64,000 bases of DNA. Origin: Desulfobacterales bacterium (GTDB lineage Bacteria; Desulfobacterota; Desulfobacteria; Desulfobacterales; JAUYIZ01). The stretch is taken from the NCBI GenBank assembly GCA_030688615.1, contig JAUYIZ010000358.1, positions 1,006 to 65,005 on the forward strand. The letters run 5' to 3'. Under the pieces are notes generated by a model. It did not search any database, was not told the DNA's origin, and saw nothing but the letters and a program-made list of their open reading frames with translations. Positions 1 through 64,000 of this stretch are shown here, one piece after another. A program made the position numbers and the translations under genes. How positions within the stretch are numbered: the first letter of the stretch is position 1; each line of letters starts with the position of its first letter.

Positions 1-2
1 GG

Positions 3-1454
3 GAAGAGACGCAGGCCGCAATGAATCAGGATCCATCGGCAGTCAATGAAAATACGGCCCGCAAGCTGGGTGCGAGGCTTTCGGCCGACTATGTACTGTA
101 CGGAAGTCTGACCATCTTCGGAAGCTCTGTGAGCATGGATGCCAAAATCCTGGACGTGTCCGGGAAAAGCCCCGCCCTTTCATTTTTCAACGAGAGCCGG
201 GGAATGGATGAGGTGCTCCCCAGGATCAACCTGATTGCCCAGGAAATCAATGAGAAGATTTTTAACAGGAAAAGCGCCGAGCGTCCACTTGCCCCGGCCC
301 AAGGCACGCAGGCGCCGAACATTTATACCCATCCGGAGAAACTGTTTGAGAATGAGCTGTCCGGCGGGGCTTCGGGCCAGGGGTCATCCTTCATTGTCAG
401 CCAGCAGGACGGCAAGGCCTCCCTGCTCAAGAGAAGCCGGAATTTCAATTTTCAGATTTCCGGCATCGCCCTGGGGGATCTGGATGGGGACAATAAAACC
501 GAAACCGTGCTGTTAACCGAGAATAAAATATTTATCTATCGTTTTCAGGACGGGCAGATGCTCCAGCTCAAAGAGATTGACGGCAAACCCCACTTAAAGT
601 TTTTCTCCGTGGATGTGGCCGACATCAAACCGGATGGGAGGGCCGAAATTTTCGTTTCCGTCATGAACACCGTCGCAAACAACCTTGAATCTTTTGTCCT
701 GGAGTGGAATGGAAATGACTTTGCATTGCTCGCCAGCAATGAAAACTGGTTTTTCAAAACGCTGAATCTCCCGAAACGGGGGACCGTCCTTTTCGGCCAG
801 CGCAAAGGCCTTACGGAACTTTATGGTCCCGGCGTCTTTGAACTTTCCTGGAACGGCCGCCAATACTCCCAGCAAAGCAAAATCTATCTGCCCAATGGGG
901 TCAATATTTTTAATTTTTCCCTGGGAAATTTTTTGGCCCGGGCAACTGAATCCCTGGTCATTCTGGATTCTTCCGATTATCTGGGAATCTTTTCCCTGAC
1001 AGGCAAAAAGGAGTGGGTGAGCGACCAAAAATTTGGTGGCAATGAAAAATATCTGGCATCCCCGTTCGTCGAGGATGCGGAAAAGGACCGCGGTTCGGAG
1101 ACCCTTCACTATCTGCCCCAGAGGCTCCTGGTCGTGGATCTGAACCGGGACGGCATCAACGAAGTGATCGTTGTCAAAAATGATTCCTTTACCGGCCGGG
1201 TTTTGGACAGATACCGGCAGTTTAACAAAACCCAGTTTGAAGCTCTTTCCTGGAACGGCCAGAATCTGCAGGCGAACTGGAACACCCGGGAGATGTCCGG
1301 CTACATCAGTGATTATGCCATCGGCGATCTGGATAATGACGGGCGCATGGACCTGGTGGCTGCCAACGTCAGCGGGCGGGAATCATTGCTCGCAAAGGGA
1401 AAGAGCGCTCTGCTCTACTTCGACCTTGAGGCCGCAGCGGCAAAAACCCAGTGA
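3..1454 (+). CDS. Secreted FG-GAP/VCBS-repeat protein with an N-terminal LpoB/CsgG/FlgO-like module. It is 5' partial because the frame is open to the window edge.
   Basis: Frame is open from nt 3. The N-terminal segment ARKLGARLSADYVLYGSLTIFGSSVSMDAKILDV resembles the end of the lipoprotein alpha/beta module seen in CsgG/LpoB/FlgO. Repeated Ca-binding-like FG-GAP motifs are present: GDLDGDNKTE, DIKPDGRAEIF, DLNRDGINEVIV, GDLDNDGRMDLVA. Confidence 0.6.
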   Translation, partial: EETQAAMNQDPSAVNENTARKLGARLSADYVLYGSLTIFGSSVSMDAKILDVSGKSPALSFFNESRGMDEVLPRINLIAQEINEKIFNRKSAERPLAPAQGTQAPNIYTHPEKLFENELSGGASGQGSSFIVSQQDGKASLLKRSRNFNFQISGIALGDLDGDNKTETVLLTENKIFIYRFQDGQMLQLKEIDGKPHLKFFSVDVADIKPDGRAEIFVSVMNTVANNLESFVLEWNGNDFALLASNENWFFKTLNLPKRGTVLFGQRKGLTELYGPGVFELSWNGRQYSQQSKIYLPNGVNIFNFSLGNFLARATESLVILDSSDYLGIFSLTGKKEWVSDQKFGGNEKYLASPFVEDAEKDRGSETLHYLPQRLLVVDLNRDGINEVIVVKNDSFTGRVLDRYRQFNKTQFEALSWNGQNLQANWNTREMSGYISDYAIGDLDNDGRMDLVAANVSGRESLLAKGKSALLYFDLEAAAAKTQ

Positions 1455-1483
1455 CCACCGAACACGGGCCCGAAGGCCGCCTC

Positions 1484-2725
1484 ATGCAATCATGGCAAAT
1501 AATCGTCAGCGGTTTTATCATCCAGTTGACATTTGTCGGCATCCATTTTTCATTCGGTGTTTTTCTGAAACCGGTTGCGGAAGCTTTCGGCTGGTCCCGG
1601 GGCCCCACCTCATTTGCCTATACGCTCATGTGGTGGATGGCGTCGTCATCGGGCATTTTGCTCGGGTGGCTGTCCGACAGGGTCGGGGCGCGAAAAGTGC
1701 TGGTAGGCGGTGCGCTGATTTTCAGCCTGGGAATCTTTCTTTCCACAACGATTCAGCACCTCTGGCAGTTTTACCTGTATTTCGGCATCATCGGGGGCCT
1801 GGGTAGAGCCGCAGCCGGGGCACCCTTCTTTGCCGCGGTGGTCCCCCTGGTGGCAAAAAATAAAGGGCTGGCCCTATCCATCATCCTGGCAGGAACCAGC
1901 ATGGGAACCATGGTTTTCCCGCCGTTTGCCCGCTACCTGATTTCCGTCTCCGACTGGCAAACCGCCTTTTATACGCTGGCGATCACGGCGGTGGCCATCA
2001 TCGTTCCCGCCGCGGTTTTTTTAAAGGGACCTGAACAGGCTGCGCCGCAACCCCGGTTAAATCCGGCAGTTCTTCCGGCCGGACCGCACCCCCAAGAAGG
2101 GATCCTGCCGCTGCCCGCCGGAGACTGGAATACAACCAATGTGTTAAAAAACCGGTATTTCTGGACCCTGGTCGTTATGGGCCTTGCCTGCTGCAGCAGC
2201 CATTCTCTTCCCTTGGCTCACATTGTCGCCTTTGCATCCGATCAGGGCATCGACAAACTCCAGGCCGCCAGCCTGCTGGGACTCCTGGGTTTTACGGGAT
2301 TGCTGGGCCGCCTGATCTGGGGCGTCGTCTCGGACCGGATGGGTGCGCGGTCCACCCTGTTTTGCTGCATCCTCCTTCAGACCATCATGCTTTTCTGGCT
2401 GTCGGGCGCCGAAAGCCTTTTGTCTTTTTACGTGCTGGTCAGCCTCTTCGGCCTCGTGTACGGCGGCGTGCTGCCCTTGTACCCGCTGGTGGTGCGGGAA
2501 ATGTTCGGTTTGAACCGCTTTGGAACCGTGTATGGCCTGCAATCGGTGGGAACAGGTTTCGGAATGGGGGCCGGCGGTATCCTCGGGGGGTTTCTTTTTG
2601 ACGCTTTTGGCCGCTACTCCCCGGCCTTTATCATCAGCGGCGCCATCGGCACGGTGGCCATTGCGTGTGCCGCTTCGCTGGTCTTTATTCAAAAGAAGCC
2701 TCAACTCGCAAAGACGGCAAAGTAA
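1484..2725 (+). CDS. MFS transporter (oxalate/formate antiporter-like subfamily)
   Basis: About 12 predicted hydrophobic segments. N-terminus IIVSGFIIQLTFVGIHFSFGVFLKP and motif SDRVGARKV are typical of MFS/OFA. A GTG at 1451 is an alternative start that overlaps the upstream stop. Confidence 0.7.
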   Translation: MQSWQIIVSGFIIQLTFVGIHFSFGVFLKPVAEAFGWSRGPTSFAYTLMWWMASSSGILLGWLSDRVGARKVLVGGALIFSLGIFLSTTIQHLWQFYLYFGIIGGLGRAAAGAPFFAAVVPLVAKNKGLALSIILAGTSMGTMVFPPFARYLISVSDWQTAFYTLAITAVAIIVPAAVFLKGPEQAAPQPRLNPAVLPAGPHPQEGILPLPAGDWNTTNVLKNRYFWTLVVMGLACCSSHSLPLAHIVAFASDQGIDKLQAASLLGLLGFTGLLGRLIWGVVSDRMGARSTLFCCILLQTIMLFWLSGAESLLSFYVLVSLFGLVYGGVLPLYPLVVREMFGLNRFGTVYGLQSVGTGFGMGAGGILGGFLFDAFGRYSPAFIISGAIGTVAIACAASLVFIQKKPQLAKTAK

Positions 2726-2755
2726 AACAGAAGCCGGCCTTTTTACCTTGCCGTC
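2713..2755. terminator. 15-bp-stem hairpin spanning both stop codons of a convergent gene pair. It is a mini-relative of the MITE-like repeat family.
   Basis: GACGGCAAAGTAAAA (2713-2727) pairs with TTTTACCTTGCCGTC (2741-2755) with one A.C mismatch. The loop contains GCCGGC. It covers the TAA of the MFS gene (2723-2725) and the TGA of the GT2 gene (2754-2756, minus strand). Confidence 0.5.
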
Positions 2756-3593
2756 AATACATGGCGCCAAGGTCCGTATGGTACCGGGCCTCCTGATCCC
2801 GGCCGCGCTTGCGGCAGCCGGCGGCGTAAATGGAACATTTTTCCCGTAACTTGTTCACCGTGGCCGCATACTGGCCCGGTGTGAGCTGATGGCTTTCAAT
2901 AATTTTTTTCAGCGCCGCGATCCGATATTTGTCCAGGCCCGCTGCGCCCGACAGCTGGCCGGGATGCCCGCCCCTTTTGATGAGTAACGGGGTGTCAATA
3001 AGATATACCGGGCACCTGCTGCTGACCCGGAGCCATAAATCATAGTCCTCGCAGGCCGGCAGCTTCTCATCAAATCCGCCCACCATTTTAAAAAGATCCC
3101 GGTGCGCCATCACGGCCGAAGGGCTCACCAGGCACAGATCCAGCGAAGGCTCATAGATCGCGCCGGATAATTTCTTGTGCCGCTTTTTCGGGTTCACCCG
3201 CACACCGTTTCGAACCCAGATTTCCTCTGTCTGGCAAATGAGGGCGGTCGGGTTTGATTGAAAAAACTTTACCTGGCAGGACAATTTTCCCGGCAGCCAG
3301 AGGTCATCGGAATCCAGAAAAGCCGTGTATCGCCCGGAAGCCAGCGCCATCCCCCTGTTTCTTGCCGCGCTGACCCCTTGATTGTGCTGCTGAATGCAAG
3401 TGATTTCTCCGGCATAGCGGTTCAGGATATCCTGCGTGTCGTCGGTGGATCCATCATCCACGACGATGAGCTCATAATCCGTAAAGTCCTGGGCCAGAAC
3501 CGAGGTCAGGGCATCCTCGAGCATGCCCGCGCGGTTGTAGGTGGGGATAATGACGCTGACCATGGGATATTTTTTTGCCGTGCTCATATTCAT
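2754..3593 (-). CDS. Family 2 glycosyltransferase
   Basis: VSVIIPTYNRAGMLEDALTSVLAQDFTDYELIVVDDGSTDDT plus a DSDD motif. The start chosen is the ATG at 3593, giving MNMSTAKK, which forms an ATGA overlap with the upstream stop. The longer ORF to 3845 overlaps the TRAP permease gene. Confidence 0.8.
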   Translation of the reverse strand: MNMSTAKKYPMVSVIIPTYNRAGMLEDALTSVLAQDFTDYELIVVDDGSTDDTQDILNRYAGEITCIQQHNQGVSAARNRGMALASGRYTAFLDSDDLWLPGKLSCQVKFFQSNPTALICQTEEIWVRNGVRVNPKKRHKKLSGAIYEPSLDLCLVSPSAVMAHRDLFKMVGGFDEKLPACEDYDLWLRVSSRCPVYLIDTPLLIKRGGHPGQLSGAAGLDKYRIAALKKIIESHQLTPGQYAATVNKLREKCSIYAAGCRKRGRDQEARYHTDLGAMY

Positions 3594-5800
3594 CCCGCCG
3601 TGTCCGGCCGCCGGCTGCGCCGGACCCGCTGCGCCCAGAACAGGGTCATGTAAACTGCGGCGGCCGTTATCTGCACCCCCGTGCGGCCGAGGGGCACCCA
3701 GCCGGTTGCCAGAGCCGGTCGAAAAAGGGCAAGACAAAGAACCATAAGGAGTATCCGTTCGGCCCAGCTGCAATGGTCGGCAAAATATCCCTGGAGGGCG
3801 GCCGCAAAGGAGAACATGGCCAGAATCGAAACAAAAAAGACCCATAGCACCTTGAACCCGCTGTCAATCCATATGGGCGCGCCGTTCGCATCCACGCCGC
3901 CCATCATTAACAGCTCGATGTTGAGCAGGAAGACAAAGGGTAAAATAGCGGTCCTCAAATCGTAAATGAATCCCTGTACGCCTGTCTTGATGGGGTCCGA
4001 CCCGGCAATGGCGGCGGCGGCATAAGCGGCAAGCCCCACCGGGGGCGTGTCGTCGGCCAGGATGCCGAAATAAAAAACAAAAAGATGGGCCGCCAGGGCC
4101 GGGAAAACCAGCCCGGCATCTGCCCCCAGCTTGACAATCACCGGTGCGGTCAAGGACGCCATCATGATGTAATTGGCGGTGGTGGGAAGCCCCATGCCCA
4201 GAAACATGCCGGTCAGCGCGGTCAAAATGAGCACCGCATAAATATTGCCCATGGACAAGGTATCGATGACGTTGATGAACCGGCCGGAAAGACCCGTAGA
4301 AACCACCACGCCGACAATGATGCCGGCCGTTGCCGTGGCAATGCCCACCGAAATCATGTTCCGGGCGCCGGTGATCAGGCTTTGCCATATGTCCTTCAGG
4401 CCTTCCAGCGCTGCGGATTTTAAGGCCGCAATCACGTCCGCGTCTGCCACCCCCGGCCGGCGCCGGGCCGCCCCGAAGCGGATCCATGCCAGGACCGGCC
4501 GCTGGAGCGCCATAAGGACGATAACCGTTTCCAGCGCCAGCATGCAGGAAGCAAGCGCCGAACGCCGCAGCACGATCAGGTAAACCAGCAGGACAAAGAC
4601 CGGCAGAAGATAATGGATTCCTTTGAAAAAAGTGCTGAAAAAGGGCACAAGTTCCGATGCAGGCACCCGTTTGAGCCCGAGCTTCATGGCCTCTATATGC
4701 ACCACGAACACCAGCGCAATATAGGAAACCACCGCAGGGATAAAGGCCGCCCGCACTACGTCGATATAAGGGATGCCCAGGGTTTCGGCCATGATGAACG
4801 CCGCGGCGCCCATAATCGGCGGCATCAGCTGGCCGTTGGTGGAGGCCGCCACCTCTATGGCAGCGGCCTTGTAATCGGGCAACCCCACCTTTATCATCAG
4901 GGGGATGGTGAACGTTCCCGTAGTAACGGTATTTGCAATGGAGGATCCGGATATCATGCCGTTTAATCCCGAGGCCACCACCGCGGCCTTGGCCGGTCCG
5001 CCGCGGAACCTGCCCGTTAGCGAATAGGCAATGTCGATGAAATACTTGCCGGCCCCCGCTTTTTCAAGAAATGCGCCAAAGAGGACGAAAAGAAAAACAA
5101 ACTCGCAGGAGACCTTGAGCGGCACGCCGAAAACGCCGTCGGTGGAAACAAACTGCGAGGAGATGATCAGTGTCAGGTTCCCGGCGCTGTGGCGTAAAAA
5201 TCCGGGCAGGTAGCTGCCCGCCACATTGTAAAAAAGAAAAACAGCGGCAATTACGGGCAGGGCGGGCCCGATGCATCGCCGGGCCGCCTCCAGCAGCACC
5301 GCGACCAGGGCAAGGCCGAGCCATATCTCATAGGTTTCCGGCAGGCCGCCCCGCAGGATGATATCATCGTAATTCCACCAGATATACAGCGACAGTGATG
5401 CACCGGAGGCCGCAAGAATCCAGTCGTAAAAGGGAATATGATGGCCCGCGGCCGGTTTGGGCGTGGATGCCGGCAATATCTTCCGGAACCAGCGGACCCA
5501 AAAGCCGGGTGCATGGGGTTTGAAGGCCGGATAGGTCAGATACACCAGGGCAAGGGCAAAGGCCAGGTGCCAGGATCGGGCCCGAAAGGAATCGAGGCTG
5601 AAATTTATGCCAAACGGCAAAAACGACCCGGAGCGCAACTGGAAGCCGAATGGACTCTGGGCGTAGAATAATTGAAACAGGGACCACACCAGGCACAGGC
5701 CGGTGACAATTCCGGCCGCGACCCGGTTGCGGGGGGACCGTGGCCCGGTCTCGACCCTGGTCAGGAGCCTTGTAGCTGAACTGAGGTCTGATTTTTCCAT
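3590..5800 (-). CDS. TRAP transporter fused permease (TAXI-type 4TM/12TM fusion)
   Basis: 736-aa polytopic membrane protein located directly downstream of a TAXI solute receptor. Its size and organisation are typical of the TAXI-TRAP fused permease. Confidence 0.8.
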   Translation of the reverse strand: MEKSDLSSATRLLTRVETGPRSPRNRVAAGIVTGLCLVWSLFQLFYAQSPFGFQLRSGSFLPFGINFSLDSFRARSWHLAFALALVYLTYPAFKPHAPGFWVRWFRKILPASTPKPAAGHHIPFYDWILAASGASLSLYIWWNYDDIILRGGLPETYEIWLGLALVAVLLEAARRCIGPALPVIAAVFLFYNVAGSYLPGFLRHSAGNLTLIISSQFVSTDGVFGVPLKVSCEFVFLFVLFGAFLEKAGAGKYFIDIAYSLTGRFRGGPAKAAVVASGLNGMISGSSIANTVTTGTFTIPLMIKVGLPDYKAAAIEVAASTNGQLMPPIMGAAAFIMAETLGIPYIDVVRAAFIPAVVSYIALVFVVHIEAMKLGLKRVPASELVPFFSTFFKGIHYLLPVFVLLVYLIVLRRSALASCMLALETVIVLMALQRPVLAWIRFGAARRRPGVADADVIAALKSAALEGLKDIWQSLITGARNMISVGIATATAGIIVGVVVSTGLSGRFINVIDTLSMGNIYAVLILTALTGMFLGMGLPTTANYIMMASLTAPVIVKLGADAGLVFPALAAHLFVFYFGILADDTPPVGLAAYAAAAIAGSDPIKTGVQGFIYDLRTAILPFVFLLNIELLMMGGVDANGAPIWIDSGFKVLWVFFVSILAMFSFAAALQGYFADHCSWAERILLMVLCLALFRPALATGWVPLGRTGVQITAAAVYMTLFWAQRVRRSRRPDTAG

Positions 5801-5809
5801 GGCTGCGGT

Positions 5810-6781
5810 CTACATCCAGCCGCGCTCCCGGTAATATCTCGCAGCACCGGGGTGCAGGGGCGCCGTCAACCCTTTGAGCATGTCCGGCGGGCTTAAGGTC
5901 CGAAACGCAGCGTGCGCCTTTTTAAGTTCCTCCAGGTGCTCAAAAATGACCCGGGTAAAAGCGTAAACCGTCTCGTCGGATGCCCCGGCGCTGGCGACCA
6001 GGGTGGCTTTTACCGCGTAAGTCTCGGTATCGCGCTGCACGCCCTTGTAGGAACCGGCCGGAATACGGGCCATCACATAATACGGCTTGGCGGCCACAAA
6101 CTTTTTAACCTCCGCAGAATTGATGCTGATTAAATCGGCGCTCACGGAAGTGGCCGGCTCCTCGATGGCCGATGCCCCCAGGCCGACGCTGTAGAAAAAA
6201 GCGTCTACCTTTTTGTCGATCAGCGCCCGGGAAGCCTCACTCTGCTGCATGCCCTCGGCCTGGATGTCCCTGTCCGGGTCCATGCCGTAAATGCGAAGCA
6301 CGTCCAGCGCCATGCCGCGCTGACCGGACCCGGGATTGCCGATGTTGACCCTTTTGCCTTTCAGGTCCATTACGGATTGAATGCCGGCATCCTTGCGGAC
6401 CATCAGGTACAAAAACTCCGGATGCATGGAGAATACGCTGCGCAGGTTTTTTTTGCTTTTCCCCTGCCATTCTCCTTCGCCGTTCCAGGCCTGGTAGTTG
6501 CGGTCGGACTGGCAAACGCCGAAATCCAGCAGCCCCCGGTCCACCGCATTGATGTTAAAAACCGACCCCAGGGCCGGCCGGCCCACGCAATTGAGCGCAT
6601 CGGCCGCATATTTATTTGCGATGGCACAGGTCTGCAGGGCCACCTGATAGTAAACCCCGGTCACCGCACCCCCGCCGATGAGAATGTCCCGGCGGGCCCG
6701 GGCCTGGGACGTCACTGCCAGAAGACTTGTCAGCAGGACGCCGGAAAAAAAAAGCCAGCGGATTTTTCGATCCTTCATCAC
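5810..6781 (-). CDS. TAXI-family TRAP transporter solute-binding protein
   Basis: Signal peptide followed by ILIGGGAVTGVYYQVA...NVGRPALGSVFNINAV and C-terminal LHPGAARYYRERGW, both characteristic of TAXI receptors. Confidence 0.8.
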   Translation of the reverse strand: MMKDRKIRWLFFSGVLLTSLLAVTSQARARRDILIGGGAVTGVYYQVALQTCAIANKYAADALNCVGRPALGSVFNINAVDRGLLDFGVCQSDRNYQAWNGEGEWQGKSKKNLRSVFSMHPEFLYLMVRKDAGIQSVMDLKGKRVNIGNPGSGQRGMALDVLRIYGMDPDRDIQAEGMQQSEASRALIDKKVDAFFYSVGLGASAIEEPATSVSADLISINSAEVKKFVAAKPYYVMARIPAGSYKGVQRDTETYAVKATLVASAGASDETVYAFTRVIFEHLEELKKAHAAFRTLSPPDMLKGLTAPLHPGAARYYRERGWM

Positions 6782-6826
6782 CTACCTCCTCAGGTTTCAA
6801 CATTGACGGTTTCCATGCCAAGGCCC

Positions 6827-7573
6827 TTATCCGGCCACCACGCCGCTGGTATGCTTTGCGGGATAGGGTAAAGAAAGCGGCCGTGTCCGGAACCGGGGGA
6901 CAGGCGCAACCACAATCCCTGCAAATGCGCCGAAGGGATATTTTTGAAATAAGTTGATCTGCTCGATCCGGTGGATGATCTTGCCGGATACCCCGGCCAG
7001 GTGGCTTGCGGTCCGCCAGGTGACAGGAACGTTCCCTAAAATACTCCGGATGATCTGTTTCAATTCCCATATGCTGAAAAAGGTCGCATGCTTGTAGAGG
7101 GTTTCGGAAAATACCCCCTCAAGCCGCAACTGGACGGCCCGGATGGCATGCCGGTTCATTATTCCCAGGAAAACCCGGTCTTTTGCCACCCGGCAAGCCT
7201 CCTCAATGGCCTTTCTCGGGTCCTCGACAAACTCCAGGGTGGATATCAGGCATGCATAGGTAAAAGAATTATCCTCGAAAGGAAGGTCTTCGGCAACGCC
7301 GCGATAAAGTTCCACCCGGTGGCCCAATTTTTTCGCCGCCAGATCCAGCACGTAAGGAGACGGATCGATCCCGGTGACATCAAGCCCCGACTGGACGAAA
7401 TGGGACAGGCTTATGCCGGTGCCGCAGCCGATCTCGAGCAGAGAACTTCCGGGCACCGGCTTTAACATATCGAGAATGAGCCGTTTTTCTAAATCCGAGA
7501 TATCCTTGTTGGATGGTTTACTGAACAATTGATCGTAAGCGACGGCATCTTTATAATCAAAGACATATCCCAT
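6827..7573 (-). CDS. Class I SAM-dependent methyltransferase
   Basis: SAM motif I LLEIGCGTGISL. Start taken at MGYVFDYKD (7573); the ORF is open to 7609. Confidence 0.7.
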   Translation of the reverse strand: MGYVFDYKDAVAYDQLFSKPSNKDISDLEKRLILDMLKPVPGSSLLEIGCGTGISLSHFVQSGLDVTGIDPSPYVLDLAAKKLGHRVELYRGVAEDLPFEDNSFTYACLISTLEFVEDPRKAIEEACRVAKDRVFLGIMNRHAIRAVQLRLEGVFSETLYKHATFFSIWELKQIIRSILGNVPVTWRTASHLAGVSGKIIHRIEQINLFQKYPFGAFAGIVVAPVPRFRTRPLSLPYPAKHTSGVVAG

Positions 7574-7721
7574 AACCTGCAATTTAAATAAAAATAACAT
7601 TTTGATCAAGGGTAAAATTTTTCTTTTTATTGGACTGCAATACGAAAATCAATCAAGTATTGACTTTTCACCGGTCGTATGATCTATTAGAGCATTTCGC
7701 AAAGATCTCGATTATTGGGGG

Positions 7722-8573
7722 ATGAAGATCGAAATTATTTCAGACATAGAAGAAATGCAGGCCTTCTCAGACGGCAGGCGGCGGCAAGGCCAAACCATCG
7801 CTTTGGTGCCCACCATGGGATTTTTGCATGCCGGCCATTCTTCCTTGATGTCCCGGGCCCGCCAAAGCGGTGATATCCTGGTGGTCAGTATTTTCGTAAA
7901 CCCGGCCCAGTTTGGTCCCGGAGAAGATTTTGCAACTTATCCCAGAAATATGAAAAACGATCTGTCCATCACCGGGGAAGAGGGGGTGGACATTGTTTTT
8001 ACCCCCGGCGACAAAGCGCTGTACCCGGAAGGATATGAGACCTATGTCAGCCTGACAAACCTTCCGGAGCATCTTTGCGGAACCTTTCGGCCCGCTCACT
8101 TCAGAGGGGTTGCAACGGTTGTGGCAAAACTGTTTAATATCGTTACGCCGCATGTGGCCATATTTGGGCAAAAGGACTATCAGCAGCTGGCCGTCATACG
8201 GCGTATGGTGCGCGATCTGAATTTCGGCATCCAGATCATCGGGGCCCCTACGGTCCGAGATCCGGACGGACTGGCCATGAGCTCGCGAAACAACTATCTG
8301 ACCGCCCGGGAGCGGCCCGCGGCCCTTTCCCTTTACCGGTCTTTGATGAAAGCAGCTCAGCTTGTTCAAAGCGGGGTCCGGGATGCCGCGCGGGTCATTC
8401 ATGCCGCGGCAGAACTGATACAATCTTATGCAGACACGAAAATAGACTATGTTTCAATCTGCGACCCGGACACCCTGGACGATGTAAAAACCATTGACCG
8501 ACCATCGCTGATGGCCCTGGCCGTCAGAGTTGGCAAGACACGGCTGATAGACAACATGATCCTGAAGCCCTGA
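7722..8573 (+). CDS. panC: Pantoate--beta-alanine ligase
   Basis: VPTMGFLHAGHSSLM (HxGH motif), FVNPAQF and AMSSRN motifs. Length is 283 aa. Confidence 0.9.
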   Translation: MKIEIISDIEEMQAFSDGRRRQGQTIALVPTMGFLHAGHSSLMSRARQSGDILVVSIFVNPAQFGPGEDFATYPRNMKNDLSITGEEGVDIVFTPGDKALYPEGYETYVSLTNLPEHLCGTFRPAHFRGVATVVAKLFNIVTPHVAIFGQKDYQQLAVIRRMVRDLNFGIQIIGAPTVRDPDGLAMSSRNNYLTARERPAALSLYRSLMKAAQLVQSGVRDAARVIHAAAELIQSYADTKIDYVSICDPDTLDDVKTIDRPSLMALAVRVGKTRLIDNMILKP

Positions 8574-8600
8574 TATCATTTTTAAGAAAGGAGATTTTTC

Positions 8601-9800
8601 ATGAGCCAAGAAAAGTTTTTATTTACCTCTGAATCCGTTACGGAAGGCCATCCGGACAAGGTCGCGGACATCATATCGGACTCTATCCTTGATGCCATTA
8701 TGTCCCGGGACAAAAAATGCCGGGTGGCCTGCGAAACCCTGGTTACCACGGGGCTTGCGTTTATTGCCGGCGAAATTACCACCGACTGTTATGTGGACAT
8801 GCCCCAAATCGTTCGGGAGGCGATTCGTGAAATTGGTTATCATTCGTCCGAGATGGGTTTTGACTGGCAAACCTGTTCCGTAATCACCAGCATTGATCAT
8901 CAATCCCTGGACATCGCCCAGGGAGTCAACGGAACCGGGCTTTTCAAAGAACAGGGCGCCGGGGACCAGGGCCTCATGTTCGGCTATGCCACGGATGAAA
9001 CGCCCGAGATGATGCCCATGCCCATCCGGTATGCCCATAAATTGTGCCGGCAACTGACCGCGGTTCGCAAAAACGGCACCCTTGATTTTTTAAGGCCGGA
9101 CGGCAAATCCCAGGTGACGGTCGAATATGAAAACGGCTGCCCCAAACGGGTGGATGCCATTGTTATCGCCGCACAGCACAAGCCCAATATCGCCCATGCA
9201 GACTTAAAGGAAGCCATTATTGAAGAGGTCATTAAAAAAGTCATCCCCGGCGACATGATTGACCGCAATACCCGTTATTTTATCAATGCCACGGGAAAAT
9301 TTGAATGGGGCGGCCCCATGGCCGATTGCGGGCTGACCGGAAGAAAGATCATCGTGGACACCTACGGCGGCCATGGAAGCCACGGCGGCGGGTGTTTTTC
9401 CGGCAAGGACCCCTCCAAAGTCGATCGCAGCGCCTCCTATATGGCCAGATACGTTGCTAAAAACATCGTGGCGGCAGGACTTGCCAAAAAATGCGAGCTC
9501 CAGGTCGCCTATGCCATCGGCGTGGCCCAGCCCGTCTCGGTTCTGGTGGACCTGAAGGGCACCGGCGCCGTACCCAAAGAACGTGTTGAAACCATCATCC
9601 GGGAAGTTTTTGATCTGCGGCCCGCAGCCATCATAGAGCACCTTGACCTGTTGCAGCCGATTTACAAAAAAACGGCGGCCTACGGCCATTTCGGCCGCCA
9701 CGAACCGGGTTTTACCTGGGAAAAGACAGACCAGGTGGATATCCTGCGCGAAAAGGCAGGCACGGCCAACCTTCACAGCCCGACCTGTGATTTTTTTTAA
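8601..9800 (+). CDS. metK: S-adenosylmethionine synthetase
   Basis: [32 protein letters not shown] and [19 protein letters not shown] are present. Confidence 0.95.
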
Positions 9801-9851
9801 CGCGGCAAATCTTTTATTATTCCCGGTGTATCCGGGCGAGGAGATCAATGA

Positions 9852-11111
<1,260 letters not shown>

Positions 11112-11187
11112 CCCGGACTCTCAACGCCCTGAGCGGCACCGGCACTGCGTTGTTCAACCCTCGGAGTAGTAAATAAAAAAGGTCTCG

Positions 11188-11967
11188 CTACCGGGGGGTT
11201 GCCTCATCCCGCTGGCGGTTCCAGCGGACCCAGTCGTTGAGGTCTTCATCGATTGAAAACCGGAAAGGGGCCGTGGCCGTGCCGTCCGGGCTCACGGTAA
11301 TCTGCTGCAGGGCGCCGACAAGGTAGGTCCACTGTTCCATGGTTACCGGGCGGGGGCCCTGTATGGGAGAAGGACCCAATACTCTGGAAGGTTGCTGCAT
11401 GGGTCCGGGGGCGGCCGCGGACGGGTCCTGCCTGAGGCTGTTGACCAGCACTTCCCCCCAGTACACCTTAACCACCACGGACTGGTCTGAGGCCACATTC
11501 AGGCGATAAACCGTTCCCCGAATACCGGCCACCGCGGTTTTCGTCGTTATCTTGAAATCACTTTTGCTTGCGAATATCTTGGATACATTCGCCCATATTT
11601 TTCCGAGGCCCATCTTCACATTGACCTGGACCTTTTCACTCCCGCCGTCCGCCGGCGCAGGGACCAGTTCAAAGCGCGTCTGTTCGTCAAACCGGATATA
11701 ACTCTGGTCCGGCATTTTAAGCTCCAGCCTGGATTTTTTCCCGGTGCTGATTTGATCCCCTGGAACCACATGATCCCTTAATGATAAATGTTTTGGTGCT
11801 TTAACCCCTTTTTTAATGACCTCCGCACGGCCCTCAAGGGATGTGACTTCCGCATTTCCCGGCCCCATTTCCACCGATACATTCCCGTTTGCCGCTTGCG
11901 CCGGAAATGAGAGCGAAAATATCAACAGCGCCGTTACCCCTATGAGGTTAACTCTAAAGCATCTCAT
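11188..11967 (-). CDS. Secreted FecR-domain protein
   Basis: Signal peptide ending PAQA. FecR-like core: VPGDQISTGKKSRLELKMPDQSYIRFDEQTRFEL ... TAVAGIRGTVYRL. Confidence 0.65.
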   Translation of the reverse strand: MRCFRVNLIGVTALLIFSLSFPAQAANGNVSVEMGPGNAEVTSLEGRAEVIKKGVKAPKHLSLRDHVVPGDQISTGKKSRLELKMPDQSYIRFDEQTRFELVPAPADGGSEKVQVNVKMGLGKIWANVSKIFASKSDFKITTKTAVAGIRGTVYRLNVASDQSVVVKVYWGEVLVNSLRQDPSAAAPGPMQQPSRVLGPSPIQGPRPVTMEQWTYLVGALQQITVSPDGTATAPFRFSIDEDLNDWVRWNRQRDEATPR

Positions 11968-11998
11968 GCCGTCTACTCCACGGATGGTCTAGTAACAA

Positions 11999-12136
11999 GT
12001 CAAAGTTCAGACGGTTTTGTAAAAAGCTCTAAATTCAAGGCGCGCAAGTTTCGTGCGATGAGGCGTACTTGACGTACGCCGCAATCGCAACGGAATGCAG
12101 CGCAACGCAGAAGTTGGGCTTTTTACGAAACCGTCA
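11999..12136. mobile_element. MITE-like palindromic repeat, full copy A (~138 bp)
   Basis: Near-identical to 61890-62027. The terminal inverted repeats are GACGGTTTTGTAAAAAGC (12010-12027) and GCTTTTTACGAAACCGTC (12118-12135). The central hairpin is GGCGTAC-ttgac-GTACGCC. The right end contains the TGA stop of gene 12134-13288. Confidence 0.75.
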
Positions 12137-13288
12137 CAGCTGGTTTTTGAGGGTCCGTATACTGAGCAAAGCGTCGGCCCCGGAAACGGGCCCCGCCGCA
12201 TCAAATTCGCCTGTCTTAAAATCTTTAATCTCCATAATGCCCCGGGTGACACAGAGCACGGCCGCATTGAAATAGGGCAGGTCGTTTCTCAGGTCCGGGA
12301 AAGGAGAACTGCCACCGATAAACTTCGTGGCCAGTTTTTCATCGCCGGTAGTTTTGATGATGATATCTTCTATCATCATGGCAAAGCCCGCACGGGTTAT
12401 CATCTGGTCGGGTTTAAAGGTATGGTCGGGGAAAGCTTCAAGCCCCTTGATGCCGATTTCGAGCGCCGCGTGTATATCGGCGCTTAAGACATGATCCGCG
12501 GCATCGGTCACAGGGGGATTTTTTTCCTGCGCTTGCGGCATCAAACTCTTTTCAGGGCTTTGAAAAGAAGTGTTGAACTTGGCGGGTCTTTTTGCGGAAA
12601 ACAGCTGGTCAACCTTGAGCTCCTCGATAAACAGGGCCGCCACATCCGCACGGGTTATTTCAGCCATCAGCGCGATTTTTTTTCCGATTTCCGATCCCGG
12701 CATCGCCCGTTCGATTTTTTGAATCATCTTCCATTCCTGATCTGCCGCCGCCACATGGTCCCGGTTAAGATCGATCACCTTGCGAAACTGATTTTTTGCA
12801 TCGGAAAACTGCAATGCTTCCTTGTGGGCCATCCCCATGTAATAATAGGGTCCGGCAAGATCGGGCGTGGCCAGAATTGCTTTGTCAAAGTGGCTCTTTA
12901 CCTGTTCCAGCCAGTCACCGCCGATCTTCTGGTTTCCCATGATGTACAGCCGCATGTACCCCACGTAGACGGCGCTTTCCTGTGCCTTGTCCTGAGCATA
13001 TTGTTCGGCCTTCTTCAGTTGCCCGAGACCATTTTTATAGTCCGATCTAATACCATGGACCAGGCCAAGACCGACATAAGCAGGCGAATATTTCGGGTCC
13101 AGTTCCCTGGCCCGGTCAAATTCACGGAAAGCCGCTTCAATCTTGTTCGCATTGAGCAGCTTCACACCGCTGGAAACATGATGGGACGGCGTATCCAGGG
13201 CTGCTTTCGGGGCAAGGGGTTTGGGACCGCATGAAAAAATAAAAACGCAACCGGCGATCAAGATAAAAGCTTTCGTTTTTAAGGACAT
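12134..13288 (-). CDS. Lipoprotein with N-terminal TPR repeats and C-terminal SLH-like domains
   Basis: Lipobox FIFSCG. TPR-like AAFREFDRARELDPKYSPAYVGLGLV. Three SLH-like segments are present: ITRADVAALFIEELK, ITRAGFAMMIEDI, VSGADALLSIRTL. Confidence 0.6.
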   Translation of the reverse strand: MSLKTKAFILIAGCVFIFSCGPKPLAPKAALDTPSHHVSSGVKLLNANKIEAAFREFDRARELDPKYSPAYVGLGLVHGIRSDYKNGLGQLKKAEQYAQDKAQESAVYVGYMRLYIMGNQKIGGDWLEQVKSHFDKAILATPDLAGPYYYMGMAHKEALQFSDAKNQFRKVIDLNRDHVAAADQEWKMIQKIERAMPGSEIGKKIALMAEITRADVAALFIEELKVDQLFSAKRPAKFNTSFQSPEKSLMPQAQEKNPPVTDAADHVLSADIHAALEIGIKGLEAFPDHTFKPDQMITRAGFAMMIEDIIIKTTGDEKLATKFIGGSSPFPDLRNDLPYFNAAVLCVTRGIMEIKDFKTGEFDAAGPVSGADALLSIRTLKNQL

Positions 13289-13314
13289 GATTCCTCCGTG
13301 CTCCGGATTTCGGG

Positions 13315-14160
13315 CTAGTCAACCACAACCATTACGCGGCATTTTTTCAGAAAGGAAAGGTGCTCGGAAGCACTCCGGAGTCTGGCAGCGTCGGAATTGC
13401 TCACAACGATATTTGAAAACCCGCCGCCCTCTGTTTTCAACCCTTTGACGGTCAAGGGGTTGTCCGCGACCCGCTGGTTGGTTATGGCCGCTTTGATGTC
13501 CTTGGCGTATCCGGTCATCCCTTGCTGGACGGCAAACTCCCGGCTGACATAAGCAGACCCGTAAACTTCCTTGCCGTCTTCATCAAGTATCTTGGGGGCC
13601 ATTGCAGGCCGCGCATTTAAACCCCTTGCGTCCACCACCAAACCTGTAAATGCCTTCATCTGCTCTTTCGCATCAGAGGCCGATGGGTTTACGGCCGGCT
13701 TGATCGGTTCAATCTGCTTGATTTCCCTGGGCAGAATCAGCTGGGAAAACCCGCCGTGCAAACTCAACTGCATGACGATTTCCACCGTGCCGTCCGACAT
13801 GTATTCCTGTTTAACCAGTTCTGCCCCCTGCACCATTCCCGAAACTTTTGCGTTGATGACATCGCTTTGAATTGCAAAGTTTTTCACCGTCGTGCTGGAA
13901 TCAATCCGGACACCGTTGACAATTTCCAGGATGTTACGCAGGGCATCGATTCGCGCCGCCCTGAGCGCCATGGGACGGGCCTGGGGTTTACCATAGTCCT
14001 TTTCAGGCGGGGCCCCGATGCCTTTGGCCTGAACCTTTCCTGTTGTCCAGTTGATACTTCCATTTTGAAGCCTCTCTTCCACGTCCTGGCCGGCGGCATT
14101 TCCGTTAGCAAAAAACCCCAGAGATAAAATCAGCAGAATAATCAACGAACACTTTTTCAT
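13315..14160 (-). CDS. LPP20/FlgP-like secreted protein with a conserved C-terminal TGLVVDARG module
   Basis: Signal peptide. The LPP20-like core is ARPMALRAARIDALRNILEIVNGVRIDSSTTVKNFAIQSDVINAKVSGMVQGAE. The C-terminal half is homologous to that of gene 19623-20819. Confidence 0.6.
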   Translation of the reverse strand: MKKCSLIILLILSLGFFANGNAAGQDVEERLQNGSINWTTGKVQAKGIGAPPEKDYGKPQARPMALRAARIDALRNILEIVNGVRIDSSTTVKNFAIQSDVINAKVSGMVQGAELVKQEYMSDGTVEIVMQLSLHGGFSQLILPREIKQIEPIKPAVNPSASDAKEQMKAFTGLVVDARGLNARPAMAPKILDEDGKEVYGSAYVSREFAVQQGMTGYAKDIKAAITNQRVADNPLTVKGLKTEGGGFSNIVVSNSDAARLRSASEHLSFLKKCRVMVVVD

Positions 14161-14197
14161 AATTCCTCCTTAACGATATTTCCGCAAAACACTCTCA

Positions 14198-14485
14198 TTA
14201 GTCCCCTTTCTGGGGAATTTTATGCCAGTATTGCATGGCAATCCCATCTTTGAGCACATCGACGAGAATCCATGCATCCCCGGTCCGGGTGTCAATTCTG
14301 AAGAGTCTTTTTTCGATAAACACCGTGGTTTTGCTTTGTTGTATCATGGTTGAATTGTATTCCGCATTAAACAGTTGAAACCTTTGTTCCTCTTCCTTAT
14401 TATCTGCGGCCATCGATGGCGGCACGGAAAAAATCAGAACAAGCAGGCCGATGCATACGACTGGTAACGATATATATTTTTTCAT
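14198..14485 (-). CDS. Small secreted hypothetical protein (95 aa)
   Basis: N-terminal signal peptide (PPSMA/AD). It is packed tightly within the operon. No recognisable domain. Confidence 0.5.
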   Translation of the reverse strand: MKKYISLPVVCIGLLVLIFSVPPSMAADNKEEEQRFQLFNAEYNSTMIQQSKTTVFIEKRLFRIDTRTGDAWILVDVLKDGIAMQYWHKIPQKGD

Positions 14486-14504
14486 AAAATTATTTTTCTC
14501 CTCA

Positions 14505-16496
14505 TCACTTTTTGGGCTGTACCAAGGGGCTGGCGACCATCTGACTGTCCTCGGGGTTGCTTTTCAACCCGTCCTGGTCTTCGGCAACGACCCGATATCT
14601 AAAGGTCGCGCCGGGACTTAAATCCCGGTCGGTATAATCGGTTTCCCCTGCAGCCCTTTGCGCGATTTTTGACCAGGAGCCGTTGTTTTTGCTGCGGTAT
14701 AGAAGATATCCCGTGATGTCCGGCTCCATGTTTTTCTCCCAGCGCAAGGAAATCGTGTCCGGATTCGCCGTTACCGTCAGGCCTTTTACATTGGCGGGAA
14801 CAGGTTTGGTCGTAGCATGCACCGCCGGACTCGCCGGGCCTTCCGCGCCGAAAAGATTAAAACTGGTGACCGCATAATAATACCTCGCGCCATCGTTGAC
14901 CTGCTCGAACATGGTCCCGCCGTCCAGATAGAAATGGGATTTATAATCATCGACCTTGGTGACGAATTTGAGCGCATTGAGGTCACTTCCCCGGTAAACG
15001 GAATACCCTCCCACATCCGCATCCGCAAGGCTGGTCCAGGAAATACGGACAGATCGGAACATACCGCTCTGGGCCATTACATCCACCGGGAAGGAAGGCA
15101 AGGCTTTCGTCCTGACCCGCACCATGTTCGAAGGCCCTGATTCACCAAAGGAGTCGTACCCGGTCATATGGTACTGATAGTCCCGCCCGTCCTCAAGCTC
15201 CCTGGAATCGGTCAGCTCAAACTGGAGAGGTGTGTTTATCTTGGCGACCTTGAGCCATTTTCCCTCAACAAGCCGCCGATAGAGATAATAGCCTTCCACA
15301 TTTTCTATGGGTTTCCACGAGAACTGAGCCTTTCTGAGCAAATTGTCCTGAGCGGCCGCGAGGGTCGGGCGCGCCACCGTAGCCGCCGACTGGGAATCGG
15401 ACAGCAGGCTTTCAAGATCATTCTGGTCCACACTTGAAACCGCATAGGTGTAATTTTCCTGATCTTCCAGATTGTCCGTATCCCTGGCGTTGAATGCCAA
15501 TTCGTTTTCGGATATCTGGGTGGCATCTATGGTTTTTATCTTTTCCCAGTCCGCGCTTGATTTTGATTTCCGGTAAATGACATATTGAATGATTTTAAAT
15601 CTTTCCTGCCGGTTTAAAAGGGAGGGAACGAACTTAAGCTCCATGCGCCGGACGTGGCCCGTCAGGCTTAAAATCAGCGGCGGGTGAGGAATTTTTTCGC
15701 CGACATTTTTAATCTGTGCGGTATGCCTGCTCTTTACTTCCTGGCCGGAATGAAGCAGTACGCCCACGCGATAATAGTAAGCCCTGCCCCTTTGGATCTG
15801 GGTGTCCTGGAAAATGTTTTTGGTCGTTTTCCCATGCAGCTGAAAGGGCCCTTCAGCGCTTTCCGCGCGATACATATTAAAACCTGTGATGGGCCTTTCC
15901 GGATTAAACTTCCAGGTCAGAACCACTTGATTTCCAGCGCTTTTCGCGCGAAGATCTTCAATGTCAACATCGGCCGGTTCCGCTGTAAGGGAAGGAATTC
16001 CCGCCGCAGCCCTCCCGCTGGAAATCGTTGCGCTCAACTCCCTGGCAACTTGGGGAATACGGGCCAGGATATCTTCCCGCCCTGAATATTCATGGGTCCA
16101 GATTTTTCGCACCGCTTTGCCCTGGATGTCCATGAGACTGAGGTGAGAAGTGATCCTTCCGCCTGTTCTCGAAACATTGCCGAAAAGGATAAAAGAAACC
16201 CCGAGGACGCCGCCGGCTTTTAGAACGGTCTCCGGATTATCCCCCTGGACCAGCCCGGCCTGAAACAGAACTTCCTCCATGGCCCGCCGCGACATGACCT
16301 TGATTGTTTTCTCCCTTTCCATGGCCGAAATCAACGCATATAGAATTTCCCCGTCATACCCCATGGCTTCGATATTGGTGGGCCGGAAATTAAAGATGGC
16401 CAGGGCGTTATTTTGGGCATGGGAAAAAGCCGCCGCATAAAGCAGGCAGAAACCGGCGGATGCGATCCAGATTATGCTCCGGGAACGAAACCTCAT
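14505..16496 (-). CDS. Secreted protein with an N-terminal LpoB/CsgG/FlgO-like module followed by about five fibronectin type III-like repeats
   Basis: Signal peptide, then LAIFNFRPTN...GVSFILFGNVSRTGGRITSHLSLMD. Five repeats share the pattern xxLxWxxxxxxxIxGYxxYR...YxYxVxAxD. Confidence 0.65.
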   Translation of the reverse strand: MRFRSRSIIWIASAGFCLLYAAAFSHAQNNALAIFNFRPTNIEAMGYDGEILYALISAMEREKTIKVMSRRAMEEVLFQAGLVQGDNPETVLKAGGVLGVSFILFGNVSRTGGRITSHLSLMDIQGKAVRKIWTHEYSGREDILARIPQVARELSATISSGRAAAGIPSLTAEPADVDIEDLRAKSAGNQVVLTWKFNPERPITGFNMYRAESAEGPFQLHGKTTKNIFQDTQIQRGRAYYYRVGVLLHSGQEVKSRHTAQIKNVGEKIPHPPLILSLTGHVRRMELKFVPSLLNRQERFKIIQYVIYRKSKSSADWEKIKTIDATQISENELAFNARDTDNLEDQENYTYAVSSVDQNDLESLLSDSQSAATVARPTLAAAQDNLLRKAQFSWKPIENVEGYYLYRRLVEGKWLKVAKINTPLQFELTDSRELEDGRDYQYHMTGYDSFGESGPSNMVRVRTKALPSFPVDVMAQSGMFRSVRISWTSLADADVGGYSVYRGSDLNALKFVTKVDDYKSHFYLDGGTMFEQVNDGARYYYAVTSFNLFGAEGPASPAVHATTKPVPANVKGLTVTANPDTISLRWEKNMEPDITGYLLYRSKNNGSWSKIAQRAAGETDYTDRDLSPGATFRYRVVAEDQDGLKSNPEDSQMVASPLVQPKK

Positions 16497-18518
16497 TTAA
16501 CCTCCGATCTGGGCTTTGTAGTTTCGGAAAATTTCATCAATCTTTTCCAGCGCCTGTTTGGATAAAGGTGACCCCTGGATCATTTTCAGTTTTTCGTCAA
16601 ATACGGCGTTGATATAACCTTCCGCGGCATTAATGGTATCTCTTCGCCGCAGATAATTATCGCCTGCCGTGGAATAGGTGTTCTCAAGATTCTGAAGCGG
16701 ACGGAGCGCCTCCCGGCCCAGTTCAGCCACCACCTCATCGGTCATCTGCTGAAGCAGCTCGGTGTCCGTCGCGATTTCCAGCGGATCAAACTTGACTTTG
16801 GCCTCCGGAAGTCCCGCGCTGGTTTCATCCTCAACGGTTTTTTTGCTTTCAATGGTCCGGACCTGAATATTTTCCCCGGTGCGCACGTCCACGATCCGGA
16901 AAGAAAGCTGCGCAAACCCCACCTTTTTGTGATGGGAAACCTTGTACTCCTTTTCAGCATACTCCGGGGCGACAATTTTTGCCGGCGGCGCATTCTTGAT
17001 TTCGGATTCGCTCGCTTTCGGATTTTTTGCCACCCAGTTGAGGTAATTTATATTATCCTGGATGCGCGTGCCGATCTGGTAACGCACCGATTTTGTGCCA
17101 TCGGAAATGCTGGTGTCCACTTTGTAAAGCAGCACGCTGCCCATGATGGCCACATCGATGCCGTAAACACGCCCCATTTCCTTGGCCGTGTTGGAAGAAA
17201 CCACCCCGATCTGCCCCAGTTTCATCTCTTCTAAAATGGACTTTAAATTTTCGCGCTCCAGTATCTTGATATCGCCGCTAGCGTTTTTAAACAGATAGGT
17301 AATCAGGTTATTTGCCACAATAACCCCGGCATCGCTATAATGGGAGGGACTGCCGAAATCAAAAACAGCTATCGATTTTTGGACCCTGGTGCGGATTTCA
17401 TCTTCCATGGCCTGGCTTAAAAAGAAAATATCTTTATATGCCGGATCAATCTTTTTCAGTTTTTCATACCAGAACCAGGCGCTGCCGAATTTGCCCTGTT
17501 CCTTAAAATAGTCGGCTAAAAAAGCCGCCCGGCTTGCCAGATCCCTGCGCAGGCTGTTGAGCTGAAAATCGTTCGGGTCCCCGATGTAACTGGCTGCCAG
17601 GTCAAATTCGCCAAACCCTTTAAATATCCAGCCGTCATTCATCTGGGCCCGGGCTTGGCTGATATAGAACTCGCCGGCTTTTACCCGCACCTGGGCAATC
17701 AGCTGCCGTAACTCCTGGTCGTCCGGATCGTATTCAAGGGCTCTTCGATAGGATTTTGCGGCCCGGTCCCACTTTTGCGCGATGACCGCCTCTCTGGCCT
17801 GTTTGATAAAATAGTCCTTGTTGTCCTGTTGCTGGGCGATCCCAAGAAGTTCCCTGGAAGGTTGATGATCCCCTTTCAATGCCAGGGCTTTGCGAAGATT
17901 TTCAGCGGCGCCCTTAAAATCCTCCTGGTCAAAGAGGGCTTTTCCCTGCTGGAAAAAGGACTGAGACCCTTTTTGAGACGTTTCTGCAAGCAGCCGGAAT
18001 GAATCCTCATAGTTTGGAAAAATCGTCTGGAGCTGCTGCAAATTAAAATAGGCCTTTAACCATTCATTGCCGCCCATCAGGGTCTTGGTTTCGGCATAAA
18101 GACGGTTTGCCTCATCGAGCAGCGATTTTTGCGCCTTGTCCACCTGACCGGAAAAGCGGGTGACTTCCGGATGGCCGGCATCTATTTCCCGGGCCTTGGC
18201 AAGCTGATCCTTGGCCGTATTGATGGCGGCGACATTCAGGGGCGACTGGGAGCTTAAGGCTTTGGAACCCTTGTCCACATAATCCCGGATGAGATTTTCT
18301 TTTAAATCCGCCAGGGACTTTTGATATTCTTGATTGCCCGGCTCTTTGGCAATGGCCTGTTCAAGATAGGCGATGGCCTCCTTGTATTTTTTGGCCGCGC
18401 TTAACTGCATGCCGATTTTATATTCCTCCTGTCCGGTAGCGCACGCCAGGATAAAGGTCACCAATAGAAAAAAAATTCCGCCCCGCATGATTCCCCGTTT
18501 TTTCATGTTATCCTCCAA
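16497..18518 (-). CDS. TPR-repeat lipoprotein with a C-terminal CsgG/LpoB/FlgO-like module
   Basis: Lipobox ILACATG. Multiple TPR-like helices, e.g. KYKEAIAYLEQAIAKEPGNQEY and WDRAAKSYRRALEYDPDDQE. C-terminal region: SIAVFDFGSPS...ERENLKSILEEMKLGQIG...GIDVAIMGSV. Its stop abuts the next start at 16496/16497. Confidence 0.65.
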   Translation of the reverse strand: MEDNMKKRGIMRGGIFFLLVTFILACATGQEEYKIGMQLSAAKKYKEAIAYLEQAIAKEPGNQEYQKSLADLKENLIRDYVDKGSKALSSQSPLNVAAINTAKDQLAKAREIDAGHPEVTRFSGQVDKAQKSLLDEANRLYAETKTLMGGNEWLKAYFNLQQLQTIFPNYEDSFRLLAETSQKGSQSFFQQGKALFDQEDFKGAAENLRKALALKGDHQPSRELLGIAQQQDNKDYFIKQAREAVIAQKWDRAAKSYRRALEYDPDDQELRQLIAQVRVKAGEFYISQARAQMNDGWIFKGFGEFDLAASYIGDPNDFQLNSLRRDLASRAAFLADYFKEQGKFGSAWFWYEKLKKIDPAYKDIFFLSQAMEDEIRTRVQKSIAVFDFGSPSHYSDAGVIVANNLITYLFKNASGDIKILERENLKSILEEMKLGQIGVVSSNTAKEMGRVYGIDVAIMGSVLLYKVDTSISDGTKSVRYQIGTRIQDNINYLNWVAKNPKASESEIKNAPPAKIVAPEYAEKEYKVSHHKKVGFAQLSFRIVDVRTGENIQVRTIESKKTVEDETSAGLPEAKVKFDPLEIATDTELLQQMTDEVVAELGREALRPLQNLENTYSTAGDNYLRRRDTINAAEGYINAVFDEKLKMIQGSPLSKQALEKIDEIFRNYKAQIGG

Positions 18519-18524
18519 GAAAGA

Positions 18525-19598
18525 TCAATCAATTCTTTTAATAGTTATTCGGTTGTTGGAAATATCTTCCATCTGGGATTTAAAATATTTTTTATTAAAG
18601 TAGGACATCTGGATTTCATCGGCGAACTGCTCGGGCCAGCCCCTGTATTTGAGATGGTATTCGGCGCTGTTCTTGCTGAAGCGTATCAAGGTCGAACTTA
18701 AGATGCCACTCACGTCCGATTTAAAAATCACAGCGGTCTCCTGCGCCACCGCATGGGAGGGCACGGCCTTGACGATCAGATATATTTCCCGTTCGCTGAA
18801 CAGCTCCTTTTCCCATACGGCCAGAAGTTTCTGTCTCAAATTTTTCCAGATGGCATCCACGCAAGATATTGCCCCCTTGTCCAGGGCTTTCAGGGAATTT
18901 TCCCCCGGCAGGGATTTTACCGCGTTGGCGGCGGCTAAAATCTCGCCGTCGCCCGGCCGGTAGATGTTCGCGCTCAGGCTGACTTCATTGAGGGTGATTT
19001 CCAGGTCCTGGTACTTGGTATGCTTCGAGGCCACTTCAAGGCTTAACCCCACCAGAAGTCCCATTTGCAGCGGGTTGTCCTTGGCGTATTTGAAAACGCT
19101 TAACCCGGTATTTTTAAGTTTATCCGTCAGCAGGTTGGCCGTTTTGTTGGCAGTGGGCCAGTAGTTTTTATTCAAATTGGGGTCGATAACAATGCTGATA
19201 CGCGGATTTTTTTGCCAGCTCAGAATTTTTTGGAACCGATCCAGATCATCCACCAGCGCCGCAATCTCGACATCGGCTTCGATTGTTATTTCGTAGGACC
19301 CCAGAGCGGACTTTTTTTCCTCCAAAATTTTAAGATCTTTCAGATACCCGCTGGCACGGCTTAATATCTGATCTTTGACCACCTGGAAGTTTTCAACCAC
19401 GGTGTTGGACTGGATCGAGGTGCCCACGGCCTTTTCCACCGCTGCCCTTTTGGCTTCATCCAGGGCCTTTTCACGGGCCACAACCTCTCTTCCGGGCTCA
19501 TAAAAACTAAGCCCTTTGGCGGTGACGACATTACCGGCGCGCACCAGAGAAGGGCAGATAAACACGATGCTGAACAGGCATATTAGGGTCTTTTTCAT
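18525..19598 (-). CDS. Secreted LPP20/FlgT-N-like protein
   Basis: Signal peptide ending VRA. Core: REKALDEAKRAAVEKAVGTSIQSNTVVENFQVVKDQILSRASGYLKDLKILEE. It is a paralog of gene 43576-44715. Confidence 0.5.
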   Translation of the reverse strand: MKKTLICLFSIVFICPSLVRAGNVVTAKGLSFYEPGREVVAREKALDEAKRAAVEKAVGTSIQSNTVVENFQVVKDQILSRASGYLKDLKILEEKKSALGSYEITIEADVEIAALVDDLDRFQKILSWQKNPRISIVIDPNLNKNYWPTANKTANLLTDKLKNTGLSVFKYAKDNPLQMGLLVGLSLEVASKHTKYQDLEITLNEVSLSANIYRPGDGEILAAANAVKSLPGENSLKALDKGAISCVDAIWKNLRQKLLAVWEKELFSEREIYLIVKAVPSHAVAQETAVIFKSDVSGILSSTLIRFSKNSAEYHLKYRGWPEQFADEIQMSYFNKKYFKSQMEDISNNRITIKRID

Positions 19599-19622
19599 TT
19601 TTGGTTCCTCTCCCGGTCTTTC

Positions 19623-20819
19623 TCAGAACACGATCACGACTTTGCCGTCTGCCATAAAACTGCCCGGGGATTGTATATAGGATTTGAGCGTGTTAAATTC
19701 CTCCGGGCCGATGGAGAGACCCCGGTCGCCCCCTTGGGTGCCCCGGGATTTAATGGTGTACGGCAGGGACCCTGACTGGTCGCTTTGCTGCGCCCGGTCA
19801 ACTTTTCGATAGTATCTCACATAGCCGGTGCGGACCACTTTTTTCAAATCAACATAATCGCCCGGGTAGACCAGATTATTGCCGCTGTAGATTTCAGGCT
19901 TCAGACAGGGCCGGAAACCCGTGCCCCTGGCGTCAATCACCAGCCCGGTATACAGATCAGCCGTTTTCGTTTGGGTGGAAGGTTTCACTGGTTTTTTCCT
20001 GTCCCCTTGGCCTTCAAGATCGGACAGGCGCTTGGCCATACTGTCAAGCTTTTGCGCCAGCAAGGACATCCGGTTTTCCTGTTCCATAAACTTGTTTTTC
20101 AAAGTGGCCAGTTCCGTGTCGGATGCAGCCCCGGCGGCCTGGATCAAACGGGTGCCGGCCTGATAGTCGATCCAGGCCGCAATAAACTGTTTGAAAAACA
20201 AAATCGTCTGCTGTTGTTCGGCCCCGAGCCGTTGCAGTCGTGTAAAGTGCTCCTCAAGAATCCGGATGCGCTGCTCCAGCTCCCGGATTTTATTTTCCAG
20301 TCCGGGCGCCGGTTCTGCGGGAGTTGTTTTTTCCCCGGCCCGTATCGCGGGACTTAACAGGACCTGACTGAGTTGTCCGGCCAGAGGGATACTGACGGTA
20401 GCTTCCACGGTGCCGTCGGCAAACGTCTGGACGCCGTCCACGCTTGAAAAGTTTAACATGCCCTGAACCTTGGCAACGATGGAATCATCTTTGACCATGA
20501 AATTTTCCACCCGCGTGGTAGAGTCGATGTGAACCCCCTTGATCACTTCCAGCAAATTTCTTCTGGCATCCACCACGGCGGCACGCTGTGCCATGGCTCT
20601 GGCCTGACCGGGACTCTGTATATCCGGGCCGGGAACACCGACGCCCCTGGCAGACAATTTCTGCCCGACCCAGTCGATCGTCCCGAAATTTCCGATCTGC
20701 TCCATCGCCGGGTCAGCGGCAAAGCTCCATTGACCGCAAAAAAACATGCCAGCGGACAGCAGCGCAACGCACATATACTTTACCCCAGCTTTTCGAGATA
20801 CCTTCATAACACTCTCCAT
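19623..20819 (-). CDS. LPP20/FlgP-like secreted protein with a central coiled coil and a C-terminal TGLVIDARG module
   Basis: The start chosen (MESVMKVSRK, 20819) lies 1 nt after the upstream stop; the longer ORF overlaps the upstream gene. LPP20-like core: ARAMAQRAAVVDARRNLLEVIKGVHIDSTTRVENFMVKDDSIVAKVQG. A heptad-rich region includes KIRELEQRIRILEEHFTRLQ. Confidence 0.6.
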   Translation of the reverse strand: MESVMKVSRKAGVKYMCVALLSAGMFFCGQWSFAADPAMEQIGNFGTIDWVGQKLSARGVGVPGPDIQSPGQARAMAQRAAVVDARRNLLEVIKGVHIDSTTRVENFMVKDDSIVAKVQGMLNFSSVDGVQTFADGTVEATVSIPLAGQLSQVLLSPAIRAGEKTTPAEPAPGLENKIRELEQRIRILEEHFTRLQRLGAEQQQTILFFKQFIAAWIDYQAGTRLIQAAGAASDTELATLKNKFMEQENRMSLLAQKLDSMAKRLSDLEGQGDRKKPVKPSTQTKTADLYTGLVIDARGTGFRPCLKPEIYSGNNLVYPGDYVDLKKVVRTGYVRYYRKVDRAQQSDQSGSLPYTIKSRGTQGGDRGLSIGPEEFNTLKSYIQSPGSFMADGKVVIVF

Positions 20820-20820
20820 T

Positions 20821-22956
20821 TCACTTTGCTGTGCACAGGGGCGCTTCGGACAGCGCCGGTTTCCAAATGACATTGCCGAGAAACGATGCCGCATCGGGAA
20901 GGGGCTGCCCCCAGTAATTATCGGAAAAATCGAGCTGGAAGGGCGTATAACTCTGGACCTGAAAAGGATTATTGTTGAGGAACACACTCTGACGAATAAC
21001 CGGCGAGAGGCCCTCTCCTTCTACCACGACAGCGCCCTGGCCTTCGTTGTCCGTGACATAGGAACACGTGATGTTGGGTTTTGCGTTGTCTTTCAGATAG
21101 ATGCCGGCCTGGGCGCTGCGGGTTATTCGAAGTCCCGTTACCGTGGGCGCGCTGTTTTTAATGCTCAACCCGGTTTCGGCTTTCTCAATGGACACATGAC
21201 GGAGCACCGCCCGCTTTGCACCCTCGAGGAACACGCCGCGCCATGCTCCGGGCGAACTCCCGTCGGCCTTGGCGCCCAGGTAAATGGGGTTGTCCTGGAT
21301 TCCGTAAGCTAAAAGGTCCCCGCCGTCAATTGTCAGGGCCGTGTCCGCGGCAAACAGGATCTTCACCCCGGGCTCGATGTAAAGAACACCGCCGGGAGTG
21401 ACAAACAGGTCGGCCAGCACCGTATAGGGGTTTTTTTCAGCCACCAGAAGAACCTTGTTATTCACCTCACCCCCCAGCGCAGGTCCGGGCTGGGGCAGAC
21501 CGTAAAGATCCGGCTCGGGCAAAGGGACGGCTTCAACGGGCGGGCTGAAGTTTCCCGCATTGGCGGCCTTATCTATGGCCCGGACCTTGAAATAAACCCG
21601 GGTAAAATTGGCCACATTTTCAATCAGCGCCTCATTTTTCTCGCTTTTGGCGTTTAAAGCATACCCGCTGATGGGCGACGGGCTGGACCACACCTCATAT
21701 TTTGACAGGTCCGCGGCAAGGTTTGCGGCCCATTGCAATTTGATCTTGTTGTCTAAAGACATGGACTGTAAACTTGTGGTTTCTCCGGGCGGCAGGCTGT
21801 CAATATCAACGGTGTGCACCGCATCAATGGTCGCGGTCTGGGCTCCGGCCGGGTTAACCAGATATGCCTTGGCCAGAAGACCGTACGATTCCTCGCCGGG
21901 GGACACCATATAGCTGCCTTCGTACACTTCCCGGGAGACCAGTTCCTTTTCCACCGCGGCCACAAGCTCCGGGGTCAGTTCATGGCCCGTGTCTTTATAA
22001 TTTTTTTTGATGGCGCCCAGCACCTCGGCCTGCAACGCCTGCTTGACGGGCGGGGAGACCGGCCGCACTTCCAGACCCATCTTATAGTCTCCCAGGTCCA
22101 CATAGGCGGAGCTGCCCGGGTCGCCGATGATTCTGAATCCGATTCTATCGCCGGCCCGGTAGGGTTTTTCCGAATTCAAAACGGCAAAAAAATCGACCCG
22201 GGGCGCCGGCGGCTGAGCCGCCAAGACGGATTCAGGGATGTCCATGGTGGAAACGACCTCCCGGAAAAGCGCATCGGTCTGTCCCAGCATTTCGCTCTTG
22301 CGAAGGTTCCACACCGCTGCCACCGTGGAGGTGATCAGGCCGATGGGGTTTAAAGAAATGCCGCCGGCATGCGCCCGGCTGACCTGCTTGGCGCGCCATA
22401 AGAGGTTTCCGGTCTTCAAGTCCCACATTTTCACTTCGCCACCCACCGCCACCTGTGAATAAATCCCCAGGAAAATGCGATCGAAATGAGTTACCTTGCC
22501 GGATATTACCGCGTCCACCCCGAGAATGCTCATGAGCTTTTTGGGGTTGTTGGCGATGAGATCGTCAACTTTCTGAATGTCATCCAGGCCCGCGTTTTTC
22601 AGGCGTTTCTCGGTCTGATATATTTCCAGATCCGTAAAAGGCAGGGAGGACACATGGTTGTACATGCCCCGCCGCACGATATCGGTGGGGTTTTCAGAAG
22701 CAAGGTCGATGGAATAGCTTTTCCCCGTAAGGTTTTCAAAAGGCAATACGGCAATGGAAGAAGGTTTATACCTTTTAAAGTAGGCCGTATTTTCGTATTC
22801 GCCGGAAAAGCTTTTAAATGCTTCACTGGTGGCAATGATCGCAGGAATGCTCTTTTCATCCCCATAATGGGCGCAACCGCCAAGAATGATCAGCAACGAG
22901 AGGATAAAAAGAGGAAAGGATCTGTGTAAGAAACATTTCATGGCAAAACCCTTCAT
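20821..22956 (-). CDS. Lipoprotein with an N-terminal DUF799/GNA1162-like module, an FN3-like domain and C-terminal parallel beta-helix repeats
   Basis: Lipobox LGGCAH. N-terminal region: SIAVLPFENLTGKS...GVDAVISGKVTHFD...ISLNPIGLI. FN3-like segment: IKLQWAANLAADLSKYEVW...YFKVRAIDKAAN. Beta-helix-like repeats: SIKNSAPTVTGLRITRSAQAGIYLKDNAKPNITCSYVTDNEGQG. Confidence 0.6.
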   Translation of the reverse strand: MKGFAMKCFLHRSFPLFILSLLIILGGCAHYGDEKSIPAIIATSEAFKSFSGEYENTAYFKRYKPSSIAVLPFENLTGKSYSIDLASENPTDIVRRGMYNHVSSLPFTDLEIYQTEKRLKNAGLDDIQKVDDLIANNPKKLMSILGVDAVISGKVTHFDRIFLGIYSQVAVGGEVKMWDLKTGNLLWRAKQVSRAHAGGISLNPIGLITSTVAAVWNLRKSEMLGQTDALFREVVSTMDIPESVLAAQPPAPRVDFFAVLNSEKPYRAGDRIGFRIIGDPGSSAYVDLGDYKMGLEVRPVSPPVKQALQAEVLGAIKKNYKDTGHELTPELVAAVEKELVSREVYEGSYMVSPGEESYGLLAKAYLVNPAGAQTATIDAVHTVDIDSLPPGETTSLQSMSLDNKIKLQWAANLAADLSKYEVWSSPSPISGYALNAKSEKNEALIENVANFTRVYFKVRAIDKAANAGNFSPPVEAVPLPEPDLYGLPQPGPALGGEVNNKVLLVAEKNPYTVLADLFVTPGGVLYIEPGVKILFAADTALTIDGGDLLAYGIQDNPIYLGAKADGSSPGAWRGVFLEGAKRAVLRHVSIEKAETGLSIKNSAPTVTGLRITRSAQAGIYLKDNAKPNITCSYVTDNEGQGAVVVEGEGLSPVIRQSVFLNNNPFQVQSYTPFQLDFSDNYWGQPLPDAASFLGNVIWKPALSEAPLCTAK

Positions 22957-23005
22957 CAGTAAAATGTTTTATCAGGCTCCCCGGCAGGAAAATGAGGTCT
23001 TTTTA

Positions 23006-23034
23006 AGAATAATGATATGATCAATTTTTGTCAA
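23006..23034 (-). promoter_or_regulatory. Putative sigma70-type promoter of the lipoprotein operon
   Basis: Minus strand reads TTGACA (23034-23029), a 17-nt spacer, then TATTCT (23011-23006). This lies about 50 nt upstream of the ATG at 22956. Confidence 0.4.
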
Positions 23035-23089
23035 TAGAAAATTGGCCGTATCATCGACAGAATGAGGTCCCGGGCGCCGACCTGCCGTT

Positions 23090-24499
23090 TTAAGATATCC
23101 GGCTGAAATCTATCGCTTTAAATTTAAGGACAACCACGTAGATAATCAGCAGTTCTATCAATAATGCGGCCGGTTTGATAAATATATTGAAATAATGGAA
23201 CAGCACAAAAAGTATGACGTAGACGATAATCAGGTGCAGCAGAATCGGTTCGATGCCTTTGCGCACTTCTGAAAATAAGAGAAAGAATATTTTAATGCCG
23301 TACGTTTTTTTTCTTAAATCATCAAAGCCTTGATGCACGCGCCGGACCGCGGGAGTCTTGATCAGAATGCGGCTGAATTTTTCCACCAGCGCGACACTTG
23401 AAATGTAACCCATCAATTTTTTTATGGTGGACAACTCCCGGCGGCCGTAAAAAAGGAACGCGTAAAAAAGTGAAGCGCACAGGATGAGAAAATAATACGC
23501 CACCCCGGCCACCTCGGTAATCAGGTTGTCTTGAAGCATGTTCAGCAGGAGGTTGGCATGGATCTTTACTCCGGGAATATAGCCGTAAAAAGGCACCAGC
23601 TTCATGTCGCCGAGCCCGGTTGCGACGGCTGCGATAAACACGATTTTATCTTTGAAAAACCGCCCGGGAATCCTGCCGGACCATATGTCATAAAAGGATA
23701 TTTCTCTGATTTTATTTTTTGAGTCGATATTGATGTGCGCCCGGGAAAGGGCGTCCACCGGTATTTTGAACCTGCCGGCCCGGATCACACCTTTCTGGAT
23801 GGCAACCTTTTCCAGCGGAATGTCATTGATCCGGCGCAGGACCTCAAATGCAAGGGTTGGATAAAGCCGGTCTTTCACTTTTAGGACAATGGGGATCTTT
23901 CTCAACAATCCGTCATTATCCGGGTAGGCATTGGCCAGGCCGAAGCCCTGGAGCGCCTGAAAAATAGCAGGAGAAATGGATTCAAAGCCCTTCTCGTTGA
24001 TAAACCCTTTGGGCAAGCCGGCCGGGGCCTTTTGCGAAAAGGGCTCAAACATACCCTTGGACCGGTCATTTTCAGATGCAAAAATAACGGAAAACACCGG
24101 TCCGGTTGCCATGGTTTGCGCCAGGCGGGAATCCACCTCGGGGTCGTCATGGGGATCGGCAAACAGAATATCGTAAACCACGGCTTTGGGGCGGCCCGCC
24201 AGAATATTTTTCAGCAGGCCGATGTGATAGGCTCTGTATTTTAAGGGGTTGTAGGCGCCAAGTTTGTTCAGGGTTCTATCGTCGATGCCCACCAGGACGA
24301 CATTGCTGTAGTTTTGGGAGGCAACATCCCTAAAACGCTCACGGGTCGCCAGAAACTGGGTATAAAACGCATCATCAACCTGCACCAGGATGTTGGCCAC
24401 CAGCCCTTTGAGCGTGATGCTGATGAAAAGCAGGGAAAAACTTGCCAGGGCCAGTGAAATCACGGCGATATATTTATTTTTTTCCTGAAATGTTTTCAC
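23090..24499 (-). CDS. CHASE2 sensor-domain membrane protein with no recognisable output domain
   Basis: N-terminal TM segment, then VVLVGIDDRTLNKLGAYNPLKYRAYHIGLLKNILAGRPKAVVYDILFADP. C-terminal hydrophobic segments follow, but no cyclase, kinase or GGDEF motifs. Confidence 0.6.
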   Translation of the reverse strand: MKTFQEKNKYIAVISLALASFSLLFISITLKGLVANILVQVDDAFYTQFLATRERFRDVASQNYSNVVLVGIDDRTLNKLGAYNPLKYRAYHIGLLKNILAGRPKAVVYDILFADPHDDPEVDSRLAQTMATGPVFSVIFASENDRSKGMFEPFSQKAPAGLPKGFINEKGFESISPAIFQALQGFGLANAYPDNDGLLRKIPIVLKVKDRLYPTLAFEVLRRINDIPLEKVAIQKGVIRAGRFKIPVDALSRAHINIDSKNKIREISFYDIWSGRIPGRFFKDKIVFIAAVATGLGDMKLVPFYGYIPGVKIHANLLLNMLQDNLITEVAGVAYYFLILCASLFYAFLFYGRRELSTIKKLMGYISSVALVEKFSRILIKTPAVRRVHQGFDDLRKKTYGIKIFFLLFSEVRKGIEPILLHLIIVYVILFVLFHYFNIFIKPAALLIELLIIYVVVLKFKAIDFSRIS

Positions 24500-25235
24500 G
24501 ATCGCGCAACAACTTTTCCCGCCTCAGATTCCACAGCACCCAGGGATCTTTTGAAAAGCCTTGGACATCCAGATCTTTCTTCTCATATCCGCCCCGGGAA
24601 TCAATGGTGATCTGTTGCAATTCGTTAATAATTTCCACCCATTTTTCCATGCTGACCGAGTGGGGGCCGGTAACCGGGCGAGGTTTTGATATTGACGGCT
24701 GTTTGCCCGGCGCTGCTTCCGGCTGCCCGGGCCGGCTGCTCCAGGCGGCCACCTGGCCCTCATGAACGCTGACCCGGGTTCGATCACTGGTCTCATCAAC
24801 CCTGAAGGTCGTCCCCCGTATGGCGCATACGGCTTTGTCCGTGTGGACCTGAAAGGTTTTATTTTTCGAGACGATTTTCCGCGCGTTGACCCAGACTTTT
24901 CCAGCTGCCAGAAATATGGAAAACTTTTGCAGCGCTTTGGCTTTCTTTTCCTTTTCAAGTTCAAGTTTCTGGATGGAATTTTCATCCATCCGCAGAACGG
25001 AACCGTCGTTGAGGGTGATTTCACAGCGGGATTCAGGCCCGGTCCGGATCCGGCCGCCCGGAAAAACCTTGTCGTCCAGATGAAGCGGCTCCCATTTTTT
25101 TCCGTCAAAAGAGACCGAGGCCTCCCCCAGGATAAACGACATCGTGCCGATGGCCTCCGGCTGCATATCCGCATATGAGGGAACGCAGAAAAAACCAACC
25201 CCTAAAGACAGACCGATCATGAAAAACTTTTTCAT
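24474..25235 (-). CDS. Secreted FecR-domain protein
   Basis: Start at MKKFFMIGLSL (25235) is preceded by GAGGA; the ORF is open to 25265. FecR-like core: FPGGRIRTGPESRCEITLNDGSVLRMDENS ... AVCAIRGTTFRV. Confidence 0.65.
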   Translation of the reverse strand: MKKFFMIGLSLGVGFFCVPSYADMQPEAIGTMSFILGEASVSFDGKKWEPLHLDDKVFPGGRIRTGPESRCEITLNDGSVLRMDENSIQKLELEKEKKAKALQKFSIFLAAGKVWVNARKIVSKNKTFQVHTDKAVCAIRGTTFRVDETSDRTRVSVHEGQVAAWSSRPGQPEAAPGKQPSISKPRPVTGPHSVSMEKWVEIINELQQITIDSRGGYEKKDLDVQGFSKDPWVLWNLRREKLLRDRENISGKK

Positions 25236-25268
25236 AGCGTGTTTCCTCGACTCCGGCGTGTTCAAACA

Positions 25269-25306
25269 GGTAACCGTTCACGGTTATCGGTTCACAGTTT
25301 TTTCAA
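25269..25306. repeat. Heptanucleotide tandem-repeat element, single arm
   Basis: GGTAACC GTTCACG GTTATCG GTTCACA GTTTTTT CAA. It is identical to the reverse complement of 34352-34396 apart from one missing GTTCACA unit. Confidence 0.7.
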
Positions 25307-25315
25307 GGATGGGCA

Positions 25316-27571
25316 CTATTTGGTTTTCATGGTGTAGGCCCCGTCCCAGTCCTTGCCCGGCGGATCCGATTTGAACTCATTACATCGGCTTATGAAGGTT
25401 TTGCTGGGGCCGTCGTCGGGAGACGCCGCCAGGGCGGCATTAAAATAATTGATGGCCTCGTCCCACTGCCGTTCCCGGTATGCATAACGTCCTTTGGCAT
25501 ATTGATCCACGGTTTCCCGGGTCCGGGCATCGACCTCGTTGATATAGCCCATGATCTCATAAATATTCACCGCTTCTTTTTTCCCCACCACATTGATCGA
25601 ATCAATCTGCCGGGTCATGATTCGATCTCCGCATGCTTTGTATGTTGTTTCACTGATCAGGGTGTAAATTCCATACACTTTGTTTACGCCTTCCAGTCGG
25701 GCCGCGGTATTGACGGTATCGCCCATCATCGTGTAATCCATGCGGTTTTTGGATCCCATGTTGCCCACCACGGCACTGCCAGTGCAAAGACCAATCCGCA
25801 TCTTCAGCTCCGGTTTCCCGGCCGCTTTCAGCTCGACCCGCCGCCGGGCTAATATATTCTGCATTTCAACGCAGGCGATACAGGCTCTTTCCGCATGATT
25901 TTCAAGGTCGTTGGGCGCACCGAATAGCGCGATGATGGCGTCCCCTTCAAACTTATCCACGGTTCCTTCAAGATCCAGGATGATTTCGGTCATTTCCGTC
26001 AGGTATTCATTGAGCAATTCAACCAGCGCAGGGGCGGTCAGCTTTTCAGAAATGCTCGTAAACCCCTCCAAATCCGAAAAAAATGCCGTGATTTCACGGT
26101 TTTCCCCGCCTAAAACCAGTTTCTCGGGCGATTCGATCAGCTGTTTCACCACCGATGGAGCAAGGTACGTGGAAAAAGCGCTGCGGATAAACGCTTTCTG
26201 TCTGGATTCGGAAAAGTATCGATACGCCGTGATGCCGGTATAGGCCATCAGGATGACGATCAGTGGATACACAAGGTTTAAAATCCATCCATAGGAGGAA
26301 AAAAGATACTGGCAGAGAACGATATAAAGCACAAAAGCCGTAAACCCTGTTCCGGTGCCGAGGATGACGCCGCCTCTGGGAAGTAAAAACCCGAGTAAAA
26401 GACCGCACAGAACGATTGCCATCATGTCGAAAAGGGCCACCCAGCCGGGTTTCTGCAAAAAATCTTTCGAAAAAATGCTGTCCACGATATTGGCATGAAT
26501 TTCCAGCCCCGGATAAACACTCTCAAAGGGCGTGTTGCGCAAATCATAAATGCCGGTGGCCGTGGCCCCCACAAATACGATTTTATTCTTCAGGATCTCG
26601 TCTGAAACTTTGCCCTGCAGAATATCGGTGATGGAAATATGGGGGAAAATTTTCTGCTTACCCCGGTAATTGATCATGATCCTTCCAATTTCATCGGTCG
26701 GGATCTGCACCCTTCCGATGCGGACCTTTTCAACGCCGTAATCGGCGATTTTTACCGAAAGGGGCTGGTTCCAAAAAGCGCTCATAACCTTAAGGGATAG
26801 CGGGGCGTAAAGGTTGTCCCTGAACTTGAGCACCGCCGGAAGCCATCGAACCACACCGTCCGTTTCGGTGAACATATTAAAAAAACCGGCGTCGCCGGCA
26901 GCGGTTGCGATTTCCCTGATGTTGGACTGGGGCACTTTCCCCGCTAAAAAGGGCAGATTCCGGGCGCCTTCGGAAGCATACTGTACAAATGCATATTTTG
27001 CCCCTTGCACATTCTCCGCATGCGTCTGGATGTCTTTTTCGGTAATATGTTCGATCTCCCTGTCGTCCATTTGAAAAAAATACCCGAGGACCACTTTGGC
27101 CTTGGATTTTTTGATGGCTTCGGCCAGCAGTCGATCATTGTCGGACTCCAGCGTTATCTTTTCCAGGTAGTTCTGAAATTCACTGTTTTGGATCTTAAAA
27201 TCGGCAAGGCTTGTTTTAATTTGGTCCAGGGCGTGGATCAGTCGTTTATTGTCCGGTTCGAGAAATCCCACATCGAACCCGATGACCTTGGCGCCGGCGT
27301 CTGAAAGCCTGTTGATCAGATGGGCGAATTTTTTCCTCGGCCAGACCCAATTTCCCTCCACGGCAATGCTCTTTTCATCCACCACCGCCAGCACCACCTC
27401 CGGTCCCGGTGGTATTTCCCCCCGGGATTGAAATCGCAGATCGATGGTCCTCAATTCCATTAATTCGAGGAAGGGCACTTTCACGGTATAGGCGGCCAGA
27501 CCCAGGATAATGGTGAGGGCGGCAATGGTAAGGGGGCTTAATTTAACATATTTTTTAATGAAGGCGGCCAT
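25316..27571 (-). CDS. Class III adenylate/guanylate cyclase with an N-terminal CHASE2 sensor and a C-terminal TPR-like tail
   Basis: CHASE2 motif: VLAVVDEKSIAVEGNWVWPRKKFAHLINRLSDAGAKVIGFDVGF. Cyclase motifs: ITAFFSDLEGFTSISE, VDKFEGDAIIALFGAP, RIGLCTGSAVVGNMGS, DYTMMGDTVNTAARLEG. Start taken at MAAFIKKY (27571). Confidence 0.8.
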   Translation of the reverse strand: MAAFIKKYVKLSPLTIAALTIILGLAAYTVKVPFLELMELRTIDLRFQSRGEIPPGPEVVLAVVDEKSIAVEGNWVWPRKKFAHLINRLSDAGAKVIGFDVGFLEPDNKRLIHALDQIKTSLADFKIQNSEFQNYLEKITLESDNDRLLAEAIKKSKAKVVLGYFFQMDDREIEHITEKDIQTHAENVQGAKYAFVQYASEGARNLPFLAGKVPQSNIREIATAAGDAGFFNMFTETDGVVRWLPAVLKFRDNLYAPLSLKVMSAFWNQPLSVKIADYGVEKVRIGRVQIPTDEIGRIMINYRGKQKIFPHISITDILQGKVSDEILKNKIVFVGATATGIYDLRNTPFESVYPGLEIHANIVDSIFSKDFLQKPGWVALFDMMAIVLCGLLLGFLLPRGGVILGTGTGFTAFVLYIVLCQYLFSSYGWILNLVYPLIVILMAYTGITAYRYFSESRQKAFIRSAFSTYLAPSVVKQLIESPEKLVLGGENREITAFFSDLEGFTSISEKLTAPALVELLNEYLTEMTEIILDLEGTVDKFEGDAIIALFGAPNDLENHAERACIACVEMQNILARRRVELKAAGKPELKMRIGLCTGSAVVGNMGSKNRMDYTMMGDTVNTAARLEGVNKVYGIYTLISETTYKACGDRIMTRQIDSINVVGKKEAVNIYEIMGYINEVDARTRETVDQYAKGRYAYRERQWDEAINYFNAALAASPDDGPSKTFISRCNEFKSDPPGKDWDGAYTMKTK

Positions 27572-27705
27572 ACCGGATTTCCTTGAGAGCTCTTTTCTAA
27601 AACGGAAGCTAACGGATAGTTGTCTAAATTTGTTGACCTTTTTGTTTTTTATAGTGTAATAATCAAGGATAGTCAATAAAAGTCTGTTCGTTATATTCAT
27701 TTTTA

Positions 27706-28503
27706 ATGAGGTTTTTGCGCCGGATGGTTCACATTACAGGTTACGCCGGAAGGCATACCATCAGGTATGTCAACCACATTTTGGACCTTTTCGCCCTGAA
27801 TTTCAGAATATGCCGTCTGCTTTTTATCCGGCAGAGATACGGGCGGACGCTGGTACGCAGGGTCGCCCTGGAACAGGTCTATTTTACCTGCGTTCAGGCC
27901 CTGCCCATAATCATCCCCATCGCCCTGATTATCGGCAGCATGATGCTCATACAGTTCTCAAAAGTATCCGGGCAATACGATCTTGGCAAGACCACGGTTC
28001 TGCTGATTGTGCGGGAACTGGGCCCGGTGGTCACCGCGCTGCTGGTCATTTTAAGGTCTGCCACCGCCGTGACCATAGAAATCAGCTACATGAATGTGCT
28101 CAACGAAGTCGACGCGCTGGAGATGGCGGGGATGGATCCGCTGCGTATCATCGGCCTGCCAAGAATGATCGGCATTGTTTCCGCCCTGCTCTGTCTTTTT
28201 GTTATTTTTGATCTCATTGCAATTATCGGCGGGTATGCCGTTGCCTGGATGATTACTTACATATCCATGGGCGATTTTCTGGCACAAATCGCCAAAGCCA
28301 TCACCTTGACCGATATTACGGTGGGCATCGTAAAAGCATTATTTTTCGGCATCACCATCACGGTAACCTGCATTTATCACGGACTGTCCATACCCCAAAA
28401 CATGATGACACGCATTCCCATGAAGACTTCCAGGGCCGCGGTGGATTGCTTTTTTTATTGTTTATTGATAAATGTCGCCATATCTGTTGCTTTTTACATT
28501 TAG
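27706..28503 (+). CDS. mlaE: MlaE-family ABC transporter permease
   Basis: 265-aa polytopic protein. RELGPVVTALLVILRSATAVTIEISYMNVLNEVDALEMAGMDP is typical of MlaE/Ttg2B. Confidence 0.75.
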   Translation: MRFLRRMVHITGYAGRHTIRYVNHILDLFALNFRICRLLFIRQRYGRTLVRRVALEQVYFTCVQALPIIIPIALIIGSMMLIQFSKVSGQYDLGKTTVLLIVRELGPVVTALLVILRSATAVTIEISYMNVLNEVDALEMAGMDPLRIIGLPRMIGIVSALLCLFVIFDLIAIIGGYAVAWMITYISMGDFLAQIAKAITLTDITVGIVKALFFGITITVTCIYHGLSIPQNMMTRIPMKTSRAAVDCFFYCLLINVAISVAFYI

Positions 28504-28511
28504 GATCCATA

Positions 28512-29192
28512 ATGCCTCTTGTTGAGCTTTCAAACTATACCCTTGAAGCCCCCGGGGCCGGAAACGGTCTTAAAAACTGCAACTTCACCGTTTCGGAGGA
28601 TGAGATTTACGCGGTTCATTCCGACAACCCCGAGGATGCGCATCTTTTTCTGAAAGCCCTTGCGACCCTTGAACGCCCGAAACACGGCACGTATCGGTTT
28701 AACGGCCAAGCCCTCGATTTCACGGATTACAGAAAACTATTGCCCTTTAAATACAAGATCGGTTACGTGGCCTGGGACGCCTCGCTGATCGGCAACCGGA
28801 CCGTCAGGGAGAATCTGCTGTTCAGCAGATATTATTTTGAAAATTCGCTTTCATTGACGCTGGATGAAAAATCCGGCAGGCTCTGCAATCTTTTAAAAAT
28901 TGAAACCTCGCTGGAGAAACGGCCTTCAGAGCTTAATCAGTCCGAGCGGAAAATCGCGATTACCATCCGGGAGCTGATGAAGGCCCCGGACCTGCTGCTG
29001 ATCGAATTTCCTGAGGATTTGGTGAAAGGACAGACCGTTGATTTCATTTTCGAAACCTTAACGGGCATTTTCGGTTCAGCCCATGCAGTGGTTTTATACT
29101 CCTATGACGAGGAAGTCACGGCACGTTTTTCCAATAAGAGCGTGTCCATTCTTAACGGGATCGTAACGGTGCAGGACGTAATGCGGGAATAA
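28512..29192 (+). CDS. MlaF-like ABC ATPase homolog with degenerate nucleotide-binding motifs (probable pseudo-ATPase)
   Basis: ABC-fold spacing is retained but the motifs are lost: Walker A is HSDNPEDAH, the Q-loop region is VAWDASL, the signature is LNQSE, Walker B is LLLIEFPED and the H-loop is YSYD. It sits between the mlaE and mlaD homologs. Confidence 0.6.
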   Translation: MPLVELSNYTLEAPGAGNGLKNCNFTVSEDEIYAVHSDNPEDAHLFLKALATLERPKHGTYRFNGQALDFTDYRKLLPFKYKIGYVAWDASLIGNRTVRENLLFSRYYFENSLSLTLDEKSGRLCNLLKIETSLEKRPSELNQSERKIAITIRELMKAPDLLLIEFPEDLVKGQTVDFIFETLTGIFGSAHAVVLYSYDEEVTARFSNKSVSILNGIVTVQDVMRE

Positions 29193-29197
29193 TACCC

Positions 29198-30238
29198 ATG
29201 GATTTGAATTTCAGCAGACAAGAAAAAATCGTCGGGACGTTTTTAGTCACTGTGGTCCTCATCCTGCTTGCTGTAGTGATCGTCATCGGCCGCGGCAAAG
29301 ACTGGTATAAAACCTATGCCACCTATTATGCGACATTTAACCAAAGTTATGATCTGCAGGAAAATGCCGCCGTTAAACTTTTTAAGGCCAACATTGGAAA
29401 AGTCAGGCGGATTACGCTGGTGGAAAACAAAGTGAAGGTGGAGCTGGGCATCCTGGAAGAATATGCGAACCACATCCGATCCGATTCCGTGGCCACCGTG
29501 GAGAGCCCCACATTCATCGGCTCGGAGTATGTCTCCATCATCCCCGGAAACGCCGCGTCGGCCCGGATTCCCGATAACGGAGAAATTCCTTCCAAGGAAA
29601 AAAAATCAATCAGCGACCTGCTGGCCGAATTTCAGGTTGAAAAAACAGCCAAGATGCTCATTAAAGCGGTCCAGGATCTATCCGATGCCATGCTGACGCT
29701 GCGGGACCCGGCCGGGCCGCTCTTTTCCGCCCTGGGACACCTGGACCGGACCACGGAAAATATCGAAAAGATCACCGCGGATATCCAGGCCGGCAAAGGA
29801 ACCCTGGGGGAACTCTTTAAATCCCGCTCGCTGATCGAAGCGCTCCATAAGAACATGGACAGCGTCAGAGAAATCCTGCAGCATATCGCCAGGGCATCTG
29901 CAAAAACCCCGAAAGCGATGGATCAGGTCCAGGACAACCTGTCCGTCATCAAACAGGTGGGAACCCATCTTTCAGAAAGCGTTCTGCAGATTCAACGCAT
30001 TTTAAAAGAAGTTGAAAAGGACATGCAGGCCGTCGAAAGGATTCTTGCCAATATCGAAAATGGAAGCCTCACGGTGCCTGAAATTATGCAGTCAACCAAA
30101 TTCAGCATTCAAGAAATCCGGGAAGGCGTTGAAAATGCGGATAAAATCTTTAAATCCCTCCAGAAAAATTTTTTGATCCGCCCCAACATCCCGCCGGAAC
30201 CGGTGGGCAAAAACATCGATGCGGGATTACGGAAATGA
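29198..30238 (+). CDS. mlaD: MlaD/MCE-domain protein with a long C-terminal helical extension
   Basis: N-terminal TM segment. MCE core: VKLFKANIGKVRRITLVENKVKVELGILEEYANHIRSDSVATVESPTFIGSEYVSIIPG. About 200 aa of helical, coiled-coil-like tail follow. Confidence 0.7.
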   Translation: MDLNFSRQEKIVGTFLVTVVLILLAVVIVIGRGKDWYKTYATYYATFNQSYDLQENAAVKLFKANIGKVRRITLVENKVKVELGILEEYANHIRSDSVATVESPTFIGSEYVSIIPGNAASARIPDNGEIPSKEKKSISDLLAEFQVEKTAKMLIKAVQDLSDAMLTLRDPAGPLFSALGHLDRTTENIEKITADIQAGKGTLGELFKSRSLIEALHKNMDSVREILQHIARASAKTPKAMDQVQDNLSVIKQVGTHLSESVLQIQRILKEVEKDMQAVERILANIENGSLTVPEIMQSTKFSIQEIREGVENADKIFKSLQKNFLIRPNIPPEPVGKNIDAGLRK

Positions 30239-30278
30239 TCCGCAGGTCTGCACTGATCCGGCCAGGTGCATGGGGATG

Positions 30279-30725
30279 TTACGTGCGCGCCTTCAATTGA
30301 GTTGCCACGGCTTGATTCAGCAATTTTTGCGCTTGGATGAGTTTTTTATACTTTGATTCTATATTCTCCATATTTCGGGACAGAACAGCTTTCAATAAAT
30401 CTCCCTCCATTTCAGCAACATCGATTCTTTCATAATAGTCCATCGTCTCTTTGAGATGTGCGATGACGATCTTGCCTGTTAAAATGGGGTGGTTGTTCGT
30501 GACATTTGCATCCTCAAATCTGGTTCCATGTTCCAGCTCGACCTCTAAACCTTTTCGGAACGCCTCCAGGGGAATGTTCATCCCCTGGGTATTCACAATA
30601 TTGAGAATCGTGGCGGCTTCTTCAGCTGAGACAGCTGGATCCGCAATTTCGGACCAGTCACGCAAACCCGTTTCGTGGCAGACTCTTTTTACCTCTTCGG
30701 CAGTGATATACTCCGGCAGCTTCAC
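30279..30725 (-). CDS. Hypothetical cytoplasmic protein (148 aa)
   Basis: Clean ORF in an AT-richer stretch, containing GLEVELEHGT. I cannot assign a family with confidence. Confidence 0.45.
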   Translation of the reverse strand: MKLPEYITAEEVKRVCHETGLRDWSEIADPAVSAEEAATILNIVNTQGMNIPLEAFRKGLEVELEHGTRFEDANVTNNHPILTGKIVIAHLKETMDYYERIDVAEMEGDLLKAVLSRNMENIESKYKKLIQAQKLLNQAVATQLKART

Positions 30726-30822
30726 GTATTCCTCCTTTCATGATTGACGGCAGGGTAAAAAGTCCGACTCCCGTGTCGCGTCGCATCTTCTTTCCTTGCC
30801 ATGTTTTTATACAACGACAGTG

Positions 30823-31035
30823 TCATTTTACCCCGTAGGTGGCCGGGAGCAGCCAGGAAAGCGCGGCCCACATGATCAGGACCAGCGGCACCCCGATCCG
30901 CAGAAAATCGTTGAAGGTGTATCTGCCCGCGTTCATGACGAGCAGATTGGTCTTGTAGGCCATGGGGGTGGCATAGCTCAGGTTGGCCCCGAACAGCACG
31001 GCCAGGGCATGGGCACTGGGCGGCGGGGGCAGGGC
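30823..31035 (-). pseudogene. C-terminal remnant of an SLC13/DASS-type permease gene
   Basis: The translation ...AVLFGANLSYATPMAYKTNLLVMNAGRYTFNDFLRIGVPLVLIMWAALSWLLPATYGV matches only the last ~65 residues typical of SLC13 permeases. No upstream part of the gene is present. Confidence 0.5.
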
Positions 31036-31183
31036 CATTTCCTGTAACTCCCTTGCAGGTTGAAGGAACGTGAACGTCAGTTGACGCAAAAAAAATACCA
31101 TAGGAGGATTCTCGCACAAGGCCCGCACCCGGTCAAGCGCACCGGCAAAAATGGGGTCCGGCAGAACTGCGGCCCGGCCAGGC

Positions 31184-32164
31184 TCATTTACTTCGTCCGT
31201 CCACCGCGGACACCCATTTATTTCCTATTTTGTGCAAATCCACATGGTGCATGCCGGCTGCATTCCATCCGATGGCCGTCTTGGTTACGATGGGTTTTGT
31301 CGAGGCCAATTTTTCCGCATATGATGTTTCAGACAGCTCACTTATTTCAAAGGCAAAAACCTGGATGCCATAACTGGGATCATCATCTTGTGCCAACCGG
31401 AACAGTTTGCCATCATAAACGATAACCCGGCCGGCCGGCCTTGAAAAATGCTTATTTCGCTTTACGATCGGGTTCTTTGGATGAGGCTTCCACCCTGATA
31501 ATAAGTTATCCGAAAAATAAAGGTTCAGGGTTTCATGGTTCCCGGCAGCGACAAACATCCACCATTTATCTTCATGACGAAATATGGAAGGATCCAAATA
31601 TTGATATCCGGACAACAGATTCCCGGCATACTCCCATTTTTCAGGAAACTGCGTAGCCTTATATAACCTCACCGAAAAATCTTCATTACTCTCCGGAATT
31701 AAGTAGTAGCTATTGTCCCACTCGAAAACATATGGATACGACAAATGAAATTTTTCATTAATAACAACTTTTCGGTAATGCCACTCTCTGCCGTCCGCAC
31801 TGTCTGCATAGGCAATAACACCCTGGTCGCTTTTCCGGTCGAGCACTTCAAAAAACATGAAATATTTTCCATTCTTAACCACCATGAATGGATCTGCGAT
31901 GAAGGCTGCGTCTCTGTCGGCAACATCTTTTCCGGTTAGAACCGGATTGGAAACATCTTCCGGGGCAGCCAGATCGAATGGCGTGGAACCTTCATAAATC
32001 CCAATGGACCAGGGGCCGTAAGGACCCTCCTGCTCCGGATTGTTGAATGCTGTTTTAAGGACTCTGTCAGGAAATATCTCATATTTTTGGATGACCATTC
32101 CAGAAATTACACCCGCTGTAAATGTCATGATCAACAGGGCGGAAATGGTCAGATATCTCTTCAT
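31184..32164 (-). CDS. Membrane-anchored beta-propeller protein (GH43/GH32-superfamily-like)
   Basis: N-terminal TM anchor. FIADPFMVVKNGKYFMFFEVL, YPYVFEWDNSYYLIPES, DPSIFRHEDKWWMF and RPAGRVIVYDGKLFRLAQD resemble blades of a five-bladed propeller. The family assignment is tentative. Confidence 0.45.
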   Translation of the reverse strand: MKRYLTISALLIMTFTAGVISGMVIQKYEIFPDRVLKTAFNNPEQEGPYGPWSIGIYEGSTPFDLAAPEDVSNPVLTGKDVADRDAAFIADPFMVVKNGKYFMFFEVLDRKSDQGVIAYADSADGREWHYRKVVINEKFHLSYPYVFEWDNSYYLIPESNEDFSVRLYKATQFPEKWEYAGNLLSGYQYLDPSIFRHEDKWWMFVAAGNHETLNLYFSDNLLSGWKPHPKNPIVKRNKHFSRPAGRVIVYDGKLFRLAQDDDPSYGIQVFAFEISELSETSYAEKLASTKPIVTKTAIGWNAAGMHHVDLHKIGNKWVSAVDGRSK

Positions 32165-32571
32165 CAGGGTACCCCCTCAGGGCTCGCCGCCTGCAGGTTC
32201 CGGACAACCTTTTAAAATTAAAATCTTGACAAGTAAAGAAGCTGCAGGATAAAAATCTAGACGTTTCAACAACCGAAACAGGCATCGCATGTAATAATGT
32301 TACACTACGAAATGGAATCAGTAAAACCTGGAAAGTCAAAGCAGGATAACAGCCTTCAAGAGGAATTGTCAACTGAAAATGGCGCCGTAAACCCAACCCC
32401 TTCAGAACAACCATGATTTATACCCGAACGATTAAAAACCGAACCCTTACAGAGGCAAAAAGCCCGCTTGATTTCTACCCTGAGTCCATCCATGGCTTGC
32501 GCCGGACACACGAAAGTGTCCGTCCACTATAACTTAATATTATCATTATTTTATCAAAAAGGAGGGGCAAG

Positions 32572-34206
32572 ATGTCTTATTACCGAGATCTGCGGGAGTA
32601 CCTGTCCGCGCTTGATCAAAAAGGCAAGCTAAGGACCATCGCTGCTGAAATCAACACGGAGACCCAACTTCATCCGCTGGTCAGATGGCAGTTCAGGGGC
32701 CTTGATGAAGCCGACCGCACCGGTTTTTTATTTGAAAACCTCATTGACGGCCGGGGCAAAAAATACAATTGCCGGGTGGCCACGTCGGTCACAGGCGCCT
32801 CCAAGGAGGTTTATGCCATCGGACTTAAAACCGGGGTCGGCGAAATACATGCGGCCTGGACAAAGGCCCTCAACGCGCCGATCCCGCCGAAAATCGTGCG
32901 CAACGGGCCGGTAAAGGAAGAAATTCACAAGGGCGCCGATCTCTGCGTCCACGGCGGCACGGGCGAGTTCGCCATTCCCATCTCCACCAACGGGTGGGAG
33001 AGCCTGCCCAGGCTGACGGCGATTTCCTGGCACACCAAAGACCCCGATACCGGCGTGATCAACGTGGGCACCTACAACGGCACCGTACTGGGGCCGACCC
33101 GCACCAGCTGCCGTTCGCCGCGCACGGATCTGCGTATTCACTGGGATAAACACCGCGCCAAGGGAGAGCCTCTGCCCGCAGCCATCGTTATCGGAGCCGT
33201 GCCGGCCGTCACCATGGTCAGTGTTTCAAAAATTCCCTACGGTTTGAGTGAACTGGATGTGGCCGGAGCTCTGGCGGGTGAACCCATAGAGGTCATCCCC
33301 TGTGAAACGATTGACCTTCTGGTGCCGGCAACCGCCGAGGTTGTCATGGAAGGGTATATATCCACCGAATTTACAGAACCGGATGCCGCCAGCGGTGAAC
33401 ACACCGGATATATGATCGTCGAACACGAGGTCTTTGCTTTTGAAGTCAAATGTATCACCCACAGAAAAAACCCCATCTGGCATGATTTTATCAGTCAGAT
33501 GCCTCCCTCCGAATCGAGCGTCATCCGGGGGATCGCCACGGAGGGCCGGATGCTGAGCTTTCTGGTCAACAGCTGCGGTATTCCGCAGGTAAAGGAAGTT
33601 GCTTTTCACCACTGCGCGGGGGGGTGGCGGATGTGCGTGATCAAGCTGCAGGACATATCGGGCAAGAGAACCCATAACAGCATCGTCTGGCAGGCCCTTC
33701 TGGCTTCTCTGGCAGTCACCACCGATTTCCCCAAGATGGTCATTGCCGTTGACGACGACATCGACACCTGGGATCTTGAGTCGGTGTTCTGGGCGGTCAC
33801 TTTTCGCTATCAGCCCCACCGGGACACCAAAATCATCCAGGGCAGGGCGGCCGGCCTGGACCAGTCCGCCGGTCCCTATACCGTCGAAAAGGAAGAACGC
33901 ATCTACCCGACTTCCAGGTCCGCGCCCCAGGGCGGTTCGGCGATTCTCATGGACGCAACCCGCAAGTGGGCTTACACGCCCATCGCTTTGCCCAAGCGCG
34001 AATACATGGAAGATGCGAAAAAACTCTGGGAAAGCCTGGGCCTGCCGAAACTGTCGCCGAAGAAGCCATGGTATGGCGTATCCCTGGGGATGTGGCCTGA
34101 AGAGCATGAACGCCAGGCCGGGTTGGCCGCCCGGGGAGATTTCAAGGCCGTGGCCGAAGAGCTGATGGCGGGCCGCATCGTACCGCCCTTCAGTTCTACG
34201 AAATAG
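32572..34206 (+). CDS. UbiD-family (de)carboxylase, divergent paralog 1 (544 aa)
   Basis: Overall UbiD layout: KLRTI..EINTETQLHP, NVGTYN, IVIGAVPAV, GEHTGYM, QMPPSESSVIRG. The conserved NxGxYR arginine is Asn here (codon 169, nt 33076-33078). Confidence 0.8.
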   Translation: MSYYRDLREYLSALDQKGKLRTIAAEINTETQLHPLVRWQFRGLDEADRTGFLFENLIDGRGKKYNCRVATSVTGASKEVYAIGLKTGVGEIHAAWTKALNAPIPPKIVRNGPVKEEIHKGADLCVHGGTGEFAIPISTNGWESLPRLTAISWHTKDPDTGVINVGTYNGTVLGPTRTSCRSPRTDLRIHWDKHRAKGEPLPAAIVIGAVPAVTMVSVSKIPYGLSELDVAGALAGEPIEVIPCETIDLLVPATAEVVMEGYISTEFTEPDAASGEHTGYMIVEHEVFAFEVKCITHRKNPIWHDFISQMPPSESSVIRGIATEGRMLSFLVNSCGIPQVKEVAFHHCAGGWRMCVIKLQDISGKRTHNSIVWQALLASLAVTTDFPKMVIAVDDDIDTWDLESVFWAVTFRYQPHRDTKIIQGRAAGLDQSAGPYTVEKEERIYPTSRSAPQGGSAILMDATRKWAYTPIALPKREYMEDAKKLWESLGLPKLSPKKPWYGVSLGMWPEEHERQAGLAARGDFKAVAEELMAGRIVPPFSSTK

Positions 34207-34225
34207 CCGACGGGAACCAAATTTT

Positions 34226-34396
34226 TTCACCGTTTACGGTTTACAGTTACCGGTTCACGGTTTCAAAAACAGAAATTAGAGGAAAAATATGGGGTCTTCT
34301 TTTGAAGATTTGAAGTCAATATCCAAAATGCCTCCATCGTTGCATAGTTCATTGAAAAAACTGTGAACTGTGAACCGATAACCGTGAACGGTTACC
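34226..34396. repeat. Inverted pair of heptanucleotide tandem-repeat arms flanking an 82-bp core
   Basis: The left arm (34226-34269) is related to the reverse complement of the right arm (34352-34396). Both arms are built of GTTCACG/GTTTACG/GTTCACA units. The core carries a 25-codon ORF (34289-34366) preceded by GAGGA. Confidence 0.7.
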
Positions 34397-34421
34397 AAAC
34401 TTTTTTCGTAACAGGTTGCCC

Positions 34422-34967
34422 ATGAAAGAAAAAAAAACCGGGAAAAAGATCGACTCGAGTCTGTTCATTGTGTCGGCACTGATTTTGATCGCCGCAGCCA
34501 TCAGTTTCTTTATCGGAGGGTGGCAGCGGGTCATTTCCGGTCTGACCCAAGGCGTCCTTTTGATGGATAAAGTATGGCTGCGCCTCCTCCTGGGTATCGT
34601 CTTTGCCGGTCTGCTGCAAGAACTGGTGCCCCATGAAGGGGTCGCAAAATGGCTCGGGCCGACCTCCGGGCTGAAAGGCATTCTGATCGGCTCCTACCTG
34701 GGGGTGTTTATGACCAACGCTCCCTATGTCAAGGTACCCTTGATAATGTCTCTTTATGCTGCCGGGGCAGGTATCGGCCCGGTCATCGCGCTGTTGGTAG
34801 GCGGAGAGGGATTGGCGCTGCAAAGTTTATTTGTATGGCAAATTCCGTTTCTCGGTGTGGGCATATCCTTGTCCCGGTATGTTGTTTTTCTGTTCATCCC
34901 CCCGGTGGTCGGGGTTGCCGGTGCAGCGGTGTACCGGTTACTGCCTTTCCAGGAAAAAGGGAAATAA
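34422..34967 (+). CDS. Half-size membrane permease (ArsP/DUF318-like), subunit 1
   Basis: 181-aa hydrophobic protein that is homologous over its whole length to the next gene (GPTSGLKGILIGSYLGVF...GPVIALL...WQIPFLG). A TTG at 34416 is an alternative start. Confidence 0.6.
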   Translation: MKEKKTGKKIDSSLFIVSALILIAAAISFFIGGWQRVISGLTQGVLLMDKVWLRLLLGIVFAGLLQELVPHEGVAKWLGPTSGLKGILIGSYLGVFMTNAPYVKVPLIMSLYAAGAGIGPVIALLVGGEGLALQSLFVWQIPFLGVGISLSRYVVFLFIPPVVGVAGAAVYRLLPFQEKGK

Positions 34968-34974
34968 CGTCATC

Positions 34975-35481
34975 ATGGAAACGACCCTCATCGTTCAAAT
35001 CGCCATGGTTGCCCTGGCCATGGCCCTTGCCTTCTGGAGGGGGCGCTGGCGTCTAATCGCATCGGGACTGAAACGATCCACCCGGACCTTTCAGTCCCTC
35101 TGGTTGCGAATCCTGTTAGGATTCACTCTCAGCGGACTGCTGCAAGACCTGCTGCCCCGTGAGTTCATCGCCAGAATGTTAGGGCCCGCCTCCGGGCTGA
35201 AAGGCATCCTGCTCGGCTCATTTGCGGGCATTTTTTTAACCGGCGGCCCGTATGTCAGAATGCCCATCATAGCCTCTATGGCATCTGCCGGAGCGGCTGC
35301 CGGCCCGGTGATCGCTTTAGTTATGGCGACACAACTCATCGGTCTGTATCCGCTGGTCATATGGGAAATTCCATTCTTCGGGCTCAAACTGCCGCTGGCC
35401 CGGTTTCTGGTATGCCTGGTCATTACCCCCATTGTCGCCGTAGCCGGGGCGGCCCTGTTCCAGTTGTACAATTCAGTGTAA
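34975..35481 (+). CDS. Half-size membrane permease (ArsP/DUF318-like), subunit 2
   Basis: 168 aa, containing GPASGLKGILLGSFAGIF...GPVIALV...WEIPFFG. The ATG lies 7 nt after the upstream stop. Confidence 0.6.
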   Translation: METTLIVQIAMVALAMALAFWRGRWRLIASGLKRSTRTFQSLWLRILLGFTLSGLLQDLLPREFIARMLGPASGLKGILLGSFAGIFLTGGPYVRMPIIASMASAGAAAGPVIALVMATQLIGLYPLVIWEIPFFGLKLPLARFLVCLVITPIVAVAGAALFQLYNSV

Positions 35482-35571
35482 GGGTTCACTGCAAGGGTCA
35501 AGACCGCAGACATCGCCCCGGACCGCCTTTTGGCCTCTTGGCAGGCGCGGCAGTTTCTTGATTTTTTTCGT

Positions 35572-35599
35572 TTGACAAAAACTCAACGTCCTATATTAT
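35572..35599 (+). promoter_or_regulatory. Putative sigma70-type promoter upstream of UbiD paralog 2
   Basis: TTGACA (35572-35577), a 16-nt spacer, then TATTAT (35594-35599). It lies about 55 nt upstream of the GTG start, and AGGAGGG precedes that start. Confidence 0.4.
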
Positions 35600-35654
35600 G
35601 TCGGTTAATTAATTTGCGGTCACTTTTTTCTACGCCTTTCAGGAGGGCTTCCCG

Positions 35655-37064
35655 GTGTACGCGGATTTGAGAGAATATCTGCATCTACTTGAAATTAAGG
35701 GAAAACTGCATAAAATCGAGGTGGAAGTAGACAAGGATTGGGAGATCGCCGCCGTCTGCCGGAACCTGTTTCGCAAAATTCCCGCCAATGACAGACCGGC
35801 GCTCATGTTCCAGCGGGTCAAGGGCTTTGCCGCGCCGGTTGTCGCCGGCGCCCTGGGCGCGTCCAGGCAGGTGTACGCCTTGGCGCTGGGCACGGAGCCG
35901 GAGGATATTCTGGACAAATGGGTCACGGCGCAAGACCGGCTCATCGAACCGACCCTTCTCAGCACCGGGCCCTGCCAGGAAAACAGACGGATGTGCGATG
36001 CGGTTGATTTAACCGCGCTGCCCGTTCCCATATGGACGGTGGAGCATGATCCCGGACCTTTCATCACGTCACCTTATGTCTGCACCAAAGATCCGCAAAC
36101 CCATGTCCAAAACGTCGGCACGTATCGCGTTCAGGTGAAAGGCAGGAATAAAGCGGGTCTCATGGCAGGCAGGAAGCAGGACGGCATGGTCAATATCGCG
36201 AAATGGGAAGCCATGCATCAACCGGCTCCCATCGCCATCGCCATTGGTTCGGACCCTGTCATCGGGGCCGTCTCGGTTTCAAAGATCCCCTACGGTGTGG
36301 CCGAGTTTTCGATGGCCGGCGGCCTGCGGGGCGCACCGGTTGAACTGGTCAAATGCTTGACCGTTCCATTGGAAGTTCCGGCCACTGCGGAAATTGTAAT
36401 CGAAGGGACGATTTCTCCGGGTGTCCGCGCCAAAGAAGGCCCGTTCGGAGAATACACGGGGTACATGGGTTCCTGGGGCAATCACACGGAAATAGACGTT
36501 ACATGCATCACCCATAGAAATAATTATATTTACCAGGCCTTTATCAGCCAGATGCCCCCCAGCGAAAGCAGCCTTATCCGGGGAATCGGCCGGGAAGTGC
36601 CTTTGTTCAAACATCTTAAATACGATTTGGGCCTGCCCGTGAAAGACCTGTGCTATACGGAAAGCGGCGGCAGCGGGGCCATTCTGATCATTTCCATCGC
36701 AAAGCAGTACCCGGGCCAGGCGCGACAAATCGCATCCGCGGCATGGGGCAGGATTAATTCACTGGGCAAATATACCATCGTTGTGGATGACGATATTGAT
36801 ATTCATAACAGCTTTGCCGTTCAGTGGGCACTCAGTTTCCGGGTGCAACCCGACCGCGATATCCATATCGCGGGGCAAATGTCGGCCCTGGGCCTGGATC
36901 CCTCCGTGGCGCCGGCCGATGTGCCGCAACATGACCCCTCAAGACTGATCGGTTCCAGGGTTTTCATCGACGGTACCAGAAAACATGATTATCCGCCGCT
37001 GGCGGTCCCGCCGGAGGAACACATGGATTTTGTCAAACAGAACTGGGGCTCCTATGGTTTCTAA
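35655..37064 (+). CDS. UbiD-family (de)carboxylase, paralog 2 (469 aa)
   Basis: NVGTYRVQV, AIAIGSDPV, KEGPFGEYTGYM and QMPPSESSLIRG are present. The canonical Arg and the E-x4-E motif are retained. Confidence 0.8.
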   Translation: MYADLREYLHLLEIKGKLHKIEVEVDKDWEIAAVCRNLFRKIPANDRPALMFQRVKGFAAPVVAGALGASRQVYALALGTEPEDILDKWVTAQDRLIEPTLLSTGPCQENRRMCDAVDLTALPVPIWTVEHDPGPFITSPYVCTKDPQTHVQNVGTYRVQVKGRNKAGLMAGRKQDGMVNIAKWEAMHQPAPIAIAIGSDPVIGAVSVSKIPYGVAEFSMAGGLRGAPVELVKCLTVPLEVPATAEIVIEGTISPGVRAKEGPFGEYTGYMGSWGNHTEIDVTCITHRNNYIYQAFISQMPPSESSLIRGIGREVPLFKHLKYDLGLPVKDLCYTESGGSGAILIISIAKQYPGQARQIASAAWGRINSLGKYTIVVDDDIDIHNSFAVQWALSFRVQPDRDIHIAGQMSALGLDPSVAPADVPQHDPSRLIGSRVFIDGTRKHDYPPLAVPPEEHMDFVKQNWGSYGF

Positions 37065-37240
37065 TAAGGGCATCGGAAAAAATAAATTCTCCATCTCGCT
37101 TGTCTTTTGGCCCGGCTACTGCGTTGCATCAATGGCCCCATACAACAAGTATGAAACCATCGACGCGCCTTGTATCCGAACCAAATTCCAGCGCAATCTC
37201 AGGGCAATTAATTTTTTCCGAGGCCCTAACAGGTATTACC

Positions 37241-38650
37241 ATGCCCTATAAAGACCTGAGACAATACATAACGGTTCTTGAAAACCGCGGAAAGCTTCAC
37301 CGGGTTACCAAAACCGTCGACAAGGACTGGGAAATCGCCGCCGTCTGCCGCCATCTGTTTGAAACCGTGCCCGGGGCTCAAAGACCGGCGCTGCTGTTCG
37401 AAAGCGTTGCCGGGTTTGCTATTCCGGTTTTGGTCAATGCCATCGGCGGGTCCAGAGAAATATATGCCCTGGGCCTGGACGTGCGGGTCGAAGATATCAA
37501 CCACAGATGGGATCAAGGGCTGCGGCATCCGCTGGCGCCATCTTATGTCGATTACGGCCCCTGCAAGGAAAACATCCTCGCCGGCGACGATGCCGACCTG
37601 ACCCGGCTTCCCGTTCCGGTATGGGTTGCGGCACATGACCCCGGCCCCTATATCACGGCCCCGTACGTATGCACCAAAGATCCGGACACCGGCCGGGCGA
37701 ACCTGGGAACCTGCCGGATGCAGGTCAAGGGCCCCAGGCGGGCCGGAGTCTGCCCTGCCGACAGCCAGAGCATCGGTCTTCTGAACCGGAATGCCGCCCG
37801 GGGAGTACCGACCCCCTGCGCCGTCGTGATCGGCGCGGACCCTGTCGTGGGGATGGTATCGGCAGCCACGCCCTCCTACGGGATGGACGCGTACATGCTG
37901 GCGGGAGGGTTGCGGGGCCAGCCGCTTGAACTCACAGCCTGTCAAACCGTGGATATTGCCGTGCCCGCAACGGCCGAAATCGTCATCGAAGGCCATATCC
38001 CGACGGATCGGGAGGCGGAAGGCCCCTTTGGGGAAACCACGGGGTACATGAGTCCGGCGGGCAATTGTCCCTATATCGACATCACCTGTATAACCTATCG
38101 AAACAACCCGATTTATCAGGCATTTTTCAGTCAGATGCCGCCCAGTGAGCTCAGCCGTATTCATCAAATCGGCAGGGAGCGGATGCTTTTTTACCATCTG
38201 CGCACCCTCGGGCTGCCGGTAAGAGATGTTCATTTCCCGGAATCCGGCGCCAGTGCCGGCATTATTGTAATTTCCATTGGCAGGCTGCAATACCCGGGGC
38301 AAGCCCGTCAGATAATGAATGCGGCCTGGGGCCTGGGCCAGGGGCTGGGCAAGTTCACCATCGTGGTGGACGACGACATTGACATCCGTGACAGTTTCGC
38401 GGTAGAGTGGGCCGTCAGTTTTCGCTCGCAGCCTGAAAGAGACGACTGGATCGTTGGAAATCTTCCCGCCCGGGGACCGGACCCTTCCCGGGCTCCGTCC
38501 GGGGGCCTGCAACAGGACCCGTACGGAGGGATGAGTTCCATTTTCGCAATTGATGCGACCCGGAAACATCCGTACCCGCCCATGGCGCTTCCACCCGGGG
38601 CCCATCTGGACGAGGTGGACAAGAACTGGCAAAAATATGGTTTTAATTAG
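37241..38650 (+). CDS. UbiD-family (de)carboxylase, paralog 3 (469 aa)
   Basis: The start MPYKDLRQYITVLE parallels paralog 2. NLGTCRMQV, VVIGADPV, AEGPFGETTGYM and QMPPSELSRIHQ are present. Confidence 0.8.
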   Translation: MPYKDLRQYITVLENRGKLHRVTKTVDKDWEIAAVCRHLFETVPGAQRPALLFESVAGFAIPVLVNAIGGSREIYALGLDVRVEDINHRWDQGLRHPLAPSYVDYGPCKENILAGDDADLTRLPVPVWVAAHDPGPYITAPYVCTKDPDTGRANLGTCRMQVKGPRRAGVCPADSQSIGLLNRNAARGVPTPCAVVIGADPVVGMVSAATPSYGMDAYMLAGGLRGQPLELTACQTVDIAVPATAEIVIEGHIPTDREAEGPFGETTGYMSPAGNCPYIDITCITYRNNPIYQAFFSQMPPSELSRIHQIGRERMLFYHLRTLGLPVRDVHFPESGASAGIIVISIGRLQYPGQARQIMNAAWGLGQGLGKFTIVVDDDIDIRDSFAVEWAVSFRSQPERDDWIVGNLPARGPDPSRAPSGGLQQDPYGGMSSIFAIDATRKHPYPPMALPPGAHLDEVDKNWQKYGFN

Positions 38651-38670
38651 TATTTGGGAGGCAGGAAAAC

Positions 38671-40365
38671 ATGACGCAAACCGTTGAAACAGTCACAAGC
38701 GATGTCCTGGTGATCGGGGGAGGCATCGGAGGTTTGACAGCGGCGATCAAGGCCAGAGGGCACGATGCCGACGTGCTGGTGGTGGACAAGGGCGGGATCG
38801 GCTGGGCCGGGCAGGTCCCCATTTCAGGGGGGCGGTCCATGGTCATCCTGCCGGAAGAATCCGTAGACAACTGGGTGAAATGGGCTGTCGAGAACGGGGA
38901 ATATCTGAACGATCAGGACTGGACCCGCCGGTTCGGTGAAAAGGTCCACGAGTGCACCATGGATCTGGCCGGTTGGGGGATGCCTTTTTTCAAGCAGGCA
39001 AATCAGCTCAATATCATCCCCAGGATGAAGGCCTACAAGGCAGTGCAATTCCCCGCGAAAAAACTGATGCCCAAGATGTGGAGCCATGCCCGTAAAAAAG
39101 GGGTGCGGATGATGGACAAGGTCGCCATCGTCGACCTGATTTCAAAGGACGGCGCAGTCACCGGCGCCCTGGGCCTGGGATTAACGGACAACCGCTTCTA
39201 CCTGTTCCGGGCCAAAGCTTTCATCATCGCCAACGGTTCCTGCCGCTATAAGCGGCAGAAAGGCTTTAACATGTGCAACGGTGAAGGGGTCGTCATGGCC
39301 TACAGGGCCGGCGCCCGGCTCAGAAATGCCGAGTTTTCCAACACCTACGGGTACTGTTCGGTGGGATACGAAGTGTTTACGCGCAACCCCATATATTACT
39401 TTTTTGTCAATTCCAAGGGGGAAAACATCCTCTTGAAACATTTCCCGGACATGCGGGAAGCCATGGAGACCAAGCGGGAAAAGCAGGACTATTCCAAAAT
39501 CACCGAGGCCATGGCCAGGGAGGTTTTTGCCGGCAACGGGCCGATCTATCTGGACCTTACCCGGTCAACCCCCGAAGAGCTTGATTTTGCCCGTGGCACA
39601 CACCTGGCCAAAGACGGCAGCGTGATCAGCGGTTTTTGGGACACCTTGCCCGCCAAGGGGATTCACCCGGACAGGGAAAAAGTTGAGATGATGCCCATGT
39701 TTGTCGGCGGCCAGGGCCCGATCCGGGTCGATTTGGAATGCCGGACCAATGTTTCACGCCTCTGGGCAATTGGAGATGCCTCTGCCCTGGGCTGCGGCTG
39801 GTCCGGCGCCAGGTCGCCGGGCACCGTGCCGGCCGTTGGAATTCCCTTTGCCTTTGTCAGCGGGTCCCTGGCCGGAACCAGCGCGGGGGTGTTTGTAAAA
39901 GATGCCCCGGAAACGGCCGTTGACATGCGGGAGGTGACAGCAAGAAAAGAAGAGATTCTCTCTCCGCTCAAACGCGGCAAGGGGCCGAATCATCGGGACC
40001 TGATCTGCCAGATACATGAAGCCGTTGTGCCGCTGAATTATAACTTTTTCAGAAAAAAAGACCGCCTGAAAGAGGCCATCGGCATGCTGGAAAAGGCCCG
40101 GGAGGACGTCGGCCACGGTGTGGCCAAGGATTTCCATCAGCTGGTTAAACTGGCCGAGGCCGAGGCCATGGCGGTGTCCGGAGAAATTACCTTCAGGGCG
40201 GCCCTGATGCGGCAAGAGTCCAGGGGGACTCACATGCGGGAGGATTTTCAGGATCAAGACAATGTCGACTGGCTCAAGTGGATCATCGTCGAACAGCAGG
40301 ATGACCGGATGCACCTTTTTACCGAGCCGGTCCCCATGGACAAGTATAAGTACAACATCAAGTAG
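38671..40365 (+). CDS. FAD-dependent oxidoreductase (fumarate reductase/succinate dehydrogenase/AprA-like flavoprotein family)
   Basis: Dinucleotide fold DVLVIGGGIGGLTAAIKA, a GDASALG motif, and a C-terminal RQESRGTHMREDF typical of this flavoprotein family. Confidence 0.7.
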   Translation: MTQTVETVTSDVLVIGGGIGGLTAAIKARGHDADVLVVDKGGIGWAGQVPISGGRSMVILPEESVDNWVKWAVENGEYLNDQDWTRRFGEKVHECTMDLAGWGMPFFKQANQLNIIPRMKAYKAVQFPAKKLMPKMWSHARKKGVRMMDKVAIVDLISKDGAVTGALGLGLTDNRFYLFRAKAFIIANGSCRYKRQKGFNMCNGEGVVMAYRAGARLRNAEFSNTYGYCSVGYEVFTRNPIYYFFVNSKGENILLKHFPDMREAMETKREKQDYSKITEAMAREVFAGNGPIYLDLTRSTPEELDFARGTHLAKDGSVISGFWDTLPAKGIHPDREKVEMMPMFVGGQGPIRVDLECRTNVSRLWAIGDASALGCGWSGARSPGTVPAVGIPFAFVSGSLAGTSAGVFVKDAPETAVDMREVTARKEEILSPLKRGKGPNHRDLICQIHEAVVPLNYNFFRKKDRLKEAIGMLEKAREDVGHGVAKDFHQLVKLAEAEAMAVSGEITFRAALMRQESRGTHMREDFQDQDNVDWLKWIIVEQQDDRMHLFTEPVPMDKYKYNIK

Positions 40366-40386
40366 TTTTATATTATCAGGAGGTAT

Positions 40387-40608
40387 GTGATGGCCATCGA
40401 TGTCCTGGATGAGCAGGCCTGTACGGGATGTGAAATATGCGTGAAGATTTGCCCGGAAGATGTGATATATATGCGGGAGAATGAAAAAAAGGCCTATGTC
40501 AGGTACCCGGAAGATTGCGTGGCATGCTTTGCCTGTGAGTTCTTCTGCCCGGTCGAATGTATTCAGATCAGTAAAGATCGTGCTTATGAGCTCCCGTTTC
40601 CGTACTAA
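40387..40608 (+). CDS. 2x[4Fe-4S] ferredoxin
   Basis: Two cluster motifs, CTGCEICVKICP and CVACFACEFFCP. Start is GTG at 40387 or ATG at 40390. Confidence 0.8.
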   Translation: MMAIDVLDEQACTGCEICVKICPEDVIYMRENEKKAYVRYPEDCVACFACEFFCPVECIQISKDRAYELPFPY

Positions 40609-40675
40609 ATCGGCGTGTATTCGGGGAGCCTGATATTTTACGAATCCGAGTCAGATAAAAAAATGGAAGGTGAAA

Positions 40676-42409
40676 ATGAAAAAACGCCATGTCGCGCTGT
40701 TATCCAAGATTTTGCGGCCGGAAAGCCCCCTGTTTATCGTGGCTTTTTTTACCGCAGCAATCATATGCACCCTCACGGCTGTTATCATCTGGTCCACTTT
40801 CCAGGAGGGGTTGCCCGAATTCAGCGCCAAGTTCACCCTGGCCAACTACGAGGAGGTGCTGCTCTATCCGCTGACACCCATGGCGGCCAAAAATACCATC
40901 ATTGTGGGGCTGGGGACGGTACTGGTGGCCTGTTTTTTTTCCCTCCCCCTGGGCTGGCTGATTCACCGCACCAACATTCCTCTCAAAGAACTTTTCTTAA
41001 CCCTGATATTTCTGCATGTGCTGCTTCCCGGATTTTTAAGGACCATGGGCTGGATCATGCTGTTAAGCCCGGAAATCGGCCTGATAAATCAGATGCTCCG
41101 GGTGATCATCCCGGTTGAAAGGGGCCCCCTGAGCCTCTATAACATCCCCTTTATCGCCCTGTTGCAGGGCGTCTCGCTGACACCGACCCTGTTTTTCATG
41201 GTGGCAGGGGCTTTTGTGGCCATCGACCCTTCCATCGAGGAGTCCGCCGAGGTGTGTGGCGCGTCCCGGTTGCAAAATCTTCGAGCCGTGGCGCTTCCCC
41301 TGGTCATGCCCGCCCTGGCGGCAGGGGCGATCTATACCTTCATGACCGCCATATCCATGTACGAAGTGGCTGCTTTGCTCGGCATGCCCAATAACATCCA
41401 TGTGTTCAGCACGCTGATGTATTCAGCTATTCATCCGGAAGTCGGCCTGCCCAGTTACGGTGTCGCCGGCGTGTACGGCATGCTGGTCCTGGTTCCGACG
41501 GTCGTCGCGCTGCGCTATTACCAGAAGATGTTGAAGCTCAGCCATCATTATGCCACCGTGACCGGGAAAGGCTATCGTCCGAAACTGACGGATCTGGGCC
41601 GCTGGAGATGGATCGGCGCCGGATTTGTCATCCTCTATTATTTAATAGACCTTGTGCTTCCCTTCCTGTCCGTGCTCTGGACCTCCTTTTCGCCGCGCAT
41701 CCAGCTGCCTTCCAGGGCGGCCCTCAAGACGCTTAATTTCGACGGCTACCTTTCCGCCATCCGCATGCTGGGAGACGGCGGCGTAATGCTCAACACCATC
41801 CAGCTTGTGTTTTTTGTGGCCATTATATGTGTGTCGGCAAGCTTGATCATATCCTGGTTTGTCCTGCGGACCAAGCTGCCGGGAAGATATGTTTTAGATA
41901 CCATTTCCATGATACCCCATGCCATTCCCGGCATCGCCTTTGCTTTCTCGGTGGCCTATGTGTCCTTGTTGTTCGTCCGGCAGATTCCTTTCCTGTACGG
42001 CAGTCTGGCGGCGATCATTCTTGCCGATTCCATTCGCCGCATGCCTTTTGCCACCCGGACAATCAGCGGATCATTGATTCAGATCCATAAAGAGCTCGAG
42101 GAAGCCGTAGAGATCAGCGGGGGTTCCAGGATCGTTGCGCTGCGGCGGGTCATCGTGCCGCTGATCACCCCGGCCCTGCTATATACCTTTGTGTGGACCG
42201 CACTGCATGCCTACCGGGAAGTTACGATCGCATTGTTTCTTCAAAGTCCGGGCAATATGGTTATGGCGACCGCCATCTGGCAGCGGTGGCAAAGCGGCGA
42301 AACCTCCGCCGCCGCCGCGCTGGGTGTCATCATGATCGTTTCGATGGGAATCATAGTGCTTTCAATACTGCGCGTCTTTCCTCAGGTCTTCGGAGGCAGA
42401 CGGGCGTAA
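40676..42409 (+). CDS. ABC importer permease, two fused transmembrane domains (FbpB/iron(III)-type architecture)
   Basis: About 577-aa polytopic protein. Two EAA-like regions are present: EESAEVCGASRLQNLRAVALPL and EEAVEISGGSRIVALRRVIVPL. Confidence 0.7.
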   Translation: MKKRHVALLSKILRPESPLFIVAFFTAAIICTLTAVIIWSTFQEGLPEFSAKFTLANYEEVLLYPLTPMAAKNTIIVGLGTVLVACFFSLPLGWLIHRTNIPLKELFLTLIFLHVLLPGFLRTMGWIMLLSPEIGLINQMLRVIIPVERGPLSLYNIPFIALLQGVSLTPTLFFMVAGAFVAIDPSIEESAEVCGASRLQNLRAVALPLVMPALAAGAIYTFMTAISMYEVAALLGMPNNIHVFSTLMYSAIHPEVGLPSYGVAGVYGMLVLVPTVVALRYYQKMLKLSHHYATVTGKGYRPKLTDLGRWRWIGAGFVILYYLIDLVLPFLSVLWTSFSPRIQLPSRAALKTLNFDGYLSAIRMLGDGGVMLNTIQLVFFVAIICVSASLIISWFVLRTKLPGRYVLDTISMIPHAIPGIAFAFSVAYVSLLFVRQIPFLYGSLAAIILADSIRRMPFATRTISGSLIQIHKELEEAVEISGGSRIVALRRVIVPLITPALLYTFVWTALHAYREVTIALFLQSPGNMVMATAIWQRWQSGETSAAAALGVIMIVSMGIIVLSILRVFPQVFGGRRA

Positions 42410-42463
42410 CCTGAGACCTTTGAAAAATGTCAGATAAGGTCTCCCCTTGGGAGGGTTCTGCTG

Positions 42464-43564
42464 ATGTTCAAGGCAACCAATCTACATAAGAGCTACTTTG
42501 TTGACGGCAATCCTGTGCGTGCGCTGCGGGGCGTTAGTTTTACGATTAACAAGGGAGATGTATACACCCTGCTGGGCCCCAGCGGATGCGGCAAAACCAC
42601 CATGCTGCGTTGTATTGCCGGGCTTGAAACACCCGACCAGGGAGAAATCACGCTGCAGGACAAGGTGCTGTTCTCAAGCCGCACCGGAGAATCTGAAGCC
42701 ACCTACCGGCGCAATCTCGGCATGGTGTTTCAATCTTATGCCATATGGCCCCACATGAACGTTTTTGACAATGTTGCCTTTCCCCTTTATTACGGGGGCC
42801 GAAAGCATTCCAAGCAGGAAATAAAGGATTTTGTGAAAAAGGCCCTGCAATCCGTCGAGCTGGAGGGCTTCGAGTCCCGTTCGGCCACCCTGTTGAGCGG
42901 CGGGCAGCAGCAGCGGGTTGCCCTGGCGCGCGCGCTGGTTTATCAGCCCAGTATTTTCCTGCTGGACGAACCCCTGAGCAACCTGGATGCCCGGCTGCGG
43001 GACGAGGTCCGCCAGGAACTCAAGGAACTGGTCAAGCGGCTCAACCTTACCGTCCTGTACGTTACCCACGACCAGGTTGAGGCCCTTTCCCTGTCCGACC
43101 GCATTGCCGTGATGCGCGACGGTCTAATCGTTCAGGAGGGAACCCCTTCCGAGATATACTTAACCCCGCAGGAAACGTTTGTGGGCACCTTCGTGGGCAA
43201 AGCCAACCTGATCCAGGGGGTTTTGGTTGAAAAAGACGGGGCCATGTGCCGGGTGAAAACGGATCTGGGACTGCTTCAGGGGGCGACATCGGGCGTGCCG
43301 GTTCAGAAAGGGGATTCGGTCGTGGTCCTGATCCGGCCCAATATCATCACCGCCGTGACCCAGAAACCCGCGGCCGAGACCAATGTTCTGGAAGCCGAAT
43401 TAGTGGATTCGACTTTTACCGGGGCCCTTACGGAGTGTCAAACCATGTGCGGCAATGTCGCCATAGAAGCCCAGATAGCCGGCTTGATCCAATTCAAGGT
43501 CAAGGAAAAGATATACCTGCAGTTTCCCCCGGAACTTTGCCGCATTCTGCCGGCAAAAGCGTAA
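42464..43564 (+). CDS. ABC transporter ATP-binding protein (PotA/FbpC-like, with a C-terminal TOBE-like domain)
   Basis: All catalytic motifs are intact: GPSGCGKTT, LSGGQQQRVALARAL, FLLDEPLSNLD, VTHDQ. Confidence 0.85.
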   Translation: MFKATNLHKSYFVDGNPVRALRGVSFTINKGDVYTLLGPSGCGKTTMLRCIAGLETPDQGEITLQDKVLFSSRTGESEATYRRNLGMVFQSYAIWPHMNVFDNVAFPLYYGGRKHSKQEIKDFVKKALQSVELEGFESRSATLLSGGQQQRVALARALVYQPSIFLLDEPLSNLDARLRDEVRQELKELVKRLNLTVLYVTHDQVEALSLSDRIAVMRDGLIVQEGTPSEIYLTPQETFVGTFVGKANLIQGVLVEKDGAMCRVKTDLGLLQGATSGVPVQKGDSVVVLIRPNIITAVTQKPAAETNVLEAELVDSTFTGALTECQTMCGNVAIEAQIAGLIQFKVKEKIYLQFPPELCRILPAKA

Positions 43565-43575
43565 AGCAGCAGAAC

Positions 43576-44715
43576 CTATTTCAGACGGCCGTCAACGCGG
43601 TCCGGGGCAAAATCCACCACTTCCAGGAGATTTCCCTTGCCGAAGTCTTTGCCGTCGATCAATTCGGCCAGTTCCTCGCTGGTGCCCTTAAAGCGCAAGG
43701 CCAGGACGAGCATCCCGCCGGATTGGCTCCAGGCTTCTTTTTTGCTGCTGACCACCTTGTCAAGCGTTTCGATGGCCGAGGAGACCTGCTTGTACAGCTG
43801 GAAGGTTTTCACCCCCGTTACCTGAAGCTGTAACGGCACCCCGTTGTTGAGAAAATCCTGAAACGAGTGGGTGATGGCGTCCACCAGGTATCCGTCCACC
43901 GCTTTCTGCGCTGCGTTCTTCAGGGCTTCCGTGGCGCCGGTCAGGGGGCTGACATGCGCCGCAACGCCGGTTTTGACCGCCGAACCTAAAACAAGCCCGC
44001 TCTGGGTCTGAATGACCTTGACCTGCAGGCTGGCCTGAAGGGACCGTAAGCCCGATCCGGGAAAAGCTTCGCCGATGTCCTGCACCACCGCATGGCCCAG
44101 CACCACATACTGAGCCCCCAGAGTCAGCCCGAGCCGGTTGGCCGCGGTCACGTTGCCGGCCAGGGCCTGCCGGGCCTGATCCAGCGCCCTTACCTTCTCA
44201 AACTGGCCCTGGTCCACAAGGTCAAACCCTTTGGCGCCAAGCAGGGAAGCACACTGGGTCTCGGCAATGCGCATGCCCGTCTTTTCCATTCCCATCGCAT
44301 CTTCACGGATCAGGATCATGAGCTTGGGGCGCGCCAGGCTTTCCACCAGGATCTTCAGGGCAATCAGATCATCTTTAATCTTGTCGGTGGATACCATGGC
44401 GCTGATCTTCACGGTGAATAAATCGTTGGCCCTGGTTTCCCGGGTAACCGTGTATCGGGTGATGTACCCTTCGGTGCGGGATAAAATCTTTTCCTTTTGA
44501 AGCACGAAATTCTGCACTTCACTTTCCGAATGCACAAAGACGCCGGCCGCCTGTTCCACCGCAGCCCGCATGGCCTGGCGCAAGGCGTCCTGGCCTGACA
44601 GGCCGCTGACCCCTTCGGCCTCGACGGCCTGCGGGGCAGCGGACGCGGCAGCGGACGCGGCAGCATTCAGGGTGACGGCCGCCAGAAAAGACAAACATAT
44701 AAATAGTTTATTCAT
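43576..44715 (-). CDS. Secreted LPP20/FlgT-N-like protein, paralog of gene 18525-19598
   Basis: Signal peptide with an (AAS)n stretch. Core: ALRQAMRAAVEQAAGVFVHSESEVQNFVLQKEKILSRTEGYITRYTV. Confidence 0.5.
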   Translation of the reverse strand: MNKLFICLSFLAAVTLNAAASAAASAAPQAVEAEGVSGLSGQDALRQAMRAAVEQAAGVFVHSESEVQNFVLQKEKILSRTEGYITRYTVTRETRANDLFTVKISAMVSTDKIKDDLIALKILVESLARPKLMILIREDAMGMEKTGMRIAETQCASLLGAKGFDLVDQGQFEKVRALDQARQALAGNVTAANRLGLTLGAQYVVLGHAVVQDIGEAFPGSGLRSLQASLQVKVIQTQSGLVLGSAVKTGVAAHVSPLTGATEALKNAAQKAVDGYLVDAITHSFQDFLNNGVPLQLQVTGVKTFQLYKQVSSAIETLDKVVSSKKEAWSQSGGMLVLALRFKGTSEELAELIDGKDFGKGNLLEVVDFAPDRVDGRLK

Positions 44716-44808
44716 TTTTCACATCCTTTGGTTGTCGTATGGCACCTGCCGGAACATGAATATATAATTTTACCGAACCCGGCGCAACATCCCGCCCAAG
44801 GCGGGAGA

Positions 44809-44830
44809 CTTTTTACAAAACCGTCAAGAC
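44809..44830. repeat. Solo right-end fragment of the MITE-like repeat
   Basis: CTTTTTACAAAACCGTCAAGAC matches 21 of 22 nt of the right end of copy C. The upstream GCGCAAC also matches the element. Confidence 0.55.
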
Positions 44831-44918
44831 GGCGGTTGAAAAAAATCACCAAACCGGGTATAGGCATAAAAGCATCATAACAGTTTCTTTCATTTTTTTC
44901 AAAAGGAGGATTTACAAA

Positions 44919-45716
44919 ATGGACTGGGGAATGAAAAATCGTCTGGCGCAACTGATCCAACCCGACGGGCACTGCTTTTTTCTGCCCATTGACCACGGTT
45001 ATTTTCAGGGTCCCACAAGAAAGCTGGAAAAGCCCGCTGAAACCATCCGGCCGCTGCATGCCTATGCAGACGGACTGTTTGTGACCCGGGGGGTGCTCCG
45101 GGCATGCGTGGATCCGGCAGACTGCCCCCCGATCATCCTGCGGGTTTCGGGCGGCGCCAGCATCATCGGCAAGGATCTGTCCCATGAGGCCGTCACCACC
45201 TCCATGCAGGAAGCCATCCGCCTCAACGTGGCCGCCGTCGGGATGTCCATCTTTGTGGGCAGCGAATACGAACACGATTCCCTGGTCAATCTGGGAAAAC
45301 TGGTCAACGAATGTGAAGACCACGGCATTCCGGTCATGGCGGTGACCGCCGTGGGCAAGGAGCTGGAGAAAAGGGATGCCCGCTACCTGGGACTGTGCTG
45401 CCGGATTGCCGCCGAATTCGGCGCCAAGGTGGTAAAGACCTACTGGTGCGAAAATTTCGACAAAATCGTCAACGGGTGTCCGGTTCCGGTGGTGATGGCC
45501 GGCGGGCCGAAATGCGAGACCCAGCGCGAGGTTTTCGAATTTGTTTACGACGGAATGTCCAAAGGCGCCATCGGGCTGAATCTGGGCAGGAATGTATGGC
45601 AGGATCCATACCCGGTGGCCATGATCAAGGCGCTGCGCGCGATCGTCCATGAAAAGGCCACGGTTTCGGACGCGGAAGACATTTTTCAGGACGAAAAGAA
45701 AAGGGCGGCTTCGTGA
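44919..45716 (+). CDS. DhnA/LsrF-type class I aldolase family protein
   Basis: FFLPIDHGYFQGP, AVGMSIFVGS, GAKVVKTYW and GLNLGRNVWQ are typical of the DeoC/FbaB (DhnA) family. Confidence 0.65.
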   Translation: MDWGMKNRLAQLIQPDGHCFFLPIDHGYFQGPTRKLEKPAETIRPLHAYADGLFVTRGVLRACVDPADCPPIILRVSGGASIIGKDLSHEAVTTSMQEAIRLNVAAVGMSIFVGSEYEHDSLVNLGKLVNECEDHGIPVMAVTAVGKELEKRDARYLGLCCRIAAEFGAKVVKTYWCENFDKIVNGCPVPVVMAGGPKCETQREVFEFVYDGMSKGAIGLNLGRNVWQDPYPVAMIKALRAIVHEKATVSDAEDIFQDEKKRAAS

Positions 45717-47821
45717 AGAGTCTCTTTAATAAAGAACGCGCAGCCGCGTTCGCCCGGCAGTATCCTGCTCTGCCGGAGGATCTGGCCCTGCGGGTGTACA
45801 CCTCGCGTCTTATCGGCGCCGATAAAAATCTCGTGCTGCACGGCGGCGGCAATACGTCCGTAAAATTAAAACAGCACAACATCCTGGGAGAAGAAGAGGA
45901 GCTGCTGTATGTCAAGGGCAGCGGGGTGGACCTTTCAGGCATCCGGCCGGACCAGTTTGTCGGCCTGTTTACGGCCCCCTTAAAAAAACTGCGCCGGCTG
46001 GACAGCATCTCGGACGAGCAGATGGATCTTCAGCTGAAAATACACCGGTCTTCCCATTTTTCCCTGAATCCCTCGGTTGAAGCGCTTCTGCACGCGTTTC
46101 TGCCCCACAAGTTCATCGACCATACCCATGCCGACAGCATTCTGATCCTCTCCCATCAAAAAAACGGCCCGGACCTGATGCAGCAGGTTCTGGGACCGAA
46201 AATTGCCGTGTTGCCCTACGTCGCGTCCGGGCTTTGCCTGGCCCAAGCGGCCCTGGGCGCCTTTGAGGCCCGGCCGGAAATCGAAGCCATCGTGATTTCA
46301 AGTCACGGCATCTTTACTTTTGACCGGGACGGCCGCCGGGCCTATGAAAAGATGATTCATTATGTGGCCAAGGCCGAAGCGTACATCCGGAAAAAGAACC
46401 GCAAGCGGGCCGTTTTGACCCCCCGCACGGGCCTGATGCCGCCGGAAGACCCAAAATCCGTTGCGGCCTGCTTTGCCCAGATGGTGCGGGGAATGTGCGC
46501 CGGGTCATTGTCAGATGACCGTTTCAGGCGATTTTATGTGGAATTTCGCACCGGGGCCGAGCTGGTCCGGGCCTCCCTTGCCCAAGAGGCCGAAGCCATC
46601 TGCCGTTCCGGGGTCTTGACCCCCGATCATGTCATTCGCACCAAAAACAAAATAGTCCATATTGAATCGCTGCCCCAGACCGAAGCGGCGCTCAAAGCGC
46701 TGGTCGGGCGCAAGATCAATGCCTTCCAACGAGACTACCGCCGGTACTTCAACAGCCAGATACGCTCCAGTGGCATCCGGCCAAAAGCAATGGACCCTCT
46801 GCCCAGGCTTTTTCTGGTGGCGGGCCTGGGCCTTTTTGCCCTTGGGTTTACCGCCCGGGAGGCGTGCATTGCGGCCGACATCGGTGAGCAGACCCTGAAG
46901 GCCAAGTTGTCCGCCCTGGGGCTTGGAAGCTATCTGCCCATTTCGGACGACCACCTGTTTGACATGGAATACTGGCAGCTCCAGCAGCAAAAACTGGACC
47001 GATCGGTCCCGGGCCTCCTTCAGGGCCAGGTGGCCCTGGTCACCGGCGGCGGCGGCGCCATCGGCTGCGGCGTGGCCGACCGGCTGCTGGCCTCGGGCGC
47101 GGCCGTGGCCATCGGGGACAAGGATGCATCCCGGCTGAAAAAAGTTCACCGGGTGCTGGCAAAAAAATACGGGCCCGGCCGGGTGCAGGGTGTCGTCTTT
47201 GACGTGACCCGATACGCTGCGGTGGAAAAGGCCTACGAGGATGTCAGCTGCCGTTTCGGCGGCATCGATATCCTGGTCCCCAACGCCGGCATCGCCCATG
47301 TGGCCAGGCTGGAAGAGCTGGACCCGGCCAAGCTGGATCAGGTCCTCGCGGTCAATTTAAGCGGGACTTTCACCGTTATCAAAGCGGCCATCCCGGTGTT
47401 TAAAAGGCAGGCGACCGGGGGCAATATCATCCTGATCAGTTCAAAAAATGTCTTCGACCCGGGTGCGGCCTTCGGCGCCTACAGCGCGTCCAAGGCGGGC
47501 GCCCATCAAATTGCCAAGATCGCCGCGCTGGAACTGGCGGAATACGGAATTCGCGTGAACATGGTCAACCCGGATGCGGTGTTCGGGGACCATAGAATAT
47601 CTTCCACCCTCTGGGACCTGGTGGGCCCGGAGAGAATGAAATCCAGGGGGCTTGACGCAGCGGGTTTACAGGACTACTACCGGCAGCGGAGCCTGTTGAA
47701 AACCCGGGTTCTGGCGGAACATGTGGGCAATGCCGTTGTTTTTTTTGCCAGCAACCAGACGCCGACAACCGGCGCATCCCTTCCGGTGGATGGGGGGATA
47801 CCGGCAGCCTTTCCCAGATAG
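45713..47821 (+). CDS. Bifunctional class II aldolase/adducin-domain plus short-chain dehydrogenase protein (RhaD-SDR-like)
   Basis: The N-terminal half has HGGGNTS and DHTHAD. The C-terminal SDR half has VTGGGGAIG, NAG and YSASKAG. The GTG start overlaps the upstream TGA (GTGA). Confidence 0.75.
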   Translation: MKSLFNKERAAAFARQYPALPEDLALRVYTSRLIGADKNLVLHGGGNTSVKLKQHNILGEEEELLYVKGSGVDLSGIRPDQFVGLFTAPLKKLRRLDSISDEQMDLQLKIHRSSHFSLNPSVEALLHAFLPHKFIDHTHADSILILSHQKNGPDLMQQVLGPKIAVLPYVASGLCLAQAALGAFEARPEIEAIVISSHGIFTFDRDGRRAYEKMIHYVAKAEAYIRKKNRKRAVLTPRTGLMPPEDPKSVAACFAQMVRGMCAGSLSDDRFRRFYVEFRTGAELVRASLAQEAEAICRSGVLTPDHVIRTKNKIVHIESLPQTEAALKALVGRKINAFQRDYRRYFNSQIRSSGIRPKAMDPLPRLFLVAGLGLFALGFTAREACIAADIGEQTLKAKLSALGLGSYLPISDDHLFDMEYWQLQQQKLDRSVPGLLQGQVALVTGGGGAIGCGVADRLLASGAAVAIGDKDASRLKKVHRVLAKKYGPGRVQGVVFDVTRYAAVEKAYEDVSCRFGGIDILVPNAGIAHVARLEELDPAKLDQVLAVNLSGTFTVIKAAIPVFKRQATGGNIILISSKNVFDPGAAFGAYSASKAGAHQIAKIAALELAEYGIRVNMVNPDAVFGDHRISSTLWDLVGPERMKSRGLDAAGLQDYYRQRSLLKTRVLAEHVGNAVVFFASNQTPTTGASLPVDGGIPAAFPR

Positions 47822-47827
47822 TGTCAA

Positions 47828-48694
47828 TTACACCCGGCCGCCGCTCCACCTTAGCTTGGCTTTTAAAACATCAAAGTAGTGCTGGCCCGGCAGGGCGATC
47901 ATCTGGACCGGGCAGGACCCTTTCTGGATAATTATCGTATCCCGGTCGTCCAGCTCGAGGCCTTTCTGCCCGTCGAACGTCAGCAGGATGTCGGAAGATT
48001 TTTCCTCCAGGACTATCTTGATGAGAACCGAATCGGGCACAATCAGCGGGCGGTTGGTCAGGGTGAACGGACAGATGGGCGTCATGATAATGCCGGGGAC
48101 TTCCGGGTGTACAATCGGCCCTCCGGCGGCCAGGGAGTAGGCGGTGGATCCGGTGGGGGTTGAAACGATCAGCCCGTCTGCCCGGTAGATGGTCAGGTAG
48201 TGATCGTTGATATATGTTTTTATGTTGGCCAGCCTGGCCAGGGCGCCCTTGTTGATGACCACGTCGTTGAGCACGGTCTCAGCGGCCACCTGTTTTCCGT
48301 CCCGGAAAACCTTAACCTGCAGGCGCATCCGGGCCATGGTGCTGAATGCGCCGTTTAAAACCGCCTCGGCCGCCGCAAAGAGGCGGTCTTCGGTGGTTTC
48401 CGCCAGAAATCCGACGTCACCGAACTTGACGCCCAGTATCGGGACCGCCCGGTCGCCGATCCAGCGCACCGCGCTTAAAAAGGTCCCGTCCCCGCCCAGA
48501 ACGAAAATGCAGTACAAATCCTCAGGGGCCTGGTCCCCGAGGCCCCCGGCCGGCTTTAGCCCGGGGGACGGGCTTTCTTTCCGGACCACCGCCACCCCTT
48601 TGGACCGGAGCCATTTTTCCAGTTTGTCCGCCTGCCGGCCGGCTGTTTGATCTGATTTTACAACGATGCCTATTTTTTTGGTGAAATCACCCAT
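47828..48694 (-). CDS. nadK: NAD(+) kinase
   Basis: [18 protein letters not shown] and [18 protein letters not shown] are present. Confidence 0.85.
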
Positions 48695-49974
48695 CGGTTC
48701 TTCCCTTTGATTTATTCAGGTCTGTTTTCCAGGGCCTGACGGCCAGTGCGACGCCAATGGCAAGCGTTATCAAGAGCCAGTCCAGACCGATCAGCACGAT
48801 CGAGGCCCATGAATAGCCTTCATAGGGCTTGGCAAGCTCACCGTACAGGTCCCCGATAAGAATGGTTCCCAGAACCAGCGGCACAAAATATTTTACGAGC
48901 AACACCCAGCCCAGCCCGAGTTGAATCGACGATATTTTATTGATGTGCCGCCGTAAAACATCCAGCTTGAAAAACCACCCCACCAGTATGCACTCGGCAA
49001 TTCCCACGATCACGAGGCCGTAATGGGTAAGAAAATGGTCCACGATATCCAGCCACACCAGACCGGACTGGGTGGTAAAGACAATGGAACCTAAAAACCC
49101 CAGGGCGCAAATCAGGCTGACAATCCTTTTGCGGTCCATGCCGAACTTGTCCACCACCGCTGCGGTGAACGCCTCAATGATGGAAATGGATGATGAAACC
49201 CCCGCAATAAAGAGGCTGAGAAAAAAGACGGCGCCGAAAAAATTCCCGCCGGGCATCAGGCTCACGGCCTTCGGGTAGGCCACAAAAGCCAGGCCGATGC
49301 TTTTGGTGACAACCTCCGCAATGGGCTTGCCCTGGGATGCTGCCATGAAACCCAGCACGGAAAAAACGGCAAAGCCTGCAAACAGGGAGAACCCGCTGTT
49401 GATAAACGCGGTCAGGATCGCATTTCTTGTCAGATTTGCCTTTTTGGGCAGATAACTCGCATAGGCGATCATGATGCCGAAACCGAGGCTGAGGGTGAAA
49501 AATATCTGGCTGTACGCATCAATCCAGACCTTTGGTTTGACCAGATACGAAAAATCAGGCGTCAGATAGGCTTTAATGCCGCCCATGGCCCCCTCCAGCG
49601 AAAGCGACCAGAAGACCAGGACCGCGGTGAGAATAAAAAAAGAAGTTGAGGCACCATCCGATAATGACGATGTAGTAAAGTTCGATGCCGAACATGACAA
49701 ATGTCACCGCCCACCAGCCGAGCCATTCCCAGTTCTTTCTTATCTTGGCATATGCCAGCGGGGCAGACCCCACCCGTTCGTGCCCGATGCCGAACTCGAG
49801 GATCAAAAGCGTCACCCCGGCCGTCAAAAGCGCCGCCAGGTAAGGTATCAGAAATGCGCCGCCGCCGTTGCTGTAGGCCATGTAACTGAAACGCCAGATA
49901 TTGCCCAGTCCTATGGCGGACCCCACCGCCGCCATCAGAAAACCGTACTGGCTCTTCCATTGTTCCCTTGCCAT
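48687..49974 (-). pseudogene. Neurotransmitter:sodium symporter (NSS/SNF) family transporter interrupted by a +1 frameshift in a T7 run
   Basis: The N-terminal ORF (49573-49974) has GFLMAAVGSAIGLGNIWRFSYMAYSNGGGAFLIPY. The remainder continues in another frame (48687-49700). The frames cross at the A7 run 49635-49641 (T7 on the coding strand). Removing one T gives a continuous 428-codon ORF reading ...WCLNFFFILTAVLVFW... Confidence 0.7.
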
Positions 49975-49995
49975 TTTTAAAGCCTCCTCTGGAGT

Positions 49996-50628
49996 TCAGA
50001 CAGCCAGAATTTTTTCCAGTTCCCGCAGATGACGGATATGTAGCCCGGCGCCAAGACTCCGGTTGTCGTACGCGGCAAAAGGGACCCCGGCGGCCCGGGC
50101 CGCAGCCTCATCCAGGGGCGAATCCCCGACATAAAGGGCCTGGGCCGCAGAAATCTTAAAGTGCTCCAGTATGGTAAGAAGCTGTTCAGGATGCGGCTTG
50201 GGATGTTTCACATCCAGTGCGTTTACCACCAGGTCAAAATCGTTCTCCAGCCCATGCGCCGCCAGGACCCTATGAATGGTTTCGGCCCGGTTGGTCGCAA
50301 TCGCCGTGTGATATCTGCCCCGCAGCTTTTTCAGCAGCGATTTTAATCCGGGCTCGATCTCCATTAATCTGATAAAAGGCTGATAATCCACATTTTTTCG
50401 ATATTCTTCTGCGGCCCGGATCAGGTCTTGGTCCCCAAGGATGTGGGCCACCGACTCTGCGGGCGTGTGCATGTGCACAAATTTAAACTGGTCGGGACTC
50501 ATGGGTTCTTTGCCGAAATGCTGCAAAATCCGGTTGTAGAACGCCGTGTTGGCTTGGGTCGTGTCGAACATCACCCCGTCGCAGTCAAAGGCGATGACTT
50601 TGATATTTTTCATGAATCCATTGTCCAT
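49996..50628 (-). CDS. HAD-superfamily hydrolase (phosphoglycolate phosphatase-like)
   Basis: Motif I is IAFDCDGVMFDT. Motifs TNR and YVGDSPLD are also present. Confidence 0.75.
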   Translation of the reverse strand: MDNGFMKNIKVIAFDCDGVMFDTTQANTAFYNRILQHFGKEPMSPDQFKFVHMHTPAESVAHILGDQDLIRAAEEYRKNVDYQPFIRLMEIEPGLKSLLKKLRGRYHTAIATNRAETIHRVLAAHGLENDFDLVVNALDVKHPKPHPEQLLTILEHFKISAAQALYVGDSPLDEAAARAAGVPFAAYDNRSLGAGLHIRHLRELEKILAV

Positions 50629-50742
50629 CCTGGCGGCAATCTCCCATTCAACTTATTTAAAAGCGCCGATCAACAGCCAGTCGCCGGAAAAATATTTTAC
50701 CATCCAAGCGTCTTCTTTTTTCATCCGAACCTCACCCTTATC

Positions 50743-53742
50743 CTATATTCCGGACTCCGTCGCCAGGTCAGCCGGAGCCAGCAGCCCGATAAGCTCTTCC
50801 CGGCTGAAGGTTTTCAGCAGTCCCGGGTCGTCCTCCCGGACGACCCGGTCCATCAGATTCTTTTTCTTGGCGATGATGGCCGATATTTTTTCCTCCAAAG
50901 TGCCTTCGGTGACCAGCTTAAATACCTGCACACCACGCCGCTGTCCGATGCGATGCACCCGGTCGGTTGCCTGATCCTCTTTGGCAGCATTCCACCAGCG
51001 GTCATAGTGAATGACCACGGAAGCGGCCACCAGATCGATCCCGGTACCGCCGGCTTTTAAACTGCCCACGAAAACCCGACAAGCCGAATCCTCGTTGAAT
51101 CGCTCGATAAGGTCGCCCCGTTTCCGGCTCTGACCTGTGAGCACCACATGGTCGATTTTATTTTCGGAAAGATACAGTTCGATGATGCGGATCATTTTCA
51201 CAAACTGACTGTAAACCACCACCTTCTGGCCGCTTTCGAGGGCCTCGGTCAGCAGTTCGGTGAAAAGTTCCCATTTTCCCGATGACAGTTGATGGTATGT
51301 TTCAGGCACGTCCTCCAGTTGGGCCGGGTGATTGCAGATCTGCTTGAGCAGGGTAAGCAGGGCGAATATGTGGATGTAGGGGATGTCGGCCTGCGGGGAC
51401 TGAAGCTTTTCCATGATGCCCATGCGACGGGAATCCAAGGCCTCCCGGTAGAGTTTCACCTGGTCTTCCGAGAGCAGGCAAAAGCGAAGGTCTTCGATTT
51501 TTTCGGGCAATTCGGCCAGCACCGATGCTTTCAAGCGGCGCAGTGTAAAAGGGAAAATGATCCGGGACAGGGCCTGCGGCTGGGAACTGGTTGCGTCATT
51601 TTCAACGGCATCGACATACAGCCGTTTAAAAGATGCATCAGACCCCAGATAGTCCGGCAAAACCAGGTCCATCATGGATTTTAGATCCCAGAGACAATTT
51701 TCGATCGGCGTGCCGGTGAGTCCTACTTTCATGTCAGCCCTCAAAGCGCAGGATGCCTTGAAGCTTTTGGTTTCTGCATTTTTAATCTGCTGTATCTCAT
51801 CGAAAACAGCAAGGGAAAAAGCAATCTCAGCCAGCTTTGCCACATCTCTTAAGACAATGCCGTAGGAAGTGATCAGCAGATGCACATCTTCAAGCATGTC
51901 TTTCAAGTTTCGGTCCTGCCCGTAATAAACCGCGGCTTTAAGCGACGGCGCATGCTGTCGTATCTTTTTTTCCCAGTGGCTGATAACCGTGGTGGGGCAT
52001 ACCACCAGAAAAGGCCCGCGATGTTTGGCCTTCAGGCAGAGCATCCATGCCATGATCTGGTGGGTTTTTCCCAGCCCCATGTCGTCGCAGAGCAGGCCGC
52101 CGAAGCCGTTCTCATATAAAAACCAGAGCCACTCGAGCCCTCGCTGCTGGTATGTCCTGAGCGCAGATGTCATCCTGTCGGCCTTCGGCGGCAGGGATGT
52201 CGACTTGAGGGTGAGCATTTGCCGGATGAGGTCCGCTGCCGGGGTTTCACCCAGGACTTCAGCATTGTTATTTAACGCAACCGCCAGCCGGAACAGGTGC
52301 ATTCGTTTCAGCCTGAAACCGTCCGTTTCATCGCCAATGGCTTCCTTTGAATCGAAGATATTAAAAATGCTTTCTATTCCCGGGGCTCGGACATCCACCC
52401 AGCCATCTTCGATGCTGACGTACCGTTGCCTGTCTTTCCGGGCCTGGATAATTTTATCCAGGGAAAGCGATGAATTGCCGAAGCCGTAGGTTGCCGAAAG
52501 CCAGCACCAATCCCTTTCCAATGCGCTGGGGCAGATTTTTATGTGTGACGGGGCATTAAAAACTTCCAGTCCTTTTGTGCTGTCTCCGAGCAGATTGGCG
52601 CTGTTTCGAATCAACTCGCCATAGGTTTTCAGAAAATCAGGCACATCCGCTTTTCTGATGGTTGTATTCAGCCGGCCCCCATAAGCCTTGAACAGCGCAT
52701 CCGGGGGAGCGATCGGCACCATCATGTCGCTTTGGGAAAGGTAAAACAGGGTGCCGAAGGTGAATTTTTTGACCTGTCTGTGGGAAAACTGCCGCTGCCG
52801 GCCGTCTTCCGGCTGATACAGATACACCGGAGATAACCGGAGCGCGCCCCGGGAATCTTTCCGGATTTTCAGCACCGGCTTTACAGATGCTGCAGACAGG
52901 GTTATTTTTCTATTGCTCGATACAGGAACGGCTGGATCGCTCAATAACCGGTCCGCGGCATTTTTCGGGACCACAAAACGAAAAGGTACGGCCTGACCGG
53001 CGCCGACAACGCATATTCTGAATTGCCCTGAAGCCTTATCAATCTCATGATTCCATGAAAATCCACCGGCCCCAAGTTCTCTGAACGCATGATAGGCCAT
53101 GCGAAACCAAACCGATTCTTCCATGGCCTGGCGCCGGGTCTTCATGCCCATGTCCATCAATTTTCTTTCGTTTTCGGAAAGCGTAAAAAGCGCCAGCCGT
53201 TTGAGAACATCGCATCGGGTGCTGTAAGGTTCGTCGGAATTGCCCCGTATGCGGCTGATAAAACGGTCCCGGTCTGCACCGCCGGAATAATAATCAACCA
53301 AAACTTCATCTTGCGGGCCAACGACTTGAAAACATGGCAGGTCGTCCCGGGATGCAGCCACGACCCGAATGGATTCGCACGGGGTTCGGTCCGCATCCGA
53401 AAGCAGTTGCGCCAGATGATACCAAACGCTGTTTCTGAATTCGTCAAAAAGGCCGATGGGCCGCTCCCCGCTGCGGCAGGCTTTCAATATGTGCGACAAA
53501 TCTTTGATGTGCCGGCACGTTTTGGATCTGAAGTCGCTGCAGGAACAGCCCCGATACGACAAGGCTTCTTTTTCAGCTAACACCATGATGGCGATACCCT
53601 GCTGAGCATCTTGTTTTTTCGGCAGCAACGCCACCACATTACGGTGAAATTCGATCCGCTCGGCAATGGTTGCATCGTCTTGCATATCCGAAAAATAAAC
53701 TCTCGGCGGCAAGGAAGCCACTTCTTTACTTTGTCTCATCAT
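50743..53742 (-). CDS. SNF2-family helicase with an N-terminal SWIM zinc finger
   Basis: SWIM motif: CSCSDFRSKTCRHIKDL. SNF2 motifs: LLCDDMGLGKT, DEIQQIKN, TGTPIEN. Helicase C motifs: LKAGGTGIDL, QATDRVHRIGQ. Confidence 0.85.
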   Translation of the reverse strand: MMRQSKEVASLPPRVYFSDMQDDATIAERIEFHRNVVALLPKKQDAQQGIAIMVLAEKEALSYRGCSCSDFRSKTCRHIKDLSHILKACRSGERPIGLFDEFRNSVWYHLAQLLSDADRTPCESIRVVAASRDDLPCFQVVGPQDEVLVDYYSGGADRDRFISRIRGNSDEPYSTRCDVLKRLALFTLSENERKLMDMGMKTRRQAMEESVWFRMAYHAFRELGAGGFSWNHEIDKASGQFRICVVGAGQAVPFRFVVPKNAADRLLSDPAVPVSSNRKITLSAASVKPVLKIRKDSRGALRLSPVYLYQPEDGRQRQFSHRQVKKFTFGTLFYLSQSDMMVPIAPPDALFKAYGGRLNTTIRKADVPDFLKTYGELIRNSANLLGDSTKGLEVFNAPSHIKICPSALERDWCWLSATYGFGNSSLSLDKIIQARKDRQRYVSIEDGWVDVRAPGIESIFNIFDSKEAIGDETDGFRLKRMHLFRLAVALNNNAEVLGETPAADLIRQMLTLKSTSLPPKADRMTSALRTYQQRGLEWLWFLYENGFGGLLCDDMGLGKTHQIMAWMLCLKAKHRGPFLVVCPTTVISHWEKKIRQHAPSLKAAVYYGQDRNLKDMLEDVHLLITSYGIVLRDVAKLAEIAFSLAVFDEIQQIKNAETKSFKASCALRADMKVGLTGTPIENCLWDLKSMMDLVLPDYLGSDASFKRLYVDAVENDATSSQPQALSRIIFPFTLRRLKASVLAELPEKIEDLRFCLLSEDQVKLYREALDSRRMGIMEKLQSPQADIPYIHIFALLTLLKQICNHPAQLEDVPETYHQLSSGKWELFTELLTEALESGQKVVVYSQFVKMIRIIELYLSENKIDHVVLTGQSRKRGDLIERFNEDSACRVFVGSLKAGGTGIDLVAASVVIHYDRWWNAAKEDQATDRVHRIGQRRGVQVFKLVTEGTLEEKISAIIAKKKNLMDRVVREDDPGLLKTFSREELIGLLAPADLATESGI

Positions 53743-53757
53743 TCAGTTCTTCTATCC

Positions 53758-56199
53758 TCACATCAGGGAAATCGGGTCCACATCCACGGTCACCGAGACC
53801 GCCGGGTTGTTGAACAGCAACATATTTTCAAACATCAGGCGGCGGACAAACCCGTGGAGCGCTCGAAGCTGCCTTCCTTTGATAAAAATCTGCCATCGAT
53901 ACTGTTTCGCGATCCGGCCAATGGCGGCTTCCGAAGGCCCCATGAATTCCACGGAATTCAGAAAGGACCGGTTGCCCTGCCGTATCCGGTCACACAAGCG
54001 GCCCAGGGTATTTGCCAGCATGCGGGTTTTTTCCGGGTCCCGGCCGGAAATCCGGAGCATGACAATCCGTGAAAAGGGCGGGTAGTTCAAGGCTTTGCGG
54101 AAACCGATTTCCCGGGCGTAGTAGGCTTTGAAATCCTGCTTTTTTGCGGCGATGATGCTGAAATGCTCCGGGTTGTACGTCTGGAGGATCACCTTGCCGG
54201 GGCGTGCCCCCCGGCCGGCCCTGCCGGAGACCTGCGCCAGGAGCTGAAAGGTGCGCTCTTCGGCCCTGAAATCCGGAAAGTTCAACGACAGGTCGGCGCA
54301 AATGATGCCCACGAGGGTGATATTTGGAAAATCATGACCCTTGACCACCATCTGGGTTCCGATCAATATGTCGATGGTTTGATTTCGGACCCCTTTCAAT
54401 ATGTTTAATACGGACCCTTTCCGCACCGTGGTATCCCGGTCCATTCTCGCCACGGCCGCGTCAGGGAAAAGGTGCTTTACCGCTGCTTCCACTTTTTCAG
54501 TGCCGAAACCGAGCAGTTTTATCTTCCCGGCGCCGCAGGTTTTACATGTTGCGGCACCGGGCGCGGTGAACCCGCAGTAATGGCATTTGAAGACATCTGT
54601 TTCCCGGTGAAAGGTCAGGGAAATATCACAATGGTCGCATTTGACGGTTTCACCGCAGGCGCTGCAGACCGGAAAGTTCGCAAACCCCCGTCGATTCAGA
54701 AAGATCAGCACCTGTTCGCCCCGTTCCAGGGTTTCTTTCATCCCTTCAAAAAGTTCGGCGGTAATCAAGCGGCCCGGCCCCCTGAGATCCCTGCTGTGGC
54801 GCAGATCCAGAATTGTCATTTCCGGCAAAGGCCGCTTTTCAATCCGGTGTTTCAGGGTCACTTCGGTAAACTTGCCCGTGCCCACGTTGTAGTACGAGTC
54901 GATGGCCGGCGTGGCGGAACCCAGCAGCGCCACGCAGTTGGAAAGTTTCGCCCGCACGGTGGCCAGGTCCCGGGCGTTGTAACGCAGGCCGGCCTCCTGT
55001 TTATAGGACGGGTCATGTTCTTCATCCACCACGATGAGGCCCAGATTCTCCAGGGGCGCGAAAATTGCGGACCTTGCCCCGATGACAATGGGCACCTGGT
55101 CATGCAGGATGCGCATCCACTGATCGAACCGCTCGCCCTGGGAAAGCCGGCTGTGGAGCAGGGCCACGCATTCACCGAAACGGGCGCGAAAGCGTCGGCC
55201 CATTTCAGAAAGCAGCGCGATTTCAGGAACGAGCATCAGCACGCAGCGGCCCTTTTTTATTACATTTTCGGCAAGCTGCATATAGATTTCCGTCTTGCCG
55301 CTGCCGGTCACGCCGGTCAGCAGAAAAGTGGAAAATCCCTTGTCCAAAAAACTTTCCACCCTGGAAAACACCGCTTCCTGGTCCTCGGTCAGTACCCGGG
55401 CGGCATCCGGATCAATGGTCTTGCCGAAAGGGTCCCGGTAAACTTTCCTGGAAACAATTTTAACCTGTCCCTTTTTTTCCAGCGCCCTGACATGGGCGGG
55501 GGCGGTTGCAACGCGGGTTTTTAAATCTTTCAGAGAGATTTCCCCTTCGGACTTCAGGGCGTCGATAATCTTCTTTTTGGACCCGGACAGGGCCTCTGCC
55601 GCAATGTCCGCACAACCCAGGGAAACATACCGCGCCATCCGGTGGCCTGCGCGTTGCGCTTGAAACTCTTTTTTGAGGGAAATACAGCCCCGCTGGGCCA
55701 TCGTCTGGATCAGCACGCCGGGAATATCCCTGTTCAGGCGCCGGCACAGGTCATTTAAACGCCCGGGCCCCTTTTTCAACTGGACGAGAATTTCTTTTTC
55801 TAAAAAAGATGCCCCGTTTCCTTCCAGAAATGCTTCCCCGGTTTTGGTGATGGCAATTTCGGTAAAATCAAACAGCGTCAGTCCACCCGGAAGCGCGGTT
55901 TTGATCACGTCTCCGATGGGATGGATATAGTAATCGGCGATCCAGCGGAATAAAGGTACCATGGATTGCGGGAAAATAGGGGTTTCATCCAGAATGTCCA
56001 GGATGGTTTTTATTTTCACGGCGTCTATTTTTCTGCCGGGCCCCAGGATATAGCCGGTTATTCTCCGCTGCCGGAAGGGCACCAGCGCTCTTTTGCCTGC
56101 AACGGCCAGGGAGGATTGATCGTCCGGGGCCTGATATATGAACGTGTTGTGCACGGGCAGGGCAACCGCGACTTCGATATAGGGCCTGTCGGAGCTCAT
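53758..56199 (-). CDS. priA: Primosomal protein N' (replication restart helicase)
   Basis: GVTGSGKTE, VVDEEHD, Cys-rich zinc-binding region CSACGETVKCDHCDISLTFH...CHYCG, then GTQMVVKGHDFP. Confidence 0.9.
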   Translation of the reverse strand: MSSDRPYIEVAVALPVHNTFIYQAPDDQSSLAVAGKRALVPFRQRRITGYILGPGRKIDAVKIKTILDILDETPIFPQSMVPLFRWIADYYIHPIGDVIKTALPGGLTLFDFTEIAITKTGEAFLEGNGASFLEKEILVQLKKGPGRLNDLCRRLNRDIPGVLIQTMAQRGCISLKKEFQAQRAGHRMARYVSLGCADIAAEALSGSKKKIIDALKSEGEISLKDLKTRVATAPAHVRALEKKGQVKIVSRKVYRDPFGKTIDPDAARVLTEDQEAVFSRVESFLDKGFSTFLLTGVTGSGKTEIYMQLAENVIKKGRCVLMLVPEIALLSEMGRRFRARFGECVALLHSRLSQGERFDQWMRILHDQVPIVIGARSAIFAPLENLGLIVVDEEHDPSYKQEAGLRYNARDLATVRAKLSNCVALLGSATPAIDSYYNVGTGKFTEVTLKHRIEKRPLPEMTILDLRHSRDLRGPGRLITAELFEGMKETLERGEQVLIFLNRRGFANFPVCSACGETVKCDHCDISLTFHRETDVFKCHYCGFTAPGAATCKTCGAGKIKLLGFGTEKVEAAVKHLFPDAAVARMDRDTTVRKGSVLNILKGVRNQTIDILIGTQMVVKGHDFPNITLVGIICADLSLNFPDFRAEERTFQLLAQVSGRAGRGARPGKVILQTYNPEHFSIIAAKKQDFKAYYAREIGFRKALNYPPFSRIVMLRISGRDPEKTRMLANTLGRLCDRIRQGNRSFLNSVEFMGPSEAAIGRIAKQYRWQIFIKGRQLRALHGFVRRLMFENMLLFNNPAVSVTVDVDPISLM

Positions 56200-56291
56200 T
56201 TCTTTTTCCTTGACACAGGGGCCGGCTTTTTTTAATGATGATTTGGACTTTACACGAAACCGTCAAAATCACTTTCAAAGGAGATTCTCCC

Positions 56292-56597
56292 ATGGCAAAA
56301 GCCGTTAGACAAACTCTGATCTGCCTGCTCGTCCTGGGCCTGGTGCTGGTTCCGTTCGGGCCGGGCCGGGCCAGGGCCGAAGGTCCGCTCACGCCGGATG
56401 AAATCGGGGTCGAGCAGATGATGGCTGATTTGGCGCTGGTCAGGCCTTTGGGCATGGTTGCCACGGCCCTGGGCTTTGTATGTTTTACCCTGGCTCTTCC
56501 TTTTTCAGCCCTGGGCGGCAATACGGAGGCGACATTTCTGAAACTGGTCAAAGAGCCTGCCAAATTCACGTTTATAAGGCCGCTGGGTGATTTTTAA
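56292..56597 (+). CDS. Small exported/membrane hypothetical protein (101 aa)
   Basis: AAAGGAGA RBS 8 nt upstream of the ATG. A signal peptide ending ARAEG and one further hydrophobic segment are present. Confidence 0.5.
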   Translation: MAKAVRQTLICLLVLGLVLVPFGPGRARAEGPLTPDEIGVEQMMADLALVRPLGMVATALGFVCFTLALPFSALGGNTEATFLKLVKEPAKFTFIRPLGDF

Positions 56598-56630
56598 ACC
56601 TGCGGGGTTTTCCAAAGGTCTCTTAACGGG

Positions 56631-57911
56631 TTACCGTTCATCAATGGGTTTATAATCCCTTTCAGGCTTTCCCATATAAACCTGCCGGGGTCGACTGATT
56701 TTCCAATCGGGATCTTCCATGCTCTCCTTCCACTGGGCAATCCACCCGGGCAGGCGGCCGATGGCGAACATGACCGTAAACATGTTTGTGGGAATCCCCA
56801 GGGCGCGCAGTATGATCCCGCTGTAAAAATCAACGTTGGGATACAGGTCGTGCTCGACAAAATAATTGTCTTTTAATGCCGCCTCTTCCAGCTCCTTGGC
56901 CAGCGCAAGGAGAGGATCCTGGATATTGAGCTTGGACAGCACCTTGTCGCACATCTTTTTTATGATTTTTGCCCGGGGATCATAGGTCTTGTAAACCCGG
57001 TGGCCAAAACCCATCAGCCGGAAGGAAGTTTCTTTGCCTTTGGCCTTTTCAATGACGTCATTTGCACTGAGGCCGTTTTTTTCCATATTTTGCAGCATTT
57101 CGATAACCGCCTGGTTGGCCCCTCCATGCAAAGGCCCCCAGAGCGCCGCGATTCCGGCCGATATAGAGGCATAGAGATTCACCCTTCCGCTTCCTACCAC
57201 CCGGACCGCGGTGGTGGAACAGTTTTGCTCATGATCGGCGTGAAGGATCCAGAACACATTGAGCGCCCGGACAATGTCTCCATCGATGTGGTATGGTTTC
57301 ACGGGGGTGTCGAACATCATGTTCAAAAAATTTGCGCAGTAGGAAAGGTCGGGCCGGGGATAGACGACTTTATGGCCGCGCGATATTTTATAGGACATGG
57401 CCGCCATGGTTCGTATTTTCGATATGAGCCGCGTCGTGGTAATGTTGATTTCCTCTTCGGCGATCTGAAGCGCCGGATAAAAGCTTCTCATGGCGCCGAC
57501 CATCGAGGAAAGAATCCCCATGGGATGAGAGGCCCTGGGAAAGTTCTGGTAAAAATTCTGCATGTCTTCGTGGACCAGGGACTGGTCGTTTAAAAGTCCG
57601 GAAAAAGTCTCAAGCTCCTTTCTTTTGGGCAGCGCGCCGTTGATTAATAAATAGGCGGTCTCGACAAAAGTGGAGTGCTCGGCAAGCTGATCCACCGGAA
57701 TGCCCCGGTATCTGAGAATGCCCTTTTCTCCGTCCATGAAGGTGATCGTGCTCAGGCAGCTGCCCGTGTTGGTATAGCCCGGATCCAGCGTAATGAGCCC
57801 CGTCTTGCGGCGCAGCGTTGAGATATCCACCGCCTTTTCACCTTCCGTGCCCGTAATGACAGGCAGTTCAATGGTTTTGTCGCCATATATGATCTTTACG
57901 TATTCAGTCAT
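56631..57911 (-). CDS. gltA: Citrate synthase
   Basis: GYTNTGSC, HADHEQNCSTT, LWGPLHGGAN and GFGHRVYK are present. The start MTEYVKI is preceded by AGGAAAGG. Confidence 0.9.
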   Translation of the reverse strand: MTEYVKIIYGDKTIELPVITGTEGEKAVDISTLRRKTGLITLDPGYTNTGSCLSTITFMDGEKGILRYRGIPVDQLAEHSTFVETAYLLINGALPKRKELETFSGLLNDQSLVHEDMQNFYQNFPRASHPMGILSSMVGAMRSFYPALQIAEEEINITTTRLISKIRTMAAMSYKISRGHKVVYPRPDLSYCANFLNMMFDTPVKPYHIDGDIVRALNVFWILHADHEQNCSTTAVRVVGSGRVNLYASISAGIAALWGPLHGGANQAVIEMLQNMEKNGLSANDVIEKAKGKETSFRLMGFGHRVYKTYDPRAKIIKKMCDKVLSKLNIQDPLLALAKELEEAALKDNYFVEHDLYPNVDFYSGIILRALGIPTNMFTVMFAIGRLPGWIAQWKESMEDPDWKISRPRQVYMGKPERDYKPIDER

Positions 57912-57970
57912 CTTCGATCCTTTCCTCATGGTATCCAAAAAGAATGCAGGCTGAACCGGTGTCCGCCCGT

Positions 57971-58036
57971 GGCGTGCGCCGCAACCGCTACGAAATGCAG
58001 CGCAACGCGGAAATCGGGCTTTTTACGGAACCGTCA
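57971..58036. mobile_element. MITE-like repeat, right-half copy B (~66 bp)
   Basis: GGCGTGCGCCGCAACCGCTACGAAATGCAGCGCAACGCGGAAATCGGGCTTTTTACGGAACCGTCA aligns with the right half of copies A and C. The breakpoint falls inside the central palindrome. Confidence 0.7.
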
Positions 58037-58962
58037 CAGTTGATCTCACAAAGCATGCTGCCGTTGCCGCAGGATGACGTTTCAAACTGCAACACCGGGT
58101 GGTCGATGCCGAAATGATGAAAAAGCTTGTTGCGGATAATTTCGTTCAGCGCTTCCGTGTGGCTCACCGGCTGTTCCGCAACCACGACATGGCAGGAAAA
58201 CGCAATGCCCGAGGAACTCAAATTCCAGGCATGAAGATAGTGGACCCCGATGATCCCGGAAAGCCGTTCCAGCATATCTTTGATCTCATCCAGATTCAGC
58301 CCTGCAGGTGTTGCATTCATCAAGACGTTGCTTGCTTCCTTGAATATGCCCCAGCAATTTTTCAAAATAAAAACGACAATGAGCAGCGATAACAATGGAT
58401 CAATCCAGTACCAGGGCTTAAAGATAAGGATGATCCCGTTGATGACCACCACCACGGAGGTAAAAAAGTCCCCCAGCATGTGAAGAAAAGCCCCCCGGAC
58501 ATTCAGGCTGTGTTTGGAATCTCTCAGGAGCAATCCCGCGGAAAGCCCGTTTCCCACCACCCCGACGCCTGCAATCCAGGCCACGATGAGCCCGGAAACA
58601 GGCTGCGGCGCGTACAGGCGGTGAATCGCGCCGTATATGATAAAGATGGATGCGCCAACGAGCAGCGCCACGTTCAGCAGCGCCGCCATAATCTCGGCGC
58701 GGCGGTATCCAAAGGTGTTTCGGACCGAAGCGCCTTTTTTCCCGATGCGAAAGGCAATATAGGAAATTAAAATCGCCGTGAAATCGCTGAAATTGTGTAT
58801 GGCATCGGAAATAAGCGCCATGCTGTGCGCGACCAGTCCCCCGATGATCTGTACCAGAGGAATGACCAGATTCAAGGCCAGCGTCACCAGGAGCCGGGAC
58901 CCGATGGTGTCTTTGATTTCGCCGCGAAGGTGCGGTTTATTATGATCGCATGGGTGCTGCAA
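57988..58962 (-). CDS. Cation diffusion facilitator (CDF) family metal efflux transporter
   Basis: ALISDAIHNFSD, HMLGDFFTS and six TM segments are present. The start is a TTG, and the N-terminus is His/Cys-rich. The last ~16 codons (CDGSVKSPISALRCIS) are encoded by repeat copy B. Confidence 0.8.
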   Translation of the reverse strand: MQHPCDHNKPHLRGEIKDTIGSRLLVTLALNLVIPLVQIIGGLVAHSMALISDAIHNFSDFTAILISYIAFRIGKKGASVRNTFGYRRAEIMAALLNVALLVGASIFIIYGAIHRLYAPQPVSGLIVAWIAGVGVVGNGLSAGLLLRDSKHSLNVRGAFLHMLGDFFTSVVVVINGIILIFKPWYWIDPLLSLLIVVFILKNCWGIFKEASNVLMNATPAGLNLDEIKDMLERLSGIIGVHYLHAWNLSSSGIAFSCHVVVAEQPVSHTEALNEIIRNKLFHHFGIDHPVLQFETSSCGNGSMLCEINCDGSVKSPISALRCIS

Positions 58963-59146
58963 ATAAATTTCCTAATAATGTAAATCTTAAAACATGGTGA
59001 ATTCGAGTTTTACCAATTTACTGCATAATATAATATTTATACTTTATTTGGCAATAGAAGAAATGCGGTTCGGCCCCTGCCGGCAATCATCCCTGGAAGC
59101 GGCGCGGCTTTTTGCTTGACAATCCCCGGCCGTCATATTCAAATAA

Positions 59147-59188
59147 AATGCCTATGTATTTTGTTCCTAATTTCAATGCATAGGCATT
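59147..59188 (-). terminator. Rho-independent terminator candidate downstream of the methyltransferase gene
   Basis: AATGCCTATG (59147-59156) and CATAGGCATT (59179-59188) form a perfect 10-bp stem. On the minus-strand transcript the stem is followed by UUUAUUU (59140-59146). Confidence 0.5.
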
Positions 59189-59197
59189 ATGCTCAAT

Positions 59198-59761
59198 TCA
59201 AAGATCTCGCTTCATGGCCACCAGGGAAGCACTGTACGTGCGCGCGCGCTTGCGTCCTCTTTCTTTTTCCTGGTAAAACAATATGTTGAGTGACAAGAAG
59301 GCGTGCAGCAGCTCATTTTCCCGCAATAAATAGTCTTGGCCGGGTTGATCGCCGGCTGTTTCTCCGGGGGCCGCCAGGCAGGTTTCAAATATAAGGATGC
59401 CGCCCGGGGCGAGCCCTTCCCGGATATGGGGGAACAGCCGCCGGTTCAGAAACCGGATATTTAATATCAGGCTGTACCTTTTTTTCCGGATCTCGAAGAA
59501 ATCAAGGTCCGCGCATATCGGATTTATCCGCGGGTGGCGTTTAAACAGCCGGAACAGGGCTACATCCGACACATCCACGGCATCGACCTGAAAACCTTTC
59601 TCCGCGGCCAGCAGGGAATTGCTTCCCACACCGGCGCCAATGTCCAGGGCCCTGCCCCCCGGCGCCCGCCCGATAAATTTTTTCACGATCCGGGCCGGGG
59701 CATCCGGATAGGCTGCCTTCAGGTATTTTTCATTCCATTTTTTCCGCTCTTCCAGCGTCAA
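59198..59761 (-). CDS. Class I SAM-dependent methyltransferase (TehB-like size)
   Basis: ALDIGAGVGSNSLLAA and VDAVDVSDVAL are present. Length is 187 aa. Confidence 0.7.
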   Translation of the reverse strand: MTLEERKKWNEKYLKAAYPDAPARIVKKFIGRAPGGRALDIGAGVGSNSLLAAEKGFQVDAVDVSDVALFRLFKRHPRINPICADLDFFEIRKKRYSLILNIRFLNRRLFPHIREGLAPGGILIFETCLAAPGETAGDQPGQDYLLRENELLHAFLSLNILFYQEKERGRKRARTYSASLVAMKRDL

Positions 59762-59903
59762 TCGGTCCTCTCACGGGTTGTCTGGTTATCTGGTTTGTCT
59801 GGTTTACTGGGTCAAGGCCATATTATACTGGACAACTACTGCCGTTTATGTTTTTTTACCCATGCGGCCGCGTCAACAATAATGAGACCTTTATCTTAGA
59901 AAA

Positions 59904-61013
59904 ATGTCAACGGTAATTTTCAAACAAGCTGCCTATCACTACCCTGATTTATACCCGGTGGTGTCTCAGATGCTCGACGCGCTGTCCGGGGCGATTTCCT
60001 GGAACCAGGCCAGGGTGCTCATTAAACCGAACCTTCTTCTGGCGGCCAGGCCTGAAAAGGCCATTACGACCCATCCGTTGATCATCAAGGCCGTTGTGGA
60101 ATATGTGCAGCGCCGGGGGGGACAGGTGCATATTTTCGATAGTCCCGCCATAGGCTCCATGGATAAAATAGAAACCGGCGGCGGGTATCGGGCGGTCTTA
60201 CATGACCTGGGCGTAAAGTTTAAGGCCTTTTCCTCGCAGGTAAAGGTGGATATCGGGGAACCGTTCGGCCGCATCAGCATGGCCCGGGAGCCATTTGAGG
60301 CCGATGTCGTAATCAACCTGCCGAAGCTAAAGACCCATTCCCAGATGCTTCTCACCCTGGGCGTTAAAAATATGTTCGGCTGTGTCATCGGGCTGGAAAA
60401 GCCCCAGTGGCACCTAAGGTCGGGTGTCGACCGGGGGCTGTTTGCAAGACTGCTGGTCCAGATTTATCAAGCCGTCCAGCCGCCCATTACGCTGCTGGAT
60501 GGAATCCTGTCCCTGGAAGGCCAGGGGCCCGGGAAAAGGGGAACCCCCAGGCGGCTGGGTGTAATGGTGGGCGGGAACAATGCCCTGGCCGTGGATGCGG
60601 CGGTATGCGGCATGCTGGGAATTGAGCCGGACCGGCTGTTTACCAACCGGGCCGCAGGACAGATGGGGCTGCTGGATTTCACCATCGATCTTCGGGGAGA
60701 AACCATAAAGGCCCCGGGGTTCATTCTGCCGGTTCTGGGCTCCCTGGACATGGGGCCGAAACCCTTGCACAAATTTATCCGAAAACACTTTCTCCAGAAA
60801 CCCGTTGCGGAAAGGCACCTGTGCAAATTATGCGGCGAATGCTGGAAATATTGCCCGGCCAAAGCCATAACTCCGGAAGATGAAAAGATCCGGTTTGACT
60901 ATGACCGATGCATCCGGTGCTACTGCTGCAGCGAGGTGTGCCCCCATGGCGCCCTGGATATCGTGGAACCCTTTCCCGGCAAACTGATGCGAAAGCTTTC
61001 CGGCCTCCGGTGA
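59904..61013 (+). CDS. DUF362-domain protein with a C-terminal 2x[4Fe-4S] ferredoxin domain
   Basis: VLIKPNLL, NLPKLKTHSQM and LDGILSLEGQGP are typical of DUF362. The C-terminus has CKLCGECWKYCP and CIRCYCCSEVCP. Confidence 0.7.
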   Translation: MSTVIFKQAAYHYPDLYPVVSQMLDALSGAISWNQARVLIKPNLLLAARPEKAITTHPLIIKAVVEYVQRRGGQVHIFDSPAIGSMDKIETGGGYRAVLHDLGVKFKAFSSQVKVDIGEPFGRISMAREPFEADVVINLPKLKTHSQMLLTLGVKNMFGCVIGLEKPQWHLRSGVDRGLFARLLVQIYQAVQPPITLLDGILSLEGQGPGKRGTPRRLGVMVGGNNALAVDAAVCGMLGIEPDRLFTNRAAGQMGLLDFTIDLRGETIKAPGFILPVLGSLDMGPKPLHKFIRKHFLQKPVAERHLCKLCGECWKYCPAKAITPEDEKIRFDYDRCIRCYCCSEVCPHGALDIVEPFPGKLMRKLSGLR

Positions 61014-61046
61014 TATGTATTTCTGTGGCAACTGCCCAGATGTACC

Positions 61047-61075
61047 TTGACAGTCCCAAAGATTTTCAGTATGAG
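61047..61075 (+). promoter_or_regulatory. Putative sigma70-type promoter of ssb
   Basis: TTGACA (61047-61052), a 17-nt spacer, then TATGAG (61070-61075). It lies about 70 nt upstream of the ssb ATG. Confidence 0.35.
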
Positions 61076-61143
61076 TTTTAAACAGGCTGGCTTCATAAAA
61101 ATTCGGAACATATTTATGACAATCACTACAGACGGAGGTCAAC

Positions 61144-61581
61144 ATGGCAGGCATAAACAAGGCAATACTGGTGGGCCGGTTAGGCAGGGACCCGGAGATC
61201 CGTCATACCACGGACGGCCGGGCGGTGTGTAATTTCAGCATCGCAACATCGGAAGAATGGAAAGACAAAGAAAGCGGGGACCGCAAAGAACGTACGGAGT
61301 GGCACCGGGTGGTGGCTTTCGGCCGCCTGGGTGAAATCTGCGGTGAGTACCTGTCCAAGGGAAAGCAGGTCTATCTGGAAGGCCGCATTCAGACCCGGGA
61401 GTGGGAGGACAAGGAAGGCAACAAAAAATACACCACCGAAATCATCGCAAACCAAATGCAGATGTTAGGCGCCAAGGATTCTTCGAGCGGCGGCAAGGGT
61501 TCCGGATCCTCGTCAGGCATGGATTCGTCCGAACCATCCTATCCGGACTCGGAGCCCCGGGATGAAGATATCCCCTTTTAA
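61144..61581 (+). CDS. ssb: Single-stranded DNA-binding protein
   Basis: [20 protein letters not shown]...[14 protein letters not shown], a Gly/Ser-rich linker and the acidic tail DEDIPF. Confidence 0.95.
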
Positions 61582-61594
61582 TCCGTGGGAAAAA

Positions 61595-61630
61595 CTGGGA
61601 TTTTAAAAATCTCAGGGATTTTTATTCTTG
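61595..61630. terminator. Candidate bidirectional terminator hairpin between ssb and tatA
   Basis: CTGGGATTT (61595-61603) pairs with AAATCTCAG (61607-61615) in a 9-bp stem with one G.U pair. It is followed by GGATTTTTATTCTT. The hairpin overlaps the tatA stop codon. Confidence 0.35.
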
Positions 61631-61794
61631 TCAATTTTTTCAGGCTCATCTTTTTCGGCTTCACTGGTTGCGCCCTTAAAGTTTCTTATGGCTTTGCCCA
61701 TGCCCGCGCCGATTTCCGGGAGTTTGCCCGCGCCAAAAATAATTAAAATTATTACAAGGATAATAATAAGTTCCGGCATTCCGATTCCAAACAT
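61612..61794 (-). CDS. tatA: Twin-arginine translocase subunit TatA/E
   Basis: [42 protein letters not shown]. Confidence 0.9.
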
Positions 61795-61889
61795 ACGCCC
61801 CCCCTGTTTGAGACCTTTGCAAAAAACGTGTTCCCTTTTTCAAAGGTTTCTAACTGTCGAAAGTTGAAGATTTCATAGCATCGTAAAAC

Positions 61890-62027
61890 GTCAAAGTTCA
61901 GACGGCTTTGTAAAAAGCTTCAAGTTCAAGGCGCGCAAATTTCGTGCGATGAGGCGTACTTTTCGTACGCCGCAAGCGCAGCGAAATGCAGCGCAACACA
62001 GAAGTTGTACTTTTTACGAAACCGTCA
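61890..62027. mobile_element. MITE-like palindromic repeat, full copy C (~138 bp)
   Basis: Collinear with copy A, differing only by scattered substitutions. The terminal inverted repeats are GACGGCTTTGTAAAAAGC and ACTTTTTACGAAACCGTC. The central hairpin is GGCGTAC-ttttc-GTACGCC. The right end contains the TGA stop of gene 62025-62438. Confidence 0.75.
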
Positions 62028-62438
62028 AGACTTCAGTTCGTGAAGAAGCTTCCTGAACTCTTTGGATTGCAAATAACGGTCAATGGCATTCTGATAGCCG
62101 ATCCAGGTCTGCCAGGTCTTCATCCAGGCTTCATTGTGCCAGTAGTTCTCAGGATCATCCCGTCCTGTAAGTTTTTCAATATATTCGATATACTCCCCGG
62201 AGCAACTTTCACAAAACCGGTAGGGCACGCTGTGCTTCCGGTCCCGGTCCGCCGGGGTGTCCTCATGGCTTTGAATTTGCGCGCCGCACTTTTCACATTT
62301 GAACGCACATTGAGCGCACTGAAGAACCTGCTGCACCGCCTGGAGCTTGCGCTGCCGGGTCAACGCGATTTTTGCCCCCCGGGATGCTTTGAGCTTCTGA
62401 TCAATGGATATAATATCGGCCACGGCAGCTTTCTTCAC
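62025..62438 (-). CDS. Cys-rich hypothetical protein (putative zinc ribbon)
   Basis: CAQCAFKCEKCG ... CESCSGEY gives a four-plus-Cys pattern. Length is 137 aa and I cannot assign a family. Confidence 0.45.
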   Translation of the reverse strand: MKKAAVADIISIDQKLKASRGAKIALTRQRKLQAVQQVLQCAQCAFKCEKCGAQIQSHEDTPADRDRKHSVPYRFCESCSGEYIEYIEKLTGRDDPENYWHNEAWMKTWQTWIGYQNAIDRYLQSKEFRKLLHELKS

Positions 62439-62642
62439 ACCTTTAGTAACATCTTTTCTTTAGATGTAATATATAACATGGATTATTCCGGTGTCAAACA
62501 TTTCCGGCAATCGCCATGTCGTTCACCATTGATCAAACGGATCTTTTCTGCTATCTGTGTGTAAATATCCTGGCCCTGAGGACCATGCTTTGGTTATCCC
62601 CGGAGGGGATTTGCTTGGTTGGAAGTTCATGGTATGATTGAA

Positions 62643-62751
62643 ATTACAAATAGCAAACAATTTCCAATGACCCAAATTCCAAAATCCAAACGATGTCCCG
62701 TCCTGGAAGGTTTGGGTCATTGAATATTGGAATTTGAGATTTGTTTGTAAT
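62643..62751. repeat. Long imperfect inverted repeat (TGGAATTT/AAATTCCA-rich) in the etfB leader
   Basis: ATTACAAATAGCAAACAATTTCCAATGACCCAAA (62643-62676) pairs with TTTGGGTCATTGAATATTGGAATTTGAGATTTGTTTGTAAT (62711-62751). The inner 11 bp pair perfectly (AATGACCCAAA / TTTGGGTCATT). Confidence 0.6.
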
Positions 62752-62859
62752 TTGGTGCTTGGAATTTATAATTTTAGACCCAAAACGCCAAGGCAGAGCC
62801 ATCTATCTCTAACCTGGCCCCGAGGACCAGGTTTTCTATGTTTGGATAAAGGAGGCGCC

Positions 62860-63636
62860 ATGCAGTTGCGCATTATCGTATGCATTAAAGCCGTCAGCCT
62901 GTCTCTTCCCCAAACGGGAAAAAGCAGACCCGTCGATGCCATCGAATTGAATCCTTTTGACCGGCCCTCGCTGGAGACGGCCTTGCGCCTGCGGGAAGCT
63001 TACGGCGGCACGGTCACGGCGCTTTCCATGGGACCGATATCGGCTTGCGGCGTGCTTTCCGAAGCCAGGGCCATGGGCGTCGATCAGCTGGTCCTGGTAT
63101 CGGACCCCGTGCTGGCAGGTTCCGACACCCTGGCAACTTCCAGCGTGCTTGCAGCGGCCATTAACCGGCTGGCGCCCTTTGACCTGGTGGTGTTCGGCAC
63201 CCGCAGCGCCGACAGCGATACCGGCCAGGTGGGCCCTCAGACGGCAACCTTGCTGGAACTGCCTTTGGTCACGGGCGTGCGGTCCGTTTCCAGGGACAAC
63301 GCCGTCCTTCACGTGGAACGCATTTCAGATGGTTTTATGGAACAATTCGAACTGACCCTGCCGGCGGCCTTGACAATTCATTCAGGCTCCGTTCAGCCCA
63401 GGGACGTGGACCTGTACGGGATTGAATCTGCTTTTTCCGAGCCGCGGGTGACGATCTGGCAATTAAACGACCTGTCCGTACCCTCCGACCAGGTGGGGGA
63501 GGCGGGTTCTCCCACCCGGGTGACCTCCCTGTCAAAAATGAAAAAAGACAGAAAATGTGAATTCATATCCGGAACAGCCGAGGAACAGGCTGAAGCATTG
63601 ATTCACCGGCTGGTAGAGTCGGGCGCCATCGGCTAA
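62860..63636 (+). CDS. etfB: Electron transfer flavoprotein beta subunit
   Basis: The start MQLRIIVCIKAV is preceded by AAAGGAGG. NPFDRPSLETALRL, LSMGP and DLVVFGTRSADSDTGQVGP are present. Confidence 0.85.
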   Translation: MQLRIIVCIKAVSLSLPQTGKSRPVDAIELNPFDRPSLETALRLREAYGGTVTALSMGPISACGVLSEARAMGVDQLVLVSDPVLAGSDTLATSSVLAAAINRLAPFDLVVFGTRSADSDTGQVGPQTATLLELPLVTGVRSVSRDNAVLHVERISDGFMEQFELTLPAALTIHSGSVQPRDVDLYGIESAFSEPRVTIWQLNDLSVPSDQVGEAGSPTRVTSLSKMKKDRKCEFISGTAEEQAEALIHRLVESGAIG

Positions 63637-63646
63637 AGGAACATGC

Positions 63647-64000
63647 ATGACTGACAAGAAAAAACCGGAAATCTGGGTATTCGGCGACCTAAGAAACAAC
63701 CGGCTTTTCGATTTATGCCTCCATGTGCTGGCCAAGGCAAGAGGTCTGGCCCGATCCCTGTCCGGTCAGGTTGTCCTGGTGCTCATCGGGCCGCCGGGCC
63801 GGGATGATTCGCACCCGGCCGCCGACACCCCGCGCTGCTTCAACGTTCTTTCCGCCCAGAAGACGGCAGTTGCTCACGGGGCCGACCGGGTTTTCTTTTT
63901 TCATCATAAGGACTTCGGAACCCCGCGGGCGGATATTTTTTCCGCCGTCCTGGCCCGGGAGGTGGCGCATCGGCGTCCCCGTCTGGTCCTCTTTGCGCTT
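63647..64000 (+). CDS. etfA: Electron transfer flavoprotein alpha subunit, 3' partial (runs off the window)
   Basis: My own translation reads MTDKKKPEIWVFGDLRNNRLFDLCLHVLAKARGLARSLSGQVVLVLIG...ADRVFFFHHKDF...RPRLVLFAL. The frame is open to nt 64000, which is why it is absent from the ORF track. Its position after etfB and its N-terminal layout fit EtfA. Confidence 0.65.
   Translation, partial: MTDKKKPEIWVFGDLRNNRLFDLCLHVLAKARGLARSLSGQVVLVLIGPPGRDDSHPAADTPRCFNVLSAQKTAVAHGADRVFFFHHKDFGTPRADIFSAVLAREVAHRRPRLVLFAL

Follow-up and report, generated by a model that had tools for sequence, protein, structure and literature searches.

We found that three adjacent genes, g7-g6-g5, form the conserved core of an envelope gene cluster in the window (the whole 64,000-nucleotide stretch of Desulfobacterales DNA that we analysed). 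From homology and gene linkage, we infer that the locus extends to 11188-30238 and encodes one non-flagellar envelope-spanning complex. We give about an even chance to a specific form of this complex: a ring scaffold beneath the outer membrane that is non-flagellar and wall-anchored, caps an MCE needle and is controlled by cAMP. Our literature search found no paper describing such a system, and a conserved, apparently undescribed gene set suggests a cell-envelope machine not yet seen.

Nine genes for exported proteins lie on the minus strand at 11188-22956, behind a CHASE2-cyclase/FecR/CHASE2 operon. The genes were numbered g9 to g2 from 22956 down to 12134, with g1 the FecR gene beyond g2. 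The features are as follows.

11188..11967, minus strand: g1, secreted FecR-domain protein that closes the cluster (Pfam FecR 4.4e-17; signal-like N-terminus)
12134..13288, minus strand: g2, lipoprotein with N-terminal TPR and C-terminal SLH (TPR_2 3e-6; SLH 0.007; lipobox)
13315..14160, minus strand: g3, FlgP/LPP20-type N-domain and Tp0624-D2-like C-domain (LPP20 26.4 bits; signal peptide, no lipobox)
14198..14485, minus strand: g4, 95-aa secreted protein with no known domain (position after g5; signal-like N-terminus)
14505..16496, minus strand: g5, core member, secreted, N-terminal alpha/beta module resembling TolB_N/LpoB/CsgG/FlgO and five FN3 repeats (Pfam fn3 4.9e-17)
16497..18518, minus strand: g6, core member, lipoprotein with N-terminal TPR array and C-terminal CsgG-fold domain (Pfam, AlphaFold, Foldseek, lipobox ILAC)
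18525..19598, minus strand: g7, core member and family marker, secreted three-domain FlgT-like protein (AlphaFold and Foldseek)
19623..20807, minus strand: g8, paralogue of g3 with FlgP/LPP20-type N-domain, coiled-coil insert and Tp0624-D2-like C-domain (hhalign, coiled-coil-type Pfam matches)
20821..22956, minus strand: g9, lipoprotein with N-terminal GNA1162/DUF799-like alpha/beta domain and C-terminal right-handed beta-helix (GNA1162-like 3.1e-10; Beta_helix 2.4e-7; lipobox LGGC)
23006..23034, minus strand: sigma-70-like promoter match (TTGACA-17-TATTCT, 10/12 positions) within the 133-nt gap upstream of g9
23090..24499, minus strand: g10, membrane protein with CHASE2 and no output domain (CHASE2 2.7e-42)
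24474..25265, minus strand: g11, secreted FecR-domain protein between both CHASE2 genes (FecR 4.4e-21)
25316..27571, minus strand: g12, class III nucleotidyl cyclase with a fused CHASE2 sensor and a C-terminal TPR (CHASE2 1.4e-59; Guanylate_cyc 6.1e-21)
27706..28503, plus strand: MlaE-like ABC permease (MlaE 8e-47)
28512..29192, plus strand: MlaF-like nucleotide-binding subunit with degenerate catalytic motifs (ABC_tran only 4.3e-7)
29198..30238, plus strand: MlaD-like MCE protein with a TM helix, one MCE domain, a ~190-residue helical region of needle type and a conserved C-terminal tail (MlaD 8.7e-14)

The initial annotation had described eight genes from 22956 to 12134 with gaps of 0-37 nt, and the open reading frames lie where it placed them. 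With the start of g8 set at MKVSRKAG (20807), the gaps from g9 to g2 are 13, 24, 6, 0, 19, 37 and 26 nt; 166 nt separate g2 from g1. The promoter that it placed ahead of g9 exists as a site. However, matches of this kind number 19, where chance alone would give 14.1 +/- 4.2; the site is thus not significant by itself and is only plausible. Export signals had been claimed throughout and were found in all cluster products: lipoboxes in g2 (IAGC/IFSC), g6 (ILAC) and g9 (LGGC), and hydrophobic signal-like N-terminal segments in g1, g3, g4, g5, g7 and g8, as well as in g11. Nearly all of the domains that had been listed, including the TPR matches in g6 and g2, were verified by profile or structure searches; a sixth FN3 repeat, in g9, was not confirmed.

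The best PDB matches (Foldseek) to the AlphaFold model of g7 (pLDDT 81.7; domains 22-111, 133-267 and 269-355) were FlgT 3w1e (5.7e-10 over the full length) and 8z5n_0 (2.9e-9). Identity to FlgT is only 9-10%, and the Foldseek TM-scores are low (0.28) because the domain orientations differ. The FlgT-N/LPP20-like assignment of g7 holds at the level of the fold, but Pfam FlgT_N gave 19.6 bits, under its 28.8 cut-off. The N-domain of g7 aligns without gaps to FlgP (9hmf_C), and the N-domains of g7, g3 and g8 are mutually related (hhalign probability 97-99.9%). The g7 family comprises 1064 representative clusters at E<1e-10. For g6, Pfam gave CsgG (3.5e-10, 40 bits) plus numerous TPR matches. In the g6 model (pLDDT 86.6) the CsgG-fold domain has two long beta-hairpins; Foldseek placed CsgG (4uv2, 6l7a, 4uv3) on top at about 2e-6, followed by PelC, HpaA and GNA1162. 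The FN3 repeats of g5 lie at residues 177-251, 297-372, 374-459, 482-553 and 566-655. Its N-domain gave only sub-threshold, though consistent, matches among 22 orthologues (TolB_N in 8, LpoB in 6, CsgG in 5 and FlgO in 3) and is probably an alpha/beta domain of the CsgG/FlgO/PelC/GNA1162 type. CsgG/LpoB/FlgO-like modules had been proposed for both proteins; g6 bears this out in domain and fold, while g5 does so at the sub-threshold level.

The genes around the core add FlgP-type, beta-helix and wall-binding proteins. The LPP20 score of g3 (26.4 bits) compares with a cut-off of 25.9, and phmmer matched g3 to the solved FlgP chains of the C. jejuni, V. cholerae and V. alginolyticus motors (1.7e-7 to 7e-5). 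The profile of its C-domain matched residues 127-261 of 5jir_B, domain D2 of Treponema pallidum Tp0624 (1.3e-13). No LPP20 match was found for g8 in Pfam; hhalign related it to g3 in both the N-domain (99.9%) and the C-domain (99.2%), so the LPP20/FlgP reading first made for the two proteins stands. The DUF799/GNA1162 and beta-helix domains proposed for g9 were likewise recovered. The g9-g8 pair is present in five other loci (L004, L008, L029, L030, L038), and a g9 orthologue was found in the gammaproteobacterial-type locus L043. No domain was found in g4 in Pfam or NCBIfam; tblastn found orthologues in L001, L002, L005, L025 and L104, g4 follows g5 in several related loci, and in L040 a 96-aa gene occupies its position. 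The SLH-like region noted in g2 gave a weak match in the window (0.007), but SLH was matched in 6/6 orthologues (best 5.9e-11); g2 is likely a cell-wall anchor. In L008, L009, L010 and L019, g1 also comes after g2.

About 30 of 38 genome loci are long enough to show g7-g6, 28 of them also show g5, and the order is always g7-g6-g5. The triad is also present in five further metagenome contigs, and the hosts overall are Desulfobacterota and Gammaproteobacteria. The conserved core is this triad, not the whole 8-gene block first singled out. Other modules are shuffled between lineages or absent nearby in many genomes; one Desulfobacteraceae lineage has the triad alone beside haem genes (L011, L014-L018, L022, L024). 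Gammaproteobacterial-type gene content was seen in three of the five metagenome contigs (L041, L043, L046) and in the Catenovulum loci. The Catenovulum operon runs LPP20, SLT, LPP20, TPR, lipoprotein, MlaE, MlaF, MlaD, g7, g6, g5, with overlapping frames from the TPR gene through MlaF and then gaps of 2-18 nt up to g5. L041 and L043 have these same genes arranged differently, and gammaproteobacterial versions additionally carry an MltC-like lytic transglycosylase. Orthologues occur in Desulfonema, a gliding filamentous genus. As had been claimed for the neighbourhood, no curli or pilus genes were found in any flank examined. No flagellar genes were found in the window ORFs of at least ~190 aa (all but six scanned), in the Catenovulum locus flanks scanned, in the scanned part of the Desulfovibrio flanks, or in the Pfam-annotated loci L040, L041, L043, L045 and L046.

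The initial annotation held that the cluster included no transporter, which is true of the eight genes but overlooked the adjacent MlaE/MlaF/MlaD operon (27706-30238), divergent from g12 across a 134-nt AT-rich region. The linkage suggests that this operon belongs to the cluster's system. In a MlaD-anchored survey, a cluster gene adjoined mlaE, directly divergent, in 21 of 36 informative metagenome loci, and the divergent neighbour was any of five genes (g12, g3, g2, g7, g9). A further 10 genome loci link mlaE to cluster genes. Downstream of mlaEFD, three loci (L048, L056, L066) have genes for a DUF6340/TPR protein and a FlgT-like protein in the same orientation, and in L081 a FlgT-like gene is convergent just downstream of the same operon. 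The remaining 15/36 had no cluster gene beside mlaE; thus, the coupling is frequent but not obligate at the locus level, and part of it in Desulfobacterales may be inherited synteny.

The MlaF-like subunit is predicted to be ATPase-dead. Its motifs read HSDNPEDAH (Walker A), LNQSE (signature) and IEFPED (Walker B), with Ser for the H-loop His. The Walker A lysine, signature and H-loop His are absent in all ~25 aligned orthologues; Walker B Asp-Glu is retained in the two gammaproteobacterial ones. That distant lineages share this loss argues for a maintained, altered function. MlaE (56-69%) and MlaD (47-58%) are well conserved, so the module is not decaying. MlaD gave Mce1F (8fed_F) as its best PDB sequence match, over residues 16-293, and the L043 orthologue had a match, marked faint, to PF28544 Helical_needle. 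Conservation of the MlaD tail (316-345) equals that of the MCE domain, whereas the mid-needle is variable. Our best reading does not account for what an ABC module with a dead ATPase would do, and this counts against it.

The CHASE2-cyclase/FecR/CHASE2 operon and the closing FecR gene, both noted initially, are supported by Pfam. The order g12-g11-g10 is retained in L048, L056, L066, L068, L069 and L081, and g12 lies immediately upstream of g7 in L004, L009, L010, L019 and L023. The likely start of g12 is MAAFIKKY at 27571, and a Lys/Asp specificity pair read by eye predicts an adenylate cyclase. Genes for cyclic-nucleotide signalling (CHASE2 cyclase, stand-alone cyclase or Crp-type regulator) recur beside the cluster in both phyla.

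In the ring-scaffold reading, for which ring or lattice formation and cyclic-nucleotide control are suggested by homology and gene linkage, the FlgT-like, FlgP-like and lipid-anchored CsgG-like proteins would oligomerise, like their flagellar and CsgG/PelC/PqiC relatives, into concentric rings that line the outer membrane on its inner face. The TPR-SLH protein g2 would tie the assembly to the cell wall, and both the FN3 chain in g5 and the g9 beta-helix would project from the rings. A hexameric MlaD needle, held in the inner membrane by MlaE and dead MlaF, would dock through its C-terminal tail with one of the rings of alpha/beta domains, as PqiB and PA3213 do with the PqiC/PA3214 ring. The outcome would be a passive bridge between inner and outer membranes, serving as a conduit for hydrophobic molecules or as a tether. 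The CHASE2 cyclase and periplasmic FecR proteins would respond to a cue from the envelope or from outside and use cAMP to control expression or assembly. Several observations count against this reading: the lineage with the triad alone beside haem genes, the MlaD-anchored loci in which mlaE has no adjoining cluster gene, the low TM-scores, the sub-cut-off FlgT_N score of g7, the absence of a FlgP-like lipid anchor from g3 and g8, and g6 hairpins that could span the membrane. The earlier interpretation as a whole is thus partly supported. Its "stand-alone" structure is probably wrong, given the linkage to the MlaE/MlaF/MlaD-needle module in Desulfobacterota, its presence in the same operon in Gammaproteobacteria and the gammaproteobacterial lytic transglycosylase.

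We consider it unlikely that the locus instead encodes an outer-membrane export apparatus, with g6 as a CsgG/PelC-like oligomeric channel, the other lipoproteins accessory as in curli, holdfast-anchor (HfaB) and Pel/alginate systems, and a polymer or protein (FN3 protein, beta-helix protein or exopolysaccharide) as cargo. The CsgG domain and fold of g6 point this way, as do its PelC and GNA1162 fold neighbours and its hairpins, whose positions match those of the membrane hairpins in CsgG. One face of hairpin 1 is hydrophobic, and hairpins able to span the membrane would favour a secretion pore; however, hairpin 2 is highly charged (APEYAEKEYKVSHHKK). Orthologues are annotated as CsgG/HfaB family in source databases, the combination of TPR and beta-helix recalls AlgK/AlgG and PelB, and L043 has a giant cadherin/Big_9 adhesin beside the system. 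Yet no locus has a conserved csgA/B/E/F, hfaA/D, glycosyltransferase/synthase, c-di-GMP receptor or beta-barrel porin, the supposed substrates g5 and g9 bear a ring-type alpha/beta domain (g9 also a lipobox), and export does not account for the FlgT/FlgP homologues or the linked MCE module.

It is improbable that there is no single machine, but a loose set of outer-membrane lipoproteins and periplasmic proteins that regulates how peptidoglycan is made or remodelled, with LpoA/LpoB-like activators and an SLH protein that binds the wall. In that case the neighbouring Mla paralogue would be unrelated and decaying, and the CHASE2/FecR genes would be a common sensor operon. The weak LpoB and TolB_N matches of the g5 N-domain and related proteins, the SLH of g2, the MltC-like enzyme and the separability of accessory modules would fit, and TPR lipoproteins resemble LpoA. 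However, the g7-g6-g5 order does not vary between the two phyla and these genes are closely spaced or overlap, the same dozen families recur together in varied orders, and the Mla module combines well-conserved MlaE and MlaD with an ATPase-motif loss common to distant lineages.

An H-ring or basal-disk equivalent on flagella encoded elsewhere in the genome is just as improbable: the FlgT fold of g7, the FlgP matches of g3 and g8, the CsgG/FlgO-type domains, the UniRef name of the Catenovulum orthologues ("Flagellar assembly protein T N-terminal domain" proteins) and the fact that Catenovulum is flagellated speak for it, but the 9-10% identity to FlgT, the orthologues in Desulfonema, the lack of flagellar genes in the window ORFs, flanks and annotated loci scanned, and a constant linkage to FN3, beta-helix, MCE or lytic-transglycosylase genes speak against it.

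A ring scaffold capping an MCE needle has a published precedent (PMC13631591): the PqiC/PA3214 ring shares its core fold with LptE, PelC, CsgG and FlgT, and the C-terminal peptide of an MCE needle (PqiB, PA3213) binds to it. Each of the three protein types of the Vibrio H-ring has homologues in the cluster: FlgT-type g7, FlgP-type g3 and g8, and FlgO/CsgG-type g6, g9 and probably g5. FlgP has a lipid anchor, whereas g3 and g8 are without one. The partners of the H-ring are not FN3, beta-helix, MCE or lytic-transglycosylase proteins, whereas the present system is linked to these.

We found that the interval 11188-27700 is filled by twelve open reading frames on the minus strand, numbered g1 to g12, with the FlgT-like, TPR-CsgG and FN3 proteins g7, g6 and g5 at the center of the block (here called the triad). 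The features used below are as follows.

11188 (-), g1, a FecR gene that closes the cluster
12134-13288 (-), g2, a protein with TPR and SLH domains
13315-13716 (-), C-terminal domain of the FlgP-like protein g3
19623-20024 (-), C-terminal domain of the FlgP-like protein g8
20821-22956 (-), g9, a GNA1162-like and beta-helix protein
23034-23006, a TTGACA-17-TATTCT match
23090-27571 (-), g10, g11, and g12, the CHASE2-only, FecR, and CHASE2-cyclase genes
27706-30238 (+), the divergent mlaE, mlaF, mlaD operon
28512-29192 (+), the MlaF-like subunit of this operon

From g9 to g2 the intergenic gaps are 13, 24, 6, 0, 19, 37, and 26 nt, which bears out the tight packing of eight genes (0 to 37 nt) described in the initial annotation; 166 nt separate g2 from g1. 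The annotation had also placed a promoter at 23006-23034, and a match does exist there, inside the 133-nt gap upstream of g9. However, it is not above chance: because the region has 19 such sites and 14.1 +/- 4.2 are expected, this promoter is only plausible, and neither promoter nor terminator scans gave counts above the shuffled expectation. All nine products of g1 to g9 carry an N-terminal hydrophobic signal-like segment, and the motif scan found lipoboxes in g2, g6, and g9, as expected from the export signals claimed for them. The claimed signaling neighbors were also recovered by Pfam, with FecR in g1 and g11, CHASE2 in g10 and g12, and a class III cyclase domain (Guanylate_cyc) in g12. 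The left flank consists of the housekeeping genes panC, metK, and ahcY, and the right flank is the MlaE/MlaF/MlaD operon. Farther along the window are the following genes.

30279-32164 (-), opposite strand downstream of mlaD: a DUF5661 protein, a 131-aa protein, and a GINT1_N-like / glycoside-hydrolase-like beta-propeller protein
32572-40365 (+), three UbiD-family (de)carboxylase paralogues (32572-34206, 35655-37064, 37100-38650), then a fumarate-reductase-like flavoprotein
40670-43564, an ABC importer
43576-44715 (-), a second secreted FlgT_N-like protein of 379 aa
44712-45650 (-), a 312-aa ORF

The UbiD-family genes and the flavoprotein look like the anaerobic aromatic carboxylase clusters known from sulfate reducers. 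The 312-aa ORF is probably no gene; its odd translation is rich in His, Gly, Pro, and Arg and matches no family.

The AlphaFold model of g7 (pLDDT 81.7) has three domains (residues 22-111, 133-267, and 269-355), the same plan as V. cholerae FlgT (N 24-109, M 121-287, C 292-377). Its best PDB matches by Foldseek were two FlgT structures, 3w1e (5.7e-10) and chain 8z5n_0 of the Vibrio LPHT ring (2.9e-9). These alignments run the full length, with about 400 aligned columns, and the TM score is only 0.28 because of domain orientation. The next structural matches of the middle domain were LptE, CsgG, GNA1162, PelC, and HpaA. Pfam FlgT_N gave g7 itself 19.6 bits, under the gathering cut-off of 28.8, and this cut-off was passed by more distant members of the g7 HMM family (P0145, 32.0; P0190, 36.2; P0239, 37.5; P0163, 39.6). 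By hhalign, the N-terminal domains of g7, g3, and g8 are mutually homologous (probability 97-99.9%), and the middle and C-terminal domains of g7 have no profile similarity to other cluster domains. A g7 profile search returned 1064 representative clusters at E<1e-10. The second FlgT_N-like protein of the window (FlgT_N 21.9 bits) is 29% identical to the N-terminal 138 residues of g7, and its gene adjoins the ABC importer, away from the cluster. It may be the counterpart of paralogous FlgT-like genes that stand beside mlaEFD in three related loci (L048, L056, and L066).

Pfam LPP20 matched the FlgP-like protein g3 at 26.4 bits, just over the cut-off of 25.9, and by sequence g3 also matches FlgP from three flagellar motors of known structure (C. 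jejuni 9hmf_C, V. cholerae 9yds, and V. alginolyticus 8z5n_2). The match to C. jejuni FlgP (residues 67-160, 1.7e-7) has no gaps through the helix-to-second-strand segment, which in FlgP is the hairpin insert that correlates with ring formation (PMC12222027). For g8, Pfam and NCBIfam gave coiled-coil noise only, and for g4 they gave nothing useful. In the motif scan, g3 and g8 had signal-like N termini without a canonical lipobox, and the CsgG/FlgO-like g6 and g9 had lipoboxes. The C-terminal domains of g3 and g8 are homologous to each other (hhalign probability 99.2%) and, in a profile comparison (E 1.3e-13), to domain D2 of Tp0624 from Treponema pallidum (5JIR). Tp0624 is a wall-associated periplasmic protein, and D2 was described by its authors as a new fold without known relatives and of unknown function (PMC5104382). 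This homology ties a wall protein of the syphilis spirochete to the g3/g8 family.

The third kind of component is of the FlgO/CsgG type. In g6, which combines TPR and CsgG, the Pfam CsgG match scored 40 bits (cut-off 20.8) over profile positions 44-160 of 210, and the model of the C-terminal domain (pLDDT 86.6) retrieved CsgG (4uv2, 6l7a, and 4uv3, about 2e-6) followed by PelC, HpaA, and GNA1162 in Foldseek. Two long hairpins are predicted at the positions of the CsgG membrane hairpins; read by eye from the sequence and a single-chain model, the first has one hydrophobic face and the second is highly charged. Pfam identified g9 as GNA1162-like plus Beta_helix. The N-terminal domain of g5 shows a motif pattern typical of the alpha/beta clan, with weak TolB_N, LpoB, CsgG, and FlgO matches in 8, 6, 5, and 3 of 22 orthologues, respectively. 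Because its profile found nothing meaningful among PDB sequences and hhalign matches to g6C and g9N (the C-terminal domain of g6 and N-terminal domain of g9) were weak (P 0.002-0.009), the clan assignment of g5N rests on consistent sub-threshold matches. SLH is sub-threshold in g2 itself and was matched in 6 of 6 orthologues (best 5.9e-11). Nearly all of the domains listed in the initial annotation were verified by Pfam, NCBIfam, and PDB searches; of the about six FN3 repeats that it listed for the cluster, five were found, in g5. The cluster thus has homologues of FlgT, of FlgP, and of the FlgO/CsgG-type domain, and the vocabulary of the annotation was right.

That g6 resembles CsgG and PelC fits a CsgG/PelC-type export apparatus. 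However, no csgE or csgF, amyloid subunit, curli, or Pel genes were found in the window or the related loci examined. A glycosyltransferase or synthase, c-di-GMP receptor, and outer membrane porin, as in Pel/alginate-type export, are not conserved in the loci, where similarity to the PelC fold was the only sign of such a pathway. An export apparatus lacking a substrate, synthase, or porin gene also leaves the FlgT and FlgP homologues and the link to an MCE module unexplained, and we regard it as unlikely.

We recovered 38 genome loci from one-genome-per-species contigs, in Desulfobacterales, Desulfobacteraceae, Desulfovibrio sp. 7SRBS1, Desulfohalobiaceae, and the gammaproteobacterium Catenovulum. 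The order g7-g6-g5 was invariant on every contig long enough (about 30 loci with g7-g6, 28 of them also with g5). In contrast to the triad, the rest of the eight-gene block and the CHASE2 cyclase did not stay together: the g9-g8, g3-g2(-g1), g4, CHASE2 cyclase, and MlaEFD modules are shuffled between lineages. In one Desulfobacteraceae lineage the triad lies beside heme biosynthesis genes with no accessory gene within 10 kb; these neighbors (families F4, F5, and F8) were dropped as conserved housekeeping synteny. Metagenome contigs with more distant family members repeat the set of g7, CsgG-TPR protein, FN3 protein of 940-1230 aa, and small LPP20 proteins, together with an MltC_N/SLT lytic transglycosylase, a beta-helix protein, TPR lipoproteins, MlaE, an ABC subunit, and needle MlaD. 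In Catenovulum sp. SX2, a Crp-type regulator, LPP20, SLT, LPP20, TPR, lipoprotein, MlaE, MlaF, MlaD, g7, g6, and g5 follow one another on one strand, with overlapping frames from the TPR gene through MlaF and gaps of 2-18 nt from there to g5.

A lytic transglycosylase is typical of machines that cross peptidoglycan. The SLT enzyme was present in every gammaproteobacterial-type version of the locus, with MltC_N in 4 of 5, at the following positions.

L033, 3684-5009, SLT lytic transglycosylase
L041, 17291-18502, SLT lytic transglycosylase
L043, 7696-9354, SLT lytic transglycosylase
L045, 13762-15618, SLT lytic transglycosylase
L046, 17445-18869, SLT lytic transglycosylase

By tblastn the window has no lytic transglycosylase homologue, and the SLH protein g2 is present instead. 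Directly downstream of g5 in the metagenome contig L043 (16367-21077) are two genes, one for a stand-alone cyclase-domain protein of 205 aa and the other for a giant adhesin of the cadherin/Big_9 type (>2970 aa).

The homology to H-ring proteins raises the alternative of a true flagellar accessory. However, its partners are nonflagellar and flagellar neighbors are completely absent from the loci scanned, and we find this reading very improbable. No flagellar gene was found among the window ORFs scanned (all but six of the ORFs of about 190 aa or more) and, across seven related loci, no flagellar family in the flanks that were scanned or annotated with Pfam, in line with the absence claimed in the initial annotation. 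In the Catenovulum and Desulfovibrio flanks the scanned genes were metabolic or unrelated.

The MCE module was assessed in the reciprocal direction. We collected 80 metagenome loci from MlaD orthologues, using a five-sequence alignment since a seven-sequence alignment was too divergent, and took the 36 loci with at least 2.5 kb upstream of mlaE as informative. A cluster gene was directly divergent from mlaE in 21 of these 36 (L048 counted by eye). Because the divergent neighbor differs by lineage (g12, g3, g2, g7, or g9), inherited synteny alone would not predict this linkage. The MCE module probably belongs to the system. Downstream of mlaEFD in L048, L056, and L066 come genes of the same orientation for a DUF6340/TPR protein and a FlgT-like protein, and L081 has the same operon with a convergent FlgT-like gene just downstream.

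These four loci represent a simpler paralogous arrangement in other Desulfobacterota. All four have a CHASE2-cyclase/FecR/CHASE2 operon upstream, as well as, in L048 and L066, a Crp-like gene. In L048 (10001-17155), a convergent FlgT-like gene comes after the mlaE-mlaF-mlaD-DUF6340/TPR-FlgT-like series, together with two CsgG/TPR genes and one for a BON-domain protein.

The window proteins matched Pfam MlaE (8e-47) and MlaD (8.7e-14). MlaD has one transmembrane helix, one MCE domain, and about 190 helical residues, and its best PDB sequence match was Mce1F (residues 16-293); the L043 orthologue matched Helical_needle (PF28544), marked faint. The last 30 residues of MlaD are conserved like the MCE domain, and the mid-needle is variable. 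In the MlaF-like subunit of the window, the four catalytic motifs of an ABC ATPase (Walker A lysine, LSGGQ signature, Walker B Asp-Glu, and H-loop His) are all replaced, as they are in 22 further aligned orthologues from Desulfobacterota. Two gammaproteobacterial orthologues have lost the Walker A lysine, signature, and H-loop His and have kept the Walker B Asp-Glu, so that these three losses occur in all of the approximately 25 orthologues aligned, from two phyla. By these motifs, the subunit is a conserved pseudo-ATPase in an otherwise well-conserved Mla-type module. No cluster product had a Pfam match to the PqiC family (ABC_trans_aux); the CsgG, GNA1162, and FlgT_M types of the PqiC structural superfamily are present in its place. 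A loose set of wall-remodeling lipoproteins beside an unrelated Mla paralogue fits poorly with a gene order invariant across phyla and an MlaF alteration that is maintained and shared, and we give it little credence.

With the cyclase gene probably starting at 27571 (MAAFIKKY), a 134-nt AT-rich region (27572-27705) separates the divergent cyclase and mlaE operons. It has no Crp-like palindrome, and tblastn found no Crp homologue in the window. The Crp-box pattern was not enriched (10 found, 17.6 expected), and neither regulatory intergenic region has a copy. The Catenovulum, L048, and L066 loci do have a Crp gene. The CHASE2 cyclase/FecR module parallels the S. meliloti cascade described below and probably controls expression through cAMP; the Lys/Asp specificity pair behind this inference was seen in g12 by eye.

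Assembly, contacts, and function are all things that we infer from homology and gene linkage. The FlgT-like, FlgP-like, and CsgG-like proteins would form rings under the outer membrane, anchored to the wall by g2 in Desulfobacterales and inserted with the help of a dedicated lytic transglycosylase in gammaproteobacteria. An ATP-independent MlaE/pseudo-MlaF/MlaD needle would dock into these rings. The result would be a passive bridge or conduit from the inner to the outer membrane, and we put the chances of this whole reading at roughly even. A bolder reading, which we offer tentatively, is that this is a previously unrecognized and widespread trans-envelope organelle: an ATP-independent MCE needle rooted in MlaE/pseudo-MlaF and capped beneath the outer membrane by concentric FlgT-, FlgP-, and CsgG/FlgO-type rings, with cAMP-gated assembly. 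Its rings would be wall-anchored through SLH or inserted with the dedicated transglycosylase, and the flagellar H-ring and basal disk would be relatives of this free-standing machine. If so, the flagellar outer rings and this machine share an ancestor, and one was exapted from the other.

Literature searches found no description of such a system, and existing annotation calls the orthologues hypothetical, "CsgG/HfaB family," or "FlgT N-terminal domain" proteins. Taken singly, the H-ring proteins, MCE bridge, and CHASE2/FecR cascade are all of known kinds; the literature searched does not describe them combined, with no flagellum and a dead ATPase. A conserved nonflagellar system with all three H-ring protein types would be a missing relative for the origin of the H-ring, basal disk, and other flagellar outer rings. 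The outer membrane end of MCE bridges is only now emerging for PqiC-type rings, and the present system suggests a far more elaborate terminus. Its ABC platform, predicted to be naturally ATPase dead, would offer a clean way to tell passive from driven lipid traffic. The system is open to experiment, being present in organisms in culture (Catenovulum species, Desulfovibrio sp. 7SRBS1, and the Desulfobacterium N47 enrichment).

Among known systems, the Vibrio H-ring (FlgT, FlgP, and FlgO) and Campylobacter basal disk share with this one a three-domain FlgT-like protein, FlgP/LPP20 domains (in g3, g8, and g7N) that align gap-free through the region of the ring-forming hairpin insert, small alpha/beta domains of the FlgO/CsgG type that are predicted to be lipid-anchored, and export to the periplasm or to the outer membrane's inner face. 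The Vibrio proteins form concentric C26 and C58 rings (bioRxiv 10.64898/2025.12.02.691832), and Campylobacter FlgP also forms concentric rings (PMC12222027). However, g7 is only about 10% identical to FlgT, g3 and g8 differ from FlgP in their extra Tp0624-D2-like domain and in showing no canonical lipobox in the motif scan, the CsgG-like domain is joined in one chain to a TPR array (g6), FN3 repeats (g5), or a beta-helix (g9), and the system is coupled to an MCE/ABC module with no linked flagellar genes.

E. coli PqiABC, P. aeruginosa PA3211-PA3214, and Brucella Mpc (an Mla-Pqi chimera) share with it an MlaE-like permease, an MlaF-like subunit, and a protein with one MCE domain, a helical needle, and a conserved C-terminal tail. 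PqiC/PA3214 is an oligomeric outer membrane ring with a core fold common to LptE, PelC, CsgG, and FlgT (PMC13631591; PMC12436622). A 2026 paper reported that this lipoprotein, an octameric ring, binds the C-terminal peptide of the MCE needle and has LptE, PelC, CsgG, FlgT, and HpaA as structural neighbors (PMC13631591), the same list retrieved by our models. Here, in contrast, no PqiC-family lipoprotein was found, the nucleotide-binding subunit lacks the Walker A lysine and signature, and up to nine extra exported scaffold proteins accompany the module.

Like the CsgG curli channel and the PelC ring, g6 is a lipoprotein with a CsgG domain, and it has TPR partners, as with PelB; its predicted hairpins, however, are longer and, read by eye, largely polar, and the domain shares its chain with a TPR array of about 370 residues. 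The signaling genes resemble the Sinorhizobium meliloti Clr/CyaD1/SMc02177/SMc02178 cascade in placing a CHASE2-cyclase gene beside a periplasmic FecR-domain gene (PMC5498481), and in having a Crp-family regulator in the neighborhood in Catenovulum, L048, and L066, but the window adds a second, output-less CHASE2 protein and a second FecR gene. The target genes also differ; in S. meliloti the cascade controls root infection. Finally, Tp0624 (5JIR) has its own OmpA-like domain and no FlgP domain, whereas g3 and g8 have a FlgP-type domain and wall binding here would lie on a separate protein, the SLH protein g2.

Follow-up and report, generated by a model that had tools for sequence, protein, structure and literature searches.

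The stretch of DNA analyzed here, the window, comprises 64,000 nucleotides of a Desulfobacterales bacterium whose sequence was found in just three DNA metagenome runs, two from groundwater and one from sediment. On its forward strand lies a compact operon in the gene order E-F'-D, which encodes a MlaE-type permease, a 226-residue protein with the predicted fold of an ABC nucleotide-binding domain (NBD) and no nucleotide-binding or catalytic motif (the pseudo-NBD, F'), and a long MlaD/MCE protein. The permease gene (27706-28503, + strand) was recognized by Pfam PF02405 (E = 8e-47); the mechanical reading frame begins at 27706, and the orthologs and the called gene (259 aa) favor the ATG at 27724. 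Its score of 122 bits against TIGR00056 lies under the NCBIfam cut-off of 212, indicating that it belongs to a divergent MlaE subfamily. The best 120 MlaE matches are all orthologs with 59-70% identity, and there is no paralogous canonical MlaE among them. The coupling-helix motif of the window permease reads N-E-V-D-A-L-E-M-A-G-M-D-P, and in the MlaE consensus for this helix, hE.DAiEMaG.DP, some columns are at least 90% conserved. The F' gene (28512-29192, + strand) starts with ATG at 28512 and ends with TAA at 29190-29192, as checked by translation of these coordinates. A start at TTG 28446, given by the mechanical open reading frame, was rejected because all homologs begin where Met1 of the sequence MPLVEL is located. 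The third gene (29198-30238, + strand) encodes 346 residues that match PF02470 (E = 8.7e-14) and the Mce family model TIGR00996 (E = 7e-22, spanning residues 13-285), so that the F' gene is indeed flanked by MlaE and MlaD homologs, as the original prediction had stated. In the MlaD protein, an N-terminal membrane anchor is followed by one MCE domain (approximately residues 41-117) and then by some 190 residues of helical tail (approximately 135-325). The approximately 190 residues beyond the MlaD match produced coiled-coil-type matches only, its orthologs give a faint match to Pfam Helical_needle, and a single-sequence AF2 model places helices at residues 147-324 with low confidence (pLDDT 44), which is a hint only. 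A C-terminal beta-barrel was not detected in the window MlaD. The long helical tail noted earlier is therefore real, but it is not unusual, since the long MlaD is the common form outside Proteobacteria (PMC10665443). Genes for MlaB/STAS, MlaC, and MlaA are absent from the window operon.

To Pfam ABC_tran (PF00005) F' scores just 31.4 bits, with a cut-off of 25. The AF2 model of F' has a pLDDT of 89.4 and a pTM of 0.87, and Foldseek superimposes it on the NBDs MacB, FtsE, MetN, LolD, YbbA, MlaF (6xgz), and MceG (8fed) with TM scores of 0.7-0.83 and E values as low as 2.7e-16. The model, Foldseek, and Pfam agree on a RecA-like core with the helical subdomain of an NBD, and F' is thus confidently predicted to have the ABC nucleotide-binding-domain fold. 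In sequence it comes closest to canonical NBDs of the LolD, FtsE, MacB, and MetN type, and NCBIfam and PDB gave FtsE, LolD, MacB, MetN, and NBDs of bacteriocin exporters as its best matches. Among the best 60 of 70 profile matches for F' there is no MlaF chain, and a phmmer search with E. coli MlaF as query did not retrieve F' at E < 1e-3. The earlier description of the gene as an Mla-type ATPase subunit holds for its operon, which contains MlaE and MlaD, but not for a specifically MlaF-like sequence, as the LolD/FtsE/MacB/MetN group is nearer. In the MAFFT alignment the C-terminus of F' ends about 40 residues short of that of E. coli MlaF, and F' lacks the C-terminal extension with which one MlaF wraps around the other and around MlaB. 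Pfam and NCBIfam recognized no cNMP-binding or signaling domain in F'.

To locate the motifs in F', its sequence was aligned independently with HMMER to three NBDs of known structure (MacB, PsdA, and LolD) and with MAFFT to E. coli MlaF and LptB. All of these alignments put the motifs exactly at the positions noted earlier, indicating that the assignment is not shifted, and no alignment restored the canonical residues. The Walker A or P-loop site (28617-28643) reads HSDNPEDAH in place of the canonical GPSGIGKTT, with all glycines and the lysine lost and Ala43 standing at the lysine position. The Q-loop region (28764-28784) reads YVAWDAS, with Trp88 (28773-28775) at the glutamine site. LNQSE occupies the ABC signature site (28932-28946) instead of LSGGM or LSGGE, and at the Walker B site (28992-29009) the sequence LLLIEF replaces hhhhDE, with glutamate at the aspartate site and phenylalanine at the site of the catalytic glutamate. 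In the H-loop region (29097-29108), which reads YSYD, the histidine site is occupied by Tyr198 (29103-29105). The D-loop is also gone, SALD being replaced by P-E-D-[FY]-x-G, and no aromatic residue stands where MlaF and MacB have that of the A-loop. F' hence departs from a functional ABC NBD at Walker A, the signature, Walker B, and the Q-, H-, and D-loops. The claim that every motif has been replaced was confirmed, and as judged from these positions F' would be unable to bind or hydrolyze ATP in the canonical way. With all motifs lost in a presumed homodimer, both ATP sites would be gone.

The same losses extend through a protein family with at least 213 non-identical members, 218-250 aa in length for the most part, which was found solely in Desulfobacterales-type genomes and metagenomes, including the cultured Desulfosarcina widdelii. 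None of the 213 members has a GxxxxGK[ST] Walker A, and the lysine position is alanine in 84%. The former P-loop has the acidic consensus D-S-x-D-D-A-H; this segment is net acidic in about 91% of the family, with a mean net charge of -2.06 compared with +1 in MlaF. The Q-loop glutamine is retained by 29% only and the H-loop histidine by just 11%, and the xSGGx signature, whose family consensus is L-R-P-V-D, survives in only 2 of the 213. At the Walker B aspartate position, 62% have glutamate and 30% aspartate (acidic in 92%), whereas the catalytic glutamate is replaced by arginine in 72%. The Walker B site is followed by P-E-D-[FY], giving the fuller motif [ED]-R-P-E-D-[FY]. The replacement residues are themselves conserved, as seen for Asp-38 (76%), Asp-42 (68%), Ala43 (84%), Pro-167 (98%), and Glu-168 (90%). 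The best conserved part of F' is residues 83-103, leading from the Q-loop into the helical subdomain, in which Asn-101 and Leu-103 are invariant; conservation peaks at residues 91-103 (A..I.N.T.REN.L), directly after the Q-loop. Homology searching at E <= 1e-30 yielded about 80 F' clusters (50% identity), of which all full-length ones examined are degenerate, and proteins with an intact Walker A first turn up near E = 1e-26.

Median dN/dS over 75 pairs is 0.20 for F', 0.16 for MlaE, and 0.20 for MlaD, whereas the median pairwise identities are 44% for F', 51% for MlaD, and 61% for MlaE. In ABC transporters, the NBD as a rule shows the highest conservation of all subunits. The reversed order observed here fits a loss of catalytic constraint with structural constraint kept. 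The low Pfam score (31 bits) and the frameshifts at one locus (L063) could be read as signs that the gene is a decaying ATPase remnant or that the motif loss is an alignment artefact. At L063, however, all three triad genes of a MAG are broken, which points to assembly errors. Decay is also contradicted by the dN/dS of 0.20 and by 213 intact homologs of constant length, and an artefact by the motif positions, on which the confident fold model and several separate alignments agree. Selection, family, alignments, and fold model together refute this reading, and its probability is close to nil. The orthologs are equally degenerate and under purifying selection, with dN/dS of 0.20 and lengths of 218-250 aa among the 213 members. 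As the loss is family-wide and the orthologs are intact at this dN/dS, F' is a conserved, selectively maintained pseudo-ATPase and is not decaying. No pseudo-MlaF or fully degenerate homodimeric NBD is described in the literature searched, although its absence there is not proof of novelty.

In a further reading, F' would gate or power MlaE through a non-canonical pocket that still binds a nucleotide or some other small molecule. The remodeled pocket is strongly conserved, the Walker B aspartate site remains acidic, and a tyrosine (Tyr9) is found near the A-loop, two residues ahead of the A-loop position. The P-loop, however, has neither glycines nor lysine, and with its acidic charge it would be expected to repel phosphates. 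In addition, the signature, Q-loop, and H-loop are lost or variable. We consider this reading very unlikely. As a counter-point concerning the pocket itself, the acidic Walker B residue (92%) and Tyr9 (85%) leave room for a non-canonical ligand site.

The triad of E, F', and D is found in 58 of 58 usable loci, with short intergenic gaps (medians of 15 and 28 nt). Among its carriers are Desulfosarcina widdelii PP31 (NZ_AP021875, locus L051) and the closed MAG CP070768. Beyond the triad, no partner gene is common to all loci. It could be argued that a canonical MlaF-type NBD encoded elsewhere drives MlaE, with F' as its partner or as an alternate, regulatory or spare subunit. Such an arrangement has a parallel in mycobacterial MceG, which works for several mce operons and is encoded apart from them (PMC9947336), and Desulfococcus oleovorans Hxd3 has two MlaE, three MlaD, and one clustered MlaF (PMC10665443). 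From these counts, a canonical MlaEFD can coexist in Desulfobacterales with a second MlaE/MlaD pair whose middle gene was not recognized as MlaF. The unrecognized Hxd3 gene, between ABW65841 and ABW65843, is a candidate member of the F' family; a search with the Desulfosudaceae homolog retrieved no Hxd3 protein.

Several observations speak against an NBD from elsewhere. NBD dimers are arranged head-to-tail, and ABC heterodimers with a degenerate site keep Walker A. As F' has neither Walker A nor the signature, neither composite ATP site would be complete in a heterodimer that it formed with a canonical NBD. Since there is one MlaE gene per operon, both MlaE docking sites would be equivalent, and the close linkage of F' with E and D holds at 58 of 58 loci. 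No canonical NBD or MlaF adjoins the triad in the 58 usable loci. The NBDs within 10 kb of the loci scored better to LptB than to MlaF, save for two weak MlaF-like matches at locus edges (L047 and L051); the nearby NBD of L003, judged from its annotated neighbors, is part of a Liv-type importer. A search with E. coli MlaF found no MlaF-like gene in the rest of the 64-kb window, and the sole other NBD there (42464-43564) serves a BPD_transp_1 importer. A canonical NBD acting from another locus is thus unlikely, although it deserves some weight.

Divergently from mlaE, the window encodes a CHASE2 sensor and class III nucleotidyl cyclase with C-terminal TPR (25316-27571, - strand; Pfam CHASE2, E = 1.4e-59; Guanylate_cyc, E = 6.1e-21). 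The likely start, as judged from the sequence, is Met44 at 27571; the mechanical open reading frame, which extends to 27700, is disfavored because it would cover the promoter-like element described below. The cyclase gene is followed on the - strand by two more, one for a FecR-domain protein (24474-25265; Pfam FecR, E = 4.4e-21) and one for a protein with CHASE2 alone (23090-24499; Pfam CHASE2, E = 2.7e-42), and FecR homologs recur at several cyclase-linked loci. The non-coding DNA between the divergent genes contains a promoter- or operator-like element of about 70 nt (27614-27684, unassigned to a strand) with conserved blocks: TTGACC, 11 variable nt, TATA[TG]TGTAA.., about 9 variable nt, and (A)GTCAA. 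In the alignment the blocks are nearly invariant and the spacers are variable. With an nhmmer profile built from 43 copies, the element was found in 44 of 57 eligible loci, as a single copy in each and always upstream of mlaE, and no further copies were found in the approximately 965 kb searched. It may represent two overlapping, face-to-face sigma-70-like promoters, a putative one on the + strand (TTGACC-18-TAATAA) directed toward mlaE and a putative one on the - strand (TTGACT-17-TATAAA) directed toward the CHASE2 cyclase. An RNA function was considered and a DNA-level element preferred, as RNAalifold gave -0.17 kcal/mol with no compensatory pair and there was no Rfam match. Apparent minus-strand copies of the 11-mer core about 1.5 kb downstream were dismissed because they are the coding sequence of the MlaD N-terminus in reverse complement, and the remaining scattered core matches are close to the estimated chance number. 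The cyclase-linked intergenic regions showed nothing consistent with the CRP-type palindrome TGTGA-N6-TCACA.

These neighbors bear on a reading of the triad as a trans-envelope sensor or transducer, in which the MCE needle would report envelope or lipid status via MlaE to F', whose surface would meet a cytoplasmic partner, possibly one connected with the CHASE2 cyclase. Consistent with this, the nucleotide site of F' has been replaced by new conserved surface motifs, and the promoter region common to both units is strongly conserved. Of the 45 fetched loci that include 3 kb or more of upstream DNA, 10 have the cyclase divergent from the operon, as does the window, and the cyclase-linked loci fall in two deep clades. 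The tie to the CHASE2 operon suggested earlier is accordingly supported only in part, by these loci and by the shared promoter region, and it is not universal. About three quarters of the loci have no cyclase, no partner gene is conserved across all of them, F' has no recognizable cNMP-binding or signaling domain, and the combination of MCE, MlaE, and needle otherwise represents lipid transporters. A sensory role of the triad therefore seems distinctly improbable.

We somewhat favor a reading in which the non-catalytic F' docks on MlaE and the MCE conduit functions without ATP hydrolysis by its own NBD. F' would be the stoichiometric cytoplasmic subunit of a MlaE2-F'2-MlaD6 complex, retaining its docking on the MlaE coupling helices while its nucleotide site would have been swapped for the new conserved acidic and Arg-Pro-Glu motifs. 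By analogy with the general architecture of ABC transporters, the conserved 83-103 surface of F' probably contacts the MlaE coupling helix; the conservation of both this segment and the ExDA.EM.G.DP motif of MlaE indicates that the docking surfaces are kept. F' could thereby act as a structural clamp that keeps the MlaE dimer in a fixed conformation or in one controlled by a ligand or partner. The operon would represent a long-MlaD MCE system, in which the helical tails of the MlaD hexamer build a conduit across the periplasm for a hydrophobic substrate. Passage through the MCE tunnel would be equilibrative or otherwise driven, in parallel with the ATPase-less MCE systems PqiAB and LetAB. We know of no precedent for an ATP-independent MlaE-type permease.

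When compared with E. coli MlaFEDB, the window system shares a MlaE permease with a coupling helix, an inner-membrane MCE protein, an NBD-fold subunit in the same operon, and an expected stoichiometry of 2:2:6. It differs in the absence of MlaB, MlaC, and MlaA, in the gene order (E-F'-D instead of F-E-D), and in the length of MlaD, which has 346 aa with a helical tail compared with 183 aa in E. coli. The long-MlaD MlaEFD system of Veillonella parvula is likewise encoded by a minimal, tight three-gene E-F-D operon, and the alpha-helical extension of its long MlaD has been proposed to bridge the envelope (PMC10665443); that protein terminates in a beta-barrel, whereas none was detected in the window MlaD. 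Mce1/Mce4 (YrbE-Mce-MceG) and Brucella Mpc also place MCE domains and a helical needle on a MlaE-type permease (PMC9947336, PMC12436622), a likeness seen in the match of the window MlaD to the Mce model TIGR00996 (E = 7e-22). Mce proteins form heterohexamers, in which they differ from the window system, and Brucella Mpc has an additional PqiC-like lipoprotein and a STAS domain. In both systems the stability of the complex requires the NBD (PMC9947336, PMC12436622), MceG being needed for that of Mce1 and Mce4 (PMC9947336). In contrast to F', MceG and MpcF are canonical ATPases whose catalytic residues are required. Walker B mutants of M. tuberculosis MceG do not stabilize Mce1/Mce4 (PMC9947336), indicating that the presence of the NBD alone is insufficient in the canonical system. 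PqiAB and LetAB are MCE systems with an inner-membrane partner that lacks an ATPase (PMC12436622). PqiAB(C) and LetAB provide a functional analogy as ATP-independent MCE trans-envelope tunnels; however, PqiA and LetA are unrelated to MlaE, there is no NBD-fold subunit, and each of their MCE proteins has several MCE domains compared with one here. The heterodimeric exporters PatAB and TM287/288, as well as CFTR, share with F' the deviant catalytic or signature residues and the evolutionary retention of a non-hydrolytic site, but their degeneracy is confined to one of the two composite sites, and they keep Walker A and still bind ATP.

A more specific and quite unlikely version would make F' a nucleotide-free mimic, in which the D-S-x-D-D-A-H segment and the arginine that stands in for the catalytic glutamate fill the former ATP site, so that the F' dimer, and through it MlaE, would be held in a single state of the ABC cycle. 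In this way an ABC lipid pump would have been converted to a constitutively open or signal-gated trans-envelope lipid channel, possibly with CHASE2 gating via the bidirectional promoter. If this were true, an ABC transporter scaffold would have evolved into an ATP-independent conduit.

Mla/MCE systems are central to envelope lipid traffic in double-membraned bacteria. The direction and energetics of this traffic are still debated (PMC10665443, PMC12436622). The F' family provides a natural comparison, as it has the full architecture of MlaE, NBD fold, and MCE needle with an ATP site that was abolished long ago, while purifying selection still acts on all three genes. It can reveal roles of the NBD beside hydrolysis, such as assembly, stabilization, and conformational locking, and can show whether a MlaE-based MCE tunnel works without ATP. 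In the source annotations its members appear as hypothetical proteins or under assorted unrelated transporter names, and HMM surveys may log such operons as MlaDE without MlaF because F' scores barely above or below the ABC thresholds. The presence of the triad in the cultured Desulfosarcina widdelii PP31 (L051) makes experiments possible. In these sulfate-reducing bacteria, a transporter of the widespread Mla/MCE type may run without its usual energy source.

The pseudo-NBD F' is encoded by an intact ORF (ATG to TAA, 226 aa) at window positions 28512-29192 on the forward strand. As the original prediction had it, the gene lies between MlaE and MlaD homologs, a permease gene of the MlaE family (27706-28503, +; Pfam MlaE, E = 8e-47) and an MlaD/MCE gene (29198-30238, +; Pfam MlaD, E = 8.7e-14; NCBIfam Mce family TIGR00996, E = 7e-22, residues 13-285), with 8 nt between the mlaE stop and the F' start and 5 nt between the F' end and the MlaD/MCE gene. 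F' scores only 31.4 bits against Pfam ABC_tran (cut-off 25), and dozens of NCBIfam ATPase models, whose cut-offs are 200-700 bits, give far weaker matches of 25-54 bits. Motif columns were assigned from HMMER alignments to solved NBDs (MacB, PsdA, and LolD) and from MAFFT alignments with E. coli MlaF and LptB. Relative to E. coli MlaF, the Walker A sequence GPSGIGKTT is replaced by HSDNPEDAH, the canonical Q-loop glutamine by Trp-88, the signature LSGGM by LNQSE, the Asp-Glu pair of Walker B and the catalytic glutamate by Glu-165 and Phe-166, and the canonical H-loop histidine by Tyr-198. The D-loop is likewise absent in the alignments, and >90% of F' homologs carry a non-aromatic residue at the position that aligns with the aromatic A-loop residue of MlaF and MacB. 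Translation of the gene returned exactly the strings from which the loss of all motifs had been proposed, and a shifted motif assignment is ruled out by the two kinds of alignment, which are concordant in every column. In membership tests on these motifs F' fails as an ABC ATPase on every catalytic count. With 61 homologs as input, AlphaFold2 gives a confident model of F' (pLDDT 89.4, pTM 0.87), and in a Foldseek search with it ABC NBDs fill the top of the list (TM 0.7-0.83), including MacB, FtsE, MetN, LolD, YbbA, E. coli MlaF (6xgz), and mycobacterial MceG (8fed). Together with the motif loss, these matches indicate that the fold has been retained and the chemistry lost.

A homology search gave 97 proteins of 217-244 aa with 36-53% identity to F'. 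In an exhaustive profile search of 1.84 billion representatives, ~80 clusters (50% identity level) were found at E <= 1e-30, with ordinary ABC ATPases beginning to blend in from about E = 1e-26. The motifs are missing from every examined full-length relative ranked above these ordinary ABC ATPases, and proteins with an intact Walker A occur only below the family boundary. Pooling all sources gave 213 non-identical members, none of which contains GxxxxGK[ST] (0/213). The Walker A lysine position is alanine in 84% of them and the catalytic glutamate position is arginine in 72%; the Q-loop glutamine is kept in 29%, the H-loop histidine in 11%, and xSGGx in 2 of the 213. The residues replacing the lost motifs are themselves conserved. 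The former Walker A loop reads D-S-x-D-D-A-H (D38 76%, D42 68%, A43 84%), with a mean net charge of -2.06 compared with +1 in MlaF, and is net negative in about 91% of members, and the Walker B/D-loop region reads L-L-L-[ED]-R-P-E-D-[FY] (P167 98%, E168 90%). Nei-Gojobori analysis of 75 ortholog pairs (0.05 < dS < 1.5) gave a median dN/dS of 0.20 for F', compared in the same genomes with 0.16 (MlaE) and 0.20 (MlaD), a uniform signal from pairs that are not phylogenetically independent. The orthologs are therefore equally degenerate yet under purifying selection. A decaying gene is ruled out by the 213-member family and the low dN/dS, so that neither misalignment nor decay accounts for F'. Pairwise comparisons give median identities of 61% (MlaE), 51% (MlaD), and 44% (F'). 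ABC transporters normally conserve their NBD better than any other subunit, and the usual order of conservation is thus reversed. Family members carry the name "hypothetical protein" or miscellaneous ABC names in their sources, no NCBIfam model captures the family, and in the literature searched neither a pseudo-MlaF nor an MCE system with a fully degenerate homodimeric NBD turned up. As judged from sequence and evolution, the assignment of F' as a predicted pseudo-ATPase is solid. A separate group of short NBDs (P0202, P0205, P0209, P0223, P0227, and P0235) ranks just below the F' family in the profile search; this partly degenerate family has an intact Walker A (GKSGSGKST), an altered signature (LS-[LIM]-GE-[QK]-K), and, in most members, asparagine for the H-loop histidine.

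A locus scan that took one genome for each GTDB species gave 59 loci, 58 of them usable; the archaeal locus L065 was rejected as a family locus because it holds canonical NBDs. The 58 loci are labeled Desulfobacterales, Desulfobacteraceae, Desulfosarcina, Desulfococcus, Desulfosudaceae, or Ca. Desulfatibia, or more broadly Thermodesulfobacteriota, Deltaproteobacteria, or Proteobacteria; both the cultured Desulfosarcina widdelii PP31 (L051) and a closed MAG chromosome (L009) are among them. The window sequence itself is present in three DNA metagenome runs, two from groundwater and one from sediment. The MlaE-F'-MlaD triad is found in 58/58 usable loci, with median gaps of 15 and 28 nt. In one MAG all three genes are broken into several ORFs (L063:9244-11808), and since the breakage hits all three, assembly frameshifts are likelier than pseudogenization. 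Downstream in the window are a DUF5661 protein gene convergent with mlaD (30279-30725, -), a gene for a 326-aa protein (31184-32164, -) with a strong Pfam match (E = 8e-60) to GINT1_N, the N-terminal domain of glucosamine inositolphosphorylceramide transferase 1, and weak GH32/GH43 matches, and a UbiD-family decarboxylase gene (32572-34206, +). The GINT1_N protein gene is not conserved next to the triad at other loci, where the DUF5661 and UbiD-family genes also show no link to it.

No canonical NBD adjoins the triad in any of the 58 loci. Most NBDs matched within 10 kb resemble LptB more than MlaF by score; the one near the triad at family locus L003 is, from its annotated neighbors, part of a Liv-type importer, and the only other NBD in the window (42464-43564) is part of a BPD_transp_1 importer. 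A published survey lists for Desulfococcus oleovorans Hxd3 two MlaE (ABW65843 and ABW66827), three MlaD (ABW65841, ABW66825, and ABW67397), and a single clustered MlaF, ABW66826 (Supplementary Data 1, PMC10665443). The gene between ABW65841 and ABW65843 was unrecognized by the survey's MlaF profile (PMC10665443), which would fit a candidate pseudo-NBD triad alongside a canonical MlaEFD in one genome. Heterodimerization of F' with a canonical NBD is unattractive because F' has lost both Walker A and the signature, leaving neither composite site complete in a head-to-tail dimer. Known "degenerate-site" ABC proteins, in contrast, keep Walker A and still bind ATP.

On the opposite strand, the divergent neighbor of mlaE in the window is a CHASE2/class III cyclase gene with TPR (25316 to ~27571, -), followed by a FecR-domain protein gene (24474-25265, -) and a gene for a CHASE2-only protein without an output domain (23090-24499, -) that overlaps the FecR gene by 26 nt; the three form a module at 23090-27700 (-). 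The cyclase is the divergent neighbor in the window and in 10 of the 45 loci that have 3 kb or more of upstream sequence; several of these cyclase-linked loci also carry FecR homologs, and a cyclase paralog lies on the same strand in one further lineage. As the cyclase-linked loci fall into two deeply separated clades of the E+F'+D tree, the adjacency may be old and repeatedly lost. The commonest divergent neighbor (20 loci; for example L003:8106-8984, -) encodes a secreted protein of ~290 aa with no Pfam match; its gene stands where other loci have the cyclase, lies a median 143 nt from mlaE, and often follows metK and ahcY.

Whatever the neighbor, a non-coding element of ~70 nt lies directly upstream of mlaE in 44/57 eligible loci (window 27614-27684, L002:9023-9091, L003:9059-9135, L051:9101-9174, and 40 others). 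Each of these loci has a single copy, and the rest of the roughly 965 kb covered has none. The element consists of TTGACC, 11 variable nt, TATATTGTAAGA, about 9 variable nt, and AAGTCAAC; TTGAC and GTCAA form inverted outer arms, and its blocks are nearly invariant despite saturated dS between the genomes. An RNA structure was rejected, as neither structure nor covariation was found and Rfam gave no match. From its sequence the element looks like two overlapping, face-to-face sigma-70-like promoters (plus strand, TTGACC-18-TAAGAT, with TAATAA in the window; minus strand, TTGACT-17/18-TATAAA) or an operator. If the promoter reading is right, mlaE-F'-D and the divergent neighbor would be transcribed from mutually overlapping promoters. 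Where that neighbor is the cyclase, this would give some substance, short of proof, to the earlier suggestion that both belong to the same envelope program, although most loci have no cyclase. Two different triads, L023 and L045, occur in one MAG bin (JBNLFN01, C1.bin.41) and have upstream elements of different lineage types; either one genome holds two paralogous systems or the bin is mixed.

The MlaD partner (346 aa) comprises a membrane anchor, one MCE domain, and ~190 further residues, for which only coiled-coil-type matches were found in the window protein and faint Pfam Helical_needle matches in orthologs; single-sequence AF2 places helices over residues 147-324 with low confidence. It is a long MlaD, a form widespread outside Proteobacteria and proposed to bridge the envelope in minimal MlaEFD operons (Grasekamp et al., PMC10665443). 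The predicted helical tail is real, but because of this wide distribution and its resemblance to the needles of Mce1, TGD2, and Brucella MpcD (PMC12436622) it is not unusual, contrary to what had been thought. By architecture the triad is a long-MlaD MlaEFD-type system. F' itself lacks a C-terminal extension, and its sequence shows no specific likeness to MlaF; the families closest to it are FtsE, LolD, MacB, and MetN, and MlaF chains are absent among the best 60 of 70 PDB profile matches.

The best-conserved stretch of F' is residues 83-103 (I-G-Y-I-..-A-.-I-.-N-.-T-.-R-E-N-.-L, with N101 and L103 invariant), extending from the Q-loop into the helical subdomain's first helix. In ABC transporters at large, the coupling helix of the permease sits in a groove lined by this region, which by analogy would have the same role in F'. 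The MlaE coupling helix is highly conserved among the 120 orthologs listed (consensus h-E-x-D-A-i-E-M-a-G-x-D-P) and corresponds to the "EExDA" loop of mycobacterial YrbE permeases, the proposed MceG-binding site (PMC9947336). From these two conserved regions we infer that F' still docks on MlaE, as a stoichiometric subunit of an MlaE2-F'2-MlaD6 complex. MceG provides a precedent for an NBD required for complex stability, and its Walker B mutants also destabilize the complex (PMC9947336), which counts against a purely passive scaffold. For MCE systems that do without an ATPase, PqiAB and LetAB are the precedent (PMC12436622). The best-supported reading gives the F' pseudo-ATPase a putative structural or conformational role within an MCE conduit, of which it would be a subunit and which may run without ATP hydrolysis by its own NBD.

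Follow-up and report, generated by a model that had tools for sequence, protein, structure and literature searches.

What might a bacterium do with three UbiD paralogs encoded beside a flavoprotein, a ferredoxin and several transporters? The question is raised by nine co-directional genes on the + strand (32572-43564, ~11 kb) of a groundwater sulfate-reducer-like bacterium, within a stretch of 64,000 nucleotides that was analyzed as a whole and is hereafter called the window. Three of the genes encode UbiD paralogs and two encode half-size permeases (PF03773); the other four stand for a FAD protein of the FrdA/AprA fold, a 2x[4Fe-4S] ferredoxin (Fdx), an ABC ATPase and a fused ABC permease. 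The gene list of the first-pass annotation has proved correct in position, strand and domains (Pfam, NCBIfam). Most likely, the array breaks down an imported organic acid. More tentatively (at a probability of about 0.45), it may be a composite catabolic locus, built from two modules that are also found apart in related groundwater and sediment bacteria and combining uptake, a redox step and decarboxylation. Its features are the following.

32572..34206, + strand: U1, divergent UbiD-family protein of 544 aa with a C-terminal extension of ~75 aa (Pfam UbiD 8.5e-46, plus UbiD_C)
34214..34407, no strand: imperfect inverted repeat of 50 nt composed of heptamers of the GTGAAC type; lies in the U1-pA gap (215 bp)
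34422..34967 (alternative TTG start at 34416), + strand: pA, half-size PF03773 (ArsP_1-type) permease (ArsP_1 46.6 bits vs. a cutoff of 32.3)
34975..35481, + strand: pB, another PF03773 permease of half size, separated from pA by 7 bp (ArsP_1 38.5 bits, above the gathering score)
35572..35599, + strand: sigma-70-like promoter match, TTGACA-16-TATTAT (11/12), in the 173-bp gap before U2
35655..37064, + strand: U2, UbiD of 469 aa (Pfam UbiD_N/UbiD/UbiD_C), with a GTG start behind AGGAGG
37241..38650, + strand: U3, UbiD paralog of 469 aa, 56% identical to U2
38671..40365, + strand: FAD flavoprotein of 564 aa, FrdA/SdhA/AprA fold, uncharacterized family (FAD_binding_2 and Succ_DH_flav_C)
40387..40608, + strand: 2x[4Fe-4S] ferredoxin of 73 aa (two CxxCxxCxxxCP motifs; Fer4 families)
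40670..42409, + strand: fused two-domain ABC importer permease of the PhnU2/FbpB-like class (two BPD_transp_1 stretches)
42464..43564, + strand: ABC ATPase with a C-terminal regulatory domain, PotA/PhnT2-like (ABC_tran 3.2e-37)

Layout of the array and recurrence of its parts

The array can be regarded as a discrete block, because the genes that flank it (a GINT1_N/GH43-like gene on the - strand upstream and a convergent lipoprotein-like gene downstream) are unrelated to it; GC3 is host-like throughout. Intergenic distances are 7-61 bp inside pA-pB and inside the run from U3 to the ABC ATPase, three gaps are larger (215 bp before pA, 173 bp before U2 and 176 bp before U3), and no convincing terminator was found in any gap of the array. 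As to the internal promoter suspected in the first-pass annotation, the region's top-scoring sigma-70-like match does sit before U2, but the region contains no more of these matches than expected by chance (9 vs. 7.5 +/- 2.9 in shuffles); a promoter at that place is plausible on sequence grounds. The sequencing runs in which this sequence occurs are all DNA runs.

The three gaps and the promoter-like site would suit a catabolic island of independent units, in which U1, pA/pB, U2/U3 and FAD/Fdx-ABC each serve different substrates and are neighbors merely because paralog-rich catabolic genes pile up together. Some related loci point the same way. A U1-type gene is in most cases the only UbiD of its locus, with varied neighbors (NMT1 and SBP genes, Amidohydro_2, isochorismatase-like genes, TctC, OYE and Mo enzymes). 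Likewise, three of five independent FAD/Fdx contexts (L088-090, L173 and the P0243 contig) lack any UbiD and have instead TRAP/TAXI, MFS or HAAT-ABC transporters, M24 creatinase-like hydrolases and SDRs as neighbors, so that the pair could act on a different substrate. Seen from the UbiD side, the FAD/Fdx link is rare (~1/21 loci of the closest U1 clade, 1-2/80 UbiD loci in general), and gene order is different in every related locus. The rare UbiD-side link and the mostly lone U1-type genes weigh against a composite locus, as does the fact that no binding-protein gene for the importer turned up in the window when the L172 and L002 SBPs were used as tblastn queries.

On the other hand, the genes from U3 through FAD/Fdx to the ABC importer are separated by only 20-61 bp, and their association recurs. 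In L172 (UbiD-Fdx-FAD-U3 ortholog-SBP-ABC permease, the first UbiD being a fragment), the FAD/Fdx pair (50 and 53% identical, respectively) lies directly beside the U3 ortholog (68%) and an ABC importer that belongs to the class seen here (permease 34%). In L087, a Chloroflexota MAG and thus another phylum, Fdx (56%) and FAD (55%) are accompanied by a hydrolase and a U1-type UbiD (59%), with the pair two genes from the UbiD; a looser FAD/Fdx-UbiD link is found in L097 and L034. The presence of a UbiD in 2/5 FAD/Fdx contexts is far over chance for a gene that is present few times per genome. In L002, a U2 ortholog (68%) is followed after 19 bp by a U1 ortholog (77%), and an ABC permease (70%), a pB-like half-permease (34%) and three SBPs are also encoded; an ABC permease of this class adjoins these UbiD clades in L024, L027, L093, L096 and L152 as well. 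The recurrence in L172, L002 and L087 favors a functional link that joins the FAD/Fdx pair and ABC importers of this class to these UbiD clades, and we consider fully independent units unlikely. Conservation of the neighborhood, as envisaged at the outset, therefore applies to its parts, which recur as separable modules and not as one conserved operon, and the array appears to be a fusion of such modules with facultative links.

The three UbiD paralogs

The three paralogs do not seem to be equivalent, a complete active site being apparent in U2 only. This protein scores over the TIGR00148 cutoff (307.9 vs. 244.85) and has the complete catalytic set N/R/E/E/E, with "QD" at the H191 position as in 116 of 119 relatives; it is 68% identical to P0004, whose gene lies directly upstream of the U1 ortholog in L002, and is likely the active decarboxylase. 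U1, preceded by a strong AGGAGG ribosome-binding site, falls under the same cutoff (222.6) and has no Pfam match to the UbiD N-domain. In Fdc1 numbering, R173 is replaced by Asn169 and E277 by Asp271, and E282 (Glu276), E233 (Glu227) and N168 (Asn164) are retained; the protein is 80% identical to one from a Desulfobacterales MAG and 77% to that of L002, and belongs to a large subfamily of ~540 aa that has Asn instead of the catalytic Arg (114/118). In U3, the catalytic Arg/Glu/Glu are intact and the Mn/prFMN-phosphate site is degenerate, with Ala217 in place of the Mn/prFMN-binding Glu (Fdc1 E233), unique among ~237 relatives, and "QS" where others have "QD". The L172 ortholog (68% identical) retains both Glu and His, and the Ala217 codon (GCG, 37889-37891) showed no variants in the contigs of two independent metagenome runs; the degenerate site could instead indicate a decaying gene.

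All three lie outside every characterized clade, their NCBIfam equivalog scores being far under cutoff (PpcA/PpcB 102-165 bits vs. 469-565). The nearest solved enzyme is HmfF (PtHmfF structures 6H6V/6H6X; U2 232, U3 235 and U1 146 bits), a 2,5-furandicarboxylate decarboxylase with the UbiX-type partner HmfG. HmfF has the same catalytic Asn/Arg/Glu/Glu/Glu set as U2, some of whose relatives have been auto-named "2,5-furandicarboxylate decarboxylase 1" by JGI. However, its identity to the array UbiDs is 32-39% and it falls on another branch of the NJ tree (computed without bootstrap), the motifs SQMPPSE(S/L)S and DATRK-x-YPP common to U1, U2 and U3 are missing from it in alignments, and neither hmfG/ubiX nor another hmf gene is near the array. 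In fact, the first-pass annotation was right that the window lacks ubiX (no Flavoprotein/PF02441 match in six-frame ORFs of at least 140 aa, nor in its gene-sized ORFs), and neither an AMP-binding CoA ligase nor a benzoyl-CoA-reductase-type gene was seen in it. Other non-classical UbiD clades decarboxylate N-heteroaromatic acids, such as HudA/PA0254 (pyrrole-2-carboxylate), AnInD (indole-3-carboxylate) and XCDC of Cupriavidus LA-1 (xanthine-8-carboxylate), in clusters with amidohydrolases and redox enzymes (PMC7976604, PMC8988006, PMC12391406). Similar genes (Amidohydro_2, M24, isochorismatase-like and Mo-hydroxylase) are found in relatives of the array locus, although the array UbiDs show low sequence similarity to PA0254 (96-130 bits) and AnInD (61-100 bits), and those clusters contain ubiX and have no AprAB-like partner.

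A second explanation is a hetero-oligomeric carboxylase made up of U1, U2 and U3, which would activate an unsubstituted aromatic, with the flavoprotein and ferredoxin giving or taking electrons. Clusters with several UbiDs are a hallmark of phenylphosphate (PpcABCD), putative benzene (AbcDA) and naphthalene carboxylases of anaerobes, the last being encoded in N47 by a nine-gene cluster with four UbiD-like genes (PMC12016498). U1 and U3 resemble non-canonical partners of a canonical U2, with which they might possibly form a complex of that kind; the U2-U1 adjacency is kept in L002, further UbiD/U1-type pairs occur in L011, L022 and L015, and in the related L174 a U1-type UbiD is accompanied by another UbiD, a protein of 98 aa, a PaaK-like CoA ligase and a sigma-54 activator. 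Nevertheless, this reading is improbable. Besides the low PpcA/PpcB scores, the window contains no PpcC/PpcD-like small (gamma) or HAD phosphatase (delta) subunit, CoA ligase, UbiX or aryl-CoA reductase, and the partners in the array are a flavoprotein, a ferredoxin and an importer, at variance with the naphthalene cluster (PMC12016498). Two permease genes stand between U1 and U2, and an ABC importer of charged solutes suits the decarboxylation of an imported acid better than the activation of a hydrocarbon. Nothing shows a multi-subunit UbiD enzyme, and U1-type UbiDs are mostly the sole UbiD of their locus. In line with the first-pass annotation, no described operon with three UbiDs, a flavoprotein, a ferredoxin and an importer was found in the literature.

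The flavoprotein and its ferredoxin

The FAD protein is far under the cutoff of all NCBIfam equivalogs (aprA 53.8 vs. 641.75). It retains the invariant R-x-E-x-R...R-x-D (ESRGTH) block and has no HPT motif by sequence inspection; at what we take to be the covalent-FAD position it has GWAGQ, with no His. In FrdA, SdhA and NadB, an ESRGTH-type Arg block holds the substrate carboxylate. The top PDB sequence match is the alpha subunit of PAPS reductase (8a8o_A, 1.6e-23), and the AlphaFold model (pLDDT 90.4) has a TM of ~0.8 to PAPS reductase, FrdA, SdhA and AprA alike. The ferredoxin is a conserved partner of the FAD protein; its gene adjoins the FAD homolog in L087, L088-090, L172 and L173 (52-75% identical) and, more distantly, in L034 and L097.

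The pair thus recalls AprAB and the AprAB-like PAPS reductase of Methanothermococcus thermolithotrophicus (8A8O), in which a FrdA-fold FAD alpha subunit is encoded next to a small 2x[4Fe-4S] beta subunit; the FAD protein matches 8a8o_A best in both sequence and fold, and the PDB matches of the ferredoxin include 8a8o_C (beta). However, identity is ~20%, the fold is equally near FrdA and SdhA, the beta subunit has 73 aa vs. 104-150 aa, there are no sulfate-activation genes near the array, and the family has expanded into paralogs beside organic-acid transporters. With FrdA/SdhA, L-aspartate oxidase and soluble relatives such as TcuA and KstD, the FAD protein shares FAD_binding_2 plus Succ_DH_flav_C, the TM of ~0.8 and the ESRG(T/A)H Arg motif, and a desaturation or reduction beside a carboxylate would mesh with UbiDs acting on unsaturated acids; the differences are the scores far under equivalog cutoffs, the missing HPT motif, and a clostridial-type ferredoxin as partner instead of the three-cluster FrdB/SdhB, with no membrane anchor.

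That the pair is an O2-independent maturase by which prFMNH2, while bound to UbiD, is oxidized to its active iminium form in an anaerobe would answer an acknowledged open question (how prFMN matures oxidatively without O2; PMC10865409) and would suit a flavin/Fe-S two-electron oxidoreductase located directly with UbiD genes here and beside them again in L172 and L087, but is very improbable, given that the pair often occurs with transporters and hydrolases and without UbiD, that it retains the substrate-carboxylate-type Arg motif, and that it is present as several paralogs per contig (three in L087, two on the 83-kb contig of L173), an expansion usual for catabolic enzymes with diversified substrates but not for a cofactor maturase.

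Transport and proposed working

The importer consists of the fused permease (PhnU2 6e-33, under cutoff) and the ATPase (PhnT2 313 bits, PotA 309 bits, both under cutoff). Only one ArsP_1 repeat was matched in pA (Pfam), which has several hydrophobic segments and is 48% identical to pB; the genes initially described as a split permease are indeed two of half size, but they are better named two paralogous single-repeat half-permeases, likely forming a heterodimer. The pB homolog of L002 lies at the contig end, adjoining the orthologous ABC permease.

In the composite catabolic locus that we favor, module A would comprise the AprAB-like flavoprotein/ferredoxin pair, a U3-type UbiD and an ABC importer, and module B an adjacent U2-type/U1-type UbiD pair together with one half-size permease (PF03773) and an ABC permease of the class found in module A. 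We infer the substrate class (an anionic unsaturated or heteroaromatic acid), the order and direction of the steps, and any complex; the aromatic or heteroaromatic acid hypothesized in the first-pass annotation may be the substrate. Enzymes of the FAD_binding_2 family act on carboxylates adjoining a C=C or C-X bond. The same is true of Fdc1/UbiD chemistry (PMC7976604, PMC8379154). The ABC importer, with a binding protein encoded elsewhere, would bring in an anionic alpha,beta-unsaturated or (hetero)aromatic carboxylate. The FAD protein would then grip the acid group via the ESRGTH Arg and carry out a two-electron step, with the electrons leaving via its own 2x[4Fe-4S] subunit; this step might be a redox reaction on the substrate or product, or the desaturation of a saturated acid, which would make the unsaturated carboxylate needed by UbiD. 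The prFMN-dependent decarboxylation is assigned to U2 because it alone among the paralogs has all the catalytic and cofactor-binding residues; U3, with its degenerate cofactor site, and U1, from the Arg-to-Asn subfamily, would be partner subunits or act on other intermediates. Finally, the pA/pB heterodimer would carry substrate or product across the membrane, and prFMN would be supplied by a UbiX encoded elsewhere in the genome.

The inverted repeat between U1 and pA is 72% complementary with a 94-nt spacer (repeat search); it has no match in Rfam, its heptamer is not enriched window-wide, and the repeat might serve as a regulatory site, form an RNA structure or be a small repeat element.

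Composition of the array and its counterparts elsewhere

The plus-strand array at 32572-43564 is best supported as a composite locus for the catabolism of an anionic acid taken up from outside, made up of two modules that are found separately elsewhere. Module A comprises a U3-type UbiD, a flavoprotein-ferredoxin pair (FAD/Fdx) and an ABC importer; module B comprises a pair of U2-type and U1-type UbiDs, an ABC permease and a half-permease. In the mechanism proposed here, U2 would be the working decarboxylase, FAD/Fdx would carry out a coupled two-electron step, and U1 and U3 would have non-standard roles. FAD_binding_2 enzymes make or reduce a double bond beside a carboxylate, and carboxylates that are unsaturated or heteroaromatic are what UbiD enzymes decarboxylate, two chemistries that would fit together in the array. 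The gene set listed in the first-pass annotation was recovered in full with Pfam and NCBIfam.

Genes of the array (window 32572-43564), in order
U1, + strand, UbiD-family protein, 544 aa
pA and pB, + strand, two half-size PF03773/ArsP_1 permeases
U2, + strand, UbiD-family protein, 469 aa
U3, + strand, UbiD-family protein, 469 aa
FAD, + strand, flavoprotein, 564 aa, FAD_binding_2/Succ_DH_flav_C
Fdx, + strand, ferredoxin, 73 aa, two CxxCxxCxxxCP motifs
ABCp and ABCa, + strand, ABC permease (two domains, fused) and ABC ATPase

Intergenic gaps measure 7-61 bp within pA-pB and within U3-FAD-Fdx-ABCp-ABCa, with larger ones upstream of pA (215 bp), U2 (173 bp) and U3 (176 bp). A good Shine-Dalgarno sequence lies ahead of most of the genes, including U2 with its GTG start. 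The sigma-70-like site upstream of U2 is the best match of the region (11/12), such matches being no more numerous there than in shuffled sequence, and no convincing terminator was found in any gap of the array. The U1-pA gap is filled by an imperfect 50-nt inverted repeat (34214-34263 / 34358-34407; 72% complementary, 94-nt spacer) formed by tandem GTGAAC(C/T/G)-type heptamers. A similar heptamer pair occurs at 25273-25295, and window-wide enrichment of the heptamer was not found. No riboswitch or other known RNA was matched in the array, inverted repeat included, in Rfam at E <= 1. The array is bounded by unrelated genes, a GINT1_N/GH43-like gene upstream on the opposite strand and a convergent lipoprotein-like gene downstream. 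Recent horizontal transfer was considered and left no sign, the GC3 of the nine genes being 0.63-0.73 vs 0.47-0.74 in the rest of the window. As first noted, the 64-kb window holds no ubiX (PF02441), CoA ligase or aryl-CoA reductase, either in gene-sized ORFs or in other ORFs of at least 140 aa in six frames. Since ubiX is frequently unlinked from UbiD genes, this does not exclude membership of the UbiD family.

Conservation of the neighbourhood in other genomes, put forward at first pass as a check, holds for the modules (loci L172, L002 and L087) and not for the array as a whole.

Related loci carrying parts of the array (percentages refer to the array counterparts)
L172, 7.6 kb: UbiD C-terminal fragment, Fdx (53%), FAD (50%), UbiD (68% to U3), substrate-binding protein (SBP), ABC permease (34%), bicupin
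L002, 16 kb, strand 1: U2 ortholog (68%), 19 bp, U1 ortholog (77%), two SBPs, UbiD, SBP, UbiD
L002, opposite strand: orthologous ABC permease (70%), SDR, M24 hydrolase, AFOR, pB-like half-permease
L087, Chloroflexota MAG: Fdx (56%), FAD (55%), hydrolase, U1-type UbiD (59%); also two FAD paralogs and another UbiD

L002 and L172 come from the same sample. The runs in which the sequence of the array itself was found are all DNA runs of groundwater metagenomes, none of them an RNA run. Looser associations of FAD/Fdx with UbiDs are seen in L097 and L034, and the ABC permease class of the array adjoins UbiDs of the array's clades in L024, L027, L093, L096 and L152. The main rival is that the array is an island of unrelated units, in which case it would be just one more island of catabolic genes in a Desulfobacterales-like bacterium from groundwater. 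The modules just described speak against this rival, and the contexts in which their parts stand alone speak for it. FAD/Fdx occurs without UbiD in three of five independent contexts (L088-090, L173 and the P0243 contig), accompanied by TAXI-TRAP, MFS or HAAT-ABC transporters, M24 hydrolases and SDRs; likewise, most of the 106 U1-type loci have neither a second UbiD nor a FAD homolog. In the closest U1 clade, the genes most often found nearby encode binding proteins of the NMT1 and SBP_bac types, further UbiDs, TctC, OYE and Mo enzymes.

Of the three parts of a type I ABC importer (permease, ATPase and extracytoplasmic SBP), the array encodes a permease with two BPD_transp_1 domains and an ATPase; a tblastn search of the window, using four SBPs of related loci, detected no SBP gene or pseudogene, and one to three SBP genes lie beside the related ABC permease in L002 and L172. 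The half-permeases pA (181/183 aa) and pB (168 aa) each match one repeat of PF03773 (Pfam positions 173-285/294; NCBIfam 11-133 of about 351), the full-length ArsP_1/SaoE/SO_0444-type proteins having about 300-350 aa and two repeats. Because the two are single-repeat paralogs, 48% identical, a pA/pB heterodimer would rebuild the PF03773 fold.

A specific substrate could not be named from the neighbours of the related loci with NCBIfam and Pfam, which gave generic hints alone: M24 creatinase/ectoine-hydrolase-like, SDR, Amidohydro_2, isochorismatase-like, bicupin and AFOR proteins, and NMT1/TctC/TAXI binding proteins. The bicupin recurs beside U1-/U3-type UbiDs at L172:6672-7637 (+), L096:10751-11839 (+) and L097:3-686 (-), with 49-51% between loci, and has weak similarity to 5-aminosalicylate/gentisate 1,2-dioxygenases. 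Another arrangement is that of L174 (Deltaproteobacteria MAG GCA_037199925.1), where 3031-10863 encodes a sigma-54 activator, a 482-aa UbiD, a 98-aa protein, a PaaK-like CoA ligase, a U1-type UbiD (64% to U1) and Amidohydro_2, a layout reminiscent of the putative benzene carboxylase cluster.

The flavoprotein-ferredoxin pair

The flavoprotein belongs to an uncharacterised family with 483 matches at E <= 1e-20, for the most part in metagenomes, Chloroflexota and Desulfobacterales. Among PDB sequences it matches 8a8o_A best (1.6e-23), which is the alpha subunit of 8A8O, an AprAB-like PAPS reductase, and its predicted model (pLDDT 90.4) superimposes on PAPS reductase, FrdA, SdhA and AprA alike with a TM of about 0.8. 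The invariant ESRGTH...R-x-D block is kept, and neither an HPT motif nor a FrdB-type partner was found. With FrdA/SdhA the protein shares the fold and the ESRGTH motif alone. The ferredoxin gene follows at 21 bp, 8a8o_C is among the best matches of its product, and the pairing is kept in L087, L088-090, L172, L173, L034 and L097. A member of the same ferredoxin family (70-73 aa, 2x[4Fe-4S], 52-75% identical) adjoins the FAD homolog in every close context examined. On this account the pair has an AprAB-like layout on a generic FrdA-type fold, that is, the FAD alpha subunit and adjacent small 2x[4Fe-4S] beta subunit of AprAB and the AprAB-like PAPS reductase. A true APS reductase was ruled out (aprA TIGR02061, 53.8 vs 641.75; NF005331, 119.9 vs 557; no sulfate-assimilation context), as was a true fumarate reductase (best model PRK08275, 164 vs 587; no HPT motif; a 73-aa ferredoxin as partner).

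The least likely rival takes FAD/Fdx for an anaerobic prFMN maturase. In its favour, the O2-free oxidation of prFMN is still an open question (PMC10865409) and the pair lies beside UbiDs in L172 and L087; against it stand the UbiD-less contexts mentioned above. The ferredoxin-linked partner of the UbiDs is FAD/Fdx in the array and an aldehyde:ferredoxin oxidoreductase (AFOR) in L002 and L096, so that such an oxidoreductase partner recurs in a form other than FAD/Fdx. The AFOR genes, at L002:4603-6423 (-) and L096:564-2420 (-), adjoin U2/U1-type UbiD genes.

The three UbiD paralogs

As reversible (de)carboxylases, UbiD enzymes attract study both for CO2 fixation and for the anaerobic breakdown of aromatics, and most of their clades have no assigned substrate. 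U2 and U3 score 307.9 and 296 bits against TIGR00148 (cutoff 244.85), and UbiD_N, UbiD and UbiD_C are all found in both; in U1, UbiD and UbiD_C exceed their Pfam cutoffs, an N-domain match is lacking, and the TIGR00148 score of 222.6 bits stays below cutoff. U2 and U3 are 56% identical to each other, and U1 is 36-38% identical to either. PtHmfF is the best-scoring solved structure for all three (U3 235, U2 232, U1 146 bits), followed by E. coli UbiD and a VdcC-type enzyme, with phthaloyl-CoA decarboxylase remote. The three score far under each cutoff of the NCBIfam equivalogs VdcC, UbiD, MqnL-type, PpcA/B and BagN. In a neighbour-joining tree built without bootstraps, U2 joins P0002-P0004 and U3 joins P0088, the UbiD of L172; the sister to both groups is a very large 473-aa family of Binatia, Methylomirabilota and Proteobacteria. 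U1 lies apart from them, among proteins of ~540 aa that form their own clade, and HmfF on another branch. Placed against the characterised clades as the earlier annotation had proposed, the paralogs fall outside all of them, as judged from the sub-cutoff equivalog scores, identities to HmfF of 38% (U2), 39% (U3) and 32% (U1), and the branching of the tree. The closest relative of U1, P0122 (80% identical), is annotated as Desulfobacterales; the exact U2 protein is recorded solely on one 2.4-kb contig; and the best match of U3 in a 50%-identity representative library reaches 58%, its 68% ortholog in L172 having been reached via the FAD-protein context.

Several known types were thereby discarded. 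The HmfF clade was ruled out by the 32-39% identity, the other branch in the non-bootstrapped tree and the lack of an hmfG/ubiX gene, and the phthaloyl-CoA/isophthaloyl-CoA decarboxylase clade by scores of 47-68 bits to PCD (8oz5/8pmk) and the lack of a CoA-activating gene in the window. A further and unlikely rival, that the three UbiDs form a Ppc/naphthalene-type hetero-oligomeric carboxylase, has in its favour the multi-UbiD make-up of Ppc and the N47 naphthalene carboxylase, from which the array differs in clade and partners (PMC12016498), the Ppc/Abc-type clade being ruled out by TIGR02723/TIGR02724 scores of 102-165 against cutoffs of 469-565 bits. The array encodes neither a HAD phosphatase nor a small subunit nor an AMP-binding ligase, and the sole HAD gene (49996-50628) lies 6 kb from it on the opposite strand. 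The array differs also in clade and partners from the heterocycle decarboxylases HudA, AnInD and XCDC (PMC7976604, PMC8988006, PMC12391406). The earlier statement that the known multi-subunit UbiD-like enzymes lack this partner set stood up to a literature search, which found no UbiD cluster with an AprAB-like flavoprotein/ferredoxin.

Fdc1 numbering was transferred to the paralogs by gap-free alignment to HmfF, and the assignment of the R173 position is secure because no gap occurs around N-x4-R. R173 has been implicated in maturation and catalysis, and E233 in binding Mn2+ and the prFMN phosphate (PMC7976604, PMC8379154). U2 keeps N168, R173, E233, E277 and E282, with an E-R-E network at E263/R158/E268-type positions; its H191 position, in a gapped loop, reads 'QD', likewise in 116/119 relatives. 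In U1, R173 is replaced by Asn169 and E277 by Asp271, and E233, N168 and E282 are kept. Among 118 relatives of at least 51% identity, Asn stands at R173 in 114 and Asp at E277 in 111, and E282, E233 and N168 are invariant. P0229, basal in the U1 clade, still has Arg and Glu, so the replacement is derived and was then conserved, in a large subfamily (~540 aa, P0122-P0240) spread over Chloroflexota, Desulfobacterota, Binatia, Acidobacteriota and soil metagenomes. The His to Asp change of U1 in the gapped H191 column was rejected as a window-specific defect (Asp in 18/118 relatives). U3 keeps R/E/E and N168; its E233 is replaced by Ala217, at a position that is Glu in all of about 237 relatives examined, and its H191 position reads 'QS' instead of 'QD', the 68% ortholog in L172 having Glu (E233) and His. 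An assembly error was ruled out for Ala217, the codon being identical in contigs from two independent runs. A minor C>A variant at 37869 in U3 appears in one short low-depth contig of run X1, close to the contig end, and in run X2 positions 37968, 38192 and 38582 depart from the window; these variants indicate that the two groundwater samples differ at strain level. Given the roles published for R173 and E233, U2 is the only one of the three paralogs for which standard enzyme activity is predicted.

Catabolic clusters with UbiDs are already known; what distinguishes the array is the Arg to Asn subfamily and the recurrent ferredoxin-linked partner. A bolder proposal, which we consider improbable, joins the two: FAD/Fdx would be a dedicated UbiD redox partner in anaerobes, either an O2-independent oxidase converting prFMNH2 to the active iminium or the desaturating member of a two-enzyme route, 'dehydrogenate, then decarboxylate', by which saturated (alicyclic) acids would lose their carboxyl groups, and the U1 subfamily would be an altered-chemistry UbiD lineage and not an inactive subunit. 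The recurrent cross-phylum link between uncharacterised UbiD clades and FAD/Fdx would tie prFMN chemistry to low-potential electron transfer. The Arg to Asn subfamily, lacking a catalytic Arg supposed to be indispensable, would represent either exceptions to the accepted UbiD mechanism or a widespread pseudo-enzyme, and the complete U2 and the degenerate U3 are a natural pair for asking whether UbiD paralogs make mixed oligomers.

Other features of the window

A TAXI-type TRAP transporter, with an NMT1_3 binding protein and a fused DctQM, is encoded at 3590-6781 (-); in L088-090 and the P0243 contig, FAD/Fdx homologs have a transporter of this type as a neighbour. At 48687-49700 (-), a sodium:neurotransmitter symporter (SNF) ORF of 337 aa covers positions 212-508 alone of the 524 in the Pfam profile, and appears to be a gene fragment that lacks its N-terminal part. 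Finally, 11188-27700 is an envelope/signalling run that includes two FecR-domain proteins, an LPP20-like protein, a CsgG-like protein with TPR, an fn3 protein and a GNA1162-like protein with beta-helix, together with a pair of CHASE2 proteins, of which one also has an adenylate/guanylate cyclase domain.
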